Source of the DNA: Squalus acanthias | Taxonomy: Eukaryota | Assembly (NCBI GenBank): GCA_030390025.1 | Contig: CM059431.1 | Span: 155,808,001-155,872,000 of the forward strand | Direction of reading: 5' to 3' | Length of the DNA stretch: 64,000 nt | In this document: piece after piece, positions 1-64,000 of the stretch | How positions within the stretch are numbered: the first letter of the stretch is position 1 | Layout: each line of letters opens with the position of its first letter | Program-made: the position numbers and the translations under genes | Notes under the pieces: generated by a model | Databases searched by the model: none | Seen by the model: the letters and a program-made list of their open reading frames with translations, nothing else | Told to the model about the DNA's origin: nothing

Positions 1-870
1 GCTGGGCTTGTAAAGTTCCGAATAACCCTTAGATATACGGCCTGTAAAATGTCAGAGTACCCTGTGCCATGCAAAAGTTTGCAGTACCCTGGGCTATTGA
101 GCCAGCAAAGAATCAGACTTACCTGGGCTGCACAGAACGTCATATGCTGCTGTGCTATTGAAACTGTGGAGGGTTAGCTTACACTGAGCTATTGGGCCTT
201 TACAGTGTAAAAGTACCCTGGGCTATTTGGCCTACAGAGTGTCAGAGCATCCTTGGATTTATAGAGTGTAAATGTACCGTCGGCTATTGGGCGTTTAGAG
301 GGTCAACGTATCGTTACTTTTGATCACGTAGTTGATCAGATATTGCTGTGTTATTGAGACTTTGGAGTTTCAAAATTTCATGGGATTTTGGGCATTCAGA
401 GGGTCAGAGAAATCTTGGAAATTGAGCCGAAAATGTTTACCTTAACCTGGGTTGTACATAGTTTCAGAGTACATTTTCTATTGGGCCTGAAGAGTACCAG
501 AGCACCTTTGTCTATGCAGAATGTCAGAGTAAACTGACATATTTTCCCAGTTGAATTTCGGAGTAGCTTGAGATTTGCAGAGAGTCAATGTGCATTGGGT
601 TACGAATAACGTAATGTACCCTGGGCTACTGAATCTGCAGAGGGTCAGAGTACCTGGGCTATTGAATCTGTAGAGAGTAAGTGTACCCAGGGCAATATGC
701 CGTCTAAACATTAAGAGGACCCGGGTGTTTATGGCCTCCAAATATATTTCGTGCTCTGTTGTTTGTAGAAGGCAAGGGTACCCTGGGCTTTTGGGCTTTT
801 TAAGGTCAGTTTAAGCTGCGATATTGGGCCTTTAGAGGGTTAGGGTTCCCTCAACTCTGAACCTATGTTA
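1..870 (+). repeat. Degenerate minisatellite 1 (about 34-bp unit ccctgggctattgggcctgtagagggtcagagta, with about 26-bp variants)
   Basis: Recurring cctgggctatt / gggtcagagta motifs. Confidence 0.85.
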
Positions 871-879
871 TTTCCCATT

Positions 880-3800
880 GGAAGCATATTGGAGCATTAG
901 CGACGCAGAGAACGTCGTGGATAGCACGTTTATCGAGTTGGCCACACCACAGGTAAAGCGTGTATAGGCAGGAACTGAATGTGCTACCACAAGGCAGAGT
1001 AAGAGGTGCAGGCCGGTAGTGCAGGGGTCCCCTTTGGCCATCCCTCTCACAAACAGATATACCACTTTGAATGCTGTTGGGGGGGATGACTTATCAGGAG
1101 AAAGCAGCAGCAGCCAACTTCCTGGCACCAGGGGTGGCTCTGCTGCACAGGCTGAAAGGAAAAAGTGTGGTAGATCTATAATGATAGGGGATTCAATTGT
1201 GAGGGGAACAGATAGGCGTTTCTGAGGCTGCAAACGAGATTCCAGGATGGTGTGTTGCCTCCCTGGTGCAAGGGTCAAGGACGTCTCGGCGCGGCTACAG
1301 AACATTTTGGAGGGGGAGGGCGAACAGCCAGTTGTCGTGGTGCACATAGGCATCAACGATATAGGTAAAAAACGGGATGAGGTCCTAAAAGCAGAAGACA
1401 TGGAGTTAGCAGGCAAATAAAAAAATAGGATCTCAAAGGTAGTAATCTAAGGATTGCTACCAGTGCCACGTGCCAGACAGGGTAGAAATAGAAAAATATT
1501 TCAAATGAATACGTGGCTAGAGGAATGGTGCAAGGAGGAGGGATTCAAATTCCTTGGACATTGGATCCGGTTCTGGGGGAGGTGGGACCAGTCCAAAGGG
1601 ACGGTCTGCACCTGGGCAGGGCCGGGACCGATGTGCCAGGGGGAGTGTTTGCTAGTGCTGTTGGGGAGGGTTTAAACTAAAGTGGCAGGGGGTTGGGAAC
1701 CAGAGAAGGGAGGCAGAGGAAAGTGAAACAAGGATAAAAGCAAAAGACAGGAAGGAGAAAAACAAAAGTAGAAGTCAAAGAACTCAACGGTTTAAATCAA
1801 ACATGGTCACAGTAAATAATAATTCATATAGGTCTGAGAGTATTAAAAAAAGACTGAAGGCTTTGTGTCTTCATGCAAGGAGCATTCGGAACAAGTTGGA
1901 TGAATTAGCTGCGCAAATAGAGGTAAATGAACACGATTTGATTGGGATTACAGAAACAAGGCTCCAGCGTGGACATTACTGGGAACTCAACATCCAGGGT
2001 TATTCAATATTTAGGGAAGATAGGCAAAAAAGAAAGGGAGGTGGGGTAGCATTGCTGGTTAAAGAGGGGATTAACACAATTGAAAGGAAGGATGTTAGCT
2101 CTGATGATGCGGAATCTGTATGGGTAGAACTGAGCAATAACAAGGGGCAGAAAACGTTAGTGGGAGTGGTATATAGACCTCCAAACAGTAATATGGAGTT
2201 TGGGGACGGCATTAAAAGGGAAATTAGAGAAGCATGCAGTAAGGGCACAGCAGTCATCATGGGTGACTTAAATTTACGTATAGATTGGGCTAAACAAATT
2301 AGAAAAAATACTGTGGAGTAGGAATTCCTAGAATGTTTACGGGATTGTTTTCTGGAATAATATGTCGAGAAACCAACCAGAGATCAGGCCATCTTAGACT
2401 GGGTACTATGTAACGAGAAAGGATTAATTAGCAATCTTGTTGTACGAGGCCCTTTGGGTCAGAGCGATGATAATATGATAGAATTCTTCATTAGGATGGA
2501 GAGTGAAGTAGTTGAATCAGAGACTAGGGTCCTGAATTTAAATAAAGGAAACTACGATGGTATGAGGTGCGAATTGGGTAGGATTGATTGGGGAATGTCA
2601 CTCAAAGCGTTGACGGTGGATAGGCAATGGCAAACATTCAAAGACTGCATGGATGAACTACAGAGTTTGGACGTCCCAGTGTGGCATAAGAATAAAACAA
2701 AAAGGGTGACTCATCCATGGCTAACAAGGGAAATTATGGATAGCATAAGATCCAAGGAGAGGGCATATAAATTGGTCAGAAAAAGCGGTAACCCTGAGGA
2801 TTGGGAGCAGTTTACGATTCAACAAAGTAGGACAAAGGGATTAATTAAGAAGGGGAAAATAGAATATGAAAGTAAGCTTGAGTGGAACAATAAAACTGAC
2901 TGTAAGAGCTTTTATAGATATGTGAAGAGATAAGGATTAGTGAAATCAAGTGTCGGTTCCTTGCAGTCAGAAGCGGGGGAAATTATAATGGGGAACAAAG
3001 AAATGGCAGACCAATTAAATGCATATTTTGGTTCTGTCGTCACAAAGGAGGACACAAATAACCTCCCAGAGATGTTGGAGAACATACGGTCTGATGAAAG
3101 GAAGGAACTGAAAGAAATCAGAATTTGCAAGAAAATGGTGTTAGGGAAATTGACGGGATTGAAGGCCGATAAATCCCCAGGGCCTGATAATCTACATCCT
3201 AGGGTACTTAAGGAAGTGGCCCTAGAAATAGTAGATGCATTGCTGATCATCTTCCAACATTCGATGGAATCTGGAAATGTACCCATGCATTGGAGGGTAG
3301 CTACTGTTACCACACTATTCAAAAAGTGTGGTTGAGAGAAAGTGGGGAATTACAGAATGGCAAGCCTGACATCGATAGTGGGGAAAATGCTAGAGTCCAT
3401 TATAAAGGATGTAATAGCGGAGCACTTGAAAAACAGTGACATGATTGGACAAAGTCAACATGGATTTACAAAAGGTAAATCGTGCTTGACTAATCTACTG
3501 GAATTTTTTGAGGATGTAACTCGAAAAATAGATAAGGTAGAACCAGTAGATCTGCTGTACTTGGACTTTCAAAAGGCTTTCGATAAGGTCCCGCATAAGA
3601 GATTAGGGTGTAAAGTTAAGGCACATGGGATTGGCGGCAAGGCATTGACTTGGAAAGAGAACAGGTTGGCGGACAGAAAGCAGAGAGTAGGAATTAATGG
3701 GTCTTTTTCCTTGTGGCAAGCAGTGACTAGTGGGGTAACGCAGGGATCGCTCCTTGGAACCCAGCTATTCACAAGATACATTAATGATCTAGATAAGGGA

Positions 3801-4750
3801 ACTAAATGTATTATCTCCAAGTTTGCAGATGACACAAAGCTGCGTGGGAGTGTGTGCTGCGAGGAGGATACCGAGAAACTCCAGGATGATTTGGACAGGC
3901 TGGGTGAGTGGGCAGAAGCGTGGCAGGTGCAATATAACGTGGATAAATGCGAGGTTATCCACTTTGGTGTCAAAAACAGAAAGGCAGCTATTATCTGAAT
4001 GGCAATAGATTGGGAGAAGGGTAAGTGCAATGAGACCTGGGTGTCCTTGTGCACCAGTCGCTGAAGGTAAGCATGCAGGTGCAGCAGGCGGTGAAGAAGG
4101 CAAATGGGATGTTGGCCTTCATAGCGAAAGGGTTTGAGTATAGGAGCAGGGATCTCCTGCTGAAGTTGTACAGGGCCTTGGTGAGACCACACCTTGAGTA
4201 CTGTCGGCAGTTCTGGTCGCCTTATCTGAGGAAGGATGTTCTTGCCATGGAAGAGTTCAGCGAAGATTCACAAGGCTGATACCTGGGATGGCAGGAATGA
4301 CATATGAGGAGATATTGGGTCGATTGGGCTTATACTTGCTGGAGTATGGAAGAATGAGAGGGGATCTCATCGAAACATATAAAATTCTGACAGGTCTGGA
4401 CAAACTAGATGCATGAAGAATGTTCCCGATGTTCGGAGAGTACAGAACCAGGGGTCATAATCTAAGGATAAGGGGTAAGCCACTTAGGACAGAAATGAGG
4501 AAGAATTTCTTCACCCAGAGAGTGGTGAACCTGTGGAATTCTCTACCACAGAAGGTAGTTGAGGCCAAGTCATTAAATATATTCAAGAATGAGTTAGATA
4601 TATTTCTTAAATCTAAAGGTATCAAGGGATATGGGGAGAAGGCAGGTACAGGGTACTGAGTTTGTATGTTCAGCCATGATCTCATTAAATGGCGCAGCAG
4701 GCTCGAGGGGCCGAATGGCCTACTGCTGCTCCTATCTTCTATGTTTCTAT
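880..4750 (+). mobile_element. CR1-clade LINE, near full length, degenerate (ORF1 SGNH esterase remnant; ORF2 APE endonuclease and RT)
   Basis: ORF1 IGDSIVRGTDRRF; ORF2 GITET, GVVYRPP, YLDFQKAFDKVPH, KFADDTK; 3' UTR ggccgaatggcctact...ttctatgtttctat; stops and frameshifts. Confidence 0.95.
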
Positions 4751-4751
4751 T

Positions 4752-5830
4752 TCAGAATACCTTATCTGTTGCGCCTGTAAAGGACCAGAATACACTACTT
4801 ATAAAGAGATTCAGAAGATCATGGCTATTGGGAATTTAGATGGTCAGAGTACCCTGGTTCATTGGATATGCAGACGGTCAAAGCAACCCGGGACACTGGA
4901 CCACTTAAGGGTCAGTGCACCATCGGCTATGCCAAGGGCCGAGTACCTGGGGTACACAAACGATAAGATTACGCTGGCATATTTGGTGTTTAGATGATCT
5001 CAAATTGGTGCTTTCCAGGATCTGAGTTCGTTCAGCTTCCAGCCTAGGGAAAGTCAGAGTACCTGAGCTATTGGGCCTGTAAAGGGTCAGAGTACACTGA
5101 CGTATAAAGAGGCTCAGCCTAAAATTGCTATTGGGCGTGTCAATGGTTAGAATATCTGCGCTACTGAGTCTTTAAATGGTCAGAATACCAGGGCTACTGG
5201 ATATGTACAGGCTCTGCGTTCTTGGGCTCTTGAATCTGTAGAGGGTCCAAGTACTATATAGATGTTGGACTAACCTGGGCTATTGAGTAAGTATAGGCTC
5301 AGAATGCCTGGGCTATTGAGTCTGCAGAGGGAAAGAGTATCCTGGGCTATTGGGCTTGTAGAGGTTCAGAATACTGTGGTCCATTGGGTCTGCAGAGGGT
5401 CCGAGTACCCTGGGCATTACAGAAGGTAAACTTACGTTAGGCTATTGGACATTTGGAGGGTCAGAGGACCTGGGAAATTGGGCATTTAGATTGTTTAAGT
5501 TAACGCCGGTACTGAGTCGGTACAATGTCCGTACTGCGGCTATTGGGTCCAGAAAGGATCAGAGTACCTGAACTATAAAGAGGGACAGGGTACCCTGACC
5601 TATTGGGATTCAGAATATCAAATTAAACTAGACGATGACCCTTTAGAGGGTAAGCGCACCCTGGGCAATGCAGTGGGTAAGAGTACCCAGAGTTGTTGGC
5701 ACTGTAGAGGGTCATATTTCCCTGCGATTTGCAGAGCGCTTGAGCACCGTGGTAGAGGGTCAGACTACCCAGTAGTATTTGAGCCAAAGCGGTTCAGATT
5801 ATTCGGTGATTTTGTGCTTTTAGAGCCCCA
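4752..5830 (+). repeat. Minisatellite 1, continued after the CR1 insertion
   Basis: Same unit motifs as 1-870. Confidence 0.85.
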
Positions 5831-5949
5831 ACTTGTCTGCCGCTTTTCCTAGATCAAAACAGTGACTACACATTGAAAAAGTAATTAATTGACTTTAAAG
5901 CGCTTTTAGACGTCCTGACTCGCTACATTAATGCAATTCTTTCTTTCCT

Positions 5950-8900
5950 CTATCTTTCTGAAATGAGGAGAATACCTTGGCAATAATGATCAGAGTATAA
6001 TACCGCTTAAGATAATAATTGAGAAGGAATAATGAATAACAAAGACCAGGTTAATATTTTGGATCAACGCTAATTTTGAGGGTTTGAGAATAGAACTTGT
6101 TACATAACATGGACAACAATATTGGCAAAAAATGATGTAGAACAGCACTGGGAAACATTAAAAATAGGTTGGTCAGCAGTGTCCATGAAAAATATATTCA
6201 GCTAAAAAACAAGAACAAACTAAGTACTAATAATGGATGAACGTAGATGTTAGGGAAAAATTGAAGGTAAGAAAGGAGGCGTAAATGAAGTACACAGACA
6301 GCAGCGGAGATTGTGCCAAGGAAAAACACAAAGAGCTTAGGAGAGAAGTAAAAAAAACAGAAATGCAAACAGGAACTGTTAAATTAAATTATCAAGTTTC
6401 ATAGAACAAAATAGTAAAGGAAAACTTCTACAGACACACAAAAAAAAGGAAAATCGGGATGTGAAAAGGCCACTAAGGGCCGGAAAGCGATAGCTAAATG
6501 GCAGAAATAATAAATAATTATTTTGCTTCAGTACTTGCTACGGAGAAGAATAGTTTGGACATGATATCGGAAGAAAAAATAGAGAAATTATTTAACCGCA
6601 TTCAAAATAAATAAAGAGTAACAATATTAAATAACATATTCAGACTCAAAGAGGTTAACAACCATTTGTCTCAACGGATTGCATCCGTGCATTTTTAAAG
6701 AATCTGGATAAGATAGCAGACGCACTATTACACATATTTAATAAGTCTTTAGAAATGCATGTAATGTCAGAGGACCGGTAATAGCTAAAGTTGTATCGAT
6801 ATTTAAGAAAGGCTATAGTACTTGTCCAGGCAATTATAGACCAGTCAGCATAATATCGGTGGTAGGAAAATAAAGGAAACCAAGCTAAAGTTGAAAACAA
6901 AAACATCTAGGAACAAAAACTATAACAATGAATAGTAATCATGGATTTCTAAAGGAAAAATCTTGCTCGACCATCCTCAATGAATCCTTCGAGAAGGTAA
7001 CAGATGGAGTAGACAAAGTTAATACAGTCGATGGAACGTATGTAATAGGCTGACAGGCCTTTGATAAGGTACCACACAATAGATTAATGAATAAGGTCCA
7101 AGCATGCGGAGTAGGCAAACAAGTAGCATAATGGATAGCTAGCTAGTTGCAAGACAGAATGAATAGCGTGGGGGTAATGGTTAGCTATTACATTGGCAGA
7201 AGGTGGGAAGTGGAGTCCCACAAGGATCAGTGCTGGGACCAGTGCATTCACAATTTACATTAACGATTTAGACTTTGGAATCAAAAGTACAATTTCTAAA
7301 TTTGCGAACGACACCAGATTGGGTGGGGGATATTCAATACTAAGGCCCACGGCAATTCATTACAAGAAGAAATTGCAGAATGGCAATATTATGGGCAAAT
7401 ACATTTGAACACATTTGGAAAGAAAAGTAAGGAGGTCATATATTATTTGGAAAGTAAGAATCTAAATGGGGTAGCGGGGCAAGGGGATCTGGGAGTGCAA
7501 ATTCACAAATAAGTAAACAATGCGATGCAGGTTTATAATTCCACAAAAATGAAAACCAAGCAGTAGAGTTTATTTCTAGAGGTAAAGAATTGAAAAATAA
7601 ACAATTTATGCTAAACTTGTAAGGAACCATGGTTCGACATCACGTGGAGTACGATGTACAGCTCTCGTCGCCATACTATAAAAATAATATAGAGGCACAG
7701 GAGAGGGTTCAAAGAAGATTTACAAGGAGGATAGCAGAACTGTGAGGTTACACCTATCAGAGTTAATCTAAATATTAGCATACCTTATCTATAAATATAA
7801 ATTATATTAGCATGGATAGAGGATTGGTTAATGGACAGAAAATAGAGAGTACGGAGACACGGGTCATTTTCATGTTGGCAAGCTGTACCTTGTGGGGTGA
7901 CGCAACGATCAGTGCTGGCGCATCAGCTATTTACAATTAAAGATGAAGGGACCGAGTGTAATGTGTCCAAGTTTGCTGACAAAGCTTGGTGGGACAGTAA
8001 GCTGTGAGGAGGACACAACTAGGCTGCAAAGCGATTTAGACAGTTTACCTGAGTGGGCAATAAGTTGGCAGCTAGAGAGTATAATGTGGGGATATGTGAG
8101 TTTATTCACTTTGAAAGGAAGAATACATAAACGGAATAGTTTTGAAATATTGAGAAAGTAGAAAACGTTGGTGTTCAGAGAGATTTAGTTGTCCTCGTAC
8201 AAGAAACATAAAAAGTTAGCATGCTGTTGGGAAGGCAAGTGGCATGTTGGCCTTTTTTGCAAGGGGTTTGGAGTACACGATTAAGGAAATATTGCTACAA
8301 TTATACAGGGCTTTGGTAAGACCACATCTGGTGTATTGTGCACATTTTTTGTCTCCTTATCCTTGAAGGCGGTGCAACGAAGTTTCGCTAAATTGATTCC
8401 TGGTATCAGAGGGCTGACCTATGATGAGAGATTGAGTAGATTGGACTTGTGATCTCTGGAGTTTATAAAAATAAGAGCTGATCTAATTGAAACATATAAG
8501 ATTATGAGGGGTTTGACCGGGTAGATGCTAAGGAGTATTTTCCCTTGGCTGGAGAGTCTTGAACTAGAGGGCATAGTCTCAGGATCAGGGGTCCGCTATT
8601 GCAGTCTGAGATGAGGAGGAATTTCTGCACTCAGAGGGTTGTGGATCTTTGGAATTTGGATGCTGAGTTGTTGAGTATAATCAAGGTTGGGATAGATAGA
8701 TATTTGGACTCTAGGGGAATCCAGGGAGATGGGGATCGGGCGGGAAAGTGGAGTTGTGGTCGAATATCAGCCATGATGTTCAACTGTTTCAGTGTCAGAG
8801 TCAGCTGTGGCTCAGTTGTTGCCACACTCGCCTCTGAGGGAAAAAGGTGGTGGATTTATATCTCACTCCAGGGATTTGAGCACAAAACTCCAGGCTGAAA

Positions 8901-9720
8901 GTCCAGTGCAGTAGTGAGGGAGCGCTGCCCTATCGCAGGTGCCGTCTTTCGGATGAGACGTTAATGTGAGGCCACGTCTGCCTTCTTAGAAGACCTTAAA
9001 AGATCCCATGGCACTATCACGAAAAGAGCAGGGGAGTTATCCCCGGTGTCCTGGGGCCCAATATTTATGCCTCAATCAACATCACTGAAACAGATTATCT
9101 GGTCATTATCACATTGGTGTTTGTGCGAGCTTGCTTTGCAAAGATTTGCTGCTACGTTTCCTACATTACAACAGTGACAACAGTTCAAAAAGTACATAAT
9201 TGGCTGTAAAGCATTTTGGGACGTGCGGTGGTTGTGAAAGGCGCTATGGAAATTCAACTATTTCTCTTTACTTCATGATCTTATTGAATGGCGAGGCAGA
9301 CTCGAGGGGCCGTGTGGCCTACTCCTGCTCCTATTTCTTATGTTCTTACGTTGGTAGTTCCTTAAAATTATGAAACTTTTTGATAGTGTGTACACAGAGA
9401 GTGTTTGCACTTGTGTGGAAGAGCAAAACTAGAGGTCAGGAATATAAGATAGTCAACAAGAAAATACATAGGAAATTCAGAAGAAACTATTTAACTGGAA
9501 AGTGGCGAAAATGTAGAACTCGCGACAACAGGGACTAGTGGAGGAGAATATTGTAGATGCGTTTAAGGGAAGCAAGATAAGCATAGGCGGAATAGGGATT
9601 TGAGGGTTATGCTAATAGATGCAGAATAGGAAGTATGGGAGGAGGCTCGAGTGGGGCATAAACACTGACATAAACTTCTTGGGCAGAATAGGCTGTTTCT
9701 GTGCTGTTTAATACTGTTAA
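5950..9720 (+). mobile_element. Old CR1 ORF2 remnant (5950-7760 and 9350-9720) with a second CR1 3' fragment nested inside (about 7760-9349)
   Basis: RT-like fragments (FTIYINDLDFGIKSTISKFANDT), two separate 3' ends, heavily mutated. Confidence 0.8.
8778..9273 (+). mobile_element. tRNA-derived Deu-domain SINE (SacSINE1/AmnSINE1-like) inserted in a CR1 3' UTR
   Basis: Head gtcagctgtggctcagttg; Deu core gtgccgtctttcggatgagacgttaa...agatcccatggcacta...cccggtgtcctgg; tail gtaaagcattttgggacg...gtgaaaggcgctat; flanked by catgat (8772-8777 and 9274-9279). Confidence 0.8.
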
Positions 9721-9879
9721 ATCAATCTAATTATCGGATGATAAATGGGTCTATGTAGCAAGAGTCATCAGTCGATCGCTGTTAAATTCTTGTTATCAAA
9801 CATCAGTTGCAATGACACAGTGACCTCTCTGAGTTAAAACGTTGGCCCTCAATCAGCGATCGGAAGCTTCCTTTGGCGG

Positions 9880-10460
9880 GAGGTATGGTGGCTTGCGTTC
9901 TTGGGCCTCTTCGGGTAGGCGCTGACAGAGGCCCACGTACCCAAGGGGCGGCCCAACCAATAAAAGAAGGGAATCCCCATTGATACCTATGGAGTTGCGT
10001 ACGTATTGAACTCACATAAGTATGAATGGGGTTCACTTTAGAAATGCACGGACACATGAAATAAATAAAAATAAAATTACATTTAAAATTAATTAAAAAG
10101 CCATTAAATTAAATATTTTAAACGGAAATGTAATTTTGTGAAAAATGTTTTATATGTTTTAACGTGTCTAAAAATATACTTACCTTACTCGACAGGGTTT
10201 TTATTGTATAAATGAGTGATAAGATTTAAGTTTTCTATTTTTTAAAACTGTTATGCTGGCATTCAGCGAGCGGAAGTTGGGCAAATAGCGCAATTCTCCA
10301 TCCGCGGAGGATATTCTCCCGCGGTTGATGAGGATTCATGACCGCAAGTTCCGGCTTTTAGAGTATGTGCATCGCATGCCTAAACCCGGAGCTTGCTCGG
10401 CCCCTACCGGCGCCTACCTACCTCGTACGCACCCGTCGGGGTCGCTAAAAACGTCCCGTT
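9880..10460. mobile_element. Degenerate non-autonomous DNA element (MITE-like)
   Basis: GC-rich ends with an AT-rich core, organised like the MITEs at 16745, 20265 and 36628 but reversed. Confidence 0.45.
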
Positions 10461-10735
10461 GTGTTTGGAAATATCTTCCAGGGTCTCAGGGTTAGCCATC
10501 AGTGATGTGAAATATTGGATTTCGGTGATAATATGGTGTTGTGTTATATTTTGATAATTCTAGACCTCTAACTATGCAAATACGTCATAAATAAACAATA
10601 TATTTCAAATGTACTGAAAATAGAAGAATCTTTGCTTCCGACGTAAAATGTATACGTTTTATACTGTTAATGACGATATTGCTCATGAGTTAATTTCTAA
10701 AACGAAATTGTGCTCAGTAAATTCCTGGTCATTAC

Positions 10736-10787
10736 CTTGAGCTGCTGTTCCTGATGCTGTTTCCAGAGAGACTGGGTAAGTTGGCAT
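10736..10787 (-). CDS. Candidate first coding exon of a neighbouring minus-strand gene (MPTYPVSLETASGTAAQ, phase 1)
   Basis: cacaATGc start, donor CAAG|gtaatg, GC box GGGCGGGGAG about 100 bp upstream, inside a repeat-free island. Confidence 0.25.
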
Positions 10788-11699
10788 TGTGGGTGCAGTA
10801 GTTTAATGAACACACCCTGCGTAAAGATCAGTTACACGTCTCAGTCATAAAGACAACCTTAAGTCTGAACAGTGCAATCCCTCCCCGCCCTGACCTCCGT
10901 GCAGGACTCGATCTGAATCTTACACGGCCTCTTCAAAATGAAATGGTCTGATCAATTATTGATCTTTTACACAAAATTTTTGAACGTTTGTGAGGTAATT
11001 ATAGTTACATTACCACCGAATGCTCAATCTGCGATGCAGAATACCCCACATAGTAACTTGGTTCTGTAGGCCGAATCAGTTCGGTTACACATTTCGAGTT
11101 CATTGCTCATCATAAAAGCTCTTTATTATCGGACTATGAAAGGCCACAGATAACAAGGGACAAAGATCGCTGTTAGTTTATTTGGAACAAACACCCGAGG
11201 AAAGTACACTGTGAAATCTCTGTTAACACGTTAACGCTTTGGAATTATTGTCCTTTTCGATCATTAGCTGCTCCTTTGTAACAATTCTAACTCTTTGTAA
11301 ATGTAATACCATCAGATCCCGGTGCATAGCAACAGGACGAGGCCATTCAATCCCTCGCGCCTGTCCCGCCACTTAATTTGATCATAACTAACCTGTTTCT
11401 TAAATCTATCTACCCGTCTTGGTTCTGTAAACATTAATACCTTTGCCTAATTAAAATGTCACCACCTCAGTTTTGAAATGTTGAATTGACCTAGCCTCAA
11501 CACAAGGTTTTCCAGAGAGTTTTCCATATTGCCACTAGCCTTTTGTCAAGACGTGCTTTCTGACATCACCTCTGAGTGGCCTGGCTCTATTCTGTGGAGG
11601 GACAGTTTGCACTGATCTACGGAGCATTTTGAGCATCAGAGTAACCTTGGCTATTGGGCCGACAGCCGGTTTGAGTACGCTGGGCTACTGAGTCTGAAG

Positions 11700-14600
11700 A
11701 CTAACTTGGCAGGGGGATGGGATACGGAGTGGAGCTAAAGTAGGGGGTGATGCACAGCCAAATATAGAGGAAAAAACAAGTCAGCCTGGAAGGCAGAGCA
11801 AATATGTAACGGCACAAGGGAGTATGGCAAGGCTGGTTGTCATTTATTTTAATGCAAGGAATCTTGCGAGTAAGATATTTGAATTGAAGGTGTTGATGAA
11901 AACATGGGAGTATGATATTGTTGCTGTCACAGAGACATGATTGAGGGACGGGCAGGACTGGCAGCTCAATATTCCGGGGTATAGAATCTTCAGGCGAGAC
12001 AAAGGGGGGTGTAAAAGAGGAGGGGGTGTCGCAATATTAATCAACGAGTCAATTACTGCTGTAAAGAGGGATGATATCTTAGCAGGTTCATCTAATGAGA
12101 CCATATGGGTACAACTTAAAAACTAAATTGGGCAAGCACTTTGCTGGGAGTGTACTATAGGCCCCAAACATTCAGGGGGAGATAGAGGAACAGATATGTA
12201 GACAAATCTCAGGGAAGTGTAGAAATAATAGGGTAATAATAGTAGGGGATTACAACTTCAACAATATTAACTGGGATAGTCAGAGTGTGAAAGGCTTAGA
12301 GGGTGCGGAATTCTTAAAGTGCATCCAGGAGAGCTTTTCGAGCCAGCATGTAGAAAGTCCTACAAGAGAGGGGGCGGTACTGGACATAATTCTAGGGAAT
12401 GTAGTCGGGCAAGTGGTAGAAGTGTTAGTAGGAGAGCATGTTGTTGACAGTGACCATAATTCGGTGAGATTTAAGGTAGTCATGGAAAAAGACAAAGATG
12501 GACAAGAAATAAAGGTTTTAAATTGGGGGAAGGCCGATTTCAATATGGTAAGGCAGGACCTGGCCAAAGTGGACTGGGATCAGCTACTTGTAGGAAAATC
12601 CACATCAGAGCAGTGGGAGACTTTCAGAAAGGAAATAGAGATAGTACAACGGCAACATGTTCCTGTAAAGTTCAAGTGTGGGAACAACCAGCCCAGTGAA
12701 CCCTGGATGTCAAGTGATATATGAGAATGGATTAGGAAAAAAAGGGAGGCTTTTGGCAGATACAAATGACTAAAAACAGTGGAAGCCTTAGAGGAGTATA
12801 GACAGTGCAGGGGTGGTACTTAAAAAAATAAATTAGTAGAGCGAAGAGGGGGCATGAAATAACACTGGTGGGCAAAATAAAGGAAAATCCCAAGGTGTTT
12901 TATAAGTATATTAAGGGCAAGAGGATAACTAGGGAAAGAGTAGAGCACAATAGGGACCAAAGTGGCAATGTGTGTGTAGAGCCAGAAGTTGTAGGTGGAG
13001 TTTTAAATGATTATTTTGCATCTGTGTTCAGTATGGAGAAGGACGATGCAGGCATATAAATCAGACAGGGGGTTCGTGATATACTTGAACAAATTACTAT
13101 TGAGAGGCAGGAGGTACTAGCGGTTTTATCGGGCTTATAGGTGGATAAATCCCCAGGCTCAGACGGGATTTATCCCAGGCTGCTGTGTGAGGCAAGGGAG
13201 GAGATTGCAGGGGCTCTGACACAAATTTTCAGAACATCTGTGTTCACAGGGGAGGTGCCAGAGGACTGGAGAACAGCTAACGTAGTGCCGTTATTCAAGA
13301 AGGGTAGTATGGTTAAACCAGGGAATTATAGGCTCGTGAGCCTTACATCAGTGGTAGGGAAATTGTTGGAAAAAATTCTGAGGGACAGAATTAGTCTCCA
13401 CTTGGAGAGACAAGGATTAATCAAAAATAGTCAGCATGGCTTTGTCACGGGGAGATCATGTCTGACCAATTTGATTGAATTTTTCGAGGGGGTGACTAGG
13501 TGTGTGGAGGAGGGTAGTGCAGTTGATGTCGTCTTCATGGAATTCAGTAAGGCTTTTGACAAAGTCCTGCATGGGAGACTGATCAAGAAGGTAAGAGCCC
13601 ATGGGATCCAGGGCAACTTGGCACATTGGATCCAAAATTGGCTTAGTGGCAGGAGGCAGAGGGTAATGTTCGAATGTTGCTTTTGTGACAGGAAGCCTTT
13701 GTCCAGTGGTGTACCGGAGGGATCGGTGCTGGGTCCTTTGCTGTTTTAAGTGTACAATAATGATTTAGATATGATTGTAGGAGGTATGATCAGTAAATTC
13801 GCAGTTGACACGAAAATTGGTGGGGTGGTAAATAGCGAGGAGGGAACCCTCAGTCTACAGGACGAAATAGACGGGCTGGTCAGATGGGCAGAACAGTGGC
13901 AAATGGAATTTAACCCTGAAAAGTGTGAGGTGATCCATTTTGGGAGGATTAACAAGGCAAGGGAATTCACAATGAATCGTACGAACCTAGGAAGGACAAA
14001 GGTTCAGAGGGACCTCGGTGTGCATATACAAAGATCCCTGAAGGCAGCAGGACAGGTAGATGAGATGGTTAACAAGGCATATGGGATACTTGCCTTCATT
14101 AGCCGAGGAATAGAATATATGAGCAGGGAGGTTATGATGGAGGTGTACAACACACTAGTTAGGCCACAGCTGGAATACAGTGTGCAGTTCTGGTCGCCAC
14201 ACTATAGGAAGGATGTGATTGCATTGGAGAGGGTGCAGAGGAGATTCACCAGGATGTTACCTGGGCTGGAGTGATTCAGCTATGAAGAGAGATTGGACTG
14301 CCTGGGGTTGTTTTCCTTAGAGCAGAGAAGGCTCAGGCGGGACCCGATTGAGGTTTACAAAATTATGAGGGGCATAGAGATGGTAGATAGAAAGGAACGT
14401 TTCCCCTTAGTAGAGGGGTCAATAACAATGGGGCATAGTTTCAAGGTAAGGGGCAGGAGGTTTAGCGGAGATTTGAGGAAAAACATTTTCACCCAGAGTG
14501 TGTTTGGAATCTGGAACTCACTGCCTCAAAGGGTGGTAGAGGCAGGAAACCTCACAACATTCAAGAAGCATTTAGATGATCACTTGAAACGCCATAGCAT

Positions 14601-14727
14601 ACAAGGCTACGGAGCAAGTGCTGGAAAATGGGATTAGAATAGACAGGGCTTGATTGCCGGCGTGGACACGTTCGACCGAAGGGCCTCTTTCCGTGCTGTA
14701 TAACTCTATGACTCTATAACTCTATGA
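11700..14727 (+). mobile_element. CR1 LINE (second subfamily), 5'-truncated, ORF2 broken by stops
   Basis: ORFs 12287-14637 with APE and RT motifs (KSPGSDGIYPRLL, FSKAFDKVLH, KFAVDTK); tail (ctctatga/ctctataa)n. Confidence 0.95.
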
Positions 14728-16110
14728 TGGTCATTGTACTCTGGGCTATTGGGCCTACAGTCGGTCAGAATACTTTGAGCTATTGGACCTGTAAAGAGTC
14801 ATAAAACTCTGGGATATTAGGCCTTCAGAAGCTATAGAGAGGGTGAGGTGTCGTCAGCTATTCAGACTGTAAAAATCAGAGTACCTGAGCTCTGGGCCTA
14901 AAAATGGTCAGAATACCGTGGGCTATGCAATGTGTCAGAGTAAACGCGGCTATTGAATCTGTAGAGGTTCAGGCCAACCTGTGCTATTGGGACAACGAAA
15001 CGTCACGTTACACTGTCTATTGGGTCTTTTGCCGGTCAGAGCATTCTGGACTATTGGGCCTTCACATGGTCAACGCGCTCTGGGCAGTTTGGCCAGCAGA
15101 GGGTCAGTGTACCCTGGACTATTGGACATATTAATGGTTAACGTACCCTGGAATTTTGACATTATAAAGTGTCAACGTCCCCTGGGCAATAAGAGGGTCA
15201 GTGTACATGGGCTATTGGGCATTTAGACGATCGAATTACTCTGTGCTTTTGAGCCTATAGAGTGGATTAGTACACTGGGCATTTCAGAGGGTCAGAGCAC
15301 CCTGGGTTACTGGGCCTTTTAGGATTAACTATCCTGGGCTATTGAGACTGTAGAAGGTCAGAGTAGGCTGAGCTATTGAGCCTGTGGAGTTTCCGATTAC
15401 TCTGGGATATTAGGCCTTCAGAAGCTCAGCGCAGCCTTGGCTATTGTACCCTGTGGAAGGTCAATTACTCTGGCATATACACATTATCAGAGTACCTTGT
15501 GTATTGAGATTGCAGAGGGCGAGATCACCCTGGGCTATGCAGAGTGTTAGAATAAACTGAGGTCCTGGTCGTGTAGCGGGTCAGATCACGCTAGGATTTG
15601 CAAAGGTCTAAAGTAACCTGGGCTGTGAAGAGTGTCAGAGTAACCTCGGCTTTGCAGAGCATCAGCGTAACTTGGGATATACTGAAGATAAGATTATGCT
15701 GTGATAACGGGCAGTTAGATGGTCAGATAAACAGATAAATTGGGCCTTTGGTTAGTGCGATTTCCCTCAACGTTGAGTCTGTGGAAAGTTAGAATACCTC
15801 AGCTGAATTCAAAGCTTCAGTCAGCGTACTCTATAAAGATCATAGAACACTGACCTATAAAGCGGGTCAGTCTGACATGGCTATTGGACGTGTACATGGC
15901 TAGAATACTTGCCGTACTGAATCTGCAGAAAGTCAATCTTCCTTGGTTATTGAATCTGTAGCGGGTCAGAATTGCTGGGCTCTTGAGTCTGTAGAGGGTA
16001 TGAGTACCCTGGGCTATTGGCGTTGTAAACTGTCAGAGTGCACTTGGCTAATGGGCCTACAAAACTTTAGAGCACGCCGCGATATTTACCCTGTAGATGG
16101 TCAGAACACA
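14728..16110 (+). repeat. Minisatellite 1 block (a short piece also at 11600-11700, before the CR1)
   Basis: Same unit motifs. Confidence 0.85.
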
Positions 16111-16119
16111 ATGTCAATT

Positions 16120-16745
16120 TAATCTGCAGCGCGGAAGGAGCGGGCGTGGTGGGATCGCAGCGAGTGCGTAGCATTTAAAAGGAGCAGTCCCGATAGGCAG
16201 GAGCCCGAGTTCAGAGAGAGCGGACCTATGGGGTGCAAATCGAGAGTGGAGCAGTAAAAGGGAGCAGTCCCGAGGGGCAGGAGACTGAGACTGGAAGGAG
16301 CGGAACTGGTAGGAGCACAGCGAGAGCAGAGCTGTTAAAAGGAGCTGTCCCGAGCGGCAGGAGCCTGAGACAGGATGGAACGGACTTGGTGGGAGCACAG
16401 TGAGAGTGGAGCAGTTACAATGACCAGTCCCGAGCGGTATCAGTTCCACAGAGGCAGTTTTTCGGAAAAGTGATGTCAGAGTGAAAAAAGTGACGTCGGC
16501 ACAAGGGAAGGAGCTAATTGGTGAGTAGGTGGTGAGTGCATTTTTCTATTTTTTTAATATTGTTTATTTTTTTTAAGTTTATATGTTTATCTCTGCTAAG
16601 TTAGATAATAGCTTATGAAATAGAGGGAAAGAGGTGAATGGTGAGTAGCTGGGGAGGGTTTTTGTTAAGTTTTAAATTTATTTCTGCTGCGTTAGTTCTC
16701 AGTCTATTAAATAGAGGCATGGCAGCGCAGCACAGTCCCGTGGAA
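16120..16745 (+). mobile_element. Probable CR1 5' UTR with tandem subrepeats and ORF1 start (MAAQHSPVE), truncated by a MITE
   Basis: Repeats of aaaaggagcagtcccgag...gcaggagc; the same repeats occur reversed at 24790-24920. Confidence 0.55.
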
Positions 16746-17497
16746 CCAAATCCAATGAGTGAATGTGCACTGACCCGTGGACCAAACGAAAGTTCCGGTT
16801 TCGCGCATGCACTGCGCATGCGCTGGAAACCGGACCTTCCATTCCCTTGAAGGAAGGGATTCGGAGGTCATTGCGTGCGCCGGAGAGGCAGCGCGTACGC
16901 AGCGGACTACCGCTTTTTTTTCAGGTTTCTCTGTGAGGGTAAGTCCCCAGCAGCTGCGCGGGAAAAAGCAGGAGCAAGGACTGCTTTTAACAAGGTAAGT
17001 GTTGAATTAAGTAAAATTTCAGTATTTTTTCCACAGGTTTATCTTTTTTTAAATACTTTAAATAAAGGTAAGTTCATTTTTAGCCCCGTAAAAACATAAA
17101 TTATTTTTTAAAATATTTTTAAGTTTTGTTCAAAATAGTTAATTTATGTAATTTATAATTATTTTAAAAATGTGCTTATTAAAAAAATAATATTTGAAGT
17201 TTTACTTAAGTTTGAAGGATTTGGGGCCGATCTCTATTCAGAGATTTGACAGGTCTTCCTGTCAAATCTATGAATGGAGATTCCCTGCTCCATTTGGCTC
17301 TCCATGGCCCACGTGATCCCAGCGGACGCTTCGAACTAACTACGCCCCTGGGATACGCAAGCACGACACACCGGCAGCATGAGGAGACCCAGGATCGGAA
17401 TCCCACGCGGGCCCACGGTACAACGGCAAGCGCGCTAGGTAAGTGCAGGTTGGGGGCTTGCACCCGCGAGAAGCCTGCGACCCGAATTTTTGTGCCA
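16745..17497 (+). mobile_element. MITE copy of the 36628 family, left end missing
   Basis: Collinear with 36628-37380 (gcgcatgcactgcgcatgcgc, cttttaacaaggtaagt, gatttgacaggtcttcctgtcaaa). Confidence 0.85.
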
Positions 17498-18609
17498 TTG
17501 TTTTTGCTTTTTCCTCATTTCTCCACATAGGCACCGATTCTTCATCTTGACGTTCCTCGCATTACCGGGAACCTGCTGTGAGTGGCCTAAACTTAATAAA
17601 AGTGATTTTTTTACATTTACAAGCGGGAATGGTGCGCAGAAATTTTGCGGGGCAGGCCGATCCGATAACCACCGCAAGGCAATTTTTGAGCATATATTTC
17701 CTCTCAACTCCGAGATCAGGCAGGCGGCCAAAAAATGAAAGACAATGCAATGAATAACTAAAGGAATGGGCGAGAGTGTTAGCAAATTGGATTGCAAATC
17801 TAGCCTTGACCAATCGGCAACATGTGCCGATAGACGCTCGAATATCCTTCCCACTCTTGATCAAACAATAATTGGTCGCGTCCACTTTGCCTCTTGGCCG
17901 TTACGGTGTTATCACACTCTCGGGGTTACTTTAGCTTTTCTTCCTACTGTCAAATAGGCGATAAATGCTCAGTGATTAACCTCTTGATTGGCAGTCCTAT
18001 ATTGTGCGTTTTAAAAGTCTAAGTTACCCCAATACTTAAAGATGGAATCAGCATCTTATCAAAATCCACACGGGAGGTAGAAAATGTGTTTTCTGATTCG
18101 ACGCCATGTTGCAATGTGTAGCTTGGAAGTAGTTCAAAGCTATTATAATACCGCAGCATTCATGAACAGACACGGTAACCGAGGGCCTCGGTTTCCGGCT
18201 TTGCTAATCCGGTTTTGTTTTCTGGCACAGTAGCACAAATATTACAAACGACAGAATATTAACAATTTCTAGATTGCAGTGCTATGGAGAAATAGAAGGG
18301 AGTGGGTCTAATTGGCTAGCTCTTTCAAAGAGCCGGCATTGGCACGATGGGGCAAAAGGCCTTCTACGGCAATAAGATTCGATCCATATATTTAGCATCA
18401 TGAAGATAGGAACAGGAATTGGCCATTCATTCCCTCGAGTTCATTCCGACATTCAAAGGCATCATGGCTGATCACTTTAATTTCTCTAAGTGCTCAGTCA
18501 CTCTGTCCCTATTTATAATTTCGAATAACTTCCCGCAACTAATGTTTGACTTAAAGGCCTATAATTCCCTGGTTACTCTCTCTCAAGTTTCTGAAATATT
18601 GGAGTCACA

Positions 18610-21600
18610 TTTCTAATTTCCCAATTTAAAAAACAGTTGCTGAGTCGAAAGAGCTTTGATAGATTAGAGCTGAAGCATTTGCAACTTCAACACATAATAA
18701 CTTTTAAATCTTTGGATAGAAACCAACAGTTCGGTGGGATTCGTCAGACCTTAGTACTGTTATATTTTCTAATACTACTTTTCTGCTTGTGATAAATTCA
18801 GCGATTCCCAGTACCAGTTCCCATTAGCTTCCCTAGAATATCCTCTTCTCTGAACACTGATGTGAAGTAATTATTCAACAAGTCTACTATTGCCTTATTT
18901 TTATTTTTATATTACACACATCTGTTTTAAAGGGCACAGATTCCCCTTGACTACCTTTTTTCTTCTACTATAATTGTAAAAACTCTATTGTGTTAATTTT
19001 GATATCTCCCGCAAACTCCTGTTCATATTCTTATATTCATTGGAATTTAGAAGAATGAGAGGTGATCTTATTGAAACAAATAACATACTGAGGCGGCTCT
19101 ACAAGATCGATGCAGAGAAGATGTTTCCCCTCATGGGGAATCTAGCACTAAGGGGCAAAGTTTCAGAATAAGGGATCGCCCATTTAAAACTGAGATGAGG
19201 AGGAATTCCTTCTCTCAGAGGGTATGAAAACTGTGGAATGTTCTTCCCCAGAGAGCTGTGGAGGCTGGGTCATTGAATATATTTAAGGTGAAGATAGACA
19301 GATTTTTGAACAATAAAGGAGTGATGTGTTATAGAGAGCGGGCAGGGATATGGAGCTGATCCCAAGATCAGATCAGCCATGATCTCATTAAATGTCAGAG
19401 CAGGATCCAGGGGCAAATGGTCTACTCCTGCTCCTATTTCTTATGTATTTATGTTCTTATGTTCTTCCCTTTCAACAGCAACTTTTTGTCCTCTTTTGAT
19501 TTTAATTAAGCTGATCCATGGATTTACACTATTCTTTGCGCTTTTGCATGCACTTTCCTTTTGTTTTATCTCGAAACTCTTTTGTCGATCACAGCTGTTT
19601 TTTTTTTCAAAGTAGAGCTCTTGCCACTTCGGGGTATGTACTGGTCCTGCATTAAGCTAAATTTTGTTTTGAACACCTCCCACTGATTATCTGTAGTTTT
19701 TCCCGATAATAGGTTGGGCCATTTTGCTGTCGTCAGTCTCTGTCCATAGCACGACCCGTACCACGACCCAGAATCTTAGTGTTAGTTTCCTTTTGGATAT
19801 TATGATCACTGTTAGATTAATATTCTCTTACTGTTAGATTATTAACTAAGACTGGCTGGTTACATATTACTAATTCTAGTATATACTGCCTTCTTGTGGT
19901 TTACGAACTCATTGCTCCAAAAAAAACTATCATGAATGCACTGAGTTAATTCACTACCTTTCTATCTTGACCTACTCTGTTCTCATAATCTTTCTGAAAT
20001 CATTTTCACCAATTAAAACAATCTTATTTTGCATGAAACTTCTCTAATACTTGAACTCGCAAATTCTACCACTCCATTTTTGCTATCAGGAGGTCTGTCA
20101 ACAACTCCCGTTATAGTTTTATGTCCACTCTTATTAGCAATTTCTAACCAAATTGTCTGCTGATTGATTTCACCTACCTATATTACTCATGTTGTAATAA
20201 TATATTAAATCAATAAGGCTACCAAACCTCCTCTTCCAGTTTCCCTATCCTTGCTAAAGACAATGGCCCTAAAATTAGTCTTAGTACGCTAGAGTACGCA
20301 CTGTGTACTCTCGCCTATTCTGTCTCCAATTGCCGGTTTTCTGCATGCACTGCGCATGCGCTGAAAACCGGCACTTGGTGAACTCAAAAGTGGGCGCTTC
20401 CTAAGTGAACCACGTGCGCGCTACAGGCTGCGCGCACGCAGTGCACTTAGTGCTTTGAACGCGCAGGTAAGCATGGAAGATTTTGCACATAAAGAAAGGA
20501 GGCGTAAGACCCTCTTTTAACAAGGTAAGTAGTTAATTAAGTATTATTTTAAATTTTTTCAACAGTTTTATCTTTTAGAGACTTTAAAGAAAGGTAAGTT
20601 TATATTTATAACTTTTAAAAAGATTTTAAATTTTTTCAAAAATTTAATTTTTTGTTTAAAGTGGTTAATTTGTTTAACTATACTTATTTTATTAATGTGA
20701 TGTGTTTTTCTTAATTTAATTGAGGTTTAGCTGTTCTTTTGGGGGGGTATAGATTCATAGCTTTGACAGCCCTTGCTGTCAAAACTATGAATGAAAGATG
20801 GTGTGCTGCCATTGGCTCTAACTGAATCACGTGATCCCACAGCTCGCACGAATTAACTGCGTCTGTGGGATAAGCACACACTGCACAGCTGCAGCCTTGA
20901 AACTAAAGTTCGTGTGAGCTCGGAGGGAAAAGGCAGGTGCGCAGTGAGATATTGCGGGGAAGCCTTACCCCCGCAGGAAGGCTCCTTCTTTAATTTCTGG
21001 GCCATTATAAACTAGAATATTTAAATCCTAATCCTGACCATCTTGCATCGATCAGTATTTCAGATTCAAATTTACTCAATGTATTTCTTACACTACTTTA
21101 GTTATTTGAGGATTCCTTTCGTGTGTAGAATCTATATCACAGATTGTGAACTGAAGTTTACTTTTATCACTTTCTTAAAAAGAATGAACTGTCATTTTTA
21201 GCACTGTGATCGACCGAGTCCTTCTCCCATCTTTTAGTTTACAGTCCTTTTATTCCGCCTGGTCATCATTTCCGCGAAGACTTTGGTCCCATCCCGTTTC
21301 AGAAGCAGCAGGGCCCAATGGCCCATTCTGTCCTAGTACTGTTGCCTGTGACCAAAGAAATCGAACCTCTCCTTCCGTTAATTACACCTTCAACCACGTG
21401 CTCATTTTCCTGGTCTGTTTGTCGCGTTGCTGATTAGCACGTGGCTCCGGTAATAACCCTAAAATTAACATCTCTAATGTTCTGCGTTTTAATTTAGCTC
21501 AGAAGTCCTGATACTTCTTCTGCTGCAATTCTTACACTTCCTAACCTTTGTCATTGGTCCCGTCATGGACCCCAACAACTGGATCTTCCCCTTAATGTTT

Positions 21601-21950
21601 AATTCCTTTTCAAGCGCATGTGCCTATCACTTACCCTGGCATCATGTAGGCAACATATCCTTCGGGACTCTAGATCGTGGCTACAGAGGATGCAACCTAT
21701 CCCCCTAATTTTAGACTCCAATATAACTACTGATTTTCAAATCTGCTCCTCCGGTCTGCCTAGAGCAGCATTGTGGCTGTCCTCCCCGCAGTCTTTCTCC
21801 TAATCCTGACAGGTATTAAGTACATCATACCCGTTGCATTGTACCAGTGTCTGCGGGCCGTCCTCCTCCATCTCCCCTCAGTTCCCCCTAGCCTGCTGGA
21901 AGTCACACTCTCCCCTTCCTGCAACTGTGCTTTCCTCTGGGATGTGATTA
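18610..21950 (-). mobile_element. Old CR1 remnants on the minus strand, interrupted by a plus-strand CR1 3' fragment (about 19040-19462) and a MITE
   Basis: Reverse-complement CR1 ORF2/ORF1-like sequence; the plus fragment ends in tcctatttcttatg. Confidence 0.65.
20265..21003 (+). mobile_element. MITE with terminal inverted repeats, related to the 36628 family
   Basis: Ends ggccctaaaatta ... taatttctgggcc, flanked by AT on both sides; internal gcatgcactgcgcatgcgc. Confidence 0.8.
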
Positions 21951-21979
21951 TGCACGGTCGCTGCCATTTCTAGTTTTCA

Positions 21980-22390
21980 TCACAGAATAATGTATTAGGA
22001 AAGGAGGCCATTCGTCCCATCGTGTTTGTGCCAGCTATTTGTTAGAGATTTCCATTTATTCCACTCCACTTCTCTATCAGCATAGCCCTGAATAATTTTC
22101 CTTCATGTATTTATCCAATTCCTTTGAGCAGGTCAATATAGCATCTTCTTCCACCCACTTTCAGACAGTACATTCAAGATCGCAATAACTCGCTGCATAG
22201 AAACACGTTTCCCCATGCGGCCTCTGCTTTTTGCCTATCAACTGAATATGTGTCTCGTTTTTATCAATCATTCTGCCACGGCAATTACTTTCACCTTATT
22301 TACACTATCAAACCTTTCATTGTTTTGAACACTTCTATCAAATCCCCTGGGTATATTCCCCGTTCTAAGTGGATAAAGATTAGCTTTTAC
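21980..22390 (-). mobile_element. CR1 3' fragment
   Basis: ggaggccattcgtcccatcgtg... reverse CR1 tail and ORF2 end. Confidence 0.7.
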
Positions 22391-22429
22391 TAAAAATGCA
22401 TACATTATTGCGAATCTGACAGATGTTCA

Positions 22430-23110
22430 TGTTGATTCACAGAAAATCTGGAATTCAGCTAGGTGTTTATCTGATTCCACAGTTTATCGGGATCGTGCCA
22501 GGTATGCCTGGGGTTTCCCAGTGTGTTAGGATGCTACCAGGTGAGTATGTGGATTCAGAGTGTATCAGCTGCCGACCAGGCGTGTATGAGGTTTCAAAGT
22601 GTTTCAGGATCCTGCCAGGTTTGTATGGGGTTTCCCAGTGTATCAGGATCCTGCCAGGTGTGTATGGGGTTTCCCAGTGTATCAGGATCCTGACAGGTGT
22701 GTATGGGGTTTCACAATTTATCGGGAACCAGCCAGGTTTGCAAGGGTTTCACAGTGTATCAGGATCCTGCCAGGTGGGTATGGAGTTTCACAGTGTATCA
22801 GGCTCCTGCAAGGTGAGTATGGGGTTTAACAGTGTTCCAGTATCCTGCCAGTTGTTTATGGGGTTTCATAGTGCATCAGGATCCAGCCAGGTGTGCAAAG
22901 GTTTCACAGTGTTTCAGGATCATGTCAGGTGTGTATGGGGTTTCACAGTGTATCAGGAACCAGCAGGTTATGGTGTTTCACTTTATATCGGTGTCCTGCC
23001 AGGTGTGCACGGGGTTTCACAAAATTACAGGTACAAGCAGGAAATGTATGGGGTTTTAAGTTTGTTAGGATTCTGCCAGGTTTGTATGGGGTCTCACAGT
23101 TTATCAGAAC
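22430..23110 (+). repeat. Minisatellite 2 (39-bp unit gtgtatggggtttcacagtgtatcaggatcctgccaggt)
   Basis: Clear 39-bp periodicity; gives 13-aa repeats (ILPGVYGVSQCIR) in spurious ORFs. Confidence 0.92.
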
Positions 23111-23119
23111 CCAATCAGT

Positions 23120-23430
23120 TTCTGCCCTTGCCACAATATCGAAGCGGCTATTTTCAAAATCACAATAGAAAACCTTTGTGACTTTGTCAAAGGTAAACTA
23201 TGGCTCTTCGTCCAACTCGACCTGTCTGCAGCCTTTGACACAGTTGACCACTCCAACTTCTTACAACGCCGCTCCACCGTCGTCCAGCTGGGAGGGACTG
23301 CACTCGTCTGGTTTCATTCTTATCTATCTAATAGTAGCCAGAGAAACACCTGCAATGGACTTCCTTCCCGATCACGCACCGTTACCTCTGGTGCAGCCCC
23401 ACCTAGGTGTCTATCCTTGCTCCCCTCCTC
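23120..23430 (+). mobile_element. L2-type LINE RT fragment
   Basis: ctcgacctgtctgcagcctttgacacagttgaccac encodes LDLSAAFDTVDH. Confidence 0.7.
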
Positions 23431-24790
23431 ATAGAGTCATAGAGTCATAACGGCACAGAACGAGGCCATGCGGCCCATCCAGTCCGTGCCGGCTCTCTGT
23501 AGAGCAATTCAGTTAGTCCCATTCCTCCGCTCTATCCCCATAGCCCTGCAAGATTATTTCCCTCAAGTGCCTATCCAGTTTCCCCTGAAAAAACATTGAC
23601 TGTCTCCGATTCCACCACTTCCGCTGGCAGCGAGTTCCAGGTCCTCACCACTCGCTGCGTAAAAACGTTTTTCTCACATGCCCCCTGTACCTCTTGCCCA
23701 AAGCCTGAAATCTGTGTCCCTCTAGTCCTTGTATCATCAAATAGTGAGAACAGCCTTTACCCATCGAGCCTATCCAAACCCGTCATAATCTTGTACACCT
23801 CTATCAAATCACACCTCAACCTCCTTTGCTCTAATGAAAACAAATCCAGCTTTTCCAAAATAACAACAGAAAACTCTGGGATTCTCAGCAGGCCAGGCAG
23901 CATCCGTGGAGAGAGAAACAGAGGTTTCCACGGAAGCTGCCTGGCCTGCTGAGTTTTTCCAGCGTTTTCTGTTGTATTTCGGATTTCCAGCATCCGCAGT
24001 ATTTTGCTATTGTATCCAGTTTTTCCAACTTGTCCTTGTAGCTAACGTACCACATCCCCTGAAACATTCTGGTAATTCTCCTCTGCACCCTCTCAAGGGC
24101 ATTCGCATCCTTCCTAAAGTGTCGTGACCAGAACTACACACAATACTCCAGTTGTGGCCTAACCACAGCTTTGTAAAGGTTCAGCAGAAATTATTTATTT
24201 TGCACTGAATACCTCTATTTATGAAGACCAATATTTCATATGCTTTGTTAACCACTCTCTCAATTTGTCCTTCCACCTTCAAGGACATATTCACATTAAC
24301 TCCCAGGTCACTCTATCCGTGCACAATCTTTAACATTGTGCCATTAAGTGCATATTGCCTCTCCCTGTTCCTTCTGCCAAAATGCATCACCTCTCACTTC
24401 TCTGTATTATATTCCATCTGCCACTTATCTGCCCATTCTGCTAGACATTCTATGTCTTTTTGCAGTCGATTGGTATCATCATGACTTTTTGCCACACCCC
24501 GAAGTTTGGTGTCATCGGCAAATTTAGAAATTGTAATTTGTATTCTAATATCCTGGTCATTAATATATATCAAAAAAGCAGTGGCCCCAGCACTGACCCT
24601 TGGGGAACACCACTGTACACCATCCTCCAGTCTGAAAAACACCCATTGACCAAAACTCGCTGTTTTCTGTCCTTAAGTCAATTCCTTATTCATGCTGCCA
24701 CTGACCCACCTATTTCATGAGTCTCAATGTTGTTAACAAGCCTTCTATGCAGTACATTGTTAAACGCCTTCGGAAAATCTGTGTAGACAA
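23430..24790 (-). mobile_element. CR1 3' portion
   Basis: Tail (catagagt)n; RT motifs YINDQD...KFADDTK on the minus strand. Confidence 0.9.
23859..24013. mobile_element. 155-bp hairpin element inserted in CR1
   Basis: Inverted arms 23863-23910 and 23927-23975; 15-bp target duplication atccag(c/t)ttttccaa at 23844-23858 and 24014-24028. Confidence 0.8.
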
Positions 24791-24921
24791 CTGCTCCTTT
24801 TATCTGCTCCGCTCTCGCTGTGCTCCCTCCATGTCAGCTCCTTCCGGTCTCAGGCTCCTGCCGCTCTCGACTGCTGCTTTTACCTACTGCGCTCTCGCTG
24901 TGCTCCCTCCTTCCGGTCTCA

Positions 24922-25760
24922 GAAGTGGGATTGTTCGCTGATGATTGCACAGTGTTCAGTTCCATTCGCTACTGCTCAGAAAATGAAGCATTCTATGCCC
25001 ACATGCAGCAAGACCTGGACGACATTCAGGCTTGCCATAAGTGGCAAGCAATATTCGCGCCACACAAGTTCCAGGCAATGACTATCTCCAACAGGAGAGT
25101 CTCTAACCACCGCCCCTTGACATTCAATGGCATTAACATCTTGGGAGTGACCATTGACAGGAAAATTAAATTGTCCAGCCACTATAATATGTGGTACAAG
25201 TGCAGGTTAGAGGCCGGCTATTCTGCGGTGAGGGTCTCACCTAATCTCTCAAGTCAGGAGTGTGATGGAATAATCTCGAATTGCCTGGATGAGTGCAGCT
25301 GTAACAGCACTCAAGAAACTCGATCCAACCAGTGCAAAGCAGCCCGCTTGATCGGTACTCTATCCAAACCTTACACTTTCACTCCCTCCAGCATCGGCGC
25401 ACCGTGTCTGCAGTGTATACCATTTAAAAGATGCACTGCAGCTCGCCAGGGCTTCTGCGACAGCACCTCCCAAACCGGCGACCTCCATGACCGAGAAGGA
25501 AAAACGCAGCTTCACATGGGAACAACATCACCACCATATCCCCTCCAATGTTACACAACATGCTGACTTAGAAATATGTTGTCATTCCTTCATCGTTGCT
25601 GGGTCAAAATACCGGAACTACCTCGATAATAGCACTGTGGGAGTACCTTCACCACGCGGATTGCAGCGGTTAAAAAGCGACTCACCAGCACCTTCTCAAG
25701 GGCAATTAAGGGTTTAGAATAAATGATGGCCTTATTTTCCCAGTAACGAATGAAAAAAAA
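24922..25760 (+). mobile_element. 3' fragment of another non-LTR retrotransposon family; related pieces at about 39740-40040(-), 41120-41505(+) and 42700-43090(-)
   Basis: RT motif VGLFADDCTVF; shared 3' end ttctcaagggcaatta...gaatgaa(a)n. Confidence 0.75.
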
Positions 25761-25789
25761 GTAATTCGGAATGTAGATGAGGTATGGAA

Positions 25790-26570
25790 ATCGTTAGAGT
25801 AATCTGGGCTGTTGAGCCCGCAGAGGGACAGATTACCCTGATGCAATTGGGACTGTAGATCCTGAGTTTAACCTGGGCTATGCAGAGGATCATAGTCTCT
25901 GGCCTATTTGTTCTGTAGATGGACTGAGTGCCGTAGGTTATGTAGAGGACCAGAATGCATTGGGATATTGGGCATGCAGAGTGTCATAGTACCCAGCAAT
26001 TATGAAACTGCAGAGAGTAGTATACCTGTCATCTACAGAGAATCAGTGTGACCTGGGCTACGGGAAGATAGAGGGAATACTTATCCTGTAGAGGTTCAGA
26101 ATATCTGCGGCTATTGGGATTGTAGAAGCTCAGAGTAGCTTGGGCCATAGGGCTGCAAGAGGGGAAGCGTACACTTGGGGAATTGAGCCTGCAAAGGCGC
26201 AAAGTACGATGGGGTATTGTGTGTGTAGTGTTTGTGTGGACCCTGGGCTATGTAGAGGGTTGGATTTACCTGGGCTATGCAAAGGTTCAGAGTGCCCTTG
26301 GCTATGCAGAGTATCAGATTTCCCTCTGCTATTGGGTTTGTAGAGGTTCAGAGTACCATGGGGAATATAGAGGGTCAGATGCCATTGAATCATAGGTCAG
26401 TAGAGGTTTAGAGTACTCTGTACTATTGGGCCCACACAGTATCAGAGTACACTGTGCTATTGACCCTGCAGTCGTTCCGAATACCAAGCGCTATTGGTCC
26501 TACAGCGGCTCAGAGTAACCCGGGCTATTGAGCCTACAGAGGATACGAGTACCCTGGACTATCCAGCGTT
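25790..26570 (+). repeat. Minisatellite 1 block
   Basis: Same unit motifs. Confidence 0.8.
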
Positions 26571-27248
26571 AGTTCGTAGCCACGTGGGAGAGGCACCAGA
26601 GTTTCCAGGTGCGCCTCTTTTGTACAGGGGCCATCAATCAGGCATGCCTCCCTCGCCTGATCAAAATCTCTTGGCCACTGCTTAAAACTACAATTTAGTT
26701 GCTGTCTTTTCGGAAGCATAGAAGCATAGAAGATAGGAGCAGGAGTAGGCCATTCGGCCCCTCGAGCCTGCTCCGCCATTTAATGAGATCATGGCTGATC
26801 ATTCAAATTCAGTACCCAGTCCCTGCTTTCTTCGCCAAATCCCTTGATCCCTTTAGCCTTAACACATATATATATCTCCTTCTTGAATATATTTAATGAA
26901 TTGGCCTCAACTGCCTCCTGTGGTAGAGAATTCCACTGGTTCACCGCTCTCTGGGTGAAGAAATTCCTTCTCATCTCAGTCCTAAATGGCTTCCCCCTTA
27001 CATTTAGACTGTGACCTCTGGTTCTGGACTCCTCCGCCATCGGTAACATCCTTCCTGCATCTAGTCTGTCTAATCCTGTTAGAATTTTAGAAGTTTCAGT
27101 GAGATCCCGTCTCATTCTTCAACACTCTAGCGAATATAAGCCTAATCGACCCAATCTCTCTTCATAAGTCATTCCTGCCATCCCAGGTATCAGTCTGGTA
27201 AATCTTCGCTGCACTCCCTCCATGGCAAGAACATCCTTCCTCAGATAA

Positions 27249-28538
27249 AAATGAGAAGTCGCACAACACCAGGTTATAGTCCAACAGATTTATTTAATTT
27301 TACAAGCTTTCGAAGCAGTTCGCTCCTTCGTCAGGTAAGTTAGCAATGAGAGAATCTCCCAGAATTCACAATTTAAACCCAGGCAAAATCTATTCACATT
27401 ATTCCCTACAACAAAGAGCATAGCCAAGACAATGAGATGTGTCCCAGGGGGTCCAACGTGTCAAACCACCTGCTGGCTGCATATCCTGTCAATTTGTGTT
27501 CTTGTGTTAGTCTCTTTAAAAAAAAAACACCTGGGAAGACCGGCCATGATGTCAAGTCACGTTCTGTATCGTGACATGAACCCGATATCGCGATTGAGGC
27601 CATCCTCATGAGTGCGTAACTTGGCTATCAGTTTCTGCTCTATGATTTTGCGCTGTCGTGTATCTCGAAGGCCGCCTTGGAGAACGCTTACCCGCAGATC
27701 CGAGGCTGAATGCCCCTGGCTGCTGAAGTGTTCCCCGACTGGGAGGCAACCCTCCTTCCTGGCGATTGTTGCACGGTGTCCGTTCATACGTTGTCTCAGT
27801 GTCTGCATGGTCTCGCCAATGTACCATGCTCTGGAGCATCCTTTACTGCAACGTATCAGGTAGACAACGTTGGCCGAGTCACATGAGTATGTACCGTGTA
27901 CCTGGTGGGTAGTGTCCTCACGTGTAATGATGGTATCTGTGTCCATGATTTGGCATGTCTTGCAGAGGTTGCCGTGGCAGGGTTGTGTGGTGTCTTGGTT
28001 GCTGTTCTCCTGAAAGATGGGTAATCTGCTGCGAACGATGGTACTTTTGAGGTTAGGCGGCTGCTTGAAGGCGAGTAGTGGAGGCGTGGGGATGGCCTTA
28101 GCAAGGTGTTCGTCGTCATCGATGACATGTTGAAGGCTGCGAAGAACATGGCGTAGTTTTTCCGCACCGGGGAAGTACTGGACGACGTAGGGTACTCTGT
28201 TGGTTGTGTCCCGTGTTCGTCTTCTGAGGAGGTCTATGCGGTTTTTCGCTGTGGCCCGTCGGAACTGTCGATCGACGAGTCGAGCGTCATATCCCGTTCT
28301 TACGAGGGCGTCTTTCAGTGTCCGTAGGTGTCCATCGCGTTCCTCCTCGTCTGAGCAGATCCTGTGTATTCGCAGGGCTTGTCCATAGGGGATGGCTTCT
28401 TTAACGTGGTTAGGGTGGAAGCTGGAGAAGTGGAGCATCGTGAGGTTGTCCGTGGGCTTGCGGTAGAGTGAAGTGCTGAGGCGTCCGTCTTTGATGGAGA
28501 TTCGTGTGTCCAAGAATGAAACCGATTCTGAGGAGTAG
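27249..28538 (-). mobile_element. 5'-truncated Penelope-like retroelement (RT C-terminus and GIY-YIG endonuclease)
   Basis: ORF 27557..: SFLDTRI...LYRKPTD...HP..VK.AIPYGQALRIHRICS, NVVYLIRC...WYIGET...LRQRMNGH...HF...EQKLI...GLN; 11-bp target duplication tcctcagataa at 27238-27248 and 28539-28549. Confidence 0.93.
27300..27338 (-). ncRNA. Minimal type I hammerhead ribozyme motif in the Penelope-like element 3' end
   Basis: Minus strand uuac-CUGACGA-a-ggagc-gaacu-gcuuc-GAAA-gcuu-guaa: both core boxes, stem II, palindromic AAGCUU stem III, stem I uuac/guaa. Confidence 0.7.
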
Positions 28539-31500
28539 TCCTCAGATAAGGCGACAAAAACTGCACACAATACTCAAGGTGTGGTCTCACCAAGGCCTTG
28601 TACAACTGCAGCAATACATCTTTGCTCCTGTACTCGAATCCTCTCGCTATGAAGGCCAACATACCATTTGCCTTCTTAACCGCCTAGTGCACCTGCATGC
28701 TTACCTTCAGCGACTGGTGCACAAGGACTCCCAGATCTCGTTGCACTTCCCCTTTTCCCAATCTATTGCCGTTCAGATAATAATCTGTCTTCCAGTTTTT
28801 GCCACCAAAGTGGATAACCTCGCATTTATCCACATTATACTGCATCTGCCATGCATCTGCCCAATCAAACAAACTGTCCAAATCATACTGGAGTTTATCT
28901 GCATCCTCCTCACAACATACACGCCCACCCAGCTTTATGTCGTCTGCAAACTTAGAGATATTACATCTAGTGCCCTTCTCTAGATCATTAATATGTATTG
29001 TGAATAGCTGTGGTCCTATCACCGATCCCTGCGGTACCCCACTAGTCATTGCCTGCCACTCGGAAAAAGACCCGTTTATTCCAACTCTTTGCTTCCTGTC
29101 TGCCAACCAGTTCTCCATCCAAATCAGTACCTTACCCCCAAACCCATGTGGTTTAACTTTGGACGCTAGTCTCTTATTCGGGACCTTATCAAAAGCCTTC
29201 TGACTGTTCTCCCTTATCTAATCCACGAGTTACATCCTCAAAAAATTCCAGTGGATGAGTCAGGCATGATTTAACTTTTGTAAATCCATGTTGACTTTGT
29301 CCGATCCTGTCAATGTTTTCCAAAGCTCTGCTATTAAATATTTTATAATGGACTCTAGCATTTTGCCCACTACCGATGTCAGGCTTACCGGGCTATAATT
29401 GGCCGTTTTTTCTCTGCCACCTTTTTTAAATAGTGCTGTTACATTAGCTACCCTCCAATCAACGTGAACTTTTCCAGAGTCTATAAGAATGTTGAAAGAT
29501 GACCAGCAATGCATCTAATATTTCTAGGTCCACTTCCTTAAGTACCAGAGGATGGAGATTATCAGGTCCTGTGGATTTATCGGCCTTCAATCCCATCAAT
29601 TTCCCTAACACCATTTCCCTACAAATACTGATTTCATTCAGTTCCTCCCTCTCATTAGACCCTATGTTCCCCGACATCTTTGGGAGTTTATTTGTGTCCT
29701 CGTTTGTGAAGACGAAACCAAAGTACGCATTTAATTGAGCTGCCATTTCTTTGTTTCCCATTATAAATTCCCCTGATTCTGACTGCAAGGGACCTACGCT
29801 TGACTTCACCAATCTTTTTCACTTCACATATCTATAGAAGATTTTACTGTCAGTTTTTATGTTCCCTGGAAGCTTACTCTCATATTCTATTTCCCCCCTC
29901 TTAATTAATCCCTTTGTCCTCCTTTTCTGAAGTCTAAACTGCTCCCAATACTCAGGTTTGCTGCTTTTTCTGTCCAATTTATATTTCCTCTCGTTGGATC
30001 TTATGCTATCCCTAATTTCCCTTGTTAGCCACGATTGAGTCACCTTTTTTGTTTTATTCTTATGGCACACTGGGATGAACAAATTCTGTAGTTCATCCAT
30101 GCGATCTTTAAATGTTTGCCATTGCCTATCCAACGTCAACCCTTTAAGTAACGCTCCCCAATCCATCCTATCCAATTCGTGCCTCATACCATTGTAGTTT
30201 CCTTTATTTAAATTCAGGACCCTAGTCTCTGAGTCAACTAATTCATTCTCCACCTTAATGAAGAATTCTATCATATTATGATCGCTCCTCCCCATGGGGC
30301 CTTGTAAAACAAGATTGCTAATTAATCCTTTCTCATGAAATAATACCCAGTCTAAGATGGCCTGATCTCTGGTTGGTTCCTCGACATATTGGTCCAGGAA
30401 AACATCCCGTATACACTCTAGGAATTCCTCCTCCACAGTATTGTTACTAATTTGGTTAGCCCAATCTATATGCAGATTAAAGTCACCCATTATAACTGCT
30501 GTGCCCTTATTGCATGCATCTCTAATTTCCCGTTTAATGCAATCCCCAACCTCAGCATTACTGTTTGGGGATCTGTATAAAACTCCCACTAACGTTTTCT
30601 GCCCCTTTGTATTTCTCAGCTCTACCCATACAGATTTCACATCATCAGAGCTAATATCTTTCCTTACTATTGTGTTAATCTCCTCTTTAACCAACAATGC
30701 TACCCAACCTCCTTTTCCTTTTTGTGTGTCCTTCCTGAATATTGAATACCCCTGGATGTTGAATTCCCAGCCTTGGTCATCCTGGAGCCATGTCTCCGTT
30801 ATCCCAATTAAAGCATATCCGTTTACATCTATTTGCGCAGCTAATTCATCGACCATATTGTGAATGCTCCTCGCATTAAGACACAAAGCCTGCAGGCTTG
30901 TTTTCTTAACACTCTTAGTACTTTTATAATTATTATTTACTGTAGCCCACTTTGATTTACACCCTTGATTTCACTGAATTCCACTTTTGCTTTTCTCCTT
31001 CCTGTCTTTTGCTTCTATCCTTCCTTCTCCTTCCTCTGTTTCCCTGCACAGGTTCCCAATCCCTGCCATTTCAGTTGAAACCCTCACGAACAGCAATAGC
31101 AATCACTCCCCGTAGGACATCGGTCCCGGTCCTGCCCAGGTGCAAACCATCCAGTTTGTACTGGTCCCTCCTCCCCCAGAACCGGTTCCAATGTCCCAGG
31201 AATTTGAAACCCTCCTACTTGCACAATTCTTCTAGCCACGTATTCATCAGAAATATCCTTCTATTTCAACTCTGCCTGGCACGTGGCACTGTTAGCAATC
31301 CTGGGATTACTACTTTTGAGGTCAAAATTTATACTTTACCTCCTAACTCCCTATATTCAGCTTTTAGGACCTCATCCCGTTGTTTTCTTATGTCGTTGGT
31401 AACTATATGCACCACGACAACTGGACGTTCACCCTCCCCCCCCCCTCCAGAATGCCCTGCAGCCGCTTCGAGACATCCTTGATTCTAGCACCAGGGAGGC

Positions 31501-32274
31501 AACATACCAACTTGAAATTCATCGTCTGGAATTTACTCTCCCTCACAGAACATGCGCTGTGGTCTAACAGTGAAGAACACTCGGAAGAGGGACTGCACGT
31601 TTTTCAGCTTCAGTTGAATCCAGACCATTTGGTGATAGACTGAACTTCTGAGTGGAGGGGAGGAAACTACGTAAAGTTGCATAAGTGTACATTTTGGCCC
31701 GCTTTTAGTGAGCGTCCATCTTTCCAGATACTTCAGGACATTGTCGACGCTGGCACTCCAGTGTACTGTCCAGAACATCGGGCAGAACTTCACACCTCTT
31801 CTTTCAAATTGTGCCATTGTATCATTTCATTCCAGCTGAGGAGGGAGACGTGGCCTCGAATTACTGCCTAATCCAAGAGATGGCACATCAGACAGTGCAG
31901 CGCTCCCTAAGTACTGCGCTGAAGATTCAGTAAATATACATCGCACCCCGTCGGTAACCTTATATACAACTTGCCACAATATTGCCGGGGAGAACTCGCC
32001 TCTGAGTCACTTCTACAATTGAATTCACAGAGGTACAGTCCGTATCTAGTAGACACTTCGTGAAACTTGGGAAAGCGCTCCACCTGTGACTTCTGTTTCT
32101 CCCTGTCAGACCTGCAGGATGTCGCCAAAATCAGATTATTTACACGTTATTTGTGCCCTAATCAGTCCAGCACTAGCTATTGAATGACCACATTCTGAGC
32201 AGTGCGATCCATAATCCCTTTCTACCTTGCATAAATAAATCAGTGCACGCACATGTAATTCAGTCCTCCTGGCG

Positions 32275-32280
32275 TTTATT
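32275..32280 (-). promoter_or_regulatory. Candidate polyadenylation signal for the NLR (another AATAAA overlaps the stop codon at 32943-32948)
   Basis: AATAAA on the minus strand about 670 bp downstream of the stop codon. Confidence 0.3.
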
Positions 32281-32943
32281 TTATTATTATTTCAATAATT
32301 TGTATATTAGATGTTTTGTAATATATAAACATTATTTATGTCTCTATGCAGATATATTATACATTCTGATGTTCACATATCTAAATGACGCTGTGGATCT
32401 CGTTCTTAAGCTTTAATTACCGGCAACTGCTGTCGTAAAAATGGGAACAGTGACTATGATCTAAAAGTGTTGAAATCAGTGTTGAATCCGGAAGGTGGCA
32501 AAGTGTCTAATCAAAAGATGATCTGCTATTCCTCGAGCTTCTGATCAGCTTCATTGCCCGAGTACAAAGAGGTCACAGCAGGATGGAGAATTAAAATGTC
32601 AAGCGGCCGGAAGCTGAGGGTCACACATCCGGAGAGAACAGATGTGTTCACCAAAGCGGTTACTGATCCTACACTAGGTCTCCCCACTGGAGCGGAGTCC
32701 GCATTGTGAACAGCAAATACAGTATAATGCATTGAAAGATGTGCTTGTATATCGCTGCTTAACCTGGAAGGATTATCTGGGAAACTGGGAAGTGGTAAGC
32801 GAGGAACTGCGTCTCCTGAGCTCATTTATCTTGTTTGTTCTCTTTGTAACACGTCCCGACAACCTGTTCAAAAATGCAATCGACTCTAGAGTATCACCTA
32901 ATTAACATAATTGCATTAAACTCTCTTCATGATAAGCAAACTT

Positions 32944-33034
32944 TTATTCTGTAATTACAGTCAAATGACCCGATACATTTTTGACCGACTTCAGATTTTT
33001 CTGTCCTGTTGCCGAGAATTGATTGTGTGTCAAA
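32944..33034 (-). CDS. NLR terminal coding exon
   Basis: tttttcag|T TTG ACA... = LTHNQFSATGQKNLKSVKNVSGHLTVITE-stop; phase 2 matches the previous exon; resembles an LRR cap. Confidence 0.82.
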
Positions 33035-36000
33035 CTGAAAAATATTAAAAGAACGAAAAAATAATTTTCGATAAGGAGTGGATTCTTCCGTTCACTGTGA
33101 GTAGCAAAATTATGAAATTCATTCAAAATGAATGTGTTTACTCATGCGAAGGACATACATTCTCCACGATATTATGTTTTCTATTTTCCCATATCTAGTC
33201 TATTCAAATTAAAATACCGAAAATGCATTTTACATGTGAAAGAACATTTAATTAATACATAGTTAACCTGGAAACACACCTGATTTCCTTGAGATAAGCT
33301 GTACTCTGGATGAGACGGCACAATGCCGGAACAGAATAGTCAGTCAGTCTGTTGGCCTGTTCGCAATCCTGATTATCGTTACTCAGATCCAGCTCCATCA
33401 GTGAACCGTTTTCACGGAGGGCAGAGACCAGATTTTCCACACAACGATCTGTGATATCGTTAGCTTTTAACCTGCAATGATCGAAAAATAAACAGAAATT
33501 ATATAAAACGCTCACACATTAAAATATACACCACTTGCTAATAATTACTGTGAAATTCCAGAGAACGCGGGAGAAATCTTTCATGATATATGCATTTTTT
33601 TTCTGTTTATAAATTATTTCCGTCTTAATTTGAATTGAAAAGTGAGCTGCCTGATCATCATTCGCACACTAGTTGTACAGTTCAATATTTTAAACATAAT
33701 TACTCACTCCAGTCTCTGTATTTTACAGTCATTTTTCTGCAGAACGGCAGAGAGCAGTTTGACTCCCGAATCTCCCAGTTTATTCTCATTGAGTCTAAAC
33801 AGGAATAACCAAAATCAATAATTCATAGTTAGCAATGCAATAAATAGGAAATATTCGTAATTAATTAATGCATTTAACGTGGGACACTTTGGCCATCCAA
33901 GACGCGAATATAATACCCGTAATTCAAATTCAATTCTATGATTTTTCCCAACAGCGATCTCATATATCATGATTATAGGGTAGGGGAATATATTTTACAG
34001 ATTAATCCAGATTCCCCCGTGGTGCAAAGAGTGCGCTTGATTCGAATGCAATGTTGCCAACATCCAATCTGATCTAATTAAATGAGCATCACAGCTCTTT
34101 CAGATATTACCTGAACAGACATTCCGGTGCCGTCCCTTAGGGTGCCATTTAGCACAGCAGGGAGTGGAATGAGAGAATGTGCTCATTATTTTATCGAATT
34201 CAGTGATTTTTTTTAGCTTTTACCAAATATTACCCCACATGCCAGTAAAACAGTAGTTGTTGATAATGATATTTAACATAGTCAGTGAATTACCTGAGTA
34301 TTTTACACTTTTGTAGCACGGGAGCCAGCTGATGGATGCCTTCATCTTGTATTCCACTTGTACTAAGATTCAACTCTTCTATCAGTTCAACGGCCAGTAG
34401 AGCGTTTGACAGAAACGCAGAGTCAGAAGGTTTAAGAGGGCATTGTGTGAATTTCATTGACTTTATCGATGTTAATGCGGCCTTCATCAGTTTTATGTCT
34501 CCAAATTCAAGAAAATAACGCAATATTTTTAAGAATGTCCTTTGGCTTTGCCCATCTTCCAAGTTCTGAACTCGAATTTTTACATTTTCTGTGAGCCAAT
34601 CCGACACACACTGGAATGCTTCAGAAGGAAATTGCCCCAATTTTCTTTCGAGCTGATCAGTTGAATTCCTTGTGGAGAGACCAGAAAGAAACCGTAAAAA
34701 TGTCTTAAATCTGTCGTCACTGCACGCGTGCCATTCATTGAGGAAGCGTGTCAGGTCATCTCCTGGTGTCCTTAGACGTTTCATAAGTGCTGCAACAAAG
34801 TCCTGCATAACGGAATGAGTGAATGTGTAGTCAACACTACAAAGATCTTTGCCTCGAATCTCCATCATAAACGCAGAGATAACATTGGAATGTTCGAGAC
34901 TGTGGTGATTGATTTGTTTTTTCTTGAAAACAACGGTTTTGTTGCAAAGTCCCTTGTATGCTAACTCGCCCAGTTTCTGCAACATGTCGCGAGAGGTTTC
35001 CGCGTCGCAGCCGCATCTCTCTAAAAGGCTTGTGACGTAAGCGGAGAACACCCGAGTACTGGTTGTGACGGACAATGGTCTCTCCTCCGCTCCTTCTGCC
35101 CGGTGTGACTCTAATAATGAAGCGAGGACCGAGCAGTACAGAGGATTATTGCACATGGTGTACAATGTCTCATTCTGCTCAATATACTCGATTACATCTG
35201 TCAGAAACTGCTCATCTCCAAAATAACGGCGAAAATATTGCTTTATTTTCTCAGAGGTGAAACCCAGGATTTCGAAGGTTCGAATTAGATTCGCCTTTTC
35301 CAGAGACTCCAGTTTCCACGGTCGGCTTGTGATCAGTACTGAGCAGCCCTTGAGCAGTTCCCCCTTTATGAGGCTTCGCACGATTTCTGACACGTCACAG
35401 AAGCACTCGGGATCGAAACACTGATTTTGGGGGTCGTTGTTTCTCTGAATATCTGTGAAATCAATGGGTTGCCTAAATTCTTCTAAATCATCAAATATAA
35501 ACAATATATTTCCGGGTTGTTTCCACAAAAGTTCAAACTCATTTTCGAAATCGGGGTAGGAATCCAGGATCAGGCTATTTAGACAAGTTTTTCCTTTTAT
35601 TAAATTTAATTTTCGAACCTTGAAAGGAAAGACAACTTTAAACTGTTGGTATATTTTCCCTGCGGCCCAGTCACTGATTATGTTCTGTATCATGGTGCTT
35701 TTCCCAATCCCCGAGGCCCCAATTACAACGGTTGTCCCAGAACTGCCTGTTTTAGCGAAACTCAGCAATTGATCCAGCTGAATCTCTTCCAGTTCATCCT
35801 CGATGTTTTTCCTCTGTAATTCTTCACGCTCTCTACCTCGGGCCATCAGTTCATTTTCAACAAGACTCCGCTCACGCAGTGAAGCAACAATCGTTACTTT
35901 AGTATATTTTTGATGCAGAAAAAATCTTCGAGATCTTTCTTTTTCTACAGTGGATATGACTGTTATTTTCTCGTTCTGTTTGCGGAGGTTGTCTTTGTGC

Positions 36001-39000
36001 TGTAGTTCTATATCTAAATATGAACAACGTAATTGGTGCAGTCATTGTAATTCAGGAGAAACATATTTAACAGATCAATGCTATGAAGGAGAAACTAATT
36101 GTCAAGAAATATTGTAAAATATCTAAAATATCTCAGCAATGAGTCATCCCTTAATTATTTTACACTTTGTTGTCCAGACACTCATAGAATTGAAAAAAAT
36201 AGAATTTCTGAAGTGCCAGGAAGCAAGCTTGAGGATTGTAGGCCGTTTGCTGTTGGATTTTGAACTTCTGGTAATGAAGATTTCAAAAATTCGAGATAAA
36301 TTGCTGAGTGAGTAACTCTTGCAGGTATTTAATTTTCACAGGTCAATTTGGGTTATGAACGACTCCTGGTTTCGTGGTGTAACAAACGATGTTCGGGAAC
36401 CGCGTGTCTGAGCAGAAAACGAGTTCCTTCATTATATTCTAGCCACGAGGATTCCATGTGTTCTGATTGTGCTGCTCACTGCTGTAACCGTTAGACACAT
36501 TTTGCTGGCCAGCGGAGCCCGCAGGAGACTACGGGGTCAGAGTAGTGGGGAGAACCGCAGAGACCCAGAGATGGAAAGTCGAAGGAAATCCATCATTTTA
36601 CTGTTTGTTATATCGGTAAAATAAATTTGGGCCAGAAATTATGGTCTCCACGGGTGAGTAAGCTTTGGGTACTCACCCGTAGACCCAACGAAAGTGCCGG
36701 TGTCGCGCATGCACTGCGCATGCGCAGGAAAATGGAGCTTCCTTCCCCTGAAGTAAGGGGTTCAGAGGTCGAACGCGTGCGCCCGAGAGGCAGAGCGCAC
36801 GCAGCTAACTTTGATTTTTTTTCAGGTATCTCCGTGATGGTAAGTACGGAGAACTTGCGCGGGGAAAAAGGAGGCACAAGGCCTGCTTTTAACAAGGTAA
36901 GTGGTGAATTAAATACAATTTAAACACTTTTTCAACAGGTTTATCTTTTTTACATATTTTACAGATAGGTAAGTTTATTTTTAGCACCGTTAAAATGTGT
37001 AAATATATTTTTCAAAAATTTATATTTTTGTTTAAATTAGTTAATTTATGTAAGTTATAGTTATTTTAAAAATGTGATTTTTTTCATATATTTGAGGTTT
37101 TAGTGAGGTTCTGGGGCCGATCTCTATTCATAGATTTGACAGGTCTTCCTGTCAAAATCTATGAATGAAGTGTCCCTGCTCCGATTGGCACTCCATGGCC
37201 AACGTGATCCCAAGGGACGCTTCAAACTAACTGCGCCCCTGCGATACGCAAGCATTGTGTGCCGGTAGCTGCAGGAGGCCCAGGAGCCGAATTCCACGCA
37301 GGCCCGAAGCACAACGGCAGGCGTAGTACGCGCCCGATTCTTGCACCCGCGGGAAGCCGGAGTGCCGAATTTCTGGCCCATTGTTATGATCAGTCTTTAT
37401 CGTGTATTATATTTGGTAGCGAATGTGGTTTTCTGCGTATCAGCCTTTATTACTACCTAGTTTTTTACAAGAAATTTGCTTTACTGTTCTATATATATCT
37501 GTATACACAAAAGTATTTACATGTATATATATACACATAAAATCCATATGTAAACATACATTAGTATCAAAATATTAATTTACCATATTTTGAAGCGCAG
37601 TGAAGATTTCTTATACTTACAAATACTGGTAATGCCCATGGTGAAACCTCCGCTCCAAAAAGGTAAACGCATTATGAGAGCAGAGCAGGACACAAACGGC
37701 ATCAAGTCTGGCCGTCCGACTTTCAGTTTTATTGGTCAATGGAAGGCAACATCGGACTGAGCCCATAACGGGAGGCAGATATATTACCCGCCGTTTTGTT
37801 TTCCCGTCCAAAACAATTTTAACCCACTTGGTGTCAAACTAACCAATTTCATAATAAGTCACTATCAGTCAGCTTGCATACATGCACTGATGCATGGAAT
37901 ATTTGCATTTCGATAAGTTTACTGAATTATGGCATGTCAATTGTACGATGTCAACAACGTTTTGTGAAACAAGTCGAAATAATCCGTACTGGCCTCATTA
38001 TATTTTTTGTCATAATTTGGTTCTTTTGTAATTATACATTTGTCAAATATAAGTGATACGGGATGAAATTGGCCATGGGCGGGGGACGCTAAACTAGATG
38101 TATTGTATGGATCGCCTGTTATAAGCTTCGCTCAATATTCAGATCCATTGACTTTAATAGAACGGATAATCTGGCGTGTGTTAATACGGTGGGGGAATGC
38201 GATTCTGCTTGTTTTGCGTGGTTGCCCCTGTCGAACTTCAGCCTCACAAATTTTAAGTTAAAAACAAGTTCTCTCCATAAATAATATACTTTGTTATTCT
38301 GACGGTAAATTAGATTTGGATACCACCTACCTTCTAGATCACTTTCTCCGTCTGTACCTTTGGTCAGTATCTCTGACAATGTTGTTTTCAGCTTGGTTTC
38401 TTTACCCTGCAGATGAAACAAAGTGCACCAGATTGTTCTTTGTGCCCGAGCTCCCTTTTCCAGCACGGTATCGAAAATAAGTTCGGAGGCTTCATTTCTG
38501 CGGTGACTTTCAGATAGGGTTCTTATATTCTAAAAATAAAATATATTGCAATCAAATACAGCAAAGTGATTTTCAAAATCGGATAGGAAAGGTCTTTTCT
38601 CTTTCTCTCTTTCCTTAGGAAAGGAATAAATGGAAACGCTCAGAATCGGGTGTTAATGCAGAAAACAATTAAGTTCGCCATTACTGAGACGGCAGGCGTG
38701 AAATGCAATGAACATTAAGTCGAAACAACAATAACTCATGCAGCAGAACGTCCCAATGCGCTTCAGAGGAGTTTTACCAAACAAAACTTAACACCAAGCC
38801 TCAGAGTTATATATTAGCACAGGTGACCAAAGCTTGGTCATAGAGGTAAATTGTAAAGAGCATCTTTGAGAAGAAAGAGTTAGAGATTCAGAGAGGTTTA
38901 CGGAGGGAATTCCAGAGGTTAGTGTCTAAACCGCTGAATGCACGGCAGGCAATGGTGAAGCTATGAAAATGGGGGTGCACAAGAGGCCAGAATTGGACGA

Positions 39001-42000
39001 GCGCCGGGATCTCGACAGGATTACAGGACAGGACAACGTTACATAAATAGAAAGGACCAGCGTTGAGTCACCCAGGGCGCCTGGATTTTCTGTCATTATA
39101 ACCAGGCGCTTTATCTCCCAATCCTGACCTTATATAAGGCACGCCAATCACATCATTATATCATACGCGCAGATAAGTTGTACCTTAACTAATGAGCTTC
39201 ATTCACAGAACTTTGTTTATTCACATTTGCGTTACATAACTGAGGAGGTATTGGACAAATTGAACAGTTTAGCATCATACATTAGTCGCGGTTTTTTTTA
39301 AGAAATGGGACATTATGGCATTCATGGGGAGAGAGGATGTGGCCTCGGGAGATGTCCCAGAGCATTGGGCCGAAGTAGGGTCGGGACTTATGAAGAAGTA
39401 GAATGGAAGAAATGACGTGGATATGTTCAGTAGAAATGGTTTAAACCCGCGCAGCCTGCAGTGGCTCAATCCAGTTCGATGGTTTACTGGAAACGCACGG
39501 CCGATTTCATAGAGAACGGGCGGAAAATTTCGGCCCTGATCGTAGGGAAATTCCTACAGTTAACTTTGTATATGCCAGTTAATGCCAGTTATTACAGTTT
39601 TGATCTGTCTTCAGGTTTTCCACTGGGACTGTAATGAGCACGCGTAATACTTGCGCTGCTCGCTGTGACTTTTCGAGGGCTCTTGGCTACTGGAATTACA
39701 TTAACTGCACGAAGTTTGGCAGTGAATTCTCAGATCCCCAGGATACTCATTGTGGCAGAACACCGATGACAATGCCATTGAATGTCAACGGCAATTGGTT
39801 AGGATTTCTCTAGTTGCAGGTAGGCAGTACCTGGGACTTAGGCGGCATAAATGTAAGCTGCCACTTATCGGCCAAACCTGGATGTTGTCCAGTTGTTGCT
39901 TCATGCGGGCATGTACTGCCTCATTTTCTGAGGAATTGCGAATGTAACTGAACACTGTGCAATCATCAGCGAGGAACCTAAATTCTGAATGTTTGAAGGA
40001 AGTTCAATGATGAAGCAGCTGACGATAATTGCGCCCAGCTGGCAACCGTTTAAATATCACGGTTAATCCATGAGTTCCTGTACTCTTAATATGAATGCAT
40101 TCATGAAAATTCCAGAAAGAATACATTGACAGAGAGATATCTCAGAAGAGCACTACAAATGTTGGTTACACTGGCACCGGACAACAATTTCATGGTGGCT
40201 ACAGAAGTTAAAGAAGTACAGCATTAAGTATTGCTTATATCGTTAATTGCACAGAACAATGTCTGTCTAAACAGTCAATCATATGACTCATTTAACACTA
40301 TATGAAGCTAACATATATGAAGCATACCTTGTGATCTGTTTCAGTAAACACGTTTGCCTCTACGAGCGATTGGCTAACGTCCTCTATTACCTCCTCAATT
40401 GACTGTTCTAGTCTCTGACGATAGGAAACGATAATTCTGCGCAGCTGGATATTCGTGCATCTCGCCAGCGTTAGTAAGATTTTATTACCTGAATTTTCTG
40501 TCAAGGTGCAAATGAGAACACATTAACATACAGTGGCCGCTATGAAACAGTGAATAAAGTGAACTAACAGCTATGGCAACAGCAGTTGTTCAGAGTCTTT
40601 CAAGCTGTGGCACGCCCTGTGGAGCGTTACTGATGTGGTATTCAGAATTAACGCTGCCTTTTTTGCTGGAGTTAAGATAAATAGCCCAGTCCTTGAAACA
40701 TGTGGTCGCTGTTTAAAATAAGTATGCGGTAGAGAGGTTGAAGCTCAGAGGAACTGATTTTGAATCAGTGGGAATGAATTCTATGCCTGGAGTCCAAAGC
40801 AGATGAACCGATACACTGGGGACAACCACAAAGGGAGAGTTGGGACAGGAGTGTAACAGGGGGGATGCGGAGACGACATTTGAGATAAGATGGGCGAGGG
40901 ATGTGTAAATGAGTAGGAGGATTTCACAAATGATCAATGTGGGATAAGAAATCAATGTGGATCAGTTAATGAGGGCACTACGGATCCATGCAACGAATGT
41001 TGTATTTGAATCGGAGTAGTAGAGCTCTGTCTAAGCTGGAATATATAAAGGGCAGTGCCAAATGTCGCATAAAGAATCAGGTATAAAACACACAGAAGCA
41101 TGCATAAAGTAACAACATTCAGTCCCTTCCCAGCGGCATACCGTGGCTGCAGTGTGTACCATCTAGAAGATGCACAGCAGCAACTTGTAAAGGCTTATTG
41201 ACCCAAACACGCGAACTCTATCACCTAGAAGGACAAGAGAAGCAGGCAAATGGGAACACCACCACTTCCAAGTTCCCCTCCAAGTCTCACAACTTCCTGA
41301 CTTGGAACTATAATGCCGGTCCTTCATCGTTTCTTGGCCAAAATCCTGGCACTTCCCCCCAACAGCATTGTGGGAGTACCTTCACCACAAGGACTGCAGC
41401 AGTGCAAGAAAGCGGATAACCACCATCTTCTCAAGCACAATTAGGGATGGGTAATAAATTTTGGCCTTGTCAGCCACGCCAACATCGCTTGAATGAATAA
41501 AAAATATATATTTATATTGAAACGTATGTCCGGATAATTACCCTATAACTGTTCCGGACGATGATCTGAGATCCCAGGTTATATTGCACAGTGTATCACG
41601 AACATACCAGGTGTGCATTGGTTTCACAGTGTATCACGGTGCTACCTGCTGTATATAGGTTTCCACAGTATATCAGGAAACTGTCAGTTGTGGATGGGGC
41701 ATCAGAGTGTATCAGGATAGTGAAAGGTGTTTATGGGGTTTCGCGGTGTATCAGGATACTGACAGGTGTTTAGGGGGTTTCAAAGTACATCAGGATCCTG
41801 CAAGATATGTATGCGGTTTCACTGTATATCAGAATATGCCAGGTGCGGGTGGGCTTTCAAAGCCTATCGGGATCCTGCCAGGTGTGTATGGGGTTTCACA
41901 TTTTGTCGGGATCATATCAGGCATCTGCGGGCTGAAAACGGTATGAGGATCCTGGAATGTGTGTATGGGGTTTCAGATTGTAACAGGATTCTAAGAAATA

Positions 42001-45000
42001 TATCTGAAGTTTTAAATTATATCATGATCGTGCAATATATTTAAGGGGTTTTGCAGTATACCGGAATCCTGCCAGGTGTGTATTTGTTATCAACAGTGTA
42101 TAGGAATCGGGCCATGTGCGTCTGGGGTTTCACAGTGTATCCGGATCCCACCAGGTGTGTATGAGATTTTACACTGTATTAGGATCCTACCAGTTGTGTA
42201 TGGGGTTTCAGAGTTTATCAGGATCCTGCCAGGTGTGTATGAGATTTGACAGTGTAGCAGGATCCTGCTATGTGTGTATGGAGTTTCAATGTAAATCAGG
42301 GTCCTACAATGTATGCATGCAGTTTCACAATATATCGCGATCCTGCATGGTGTCTGTGCGGATCCACGGTGTCTTGCGTTCCTGCTAGGTGTGTATGGGT
42401 ATTTAAAGTGCATCAGGATTCTGCCAGGTATGTATGGCGTTGCACACTGTATCAGGATACTGCTAGGTGTGTATGTGGTTTCGCAGTGTATAAGGATACT
42501 GACAAGTGTTGAAGTGGTTTCAAAGTACATCAGAATCTTGCAAGGTATGCATGTGGTTTCACAATACATCGGGATCTGCATCGTGAGTATGGGGCTACAA
42601 AAAACATCAGGATCCTGCAAGGTATGTAGGCTGTCTCACTGTATATCGGAATATGCCAGGTGCGTGTGGCTTTTCAAAGCTTATGACTGCTTTTACGTTG
42701 GAAGTTCCAGGATTTTGACTCAGCGATGATGACGCATCGGCGATATACTTCTAAGTCAGGATGCTGTGTGATTTGCAGGGGAACTTGGAGGTGGTTGTGT
42801 TCCCATGCGCCTGCTGTCCTTTCCCTTCTAGGTGAAAGCTTTCGCGGGTTTGCGAGGTGCTGTCGTAGAAGCCTTGGCGAGTTGCTGCAGTGCATCTTGT
42901 AGATGGTACACACTGCAGCCACGGTATGCCGGTGGTGGAGGGAGTGAATGTTCAAGGTAGTGGATGGGATGCCAATCAAGAGGGCTGCTTTGTCTTGGAT
43001 GTTCTCGAGCTTCTTGAGTGTTGTTGGAGCTGCACTCATCCACGCAAGTGGAGAGTATTCCATCACATTCCTTACTTGTTCCTTTAAATATTTGAAAGGC
43101 TTTGGGGAGTCTTCGACACAAGTTCACAGATTTCACAGTGCAGCAGGATCCTGTCAGGTGTGTATGGGGTTTCACAATGTATCGGGATCCTGCCAGGTCT
43201 GTAAGTGCTTTCTTGTATATCGGGATCCTGCCAGGTGTGTTTGGGGTTTGACAGTGTATCAGGATCCTGCCAGGTGTATATGGTGTTTGACAGTTTATCG
43301 GGATCTTGCCAGGTGTGTTTGGGGTTTGACATTGTATCGGGATCCTGCCAGGTGTGTAAGGGTTTCTCATTGTTTCAGGAACCTGCCAGGTATGAATGGG
43401 ATTGCAAAGCATATCAGGCTCCTGCAACGAATATACGGTTTTTCACATTTTGTCAGTATCATGTCAGGTATTTAAGGCTTTAACAGTGTATCAGGATCCT
43501 GCAAGTTGTGTATAGGTATTCGCAATTAATCAGGATTCTGCTAGTGATGTTCATGGAGTCACAGAGTATAAGGATCCTTCCAGGTGTGTTTCAGATTTTG
43601 TCGAGATTCTGCGAAATATATATGGGGTTTTAAATTAAATCATGATCCTGCCACATGTTTACGGGATTATACAGTATATTGGCAATTATGTTAGGTATGT
43701 ATTTGGTTCCAAGAGGATTGGGATCGTGCCATGTATGTCTTGGGTTTCACAGTGTAACAGAATCCTAACAGAAATGTACGGGGTTTCACAGTGTAACAGG
43801 ATCCGAACATCAATGTACGGGTTGTCACAGTGTAACAGGAAGCTAACGGGTATGAATGTGGTTAAAAGCTATTTCAGGATCCTACAAGATAGGCATGTGA
43901 TTTCACAATATATCACGATACTGCCTGGTGTCGATTGGGTTCCACTTTCTTTTGGTTACTGCTAGGTTTGTATTGTTGTTCAAAGTGCATCGAAATCCCG
44001 CCAGGTGTTTATGGTGTTCCACAGTGTAACAGGATCCTGACAGGTATGTAAGGGTTTTAACAATGTATTAGGATCCTGCCCGGTGTGTATGGGGTTTCAC
44101 AATGTATTAGGATTCTGGCATGGTGTGCTTGGTGGATCACAGTGTATCGGTGTCCTCTCAGGTATTCATGGGTTTTAACATTGTATCCGAATACTGCCAG
44201 TTCTGTATGGTGTTTCATAGTGTATCCAATTCCTGACAGGCTGTTTATGGGGTTTCACAGTGTATCGGGATCCTGCCAGGTGTGTATGGGGATTCACAGC
44301 ATGTCACGATCATGCCAGGTGTGTATGGCGATTTACAGTGTATCAGGATCCTGCCAGGTGTTGATGCGGTTTCACAGTGTATCAGGATCCTACCAGGTGT
44401 GTATGAGATTTCATAGTGTAGCAGGATCCTTCCCTGTGTGTATGGAATTTCACAATGTATGGGATCCTGACAGTTGTTAATTGGGTTGCAAATAACATCT
44501 GGATTCTGAAAGGTATGTATGCGGCTTCACTTTATCTCGTGAAGTGCCAGGTGCCTGTGGGCTATCAAAGCGTATCAGGATCCTGACATAAATGTATGGG
44601 GTTTCTCATTTTGTCGTTATCATATCAGATTTCTCCGGGTTTAATAGCGTGCAGAGCCAGATTAAACGGAATGGATTTGAACAGTGTGTTTTATTTGGTA
44701 ACTTGGAAAGCTTGGTAATTCGGAGAAGAGGGTGAAGGAGTTGTTGCTTTTTGCTGACACTACTTGTGGTGCGTTCTGTTACAGGTAGATATTTAATTTA
44801 AATACCCTTAACTTATTATAGATCAAATTACTAGTCAAGAAACTACATTGTAAACTAATTTACCTCAATACAAATCTAAATAACATTAATTAACAAAAAC
44901 AAGGTCATATAGGGATGTCAGCGCAGTGGGTGTGCCGCAACTGCAGCATGTGCAAATTGTGGAGAGCACTGTGATCCCGGACAACCACGTTTGCATTAAG

Positions 45001-48000
45001 TGCCTGCAGGAAAAAATCTTCATTTAGAAAGACACGGATTAATCAAGGTAATCAGCAAGGATTTGTTAAGGGAAGCTCGTATCTGACAAACTGAATTGAA
45101 CATTTTTGAGGAGATAACAAGAAGAGTAGAAGAGGGTAGTGCGTTTGATGTAGTGTATATGGACTTTAGCTAGGCTTTTGATAAGGTTCCACATGGCAGA
45201 CTGGTAACGAAGTTAAAATCCCATGGGATCCAGGGAAATTGTCAAGTTGGAATCAAAACTGGCTCGGAGACAGGAAGCAGAGGGTAATGGAAGGCTATTT
45301 CCAGTGGCGTACCATAGGGCTCACTACTAGATCCCTTGCTTTTTGTGGTATATATCAATGATATAGACAATAATATAAGGGGTATGATTAAGAAGTTTGC
45401 AGCTGATACTAAAATCGGCTGTGTAGTTGATACTGAAGAACAAGCTCTAGACAGCAGGAAGATATCAATACATTGGTCAGTTGGGCAGAACAGTGGCAAA
45501 TGGAATTCAATCCGGAGAAGTGTGCGTAAATGCATTTGGGGAGAGCTAACTAGGAAACGGAATACACATTAAATGCTAGGGCACTGAGTAGTGTAGAGCA
45601 ACAAAGGGACCTTGGAGTGCATGTGCACAGATCCCAGAAGGTAGCAGGCCAGGTAGATAAGGTGGTTAGGAAAGCATGCGGAAAGCTTGCCTTTAGATTT
45701 ATTAGCCTTGGAATAGAATACGAGAGCACGGGGGTTATGCTTCAACTGTATAAAACACTAGTTAGGCCTCAGCTAGAGTACTGCGTGCAGTTCTGGTCAC
45801 CACATTACAGGAAAGATTGCACTAGAGAGGGTACAGAGGAGATTTACAAGGGTGTTGCCTGGAGTAGAGAATATTAGCAATGAGGAAAGACTGGATAGGC
45901 TGGGTCTGTTTTGTTTGGAACAGAGAAGGATGAGGGGAGATATTATTGAGGTATATACAATTATGAGGGGGCATAGATAAAGTGGATAGAAAGAACCTAT
46001 TTCCCATAGCAGATTGGTCAAAATCCAGGGGGCACAGATTTAAAATAATTGATGGAAGGTCTACAGGGGATTTGAGGGGAAATATATACACCCAGAGGGT
46101 TGTGTGGGTCTGGAACTCATTGCCTGAAAGGATGGTAGATGCAGGAATCCAACCTCATTTAAAACGTACTTGGATGTACACTTGCGATGCTCTAACCAGC
46201 AGGGCTACGGACCAGGAGCTGGGAAGTGGGATTAGGCTGGATAGTTCTTTGTTGGCCGGCGCGGACAGCATGGGTCGAAATGTCCTCCTTCCATGCTGTA
46301 ACTTTCTATGATTCTATGATTCTATGGCCTTGAGCAATTCAGCTCAGATTTTTTGTGAATGAGTCTCAGATGAAGATATTGCGGTGCATCATGGATGGGC
46401 AGAATTAGCTGGGCACTTTGACTAGGAGGCAGTCACACCTCTTAGGTTACCAATTGATACATGTCTGTTTTGTGGTCAGCGACAGCAGGTTGTGTCAGCA
46501 AATCAGCCAGCTAAGAGGACCCCAGGTGCATGCTGCAGGAGTCTCAGCCATTGTCCTTGCCCAACAGGTATGAGGGTCTTGCTGCCTGTGTGGATGAAGG
46601 AAAAGACTGCAGGATGAATGAACGAGTTGACTATGGCACCGTGGTGCAGGAGGCAATTCAAGTGTGGGAGTGAAAGGGAATATAGTTGTGGTAGGTGACA
46701 ATATAGTCAAGAGGACAAATAATGTTATCTGCAGCCGCGACCGAGAGTTCCGTAATTTTGCGTTGCCTGCTCGATGCAAGGGTTAAAGACATCTCCTCGC
46801 GAATGGAGAAGAAATTGGATTGGGAGGGGAAGATCCAGTTGACATGGTCCACGTAGGAACCAACGACATACGTAGAACTAGGAATGTGGTTCTGCTGAGG
46901 GTTTTTGAGCAGCTAGGATCCAAAATGAAAAGCAGAACCTCAAAGGTAATAATCTCTGGATTTTGACCTGAGGCACGCGCAAATTGACATAGGGACAAAC
47001 AGATTAGAGGTTTCAGTGCGAGGCTCAAAGTGTAATGTGGGAGGAATTGGTTTCAGTTCATGGGGCACTAGCACCTGTACTGGGGAAAGAGCGAGGTGTT
47101 CCGTTGGGACGGGCTTCACTTAACATAAGAACATAAGAACATAAGAAATAGGAGCAGGAGTAGGCCAATCGGCCCCTCGAGCCTGCTCCGCCATTCAATA
47201 AGATCATGGCTGATCTGATCCTAACCGCCAATCTACTATCTATCACAGAACCATCTCCTGCATCTAACAGAATTGCACACACGAAATAGGAGCAGAATCA
47301 GGCTACACAGTCCCTGGGCCCGCTCCACTACCCACAGGGCCATGACCGATCCGAACCTAGACTCATGTCCAAATTCCTGCCCGCTCCCCGTAACCCTTAA
47401 TGCCCTTTACTTCTAGGAAACTGTCTATTTCTGTTTTAAATTTAATTAATGTTGTAGCTTCTACAGCTTTTTGTGGCAGCATATTCCATGGACCTACCAC
47501 CCTCTGAGTGAAGTAGTTCCTCCTCATCTCAGTTTTGAAAGAGCAGCCCCTTATTCTAAGACTATGTCCCCTAGTTCTCGTCTCACCCGTCATCGGGAAC
47601 ATCCTCCCCGCATCCACCCGATCCAACCCCTTCACAATCTTATATGTTTCAATAAGATCGCCTCTCATTCTTCTGAACTCCAATGAGTAGAGTCCCAATC
47701 TACCCAACCTCTCCTCATATGACCACCCCCTCATCCCCGGGATTAACCGAGTGAACCTTTTTTGCACTGCCTCGAGAGCAAGGATGTCTTTCCTTAAGTA
47801 AGGACACCAAAACTGTATGCAGTATTCCAGGTGCGGTCTCACCAATACCTTGTACAACTGAAGCAATACCTCCCTATTTTTATATTCTATCCCCCTAGCA
47901 ATGAAAGCCAACATTCCATTTGCCTTCTTAATCACTTGCTGCACCTGCATACTAACCTTTTGAGTTTCGTGCACCAGGACCCCCAGATCCCTTTGCACTT

Positions 48001-51000
48001 CAGTACTCTCCAGTTTCTTGCCATTAAGATAATAAATTGCTCTAGGATTTTTCCTGCCAAAGTGCATCACCTCACACTTTCCAGTGTTGTATTCCATCTG
48101 CCAAATCTCTGCCCACTTACTTAGCCTGTCTATGTCCCCTTGCAGGTTTTTTATGTCCTCCTCACTCACTACTTTCCCTCCCATCTTTGTATCATCTGCA
48201 AATTTTGATATGTTACACTTGGTCCCTTCCTCCAAATCGTTAATATAGATTGTGAAGAGTTGGGGACCCAGCACTGACCCCTGTGGAACACCACTAGTTA
48301 CTGATTGCCAGTCTGAGAATGAACCATTTATCCCAACTCTTTGCTTTCTGTTAGATAGCCAATCCTCTATCCATGCCAGAATATTACCCCCAATCCCGTG
48401 ATTTTTTACCTTAAGCAATAATATTTTGTGTGGCACCTTGTCAAATGCCTTTTGAAAGTCTAAATACACTACGTCCACTGGTTCCCCTTTATCCACTCTA
48501 TATGTTACTTCCTCAAAGAACTCCAGCAAATTTGTCAAACATGACTTCCCCTTCGTAAAACCATGCTGACTTTGTCCTATTAAATTATGATTATCCAAAT
48601 GTCCTGTTACTGTTTCCTTAATAATGGACTCCAAAATTTTACCTACCACAGATGTTAGGCTAACCGGTCTATAGTTACCAGCCTTCTGTCTACTGCCCTT
48701 TTTAAATAAGGGTGTTACATTAGCAGTTTTCCAGTCTGCCGGGACCTTAGCGGAATCCAGGGAGTTTTGAAAAATTATTACCAATGCATCTACAATCCCT
48801 ACCGCCACTTCCTTCAAGACTCTAGGATGTAAGCCATCAGGTCCAGGTGATTTATCCGCCTTGAGTCCCATTATTTTACCGAGTACCACTTCCTTAGTGA
48901 TTTTGATCGTGTTTAGCTCCTCTCCCCCTATAGCCCCCTGTTTGTCCAGTGTTGGGATATTCTTCGTGTCCTCTACTGTAAAGACTGATACAAAATATTC
49001 ATTCAGTGTTTTTGCCATCTCCATATTTCCCACCATTAATTTCCCGGTCTCATCCTCTAAGGGACCAACATTTACTTTAGCCACCCTTTTTCTTTTTATA
49101 TAACTATAAAAACTCTTACTATCTGTTTTTATATTTTTTGCTAATTTACTTTCATAATCTATCTTCCCTTTCTTAATCAATCTTTTTGTTATTTTTTGCT
49201 GCCTTTTAAAGTTTTCCCAATCCTCTGTCCTCCCACTAGATTTAAATCGGGCTGGGAGCAGTGTTCTGGCGAACCGTATAACTAGGGCAGTAAACATTGA
49301 TTTAAACTAATGAAGGGGGCTTAGGAGGATTCATGAAAGAGTAAATTTAAAGCAGCGGGAGAAATGTCTGTGCTCTAGAGCAGAGTAGAATTTTGGGTAA
49401 AAATAAGCAGTGTATCAGGAAGGGATAGACAGAGTAATAAAAGTAATAAGACAACGGCAACTTAGGTGACATCAGGGAAGAATAGAAATTAGTCACAGCT
49501 GAAGCCTCTATATCTGAATGTGCGAAGCATTCGCAACAAATTTGATGAATTAATAGCACTGATAGAAATTAACAGGTTTGATCTAATAGACATAAAGGAG
49601 ACGTGGTTGCAAAGTGACCAAGGTTGGGAACTAAATATTGCAGGATACTTAACTTTTAGAAGAGATTGGCAAACTGGAAAAGTAGGAGCGGAAGCCGTGA
49701 TAATAAAGGATGGGATAACGACAATTGAGAGGAAGGATCTCAGCTCCGAACATCAAGAAGTAGTATCAGTTTGAGTGGAGCTAAGAAACAGCAAGGGGAA
49801 GAAAGCATTGGAGGGAGCTGTTTATAGGCCCCCAAACACTAGTTAAAAAGAAGGGCGGAATATAAATCAGGAAATATAGAGGCGCATGTAACAAGGGTAA
49901 TACGGTGATGATAAGGGACTTTGAGCTACATATAGGCTGGGCAAACCAAATTTGTAGTAATAGTGTGGAGGACGAATTCATTGAATTTATGCAAGATCGT
50001 TTTCTAGATCAGTATGTTGGGGAACCAGCTGGGGGAAGTGCTATTTTATATCTAGAATTGAGCAATGAGAAAGGGTTCATTAATAACCTTGTATAAAGGG
50101 CTCTTTAGGGAAGAGTAAGCATAATAAGATAGACTTTTTTATTGATTTTTAAAGTGATTTAGTTAAATCCAATTCTAGACTCTTAAATCTAAACAAAGCA
50201 AACTATTAGGTATGGGGTGTGAGCTGGCTACGGTAGATTGCGAAAATACATTAAAAGGTATGATGGAAGACAAGCAATAGCTAGCATTTTAAGAATTAAT
50301 ACATAATTTACAACAAATGTATATTCCTTTAAGGCACAAAAACCCCACAGGAAAAGTTGTACATCCATGGCTAACAAGAGAAGTAAACAATAGTATTAGA
50401 TCAAAGGAAGAGGCTTATAATGTTGCCAATGAGAGAAGTATGCCTGAGGATTCGGTGAATTTTAGAATTCAGCAAAGGAGGGCCAAGTAATTGATAAAGA
50501 AAGGGAAAATATAATATGAGAGTAAACCAGCGAGAGATATAAAATTCAGACTGTAAAAGCTTCTATAGGTATATAAAAAAGGGAAAGCTTAACGAAAGTA
50601 AATGTTGGTCTGTGAAACCCCATACACACCCTGGCAGGATCCCGATATACTATGAAACCGCACACAAGCCTGACAGTAACCTAGTATACTCTGAAAACCC
50701 ATACACACCGGCAGGATTGTAACGAGATTCTGCGATATATCTATGGGGTTTAATAGTATATGATGACCATGCCACATGTTTAACGCGTTTTACAGTATAT
50801 TGGGAATCCTGCTCGGTGTTATTTTGGTTTCAAGTGTATAGGCATCGTGACAGTTGCGTCTGGGGTTTCACAGTGCATCAGGTTCCTGCCAGGTGTGTAT
50901 GGGTTTTCACACTGTGAATGGATCCTAACAGGTGTGTACGGGGGTTTCAAAGTATTTCAGGATCCTGCAAGGTAGGCATGCGGTTTCACAATCAATCACG

Positions 51001-54000
51001 ATCCTGCCTGGTGACTTTTGGTTTGCACATTGTATTTGCTTCTGCTAGGTTTGTATTGCTTTTCAAAGTGGATCAAGTTCCTGCCAGGTGTGTATGGTGT
51101 TTCACAGTATATAATGATCCTGCCATGTGTGTATTGGGTTTCACAGTGCATCAGGATCCTGCCAGCTGCATTTGGGTTTTACACACAACGGGACCCTGGC
51201 GCATATGTATGAGGTTTAACAGTGTATCTGGATTTGGTCAGATGTGTAAATCAGCGCTGTTTCGCTGACAGTTTACATCGACGCCAGCGTCGATACCCAC
51301 TGCCAGACGGATTTTTACACATTCAGTTGCAGAAGGGGGCCTGTAGAAGAGGGATGGAGGCAACAATCGTGAGAGTGAGATAAGCAATTGGGAGTAGAGA
51401 CCGTCAATGTGCCGGATATAGCTGTTCAGAAAAAAGAGTAAACTCACCGGATGTCTCTGCGGTTCTGTCATATCCGCTGGCTCTTTCTTCTTGTAGCCGT
51501 GGATTTAGATCTTCATTCACTGTGTGTGTGGGGCTAACCTCACTGTAATTATCCGCGCTGAGCAGAGTTTCTGGAGGAGCATTTTCCTGTTGGCTCTGAT
51601 TAGAACAAGAATATGATTAGATATGAAAGGGCTGACTTTTCCGTTTCTGAGCTGCCCGGCCACAGATTTCCTCAGCCTGTGCAACAATGGGCACTGTTAC
51701 TTGGGATTCCCAAGCGAGGAGGCACAACATATACCGTAGATTTAAAGCGTAATGCCGATGCTAATAGCAAAAGCAAAAACAACAGATGCAAGGAAGTTGT
51801 TTGATACGATGGTTTTACTAAAGCTAGAGTCGATATGATGCCCAAAAGCTTATATTGTCTTGAAGAGATCAATCGCTTTTATCATCGGGCTGAGGGAAGC
51901 TTTAACGTAAAATTCACAAATATCTGACGAGACATTTCTGAGCAGAGGTGAAGAGCGATCGCTGCACTAAAAGGAAAAGTACATCGTAGCAGAATCATGA
52001 AATGTAAATCCCGTAGACATAGCAAAGCTGGACACATTATTTCATTTCGCTACCAATGATTCAGAGTTTCAATTGATGCCTGACCCCAAATACCAGTGTC
52101 AAGAATGGAGGAACCGGGATACAAACCGGAGAGTTGCGGGCGATACGGAATAAGATTGATGATTGAAGTGACCATTGAAATGTAGTTAACAGTCAGGGTA
52201 TAGAGGCGGGATGCAGATAAAATACCAGAGTTCAGATTCGAGACGAAGTTAAAATTCAAGGTCAGAGTTGTGGTTAGAGTTGAAGAGGCAGCTGCAGTCT
52301 AAGTGTTGGGAAAGGAGTGGATGGAGATGATCAAGGGATTATTTAGTGACTCGTCCCACAGGATGAATCCTAATTCTTGCAAAATAAGGGACAAGTCTAT
52401 GATTAAAGCTTGGATGAACGTTATTTTGCACAACAGACATTGAGCATGAAGGAGGACCGATCTGAAAACAAATCTTCCTGAATTACTTCAATTTAATTCC
52501 AGAGCTGCCAGTAAAACTGATATTCCTGAATATCGAAGGGCAGTGGCTGTTGGTGATGAACACGGAAGTAGACGAAATTCCAGTTTCAGAGCAGTGGTGA
52601 TTCCAAAGCACGCAGTTGCCTCCGCATTAGATTCGGGGCAAAAATCGGAAAAATTAGAGTCTGAGAGGAACCCGAGCGTAAAATAGGTAAGGAAGTAGAA
52701 ATCATGAGCTATCATCCTTTTCCCTGATGTATAATATCTCAAAGGGTGTGATGGACCATGTTGCCATTGCGCCGTGCAATTCGCCTACTTCAGAAAAGAA
52801 AGGGCGCGAAAGCAGAAAAACTGCTTATATTTAAACAAGAGAATCTTGTCAATGCTACAATAGGTTAAGAAAATTACTTTTCCTTTCAGGTCAGACATAC
52901 CTCATATTCGACCCCAGCGAATAGATTTATATGATTCTGATTTACACGGACACCGTCCACCGATCCTTCAATTGCTTCAGGAATTCTAACCGGATACAAT
53001 TCCGTATCTTGGGATTGTTGAGTTTCAGCGTCTTTCGACAAAGTTAGTCCAACTCCAGTAATATCATCGCCTGTAAAATACAATTGGAACAAGAAATATG
53101 GGAGTAGTTGTAATAAACCTGGTTACTTTGGAAAATGTACTTAGACATCTCTTGGACTGCATCAAAACAATTCCTTAAAACGAGGAGGGAACGGCAAATA
53201 ATTAATAACGATTATGAATCTATCTGTCTGACTGTCTTTCTGCCTGGCTCGCTGTTTTGCTGTCTGTCGATCAATCTATATATTATCTATGTTGGCATCC
53301 GGGAATGCGCAGAACACCTCGAGTCTCTTCACTGGGAGAAAGCGGAAGTCAAGCGCAAGCAGCGCAAGGAGCGCACGTCAATCCAAGCACACCACCCACC
53401 CGCCCGTTCAACCACCATCTGCCCCACCTGTGACAGAGTCTCTAGGTCGCTTATTGCACTCATCAGTCACCTGAGAACTCATTTTTAATGTGGAAGCAAG
53501 GCATCCTCGGTTCCGAGGGTCTGCGGTGGCATAGTGGTTAGCACTGGTGCCTCACAGCGCCAGGAACCCGGGTTCGAATCCGGCCTCGGGTGACTGTCTG
53601 TGTGGAGTTTGCACATTCTCCCCGTGTCTGCGTGGGTTTCCTCCGGGTGCTCCGGTTTCCTCCCACAGTCCAAAAATGTGTGGGTTAGGTTGATTTGGCT
53701 ATGATAAATTGACCCTTAGTGTTAGGGGGGGATTAAATATGTGGGGTTACGGGGATAGGATGGGATATGTTAGGGGGAATTAAATACGTGGGGTTACAGG
53801 GATAGGGTGGGATATGTGTCGGTGCAGGCTCGATGGGGATTCTGTGGGGGAAAGCAGGTACAGGGTACTGGATTTGGATGATCAGCCATGATCTTATTGA
53901 ATGGCGGAGCAGGCTCGACGGGCCGAATGGCCTACTCCTAGTTTCTATGTTTCTATGTAAGAAGACATTATTTATAAAGCCATCGGTCTATCTGTTTACA

Positions 54001-57000
54001 CTATTGATGGATTAGCTCATCTATATTCTGGTGTAATGGAATACACGGCTGGTTAAAGTATGCAGTCGATGCATCATCATAAGCACACTTCAGGGTGAAG
54101 GGTAAAAGCACAAGCAGTGAATTTACCGACAGTTGCCTATATGTTGGTTCGTGCTGGCTGGCGCGAACTGGGCACGCGTCAATGGGTGTAATTGTGGCTT
54201 TCTTACTTTGTGAGTTAAATTAAAACCTGCTGAAGTGAATGGGCAGCCGCTTTTACATCTCTCTCGATTTTGATATCCTTTGACTATGTTCGCTCGTACT
54301 TTCGATTCGCTATCGCCCATTTTACACCATCACACGACGACACATTACCGCCGAGAACGATGCCTGTGCCGTAAGGTGTCGTCCTGAGACCCACCCGATA
54401 TTTGGCATTTGGTCTCGTTTACAGCAGATTGGGGAGGTGCAGTCACCTGCTGAGTCTCCACAGGCAGCTTGCGAAGTGACCATGACTTTAATGTCGGCTT
54501 CTCAATGGGGCGACTGGGAAAGTTAAATGCGTTCTGGATGGAGCGTCGACCAGATGAGGGCGAGATAGAAGTTGTCGACAGAGAGAGAGTGTGGGACCGG
54601 TAGAAGTGCGACGGAGGCAAACATCGGGAAAGTGAAAGAGGCAATCGAGAATAATATCCGGCGAGATACAGTAGTTTTTATTTGGTGCTAGAAGGGGAAC
54701 TCCTGAAATTAATGGCTCCACATTCGGTTAAATATTTTCTGAAACTTATCTTGTGTTCGGGGTCTGCAGAAGACCCTTTAACGATCGCCGGTTCGATGGA
54801 TCGATTTAACCGGAACCTCAGCCGTCAAAGACATTTTACCGGAGAGAGCAAAAGGAAAGCCATCGTTGAACCGAGATTGAGTGTGAGATTTGACAGAAGT
54901 CAAGAGGTCATTTCAATTCGCAATTCGAGTAAAATTTACCTCACTTTTATAGATGTGAGTTAACAGTCTCCGATAAGCTGGAATATACAACTGAATGACA
55001 AGGGAAAGAAAACATTGCTTGAAGTTTACTGGATTGAATTCAATGACTGGCGGACATATCTATTAAACAAAAAGAGAAATCTCACCGGATGTTTGTGCGG
55101 TTCTGTTATATCCGCCGCCTCCTTTTTCTTCCAGCCGTGGATGTAGATCTTCATTCACTGTGTGTGTGGGGCTGATCTCACTGTAAATATCCGTGCTGAG
55201 CAGAGTTTTTGTCGGAGCATTTTCCTGTTGGCTCTGATTATAAAAAAATATGATTAGATAAAAAATGGCTGACTTTTCGGCTTCTGAGCAGGCCAAGGCA
55301 CAGACTTCCGCAGCCTGTGCAATAACCGGCACTGATATTTTGAGATTCCCAAGGGAGTGCGTAAAACATATTCTGTAGATTTACATCGTAATGTGGATCC
55401 TAATAGCAAAAGCGAAAAAAACAAATGCAGGAAAGTTGTTTGAGAAGATGATTTTACTAAAACCAGAGTCCATATGAACCCGAAAAGATTATTTTGTCTT
55501 GAAGAGATCAATTGCTTGTATCATCGGGCTGAGGGAAGTTTTAACGTAAAATTCACACATATCTGACTAGACAAGTCTGAGCAGAGGTGAAGCGCGATCG
55601 CTGCACTAAAAGGAAAATTACATCGGAGGAGAATCCGAAATGGAAATCCCGTAGACGTAACAAAGCTGCACACAAATAGGTTCATTTCGCTTCCAATAAT
55701 TCAGAATTTAAATTGATGCCTGACCCCAAATTCCAGTGGTAAGAATGGTGGAACCGGGAAACAAACCGGAGAGTGGCGGGCGATACGGAATAAGATTGAC
55801 GATTGAAGTGACCATTGAAATGTAGTTAACAGTCAGAGTATAGAGGCGGGGATGCAGATACAATGCTAGAGTTCATATTGGAGACGAAGGTACAAATTCA
55901 AGGTCAGAGTTGGGGTTAGAGTTGAAGAGGCAGCTGCAGTCTAAGTGTTGGGAATGGAGGGGAGGGAGATGATCAAGGGATTATTTAGTTACTCGCCCCA
56001 CAGGATGAATCCTAATTTTTGCAAAATAAGGGACAGTTCTATGATTAAAGCTTGACTCAAAGTTAAGATGGACAACAAATTTCGAGTATGAAGGAGGACC
56101 GATCTGAAAACAGACCTTCCTGAATATCTTCAATTACATTCCAGAGCTTCCAGTAAAACTGATTTTCCTGAATATCGAAAGGCAGTGACTATTGGCGATG
56201 AACACGGAAGTCGACAAAATGCCACTTTCAGAGCAGTGGTGATTCAAATGCAACGATTTGCCTCCGCATTAGATTCGGGGCAGAAATCAGTCAAAATTAG
56301 CCTCTGAGAGGCACCCGAGCGGAAATTAGGTAAGGATGTAGAAATTTCAGCAATCATCTTTTTCCCCCATTTATAATACATCAGAGGGAGTGAGGGTCCA
56401 TTTTACCATTGCTCAGTGCAACTTCTGAAAAGAAAGGGTGCGAAAGCAGAAAAACTGCTAAAATTAAAACACTAGAAATCTAGTCAATGTTGCCGTTGAT
56501 TAAGCAAGGTCCTGTTCCATTCAGGTCAGACATACCTCATATTCTACCCGAGCGAATAGCTTTATATGATTTTGATTTGCACGGACTCCGTTCACCGATC
56601 CTTCAATATCTTCAGGAATTCTATCCGGATACAATTCAGTATCTTTTGATTGTTGAGTTTCAGCGTTTGTCGACAAAGTTAGTCCAACTCCAGTAATATA
56701 ATCTCCTGTAAAATATAAGTGGAACAAAAATTACCGGAGTAGTTGTAATAAACGAGAATACTTTGGGAAATGTGCATAGAAATCTCTTGGACTGCATCAA
56801 AGCAATTTATTAAAACGAGGAGTGAACGTCAAATAATTAATAATCGTTATTAATATATCTGTCTGACTGACTTTCTGCCTGTCTCGCTGTTTACCTGTCT
56901 GTCGATCAATCTATATATTACCTATAAAGCCATCTGTCTATATGATTACCCTATTCATGGATTAGCTAATCTGAATTCTGGGGTAATGGAATACACGGCT

Positions 57001-60000
57001 GGTTACTGTATGCAGTCGATGCATCATCATAAGCACACTGCAGGGTGAAGGCTTAAAGCACAATTAGTGAATTTACCCACAAATGCCTATAAATTGGTTG
57101 GCGCGAACTGGGCACGGGTCAATGTTTGTAATTGTGACTTTCTTATGGTGAGAAAAAATTAACACGTGCAGAAGTGAATGGGCAGCAACTTTTACACCTC
57201 CCTAGATTTTGATTTCCATTGTCTACGTTCGCTAGTACTTTCTATTCGCTATACCCATTTTACATCATCACACGACGCCACATTACCGCCGAGAAAGGTC
57301 CCTCTGCCGTAAGGGGTAGTCCCGAGACACGCCCGATATTGGGCCTCTGACCTCGTTTACAGCAGACCGGGGAGATGCAGCCACATTCAGAGCCTCCACA
57401 GGCTGCTTGCGAAGTGACCATGATTTTAACGTCGACTTCTCAATGGGGCGACTGGGAGAGTTCAATGTGTTCGGGATGAAGGGTCGACCAGATGAGGGCG
57501 AGATAGAAGTTTTCGGCAGAGAGAGAGTGAGACCGGTAGAAGAGCGAGGGTGGCAAACATCGGGAGAGTGAAAGAGGAAATCGAGATTAATGGCCGGCGA
57601 GATACAGTGGTTTTAATTTGGTGCTAGGAGGGGAAATCCTGAAACTATTGGTTCCACATTCAGTTAATTATTTTCTGAAACGTATCTTGTGTTGGCGGTC
57701 TGCAGAACACCCTTTAACGATCGCCGGTTCGATGGATCGAGTTAACCAGAACCTCAGGCGTCAAACACATTTTACCGGAGAGAGCGAACGGACAGCCATG
57801 GTTGAATCGAGATTCAGTGTGAGATTTGACAGAAGGACCAGACGTCATTTTAGATCATTTTTATAGCATTTCGAGTATAATTTACCTCACTGTTATAGAT
57901 GTGAGTTAACAGTCTCAGAAAAGCAGGAATACAAAACAGAATTACAAGAGAAAGAAAACATTGCTTGAGGTTTACTGCATTGAATTGAATGACTGGCCGA
58001 TATATCTATTAATCACAAAGAGAAATCTCACCTGATATTTGTGCGGTTCTTTCATATCCGCCGCCTCCCTTTTCTTGCAGCCGTGGATGTAGATCTTCAT
58101 TCACTGTATGCGTGGGGCTGACCTCACTGTAATTATCCGTGCTGAGCAGAGTTTTTGTCGGAACATTTTCCTGTTGTCTCTGATTATAACAAGAATATGA
58201 TTAGATATAAAATGTCTGACTTTTCGGTTTCTGAGCTGACTAAGCTTCAATTTTCCCCAGCCAGGGCCATAACGGACACAGCTATTTGAGTGTCTCCAGG
58301 GCGGTGTTACTGTAGACATAAATCGTGATGCGGATCCTAATAGCAAATGCAAAAACAACAAATGCATGAATATTGTTTTTTAAGATGATTTAATTCAAAC
58401 TGGAGTTGTAGTGATCGCAAGAAGCTTATTTTGTCTTGAAGAGAGCAATCGTTTCTTCGTAGGTTTCAGGCAGTTTTTAACGTAAAATTCACAAACATCT
58501 GACGAGTCAGCTCTGAACAGAGGTGAGCAGGAATCGCTGCATAAACAGGAACAGAACATCGGAAGCATATTCAAGACATTTAAACCCCATAGGCATCGGA
58601 AAGCTGGGCACATAGGTACATTTCGGTTCCAATGATTCTGATTAAAGCTGCGCTAAATAAATACGTGACACCAAATTCTGGAACAAAGAAAGATGGAACC
58701 GGAAAACAAGTCGGACAGTGGCTGGCGAAACGGAGTCAGATTAATGATTGGAGTGACGATTGAAATGCAAATCACAGTTAGGGTATAGAGACAGGGACGC
58801 AGGTAAAATGCGAGAGTCGTGACTGGAAGCGCAGGTACAAATTCAAGGTAAGAGTTCGGGTTAGAAATGTGGAGGCAGATACAGTCTAAGTATTTGATAT
58901 GGAGGGGAGGGTCATGACCAAGAGGTAATTAAGTTACTGGGCCCACAGGATGTATCCGAATTCTGGCAAAACAGGGGATAGAACTATGATTGACGCTTTC
59001 CTGAAAGTTATTTGCACAACAAACGTTGAGCATTAAGGAGGACTAATCTGAAAACAGATCTTCCTGAATATTTTAATTATATTCCAGAGCTTCCAGTAAA
59101 ACCGACATTGCTGAATTTCGAAGTGCAGTGACTGTTAGTCATGAACACGGATGTGAACCAAATACGACTTTCAGAGGAGTGGTGATTCCGATACACGGAG
59201 CTGTCTCCGCATTAGTTTCGGGGCTAAAATCGGTCAAAATTAGCGTCTGAGAGGCACTCAAGCGGACATTAGGTAAGAAAGTGGAAATCTCAGCAATCAT
59301 GCTTTCCCGTCATGCAAAATGTCGCAGAGGGAGCAATGGCCCATGTTAACATTGCACAGTTCAACTCCCCTACTTCAGAAAAGAAAGAACGAGAGACATA
59401 AAAACTGCTTATATTTAAACAATAGACGTCTAGTCAATGCTACCACAGGTTATGATAGGTCATGTTCAACTTATCTTAGACATACCTCATATTTTACCGG
59501 AGTCAATAGATCTTTATGATTCTGATTTCCACTGATACCGTCCACAGATCCTTCAATAGCTTTAGGTAATCTATCACGATACAATTCGATATCTTTGGAT
59601 TCATGAGTGTCAGCCTCTGTCGACACAGTTGGTCCAACTCCAGTAATAACATCCACTGTAAAGTACAAGTGGAAAAAAAACCATCTCGGAATAGTTGAAG
59701 TAAACGAGGATACTTTAAGAACATTACAAGATAAGACATTGGAGCAGGAGTCGGTCATTAGGCTCCTCGAGCCTGCTCCACCATTCAATAAGATCATAGC
59801 TGATCTGATCTTGGCCTCAACTCCACTTTCCTGCCCGCGTCCTATAACCCTTAACTCCCTTATCGATCAAAAATCTGTCTATCTCAAACTTAAATAAATT
59901 CAATGACCCATCGTCCAAAGTCTCTGAGGAAGAGAATTCTAAAGATTCACGACCCTCTGAGAGAAGAAATTCCACCTAATTTCCGATTTAAAAGGGTGCC

Positions 60001-63000
60001 CCCTTATTCTGAAATTGTTCCCCCTAGTTCTAGATTCTCCCTCGAGGGGAAACATCCTCTCTGCATCTACCCAATCAAGCCCCTTCAGAATTTTATAAGT
60101 TACAATACGATCCCATCTCATTCTTCTAAACTCCAATGAGTATAGGTTCAACCTACTCAACATTTCTTCATAAGATAATCCCTTCATCTCCGGAATCAAC
60201 CTCGGGAACTTTCACTGAATTGCCTCCAATGCAACTATATCCTTCCTTAAATAGGGAGACCAAAACTGTACGCATTACTCCAGCTGTGGTCTCACCAACG
60301 CCCTGTACAGTTGTAACAGGACTTCCCTGCTTTTATACTCCGTTCCCTTTGCAATAAAGGCCAACACTCCATTTGCCTTTCTAATTACTTGCTGTACCTG
60401 CATGGTAACATTTTGTGATTCATGTACAAGGACCCCCAGATCCCTCTGTCCCTCTGCATTTTGTAATCTCTCCCCACTTAATTAATAATTTGCTTTTTTA
60501 TTTTTCCTAACGAAGTGGATAACCTCGCATTTTCCCACATTAAACTTCATCTGGCAGATTTTTGTCCACTCACTTAGCCGTTCTATATCCCTTTGGAGAT
60601 TCTTGGCGTGCTCCACACAATTTGCTTTCCCACCTATCTTTGTATCATCAGCAAAGTTGGCTTCATTACTCTCAGTCCCTTCATCCAGTATTTAATATAG
60701 ATTGTAAATTGTTGAGGCCCCAGCACTGATCCCTGTGGCATTCCATTATTACAGTTTGCCAAGCTGAAAATGACCTATTTATCCAGACTCTCTGTTTTCT
60801 GTTAGTTAGCCAATCCTCTATCCGTGCTAATATATTACCCCCAACCCCGTGAGCTCTTATATTGTGTAGTAACCTTTAATGTGGCAACTTATCGAATGCC
60901 TTCTGGAAATCCAAATACACGACATCTACTGGTTCCCATTTATCCAACCTGTTCGTTGCATCCTCAAAGAACTCCAGCAAATTTGTCAAGCAAGATTTCC
61001 CTTTCATAAAACCATGCTGACTCTGCTTGTCTATATTCTGATTTTCTAAATGACCTGCTATCACTTCTTTATTGATGGACTCCAGCATTTTCCCAATGAC
61101 AGATGTTAGGCTAACTTGTCGATAGTTGCCTGCTTTCTGTCTCCCTCCTTTCTTAAATAGGGGCGTTAAATTTTTGGTTTTCCAGTCCGCTGGGATGTCT
61201 CCAAAATCCAGGGATTTTTTGTTAGATTACAGCCAATGCATTCACAATCTCTACAGCCACCTATTTTAAGACTCTAGGATGCACGCCATCGGGTCCAGGG
61301 GACTTGTCCACCTTTAGTCACATAAGTTTCCCTAGTATTTTCTCTCTAGTGATAGTGATTGTTTAAGTACCCCCCTCCCCACCCGAATAACCCCATGATT
61401 ACCCATTATTGGGATGATTTTAGTGTCTTCTACCGTGAAGACCGGTACAAAATATTTGTTCAAGCTCTCCGCCATTTCCTTGTTTCCCGTTATTATTTGG
61501 CCAGACTCATCCTCTAGGGGACCAACGTTTAATTTAGCTATTCTCTGCCTTTTTATATACCTGTAGAACCTCTTACTGTCTGTTTTTATATTTCTTGATA
61601 GCTTACTCTCATAAGCTATCTTCTCGCTCTTTATCATTTTTTTAGTCGACCTGTGATGCATTTAAAAAATTTTCCAATCCTCTGGCCTTTCACTATTCTT
61701 CTTAAAATTGTTTGCTTTTGTTTTCAATTTGATACCATATTTTCCTTCCTTAGTTAGCCACAGATGTTTCATCCTTCTCTTAGAGTCTTTCTTTCTCACT
61801 GGAATATATTTTGCTGAGAGTTATGAAATATATCCTTAAAAGTTTGCCACTGCTTTTCTACCGTCCTACCCTGTAATATATTTTCCCAGTCCACTTTACC
61901 CACTTTAACTTCATACCTTTGTATTTATCTTTCGTTAAGTTCAGGACACTAGTTTGAGACCTAGCTTTCTCATACCCAAACTGAATTTGAAATTCTACCA
62001 TGCTATGATCATTCTTCCCAAGGGAATCCTTCACTTCGAGATCATTAAGTAATCCAGCCTCGTTACAAATTGCCAGATATAAATAATCTTCCCCTGGTTG
62101 GTTCCACAATATATTGTTCAAAGTAACCATCCCATATACACTCTAAGAACTACTCATCAAGTCTACTTTGCCAAATTGATTTGTCCAAACAATATGAAGA
62201 TTAAAATCTCCCATGATTAGAGCCGTAATTTTCTTACAAGCCTCTATTAATTCTTGATTTATTCTCTGTCCTACCGTGTCGCTACTGTTTGGGGGACTGA
62301 AGACAAATCCCACCGATGACTTTTTACTCTTATTCTTTCTTATCTCCAAACAAATTGATTCTACATCTTGATCGTCTACGCCAATATAAGTTCACATAAC
62401 TGGACTGATCTCATCCCTTATTAACAGAGCTGCACCACCTCCATTTGCTTTCTGTCTATCCTTACAAAATGCAAATATCTCATAATATTCAGTTCCCAGC
62501 CTTGGTCAACTTGCAACCACATCTCAGTAATGGCCATCAGATCATACCCATATATGTTTTTGTGCTGTCAACTCATCTATCTTGTTACGAATGCTGCATA
62601 CGTTCAGGTATAGAGCTTTTTATATCGTCTTTTTACCATTTTCCCTACTCTGACCACTCTTTCTGATGCACTCTTATGTGTATACGTTCTGTCTCTTCCT
62701 GTCACACTTTGTTTATCATTACCACTATCGCTACCCAGCACTTTTGCATTCTCATTTAACGTTATCTTTTTTAATTTCCACTCAGCGTATCCCTCCCCCG
62801 CACTATTTAGCTTAATGCCCTATCTACAGCCCAAGTTATTCGATTCGCCAGGACACTGGTTCCAGCCTGGTTCGAATGAAGCCCGCCCCGACTGAACAGC
62901 TCCCTCTGATCCTAATGCTGTTGCCAGTGCCGCAGGAATCGAAACCCATTTCTCCCACACCAAACTTTCAGCCACTCGTTCATCTCTCTGATCTTATTTA

Positions 63001-64000
63001 ACCTATGCCAATTTCCACGTGGCTCAGGTAGTAATGCGGAGATTATTACCTTTGTGTTCTGCTTTTTAATATAGCCCCTAGCTGCTCAAACTCCCTCAGC
63101 AGAACCTCTTTCTTTGTCCTACATAGGTTATTGTTACCTACATGACCACGACAACTTAATCTTTCCCTTCCCACTTTGAAAAATATACTTAGATATCTCT
63201 TGGACTGCATCAAAACAATTCAAAATAAGAAGAGGGAACGTCAAATAATTAATAATCATTATGAATATACTGCCTGACTGACTTTCTTCCTGTCTCGCTG
63301 TTTGCCTGTCTGTCGATCAATCTATCTTTTATCTATAAAGAGACCTGTCTATATGATTACCCTATTTATGGATTGGTTAAACTGTACTCTGGTGTAATGG
63401 AATACACGGCAGTTTACTGTATGCAGTCGATGTATTATCATAAGCACACTGCAGGGTGAAGGCTTAATGCACAATCAGTGAAATTACCGACAATGTCCTA
63501 GAAATGGGCACGGGGAGGGGATGCAGTTTTGACATCGTGAGATTAATTGGAACGTGGTTAAGTGAATGTGCAGCCCCTTTTACATCTCTTCTGATTTTCA
63601 TTTCCACTGGCTACTTTCGCTGGTACTTTCAATTCGCTCTCGCCCATTTTACAACATAACAATAAGCCAAAATTACCGCCTGGAATGATCCCTGCGCCAA
63701 ACAGGGTAGGCCTGACCCCCACCCGAGATTGAGGTATACAGCATTGAAATGAAATAGTTGTGATTATATCAGTTCAACAAAAAGAGTAAACTCACCGGAC
63801 GTGTATATTCTTTTGTCATACCCGTTCGCTCCTTTCGCTTGCAGCCGTGGATGTCGAGGTGCATTCAATGAATGTGTGTGGCTCATCCTGTAAGTATTCA
63901 TGCTGAACAGATTTTCCGCAGGAGCATTTTCCTCTTCGTTACGATGAAATATTTCAGATTTAATACTGACAGGTCTATGCGTTATAGATGTATTCGTATG
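32944..64000 (-). CDS. Spliced NOD-like receptor (NLRC-type): N-terminal array of degenerate CARD-derived repeats, intact CARD-like domain, FISNA-like linker, NACHT, short LRR; 5' end outside window; at least 1205 aa
   Basis: Exons in transcription order: 64000(open)-63796, 59655-59486, 58179-58032, 56705-56536, 55233-55086, 53070-52901, 51595-51448, 40497-40328, 38529-38331, 36013-34294, 33794-33708, 33471-33280, 33034-32944. All junctions are GT-AG with matching phases; total 3618 nt, no internal stop. Confidence 0.75.
33280..33471 (-). CDS. NLR LRR exon (192 bp)
   Basis: cattgcag|G TTA AAA... = LKANDITDRCVENLVSALRENGSLMELDLSNDNQDCEQANRLTDYSVPALCRLIQSTAYLKEI, donor AG|gtgtgt, phase 2-2. 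Confidence 0.9.
33708..33794 (-). CDS. NLR LRR exon (87 bp)
   Basis: tttag|A CTC AAT GAG... = RLNENKLGDSGVKLLSAVLQKNDCKIQRLE, donor GA|gtgagt; ribonuclease-inhibitor-type LRR, phase 2-2. Confidence 0.92.
34294..36013 (-). CDS. NLR large exon (1720 bp): FISNA-like segment, NACHT NTPase, HD1/WHD/HD2, first LRRs
   Basis: Acceptor catatttag|AT ATA GAA (DIELQHKDNLRKQNE...). Walker A GASGIGKST, Walker B-like ILFIFDDLEEF, sensor-1 VLITSRP, MCNNPLYC, WHD motif YTFTHSVMQDFVAA, LRR start IEELNLSTSGIQDEGIHQL. Donor CTCAG|gtaatt (phase 2). Contains ORF 34290..35846. Confidence 0.95.
36628..37380 (+). mobile_element. Complete MITE in the NLR intron (possibly PIF/Harbinger-ISL2EU group)
   Basis: Perfect 13-bp TIR tgggccagaaatt (36628-36640) / aatttctggccca (37368-37380); no transposase ORF. 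Confidence 0.85.
38331..38529 (-). CDS. NLR CARD-like domain exon 2 (199 bp)
   Basis: ttatttttag|AAT ATA AGA = NIRTLSESHRRNEASELIFDTVLEKGARAQRTIWCTLFHLQGKETKLKTTLSEILTKGTDGESDLE, donor GAAG|gtaggt (phase 1). An alternative phase-1 donor AAAG|gtacag lies at 38358. The A-x-x-L-I-x-D-x-V-L-x-K-G pattern resembles the C-terminal helices of CARDs. Confidence 0.85.
38700..39060 (-). mobile_element. L2-like 3' remnant
   Basis: aacgtcccaatgcgcttca...ggagggaattccagagg pattern. Confidence 0.5.
40328..40497 (-). CDS. NLR CARD-like domain exon 1 (170 bp)
   Basis: ccttgacag|AA AAT TCA = ENSGNKILLTLARCTNIQLRRIIVSYRQRLEQSIEEVIEDVSQSLVEANVFTETDHK, donor AAG|gtatgc; phase 1 to 0. Confidence 0.85.
41560..44650 (+). 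repeat. Minisatellite 2 array inside the NLR intron, interrupted by a LINE fragment at about 42700-43090
   Basis: Same 39-bp unit. Confidence 0.92.
44650..46325 (+). mobile_element. CR1 with a large internal deletion (ORF1 start joined to ORF2 RT)
   Basis: Cys-rich ORF1 start near 44915, then RT motifs (YINDID...KFAADTK); tail (ttctatga)n. Confidence 0.8.
46330..50610 (+). mobile_element. Degenerate CR1 (ORF1 esterase and endonuclease region), split by a younger CR1
   Basis: ORF1-like gtggtaggtgacaatatagtc; ORF2 RSIRNKFDEL...ETWLQ; resumes at 49242. Confidence 0.85.
47124..49241 (-). mobile_element. Young 5'-truncated CR1 with an uninterrupted ORF2 RT portion
   Basis: ORF 47363..49297 (644 aa; the first residues come from flanking DNA) with YLDFQKAFDKVPH, GVPQGSVLGP, KFADDTK; tail (cataagaa)n; ttaa duplicated at 47120-47123 and 49242-49245. 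Confidence 0.95.
50610..51250 (+). repeat. Minisatellite 2, continued; the first 100 bp or so are inverted
   Basis: ctgtgaaaccccatacacaccctggcaggatccc (reverse unit) at about 50610, then forward units. Confidence 0.85.
51448..51595 (-). CDS. NLR N-terminal repeat exon B1 (148 bp), degenerate CARD exon-2 derivative
   Basis: ttctaatcag|AGC CAA CAG = SQQENAPPETLLSADNYSEVSPTHTVNEDLNPRLQEERASGYDRTAETS, donor CCG|gtgagt; phase 0 to 1, compatible with the acceptor at 40497. Confidence 0.75.
52901..53070 (-). CDS. NLR N-terminal repeat exon A1 (170 bp), degenerate CARD exon-1 paralog
   Basis: tattttacag|GC GAT GAT = GDDITGVGLTLSKDAETQQSQDTELYPVRIPEAIEGSVDGVRVNQNHINLFAGVEYE, donor GAG|gtatgt; same length and phases as exon 40328-40497. 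Confidence 0.78.
53291..53522 (+). mobile_element. RTE-type LINE 3' fragment
   Basis: Encodes a terminal C2H2-like motif CPTCDRVSRSLIALISHLRTH; absent from the other repeat units. Confidence 0.7.
53523..53838 (+). mobile_element. HE1-like V-SINE (tRNA-derived)
   Basis: A box tggcatagtgg (53527-53537), B box ggttcgaatcc (53571-53581), V domain tgtgtggagtttgcacattctccccgtgtctgcgtgggtttcctccgggtgctccggtttcctcccaca. Confidence 0.9.
53839..53958 (+). mobile_element. CR1 3' UTR joined to the SINE
   Basis: gcaggtacagggtactg...gggccgaatggcctactcc...tttctatgtttctatg, similar to 4641-4750. Confidence 0.8.
55086..55233 (-). CDS. NLR N-terminal repeat exon B2 (148 bp)
   Basis: ataatcag|AGC... SQQENAPTKTLLSTDIYSEISPTHTVNEDLHPRLEEKGGGGYNRTAQTS, donor CCG|gtgaga. 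Confidence 0.75.
56536..56705 (-). CDS. NLR N-terminal repeat exon A2 (170 bp)
   Basis: attttacag|GA GAT TAT = GDYITGVGLTLSTNAETQQSKDTELYPDRIPEDIEGSVNGVRANQNHIKLFARVEYE, donor GAG|gtatgt. Confidence 0.78.
58032..58179 (-). CDS. NLR N-terminal repeat exon B3 (148 bp)
   Basis: ataatcag|AGA CAA CAG = RQQENVPTKTLLSTDNYSEVSPTHTVNEDLHPRLQEKGGGGYERTAQIS, donor CAG|gtgaga. Confidence 0.75.
59486..59655 (-). CDS. NLR N-terminal repeat exon A3 (170 bp)
   Basis: actttacag|TG GAT GTT = VDVITGVGPTVSTEADTHESKDIELYRDRLPKAIEGSVDGISGNQNHKDLLTPVKYE, donor GAG|gtatgt; YRDRLPKAIE matches YRQRLEQSIE of the intact CARD exon 1. Confidence 0.78.
59717..63172 (-). mobile_element. CR1 LINE inserted in the intron between exons B4 and A3
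   Basis: RT and endonuclease fragments (YLDFQKAFDKLPH, MGDFNLHI); acttt on both flanks; empty site visible in the other units (tactttgg(a/g)aaatgt). Confidence 0.92.
63796..64000 (-). CDS. NLR N-terminal repeat exon B4 (longer form, cut by the window edge)
   Basis: Frame open to the window end: HTNTSITHRPVSIKSEIFHRNEEENAPAENLFSMNTYRMSHTHSLNAPRHPRLQAKGANGYDKRIYTS, donor CCG|gtgagt; homologous to B1-B3 and to CARD exon 2. Confidence 0.7.

Follow-up and report, generated by a model that had tools for sequence, protein, structure and literature searches.

A shark NLR gene with in-frame tandem units of half a CARD and a leader-exon tail ahead of its CARD, NACHT and putative LRR exons

Results

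Gene structure

In a 64,000-nt stretch of the Squalus acanthias genome (GCA_030390025.1, contig CM059431.1, positions 155,808,001 to 155,872,000; hereafter the window), a minus-strand NLR gene carries three repeated two-exon units, A+B, ahead of its intact CARD. The A and B copies have remained readable across the gene family and were therefore probably translated, as a floppy, acidic arm at the N-terminus. Conceptual splicing of 13 minus-strand exons gave a single frame of 1176 codons with no internal stop, ending at TAA 32946-32944, with AG/GT at 12 of the 12 internal junctions.

At the 5' end of the gene lies a leader exon, designated L*, whose 3' part (63796-64000) had been described as a separate exon, 'B4'. 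Its donor (G|GTGAGT) directly follows 63796, but GT stands at the supposed acceptor, and 'B4' forms the 3' end of an open frame of 201 codons, which extends beyond the window as far as 64369 (extended coordinates). It is followed by exons A3 (59486-59655), B3 (58032-58179), A2 (56536-56705), B2 (55086-55233), A1 (52901-53070) and B1 (51448-51595). Each A exon is 170 nt long and runs from phase 1 to phase 0, each B exon is 148 nt long and runs from phase 0 to phase 1, and all six have AG/GT. One A+B unit therefore measures 318 nt, or 106 codons. The preliminary description had seven open upstream exons splicing in phase onto the CARD; the 1176-codon frame and the splice sites of the six A and B exons bear this out, while 'B4' as an independent exon does not stand.

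The B1 donor at 51448 joins in frame, by conceptual splicing, to CARD exon 1 (40328-40497, 170 nt, phase 1 to 0), which contains no ATG and thus needs an upstream coding exon. CARD exon 2 (38358-38529, 172 nt, phase 0 to 1) and a long exon open throughout (34294-36013; NACHT, NOD2_WH, NLRC4_HD2 and the first LRR) come next, and the gene ends with putative LRR exons of 87 nt (33708-33794, phase 2 to 2) and 192 nt (33280-33471, phase 2 to 2) and a last exon of 91 nt (32944-33034). No B30.2 exon occurs before the stop and there is no space for one after the LRR exons. There is likewise no space for a FIIND, as the gene ends after these short exons, and its CARD is N-terminal.

The tandem duplication of about 2.95 kb reported in the preliminary description is real. 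Direct-repeat families over 51.4-59.7 kb recur at start-to-start intervals of about 3635-3642 and 2936-2950 bp, and blastn of unit 2 explained the 3.64-kb period: a 677-bp insertion at 53291-53966 lengthens the 2.95-kb unit. The same search placed the array end at 51404, just beyond the B1 donor, and a partial extra repeat copy lies at 63.2-63.9 kb.

The NACHT exon matched Pfam NACHT (PF05729) at E 6.6e-35 and 120.8 bits (cut-off 26.7) and NOD2_WH at 43.2 bits (cut-off 23.1), and the best of 83 relatives were shark 'NLRP3-like' proteins with 58-59% identity, confirming the earlier assignment of the gene to the elasmobranch NLRs. FISNA was absent from the Pfam matches at E up to 1 in this exon, and the homologues matched it below cut-off (E 0.0076-0.096). 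The intact two-exon CARD-like domain, NACHT and LRR part of the earlier model, with three short putative LRR exons and the stop at 32944, was also upheld. Pfam returned no match on exon 33252-33518; the three 3' exons are 56-69% identical to aligned C-terminal regions of four shark relatives, and in one of these, P0009, Pfam identified LRR_6 in that region.

Profile matches to the CARD were faint. CARD exon 1 alone missed the gathering score of PF00619 (E 0.012, 16.1 bits vs 23.9), the homologues P0009, P0016 and P0025 all fell under the cut-off as well (E 0.0075-0.049), and a PDB profile search reached the RAIDD CARD at only E 0.047. The fold was modelled on the homologous P0009 segment, with 41% and 37.5% identity to the two exons of the window. 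The AF2 model of this segment has six helices at pLDDT 84, and nearly all of its top ~30 Foldseek hits were CARDs (TM 0.6-0.8), led by those of NLRC4, Apaf-1, ARC, NOD1 and CARD8 with TMt 0.73-0.80, at E values of only 0.17 or weaker. Judged by the modelled six-helix death-fold of its homologue, the two-exon domain is a CARD.

Origin of the repeated exons

The upstream repeats had been described as decayed CARD repeats, and this holds for their A half. When 13 A copies were compared with a CARD profile of seven other chondrichthyan NLRs, hhalign returned a probability of 95.4% (E 2e-8) and aligned columns 9-56 of A to columns 11-58 of the CARD. Local hhalign of A against 23 CARD exon-1 copies from the same genome gave 96.1% (E 3.2e-9), and hmmsearch of A against CARD exon 1 gave a best E of 6.7e-11 (window A3 2e-7, A1 1.3e-4, A2 0.014). 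A exons and CARD exon 1 have equal length (170 nt) and equal phase (1 to 0) and align end to end without gaps, and the A profile picks up the intact CARD exon-1 region in proteins of four other species. By these sequence comparisons, the A exons are diverged copies of CARD exon 1. The homology is visible solely at the protein-profile level, the repeat unit having zero DNA similarity to the CARD exons by blastn. In the A copies 10 of 18 core hydrophobic positions are gone; the second half keeps the amphipathic pattern of CARD exon 1 (positions 25, 29, 33, 37, 40, 49, 50), while the first half is now polar.

Exon B is not a decayed CARD exon 2, for which hhalign gave 0.56% over 11 columns. Tblastn and DNA alignments instead placed B on the 3' end of the long leader exon L of the gene family, a stretch of about 190 polar codons that leaves in phase 1. 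At its 5' border, each of the 15 short B copies has a pyrimidine tract and an AG, and seven of eight L copies have neither at that place. No decayed 5' part of L was found inside the B units, in which the L homology begins only ~10-40 nt before the B acceptor. From these alignments, B is the tail of leader exon L with a new internal acceptor, so the repeat unit is half a CARD plus a leader tail rather than a whole decayed CARD.

Coding constraint and predicted properties of the arm

Of 13 units, 1 contained an in-frame stop, whereas neutral simulation along the intron tree predicted 10.8 ± 1.9, and none of the 3000 simulations yielded one or fewer stop-bearing units. A star model expected stops in 8.1 of the 16 A copies and 11.1 of the 23 B copies, with one and none observed, respectively, and stops were absent genome-wide from 21 of the 22 A matches and from 26 of the 29 B rows; because the copies were gathered through protein similarity, these counts are biased against badly broken ones. 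Across 16 A and 23 B/L copies, acceptors were intact in 16 of 16, and donors in 15 of 16 (A) and 22 of 23 (B). Gap runs followed the same pattern: four of the five in 339 exon columns were multiples of 3, against 10 of the 81 in 1357 intron columns.

The encoded peptide behaved differently from the frame. Values of dN/dS were 1.03 for A and 0.89 for B, and those of individual segments ranged from 0.68 to 2.19 on short pieces, none under clear constraint. Exon identity (0.775 and 0.796) equalled that of the intron (0.771), so nothing points to selection on the peptide itself. Since stops and frameshifts are avoided at a dN/dS near 1, the family has maintained the frame of these exons without maintaining their sequence, which is what a disordered spacer between start codon and CARD would lead one to expect.

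From the 'B4' tail to B1, the spliced frame comprises 366 codons, with 16.7% D+E, 8.7% K+R, 29.5% S+T+N+Q and a pI of 4.7. Its GRAVY of -0.92 puts it on the disordered side of the charge-hydropathy plot, and the AF2 model of the A family reached only pLDDT 48 and pTM 0.10. The repeats are thus polar and acidic, as previously described, but the Pro/Gly richness claimed for them is just mild at 12.8%.

Paralogues, the start of the gene and alternative explanations

The window gene belongs to a very large chromosome-end cluster of elasmobranch CARD-NACHT-LRR genes, which spans 153.7-159.6 Mb and has more than 100 CARD exon-1 copies. The A+B unit recurs in several paralogous arrays of the cluster; window units 1, 2 and 3 each pair with a distinct unit of a sister array at 156.77 Mb, and copies in more distant arrays are 50-60% identical. 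Unit number and order vary freely among paralogues. At 154.86 Mb, for instance, the order is L, L, A, B, CARD exon 1, CARD exon 2 and another CARD exon 1, with no NACHT in the 20 kb surveyed, and in L018, the sole single-L relative examined, it is L, CARD exon 1, CARD exon 2 and NACHT exon.

Outside this genome, a full HMMER scan of 1.84 billion representatives returned four matches at E <=0.001, two low-complexity proteins and two whole-CARD tandem proteins, none of them an A-type repeat. Searches of other species' annotated proteins found no A- or B-type repeats, those for longer proteins being word-indexed and weak. Among the 83 relatives, B/L-like stretches occurred in only P0006 and P0010.

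We also looked for a first exon between 40500 and 51400, which would have detached the repeats from the NLR, and found no conventional one. No L-like sequence was present at 40.5-51.4 kb. A crude scan of the same interval gave 18 ATG-to-phase-1-donor candidates; 17 were assigned by position to LINE, satellite or other repeat-derived sequence, and splicing of the remaining one (41327-41291) would make a TAA at the junction. The B1-to-CARD intron is collinear with that of the paralogue except for a 4.7-kb LINE and satellite insertion.

Leader exon L* differs from its relatives at both of its 5' signals. An ATG stands at the same place in six of seven compared L copies, but L* has ATA there, 325-327 nt beyond the window end, and TTTAC replaces the TTTAG acceptor of the other copies. 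Five out-of-frame ATGs precede its first in-frame ATG. With the usual ATG and acceptor lost, either the window gene starts at an ATG in the 'B4' part, where codons 14 and 19 are in-frame ATGs, or it was recently disabled.

The second of these options leads to the strongest alternative, that the array is a young relic. Ancestral genes would have translated the A and B exons, as some paralogues may do even now, while the N-terminal region of the window gene would be dead with its frame not yet decayed, and the CARD-NACHT-LRR body either untranslated or read from some other start. Besides the two lost signals and the out-of-frame ATGs of L*, the surroundings fit this account. In the closest paralogue (NACHT 91% identical), a B exon is frameshifted, one A contains a TGA, an A donor is missing and the reading frame of NACHT is shifted, which shows that genes of this type do die; a dead gene fragment with an L remnant full of stops, two CARD exons and no NACHT adjoins directly upstream; and the B1-to-CARD intron contains, at 46595-51327, a LINE insertion that the paralogue lacks. 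The gene itself argues otherwise, with 13 of 13 exons open and all splice sites intact, whereas the sister gained at least four lesions over ~9% divergence. L* has also kept its 201 codons free of stops, it shares with the other copies a second in-frame AG 9 nt downstream of the lost acceptor, and the 'B4' part offers in-frame ATGs. We regard a young relic as unlikely, though it deserves serious consideration.

That the arm works as a sensor, a decoy or an autoinhibitory module derived from the signalling domain of the receptor itself, such as a protease-cleavable bait of the NLRP1/CARD8 kind or a half-CARD masking the real one, appears improbable. The amphipathic half of A, the long maintenance of the frame and the predicted acidic disorder would all suit such a role. 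But a dN/dS near 1 lends the idea no support, the segments show no clear constraint, the exons are conserved no better than the intron, B has no CARD origin, a FIIND has no space, and the paralogues differ freely in unit number and order. Its most specific form, in which the A-unit array acts as an intramolecular CARD mimic or pathogen-protease bait and the real CARD stays silent until the arm is removed, seems equally doubtful, and a particular sensing role for the arm is not indicated.

A tandem-CARD fusion, in which intact CARD exons lying upstream, 8.7 and 19.5 kb from the window end, would be spliced in frame to L* via the second AG to give a CARD, the disordered array, a second CARD and NACHT-LRR, is the least credible account: both exons are open with AG/GT and have no NACHT of their own, the second leaves in the phase 1 that fits the downstream AG of L*, an in-frame ATG lies just 5' of the first and Scyliorhinus torazame and Hypanus sabinus have annotated multi-CARD proteins, but the L exon of the upstream fragment is full of stops, its first CARD exon has the usual phase-1 acceptor and so expects an exon upstream, and the L* acceptor would be weak (AG after an A run).

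Discussion

We lean towards the explanation that the A/B units are spliced and translated as an acidic disordered N-terminal spacer whose frame, but not sequence, is kept. Unequal crossing-over would have duplicated a segment in which a CARD exon-1 copy, the later A, lay together with the final ~150 nt of L, the later B; B may then have taken an internal AG as its acceptor. As A runs from phase 1 to 0 and B from phase 0 to 1, any number of 318-nt units could fit in frame between L and the real CARD. Spliced into the mRNA, each unit would add ~106 residues to an intrinsically disordered acidic extension. The frame would be selected because a start codon lies upstream and CARD-NACHT downstream, and the sequence would not. 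The likely effect is a flexible spacer of variable length ahead of the CARD.

The array would thus offer a clear and datable case of the way in which expanded families of vertebrate NLRs acquire variable N-termini. Half a CARD and the tail of a leader form a phase-symmetric module of two exons, which unequal crossing-over would have multiplied and which is held in frame while its sequence drifts. The analysis further yields a gene model and family census of a shark NLR cluster for whose N-terminal architecture we found no description. In plant NLRs, an integrated decoy mimics the host target of a pathogen effector. If the arm were regulatory, it would be an animal counterpart of the integrated domains of plant NLRs; and should the CARD-mimic or bait reading be true, a vertebrate NLR would carry an integrated decoy derived from its own signalling domain, with the unit number tuned by unequal crossing-over.

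Duplicated CARD-coding exons ahead of a sensor core recall NOD2 and RIG-I/MDA5, which have tandem CARDs. Whole-CARD tandem copies also occur within the same chondrichthyan family, in S. torazame GCB66031.1 and H. sabinus XP_059818528.1. Such proteins keep both CARD halves and should fold, whereas the shark array copied exon 1 only and has lost 10 of its 18 core positions. NLRP1 and CARD8 require a C-terminal FIIND-CARD and N-terminal degradation. The likeness to them lies in the long disordered N-terminus of an inflammasome-type receptor, but the CARD of the shark gene is N-terminal and there is no space for a FIIND (ZU5-UPA).

An expanded NLR family near the NLRPs has been reported in the whale shark genome paper (PMC8455134), and the whale shark proteins P0011 and P0019 are among the relatives of the window gene. 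The passages of that paper considered here do not describe N-terminal exon structure, leader exons or half-CARD repeats (PMC8455134).

The closest analogue is found in zebrafish, so that the shark architecture is not wholly new, as far as can be judged from parts of the published account. According to these, the zebrafish NLR-B30.2 (NLR-C) genes of groups 2-4 have N-terminal peptide repeats encoded by exons, with exon shuffling (Howe et al. 2016, PMC4852459). Both are hugely expanded, chromosome-end NLR families; both have repeated short peptide units on their own exons, in zebrafish sometimes ahead of a death-fold domain; and in both the unit number is variable and units are shuffled between members (PMC4852459, in part). 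The zebrafish unit is a single exon of ~30 aa, described in these parts for this NLR type only (PMC4852459), whereas the shark unit spans two exons (56+49 aa), which can be traced back to CARD exon 1 and to the leader exon. The shark gene also differs in having no FISNA Pfam match and no space for B30.2, and its family is a separate expansion.

The NLR body and its N-terminal exon array

In the NLR body of the gene, which lies on the minus strand, the NACHT exon is a 583-codon open frame (36041-34290) with Pfam matches to NACHT (E 6.6e-35), NOD2_WH (4.1e-11) and NLRC4_HD2 (3.3e-6). Its best relatives were shark proteins labelled NLRP3-like or NLRP12-like, the nearest from Heterodontus francisci with 58-59% identity, followed at lower ranks by chimaera, coelacanth and tetrapod NLRs. 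Two LRR exons (33794-33708 and 33471-33280) and the last exon (33034-32944, with TAA at its end) matched four shark relatives over their C-terminal parts. CARD exon 1 (40497-40328, 170 nt) and CARD exon 2 (38529-38358, 172 nt) shared 41% and 37.5% identity with the CARD-like segment of P0009, a relative from Scyliorhinus torazame. The Pfam CARD match was sub-threshold both in exon 1 of the window (E 0.012) and in three relatives (E 0.0075-0.049). An AlphaFold model of the P0009 segment, built with a seven-sequence alignment, had six helices and a pLDDT of 84, and CARDs, including those of NLRC4, Apaf-1, ARC, NOD1 and CARD8, made up nearly all of its top ~30 Foldseek matches, with target-normalised TM scores of 0.73-0.80 and weak E-values (at least 0.17). 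From this predicted fold and its matches, we accepted CARD as the domain identity at the level of the family. Immediately 3' of the gene there is a frame for an endonuclease (Exo_endo_phos_2, E 4.1e-9).

Upstream, direct repeats run across 51.4-59.7 kb, with a partial copy at 63.2-63.9 kb. They have two periods because unit 1 carries, relative to unit 2, a 677-bp insertion (53291-53966) that turns the ~2.95-kb period into one of ~3.64 kb. On the gene's strand, the 3'-most limit of the array is position 51404. Within each unit, a 170-nt A exon runs from phase 1 to phase 0 and a 148-nt B exon from phase 0 to phase 1, and both are bounded by AG and GT. Conceptual splicing of the B4 tail, A3, B3, A2, B2, A1 and B1 to the two CARD, one NACHT and three LRR exons gave a single 1176-codon frame uninterrupted by stops. 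The exon map of the preliminary description is correct. The predicted arm is acidic and disordered (D+E 16.7%, pI 4.7, GRAVY -0.92).

Bipartite origin of the repeat unit

The A exons share length and phase with CARD exon 1 and align with it ungapped over the full length. With hhalign, 13 A copies matched a CARD profile built from seven other chondrichthyan NLRs at 95.4% (E 2e-8) and 23 CARD exon-1 copies of the same genome at 96.1% (E 3.2e-9). In hmmsearch, the window's A exons had E-values of 2e-7 (A3), 1.3e-4 (A1) and 0.014 (A2). Hydrophobicity is kept in A at 8 of 18 core positions (those with a hydrophobic residue in 80% or more of 15 intact CARD exon-1 copies), all but one of them in the second half, and AlphaFold gave no fold for the A family (pLDDT 48).

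A CARD origin of B was ruled out, as it has no resemblance to CARD (0.56%). The B exons are copies of the terminal ~150 nt of L, a long polar leader exon that precedes CARD exon 1, CARD exon 2 and NACHT, in that order, in the single-L relative L018. An ATG stands at the same place in all but one of the seven L copies compared, with a CATGG context in four. A pyrimidine tract with AG is present in all 15 short B copies and absent at that site in seven of eight L copies. The exon marked as B4 is the 3' end of a complete L exon with a 201-codon frame that extends 369 nt beyond the window end. The earlier view of the repeats as decayed CARDs therefore holds for A and fails for B: each unit combines half a CARD with a leader tail rather than being a whole decayed CARD. 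From these origins and the identity of B4 it follows that the gene architecture is L, three (A+B) units, CARD, NACHT and LRR.

Family cluster and paralogous arrays

The window occupies positions 155808001-155872000 on contig CM059431.1 of a 3.7-Gb assembly. This assembly contains more than 100 strong matches to CARD exon 1, about 8 of them with a stop codon. Nearly all lie at 153.7-159.3 Mb near the end of the 159.8-Mb contig CM059431.1, often 4-9 kb apart, and constitute a very large tandem NLR cluster. At the protein level A had 22 and B 29 genome matches, and the A-B unit is restricted to this contig, in several arrays at 154.3-159.6 Mb (49 rows). In the sister array, at 156.77 Mb, four units precede a CARD whose exon-1 peptide is 100% identical to that of the window; the NACHT there is 91% identical, and this paralogue is damaged in at least four places. 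Since window units 1, 2 and 3 each match a separate sister unit, the array is older than the duplication of the two genes.

Elsewhere, two and three L copies stand in tandem ahead of an A at ~1.65-kb spacing (L019:5027-7232 and L020:4425-8285), each with an open frame upstream of its ATG and two acceptor AGs 9 nt apart; in L018 the stretch before the ATG contains stops. In the annotated protein P0085 (Scyliorhinus torazame GCB66031.1), three whole CARDs are followed at the end by an exon-1-like half CARD. The annotated P0086 (Hypanus sabinus XP_059818528.1) combines two CARDs with a duplicated leader. Neither has a NACHT, and the family thus shows duplication of whole CARDs as well. Many family members in other species start with Met-Gly and small residues, which resembles a myristoylation signal; the variable N-termini of others contain hydrophobic stretches that look transmembrane-like, and several have repeated N-terminal segments (relatives P0001, P0012, P0018, P0022, P0086; P0002, P0005, P0009, P0011, P0013). 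In P0006, an annotated NLR from Stegostoma tigrinum, a B/L-like stretch (residues 730-766, E 3.2e-5) lies C-terminally and may be due to a gene model extending into the next gene's leader exon.

Constraint on the reading frame of A and B

Genome-wide, stops are absent from all but one of 22 A matches and all but three of 29 B rows, among copies gathered by protein similarity and thus with badly broken ones under-sampled. Among the alignable copies (16 A and 23 B/L), acceptors are intact in 16/16 A and 15/15 short B, and donors in 15/16 A and 22/23 B/L. In the alignment of 13 units, 81 gap runs fall in the 1357 intron columns, 10 with a length divisible by three, and 5 in the 339 exon columns, 4 with such a length. 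The sole exon frameshift is in the sister paralogue. Neutral simulation on an intron-derived tree predicted 10.8 +/- 1.9 stop-bearing units of 13 (the expectation was also computed under a star model); one was observed, and none of 3000 runs had so few. Selection on the peptide itself is countered by dN/dS values of 1.03 for A and 0.89 for B (0.68 to 2.19 in short segments) and by exon identity equal to intron identity. The simplest reading of these patterns is that A and B exons would be part of mRNAs, placed after the start codon and before the CARD, now or until recently, and that their frame alone would matter.

The leader exon of the window gene

The gene's own L exon has ATA at the start site, versus ATG in six other L copies, and TTTAC at the acceptor, versus TTTAG in other copies. 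It retains an in-frame AG, common to other copies, 9 nt downstream of the lost acceptor; the second of the L copies at 154.86 Mb has lost its first AG too. In-frame ATGs ahead of the CARD occur at only two places, codons 14 and 19 of the B4 segment, with five out-of-frame ATGs 5' of them. Directly upstream, past the window end, lies a gene fragment (extended coordinates 72926-72669, 83685-83476 and 85781-85327; loci L011, L012 and L043) consisting of a stop-filled L remnant and a pair of open, AG/GT-bounded CARD exons; no NACHT exon occurs between it and the window's L exon.

In the 10.9-kb intron ahead of the CARD, a crude scan revealed no convincing alternative first exon. This intron holds an insertion (46595-51327) absent from the equivalent intron of the sister paralogue, with a minus-strand LINE reverse-transcriptase frame (47363-49306, RVT_1 E 4.8e-31) and a block of a 39-bp satellite (50826-51165). 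Long arrays of this satellite (also with periods 78 and 117) at 41587-44521 are present in the sister's intron as well. Further LINE pieces lie at 59900-62400 and 29819-30970, and the copy between A3 and the L exon is 73-79% identical to that at 47.4-49.2 kb.

Comparison with known systems

A decoy or sensor role of the arm is speculative. An NLRP-related family is expanded in sharks according to the whale shark genome (PMC8455134), an account whose consulted passages make no mention of N-terminal structure. Full-text searches for NLRs of sharks or cartilaginous fish yielded no paper on repeats of half-CARDs or leader exons. Annotated proteins of Scyliorhinus torazame and Hypanus sabinus include tandem arrangements of whole CARDs. 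The nearest known kind is the zebrafish NLR-B30.2 family, whose N-terminal extensions consist of repeated ~30-aa motifs, one per exon, shuffled among groups and sometimes followed by a death-fold domain (PMC4852459). New in the shark array are the traceable bipartite origin of its unit, the phase symmetry and the evidence pointing to a frame-only constraint.

Follow-up and report, generated by a model that had tools for sequence, protein, structure and literature searches.

What are the three pairs of repeated exons that lie upstream of the CARD exons of an NLR gene in Squalus acanthias, and what would they encode? The window analysed here is a 64-kb stretch of S. acanthias DNA, and the array and the gene both lie on its minus strand. 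The tandem array (51400..59716) consists of three units, each made up of exon A, an intron, exon B and an intron, with 77-86% identity between units. The A exons, A3 (59486..59655), A2 (56536..56705) and A1 (52901..53070), are 170 nt long and run from phase 1 to 0. The B exons, B3 (58032..58179), B2 (55086..55233) and B1 (51448..51595), are 148 nt long and run from phase 0 to 1. A and B together form a 318-nt frame-neutral cassette (phase 1-to-1) present in three tandem copies. Among the phase-1 donors identified, that of B1 is the closest upstream of CARD exon 1. A fourth B-like segment, B0 (63796..63940), has an open frame and an intact GT donor, is one codon shorter than B1-B3 and has a non-AG dinucleotide at the homologous acceptor place. 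By score, B0 better matches the type of B found immediately after the LRRs in carpet sharks.

The two CARD exons of the gene are intact. CARD exon 1 (40328..40497, 170 nt, phase 1 to 0) encodes, judging from a relative's model, an extra N-terminal helix and the front CARD helices, and CARD exon 2 (38358..38529, 172 nt, phase 0 to 1) encodes the back CARD helices. The 1720-nt NACHT exon (34294..36013) is open and matches Pfam NACHT (E=6.5e-35), NOD2_WH and NLRC4_HD2. Three LRR-region exons (33708-33794, 33280-33471 and 32944-33034, the last with the stop codon) occupy 32944..33794. NACHT, winged helix, HD2 and LRRs thus share one open frame, as in an NLR, and the best relatives are shark NLRP3-like models with 58% identity. 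In a quick tree the NACHT of the window grouped with relatives P0010/P0011/P0015, P0009/P0120 and P0027 (support 92), apart from the clade of tail-bearing proteins (support 100). From A3 to the stop codon, 12 exons form a single 1127-codon frame with matching phases and GT-AG boundaries in 11 of 11 introns. The first Met of this frame is at codon 488, so the CARD requires upstream exons. The intron between B1 and the CARD is 11 kb long and filled with repeats, and another first exon could hide there.

The two-exon module of a Mustelus relative was modelled with the window exons in the alignment (pLDDT 86); CARD exon 1 of the window is ∼50% identical to the Mustelus module. Against solved structures (VIA), 10 of the 11 top matches of this model were titled CARD, the best with Z 11.8 and rmsd 2.1 over 96 aligned residues. 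The top 10 Foldseek matches were all CARD-bearing chains, none of them at E<=0.001. As modelled, the intact module is a predicted bundle of helices, and it can be superimposed on solved CARDs. With the Pfam CARD profile, exon 1 of the window alone gave E=0.012 and missed the cut-off, the five-module relative P0119 passed (40.4 bits vs a 23.9 cut-off), and P0120 and P0125 gave no match.

The original prediction regarded exon A as a paralog of CARD exon 1. The coordinates and the AG/GT boundaries, present in A1, A2, A3 and CARD exon 1, agree with the common length and phases that it reported. A gapless alignment of A1 with exon 1 gave 11 identities in 56 whole codons (11/57 with the split codon), exactly at the predicted positions, and A2 and A3 each gave 10/56. 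BLOSUM62 scores of A1, A2 and A3 against exon 1 were 34, 26 and 25; among 20000 shuffles, 0, 1 and 0 scored as high (p<=5e-5). At the DNA level, 73, 73 and 75 of 170 positions were identical, against 44-45 in shuffles (0/10000 as high for each). YRDRLPKAIE of A3 does face YRQRLEQSIE of exon 1, and the other quoted motifs are present. A profile of exon 1 was built from nine shark exon-1 segments, with the sequences of the window left out, and it also recovered the relationship. A3 scored 15.3 bits (P=8e-7), A1 7.8 and A2 3.8; shuffles as good numbered 0, 0 and 15 per 2000, so that A2 alone was weakly significant. A profile-profile comparison of A with exon 1 gave E=1.8e-5. Reciprocally, the two best single matches of an A1-A3 profile among 132 proteins were CARD exon-1 segments (iE 6e-5 and 4e-4), and a Pfam scan of A1-A3 gave no match. 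At the level of sequence, these comparisons show exon A to be a degenerate copy of exon 1 of the CARD, which shark NLRs encode in two exons; A3 is the best-preserved copy. Exon-1 segments of other shark NLRs are equally close or closer to A (up to 17/56, in P0122) vs 10-11/56 with the window's own, indicating that A was not copied recently from exon 1 of this gene. A search of the whole library with the A1-A3 profile returned two matches, both unrelated repetitive proteins scored by summed short stretches, which were rejected; carpet-shark proteins were not recovered by it. A word-indexed search with A3 in longer proteins scored none of 25 candidates, and the ESM Atlas gave no usable match for A3 or for the Stegostoma repeat.

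We considered whether B could be a decayed exon 2 and rejected this, as B had no HMM match to it, profile-profile E values of 0.57-0.72 and DNA p values of 0.34-0.79. B, the partner exon, is polar and is not detectably related to CARD exon 2. Exon 1 spans residues 1-57 of the module model, that is, the front helices only. Therefore A+B would be unable to rebuild the six-helix CARD fold. The loss of the death fold in A, as originally proposed, is supported chiefly on this ground, which the proposal itself did not contain. The substitutions that it cited are also found. Large hydrophobic residues occupy 8 of 14 core positions in each A vs 13 of 14 in exon 1, and 6 of 14 are polar or small in every copy; the hydrophobic core of a CARD is thus not kept in exon A. 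Prolines lie in the predicted helix as described (LYPVRIPE, LYPDRIPE), Pro30 in A1-A3 and Pro26 in A1 and A2 only. Positions 8-50 hold two prolines in each A vs one in 13 intact segments combined, and the helix cost of A is 0.59-0.66 vs 0.41-0.52 for intact segments. On a charge-hydropathy plot every A and B falls on the unfolded side of the line, as do 3 of 13 intact exon-1 segments, so the plot separates A poorly. Carpet-shark repeats, modelled as stand-ins for the spliced A+B of the window, gave a pLDDT of about 30 and were almost without secondary structure; that model was built from a 4-row alignment, and a CARD control at depth 1 gave a pLDDT of 45-53, though it was helical.

What has been kept in these exons is the frame, as originally claimed. 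All six A/B exons are free of indels and stops and 12 of 12 splice dinucleotides are intact; the units have no indels in 318 exon columns vs 20 in 1426 intron columns. The combined neutral chance of an intact frame across the six exons is about 2e-5, an estimate that counts neither the choice of this locus for its intactness nor possible gene conversion of B. Fewer columns vary in exons (65/318) than in introns (393/1376, p=0.003). B2 and B3 are 92% identical vs 78% in introns, and gene conversion may have homogenised B. Across the three paralogous copies we counted 15 synonymous vs 46 non-synonymous changes, which matches the expectation for unconstrained sequence; dN/dS exceeded 1 in two of three A comparisons (1.57 and 1.19), not significantly. 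As read from the nucleotide changes, these data show apparent selection on frame, stops and splice sites in A/B, and not on the amino-acid sequence. An exon-like stretch on the plus strand of the A-B intron was rejected as coding: its frames differ between copies, its changes are 7 synonymous vs 27 non-synonymous, and it has no meaningful Pfam match.

The repeat, ∼106 residues long, is also present in predicted NLRs of Chiloscyllium and Stegostoma, which the original prediction had missed. A-like and B-like segments alternate at a spacing of 103-106 residues in Chiloscyllium plagiosum LOC122544084 (XP_043539032-37), C. punctatum XP_072420837 and XP_072420839, and Stegostoma tigrinum XP_059498759, all uncharacterised automatic gene models. 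The B-like segments recur at this spacing in P0125 and P0099, and the segments between carpet-shark B-like segments align to A without gaps (10-17/56). None of nine carpet-shark A-like segments matches the exon-1 profile, unlike those of the window, so their CARD origin depends on exon A of the window as the link. These models also carry additional types of segment for which no counterpart was found in the window, and in most of them the repeats follow NACHT-LRR. Isoforms X1 and X4 of LOC122544084 pass from the repeats to a module that resembles a CARD, and in XP_072420839 repeat-family sequence stands ahead of NACHT. A suspected second decayed exon 1 just before the last repeat segment of P0010 and P0125 was not significant (47/500 and 148/500 shuffles as good). 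No two-NACHT fusion was noticed among the relatives inspected, each with at most one P-loop motif.

We consider it likely, with some reserve, that the threefold A+B cassette encodes an acidic, unfolded spacer of ∼320 residues that is spliced before the intact CARD and serves as a tether. An old copy of exon 1 would have become joined to B in place of exon 2 and would no longer have had to fold. Unequal crossing-over would then have multiplied the resulting phase 1-to-1 cassette. Such a spacer could act as a flexible tether keeping the CARD at a distance from the remainder of the receptor; its length and polar character would presumably count for more than the exact sequence. At its other end the tether may join either the LRR end of another NLR, located upstream and just outside the window, or a first exon belonging to the same gene as the CARD, with the chances about evenly divided; the position of the repeats after NACHT-LRR in most carpet-shark models is the basis of the first reading. 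Both transcripts may exist.

The neutral amino-acid change would also fit a reading in which the repeats are untranslated leftovers, dead or skipped, of a multi-CARD array in decay, as would the missing acceptor of B0 and the intact multi-CARD arrays common in the family (five modules in P0119, three in P0120). This is quite unlikely, since six clean exons with intact splice dinucleotides would rarely survive drift, B is no decayed exon 2 and three carpet-shark species have the repeat in an open frame. Alternatively, A might be a regulatory half-CARD which folds on binding and swaps helices into a CARD or caps a CARD filament, damping signalling. The eight core hydrophobics kept in A, mostly at positions 24-40, the YRxRL-like motif of A3 and the lower variability of exons than introns point this way. 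Pro30 and glycines inside the long helix, the loss of the motif in carpet-shark copies and the lack of an excess of synonymous changes speak against it, and we hold it to be the least probable of the alternatives.

Protease bait is another role that a spacer could have. NLRP1 has the domain order NACHT-LRR-FIIND-CARD and, like CARD8, a disordered tripwire. The shark spacer, predicted to be disordered, fast-changing and adjoining a CARD in an immune receptor, might be cut by pathogen proteases to free or activate the CARD-bearing part without a FIIND. The order NACHT-LRR-repeats-CARD in P0125, a Chiloscyllium model, the two dN/dS values above 1 and the CARD8 precedent (PMC10249858) favour such a bait, but those values are not significant and the pooled counts are neutral. 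FIIND was absent from six of six relatives scanned (E<=0.01), whereas CARD8 as described requires FIIND self-cleavage (PMC10249858), and no FIIND-sized exon was identified between B1 and the CARD. We therefore regard the bait as unlikely. A bolder version is likewise quite unlikely: a FIIND-free shark counterpart of NLRP1, in which a long disordered tether of dead CARD exons comes after the LRRs and leads to a live CARD. This CARD would be shared with the neighbouring NLR of a tandem cluster or would run on into it in frame, and the tether would be a length-variable, fast-changing bait for pathogen proteases.

With the tether as the preferred reading, the locus offers a traceable case in which half of a folded signalling domain has become a repeated region, predicted to be disordered, in which only the frame is under selection. 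The CARD ancestry is still visible in the window copies and nearly gone in the carpet-shark copies, which could be mistaken for nondescript low-complexity sequence. The locus points to a cartilaginous-fish NLR architecture of NACHT-LRR-disordered tail-CARD, or of a spacer between two tandem NLRs. Literature searches on shark NLRs and degenerate CARDs turned up neither this architecture nor an earlier account of the decayed repeat; some of the genes may be named in the supplementary NLR lists of PMC8455134. How sharks without NLRP orthologs build inflammasome sensors is an open question (PMC8455134), and the locus offers defined junctions that bear on it.

Tandem CARD modules are known in other sharks. 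Scyliorhinus torazame XP_072354261 (five) and Mustelus asterias XP_078087540 (three) carry the same exon-1/exon-2 module ahead of NACHT; both CARD halves are intact there, whereas the window repeats exon 1 only, decayed and with a foreign partner exon. Tandem-CARD NLRs of sharks and rays belong to the NLRP-related expansion reported for the whale shark (PMC8455134). The array also resembles domain atrophy, in which core structural elements are lost and the domain remains in the protein (Prakash and Bateman 2015, PMC4432964). Core elements are likewise gone from A and a remnant is retained, but the cases described by Prakash and Bateman are partial domains that are functional and often stabilised (PMC4432964), while the shark remnant is predicted to be unfolded and now exists in several repeat copies. 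Finally, the spacer and its CARD resemble CARD8, and likewise NLRP1, in joining a disordered region and a CARD within one immune sensor (PMC10249858 for CARD8); the shark spacer differs in lacking a FIIND, in its derivation from a CARD exon and in counts that are neutral for selection.

The window derives from a cartilaginous fish. Domain search placed a long NACHT-region exon at 34294-36013 on the minus strand, with shark 'NLRP3-like' models as its closest relatives (identity up to 58-59%). Upstream of it on the same strand are two small CARD exons, exon 1 (40328-40497) and exon 2 (38358-38529). Further upstream come three genomic units in tandem, every one of which has a 170-nt exon A (A1, 52901-53070; A2, 56536-56705; A3, 59486-59655) and a 148-nt exon B. 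Twelve exons with matching phases, starting with A3 and ending with the final LRR exon, form a single frame of 1127 codons, and all 11 introns are GT-AG. The first methionine of this frame is codon 488, within the NACHT exon, so the translation start must sit upstream of the CARD.

The window contains further elements. A broken plus-strand fragment with stops on its flanks (36436-36615) lies in the intron ahead of the NACHT exon and shares 48% identity over 60 residues with part of P0121, a Callorhinchus model that has a 7-transmembrane receptor domain. Arrays of a frame-preserving 39-bp tandem repeat (13 codons) were located at 22478-23107, 41658-44521 and 50826-51165, two of the three inside the B1-CARD intron, which also contains an open frame of 647 codons that resembles a LINE reverse transcriptase (47366-49306, minus strand). 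Every A-B intron carries a 184-185-nt stretch on the opposite, plus strand (52503-52686, 56145-56329 and 59088-59272). AG and GTAAG borders are present in all three copies and one frame is open for about 50 codons; length and stops vary by copy and the changes look neutral. These stretches are possibly an antisense non-coding exon, or due to chance.

Exon A had been proposed to be a paralog of CARD exon 1, and the gapless alignment of A1 with exon 1 reproduced 11 identities at exactly the positions listed in that proposal. A2 and A3 have 10 identities each; no more than 1 in 20000 shuffles reached the alignment scores of A1-A3, and at the DNA level 73-75/170 positions are identical (shuffles, 44-45). 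A profile built from nine exon-1 segments of other sharks and a chimaera, with window sequences excluded, scored A3 at 15.3 bits, A1 at 7.8 and A2 at 3.8 (shuffle controls 0/2000, 0/2000 and 15/2000, respectively). When the window was scanned in six frames (1308 open segments), this profile ranked exon 1 first, then A3 and A1, and A2 was absent. Profile-profile comparison of A with exon 1 gave E=1.8e-5 over 47 columns. A shares 16-17/56 identities with exon 1 of some other sharks, more than with that of its own gene, which by sequence comparison indicates that exon A is an old paralog. The original prediction described a real feature and read it correctly.

The reference two-exon module is, by modelling, a genuine CARD. 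The Mustelus module model (15 alignment rows) had pLDDT 86 and seven helical segments, and CARDs headed the structure-search results (best Z 11.8, rmsd 2.1, 96 residues); Foldseek rows were also CARD, but below significance. In the model, exon 1 accounts for residues 1-57, comprising an additional helix at the front and the beginning of the bundle; exon 2 supplies the remainder. HMM, profile-profile and DNA tests detected no relation of B to exon 2, so A+B is without the back half of the fold irrespective of the substitutions in A. The predicted fold loss is therefore supported by this missing half together with decay within A. In every copy, 6 of the 14 core positions carry a polar or small residue and Pro30 sits within the long helix; the helix cost is higher than in any of the 13 intact segments. 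Pro26 coincides with a junction between helices in the model, where it may do no harm.

Among the three units, 393/1376 intron columns differ, with 20 indel events. The six A/B exons have no indels and no stops, and their splice dinucleotides are intact, which bears out a kept frame. Under simulated drift at intron rates such intactness had a probability of about 2e-5, a figure that overstates the case because the finding was picked for intactness and because gene conversion around B is possible. Amino-acid change is unrestrained: 15 synonymous and 46 non-synonymous changes were counted (expected synonymous share 0.27), and pairwise dN/dS for A+B is 0.72-0.95. A kept frame with free sequence would be the pattern expected of a spacer.

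A and B profiles run against 132 fetched proteins matched NLR models of Chiloscyllium plagiosum, C. punctatum and Stegostoma, single matches being weak (iE 0.002-0.5). B-like matches in these carpet-shark models are spaced 103-106 residues, the A+B length (106 codons), and this spacing is independent of score. Four segments between them, picked by location alone, aligned with A gaplessly (10-16/56) and, as a profile, scored A1 and A2 at 9.2 bits each and A3 at 4.7 (shuffles 1/1000, 1/1000 and 5/1000). Higher scores came from profiles of the full set of nine A-like segments (18-25 bits) and of the B-like segments (18-33 bits); these are inflated, because it was the window's profiles that first turned up five of the A-like segments and every B-like one. 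The exon-1 profile matched none of the nine A-like segments, so the window's A copies are the link to a CARD origin; three of the nine weakly resemble the window's exon 1 without gaps (p<=0.005). When the C. plagiosum tail was modelled, pLDDT was about 30 across the repeats, and their roughly 480 residues contained a single short helix, consistent with disorder; the terminal CARD, a weak control with one alignment row, was helical at pLDDT 45-53. Other relatives carry 3-5 tandem intact CARD modules each. Residues 1-50 of P0117, the short N-terminus of a tail-bearing C. punctatum NLR, weakly matched the B profile (8.9 bits, 0/500 shuffles) and the Stegostoma counterpart did not (206/500 shuffles); B may have a relative among the family's first exons. 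The N-termini of many close relatives (P0005, P0009, P0015, P0025, P0120, P0124) have hydrophobic stretches followed by basic residues that resemble membrane anchors or signal peptides and occur either alongside CARDs or in their place.

The repeats follow the LRRs in the relatives' models P0117, P0099, P0123 and P0125, and two isoforms from C. plagiosum, X1 and X4, terminate in a CARD-like module. In general, NCBI isoform sets are usually based on RNA alignments. In P0010, a C. punctatum model with an accession next but one to that of P0117, repeat-family sequence stands ahead of a second NACHT. This proximity and the carpet-shark architectures suggest the order NLR, repeats, CARD, NLR within a tandem cluster. 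At the right window edge, B0 (63796-63940, minus strand), a fourth B-like segment, lacks one codon relative to B1-B3. Its score is 41-55 against the B type found directly after LRRs and 28-34 against the second type; the preference is reversed in B2 and B3 and mixed in B1. This pattern fits an upstream NLR just beyond the window. The B0 acceptor is absent at the homologous place, with only about 60 bases upstream visible, and the NACHT tree did not settle orthology. The array is broken by a second LINE-like reverse-transcriptase element, at about 59716-63170, which separates A3 from B0.

We consider it most likely that the A+B repeats would act as a flexible tether. This reading builds on the established ancestry, frame, selection pattern and conservation of the repeats, whose expression, disorder and function we infer. 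NLRP1 has the domain order NACHT-LRR-FIIND-CARD. FIIND, the self-cleaving domain of such sensors, was not found in the six relatives scanned. Protease bait, a role with a precedent in PMC10249858, is unlikely. Dead remnants seem slightly less probable still, and a regulatory half-CARD role for A is the least probable of these readings.

Literature on shark NLRs and degenerate CARDs, with thin coverage of subscription papers, yielded no paper on these repeats. A shark NLRP-related expansion is reported in PMC8455134, the portion covered of which does not discuss them. The nearest general concept to the decayed exon A is domain atrophy, as presented in the covered portion of PMC4432964.
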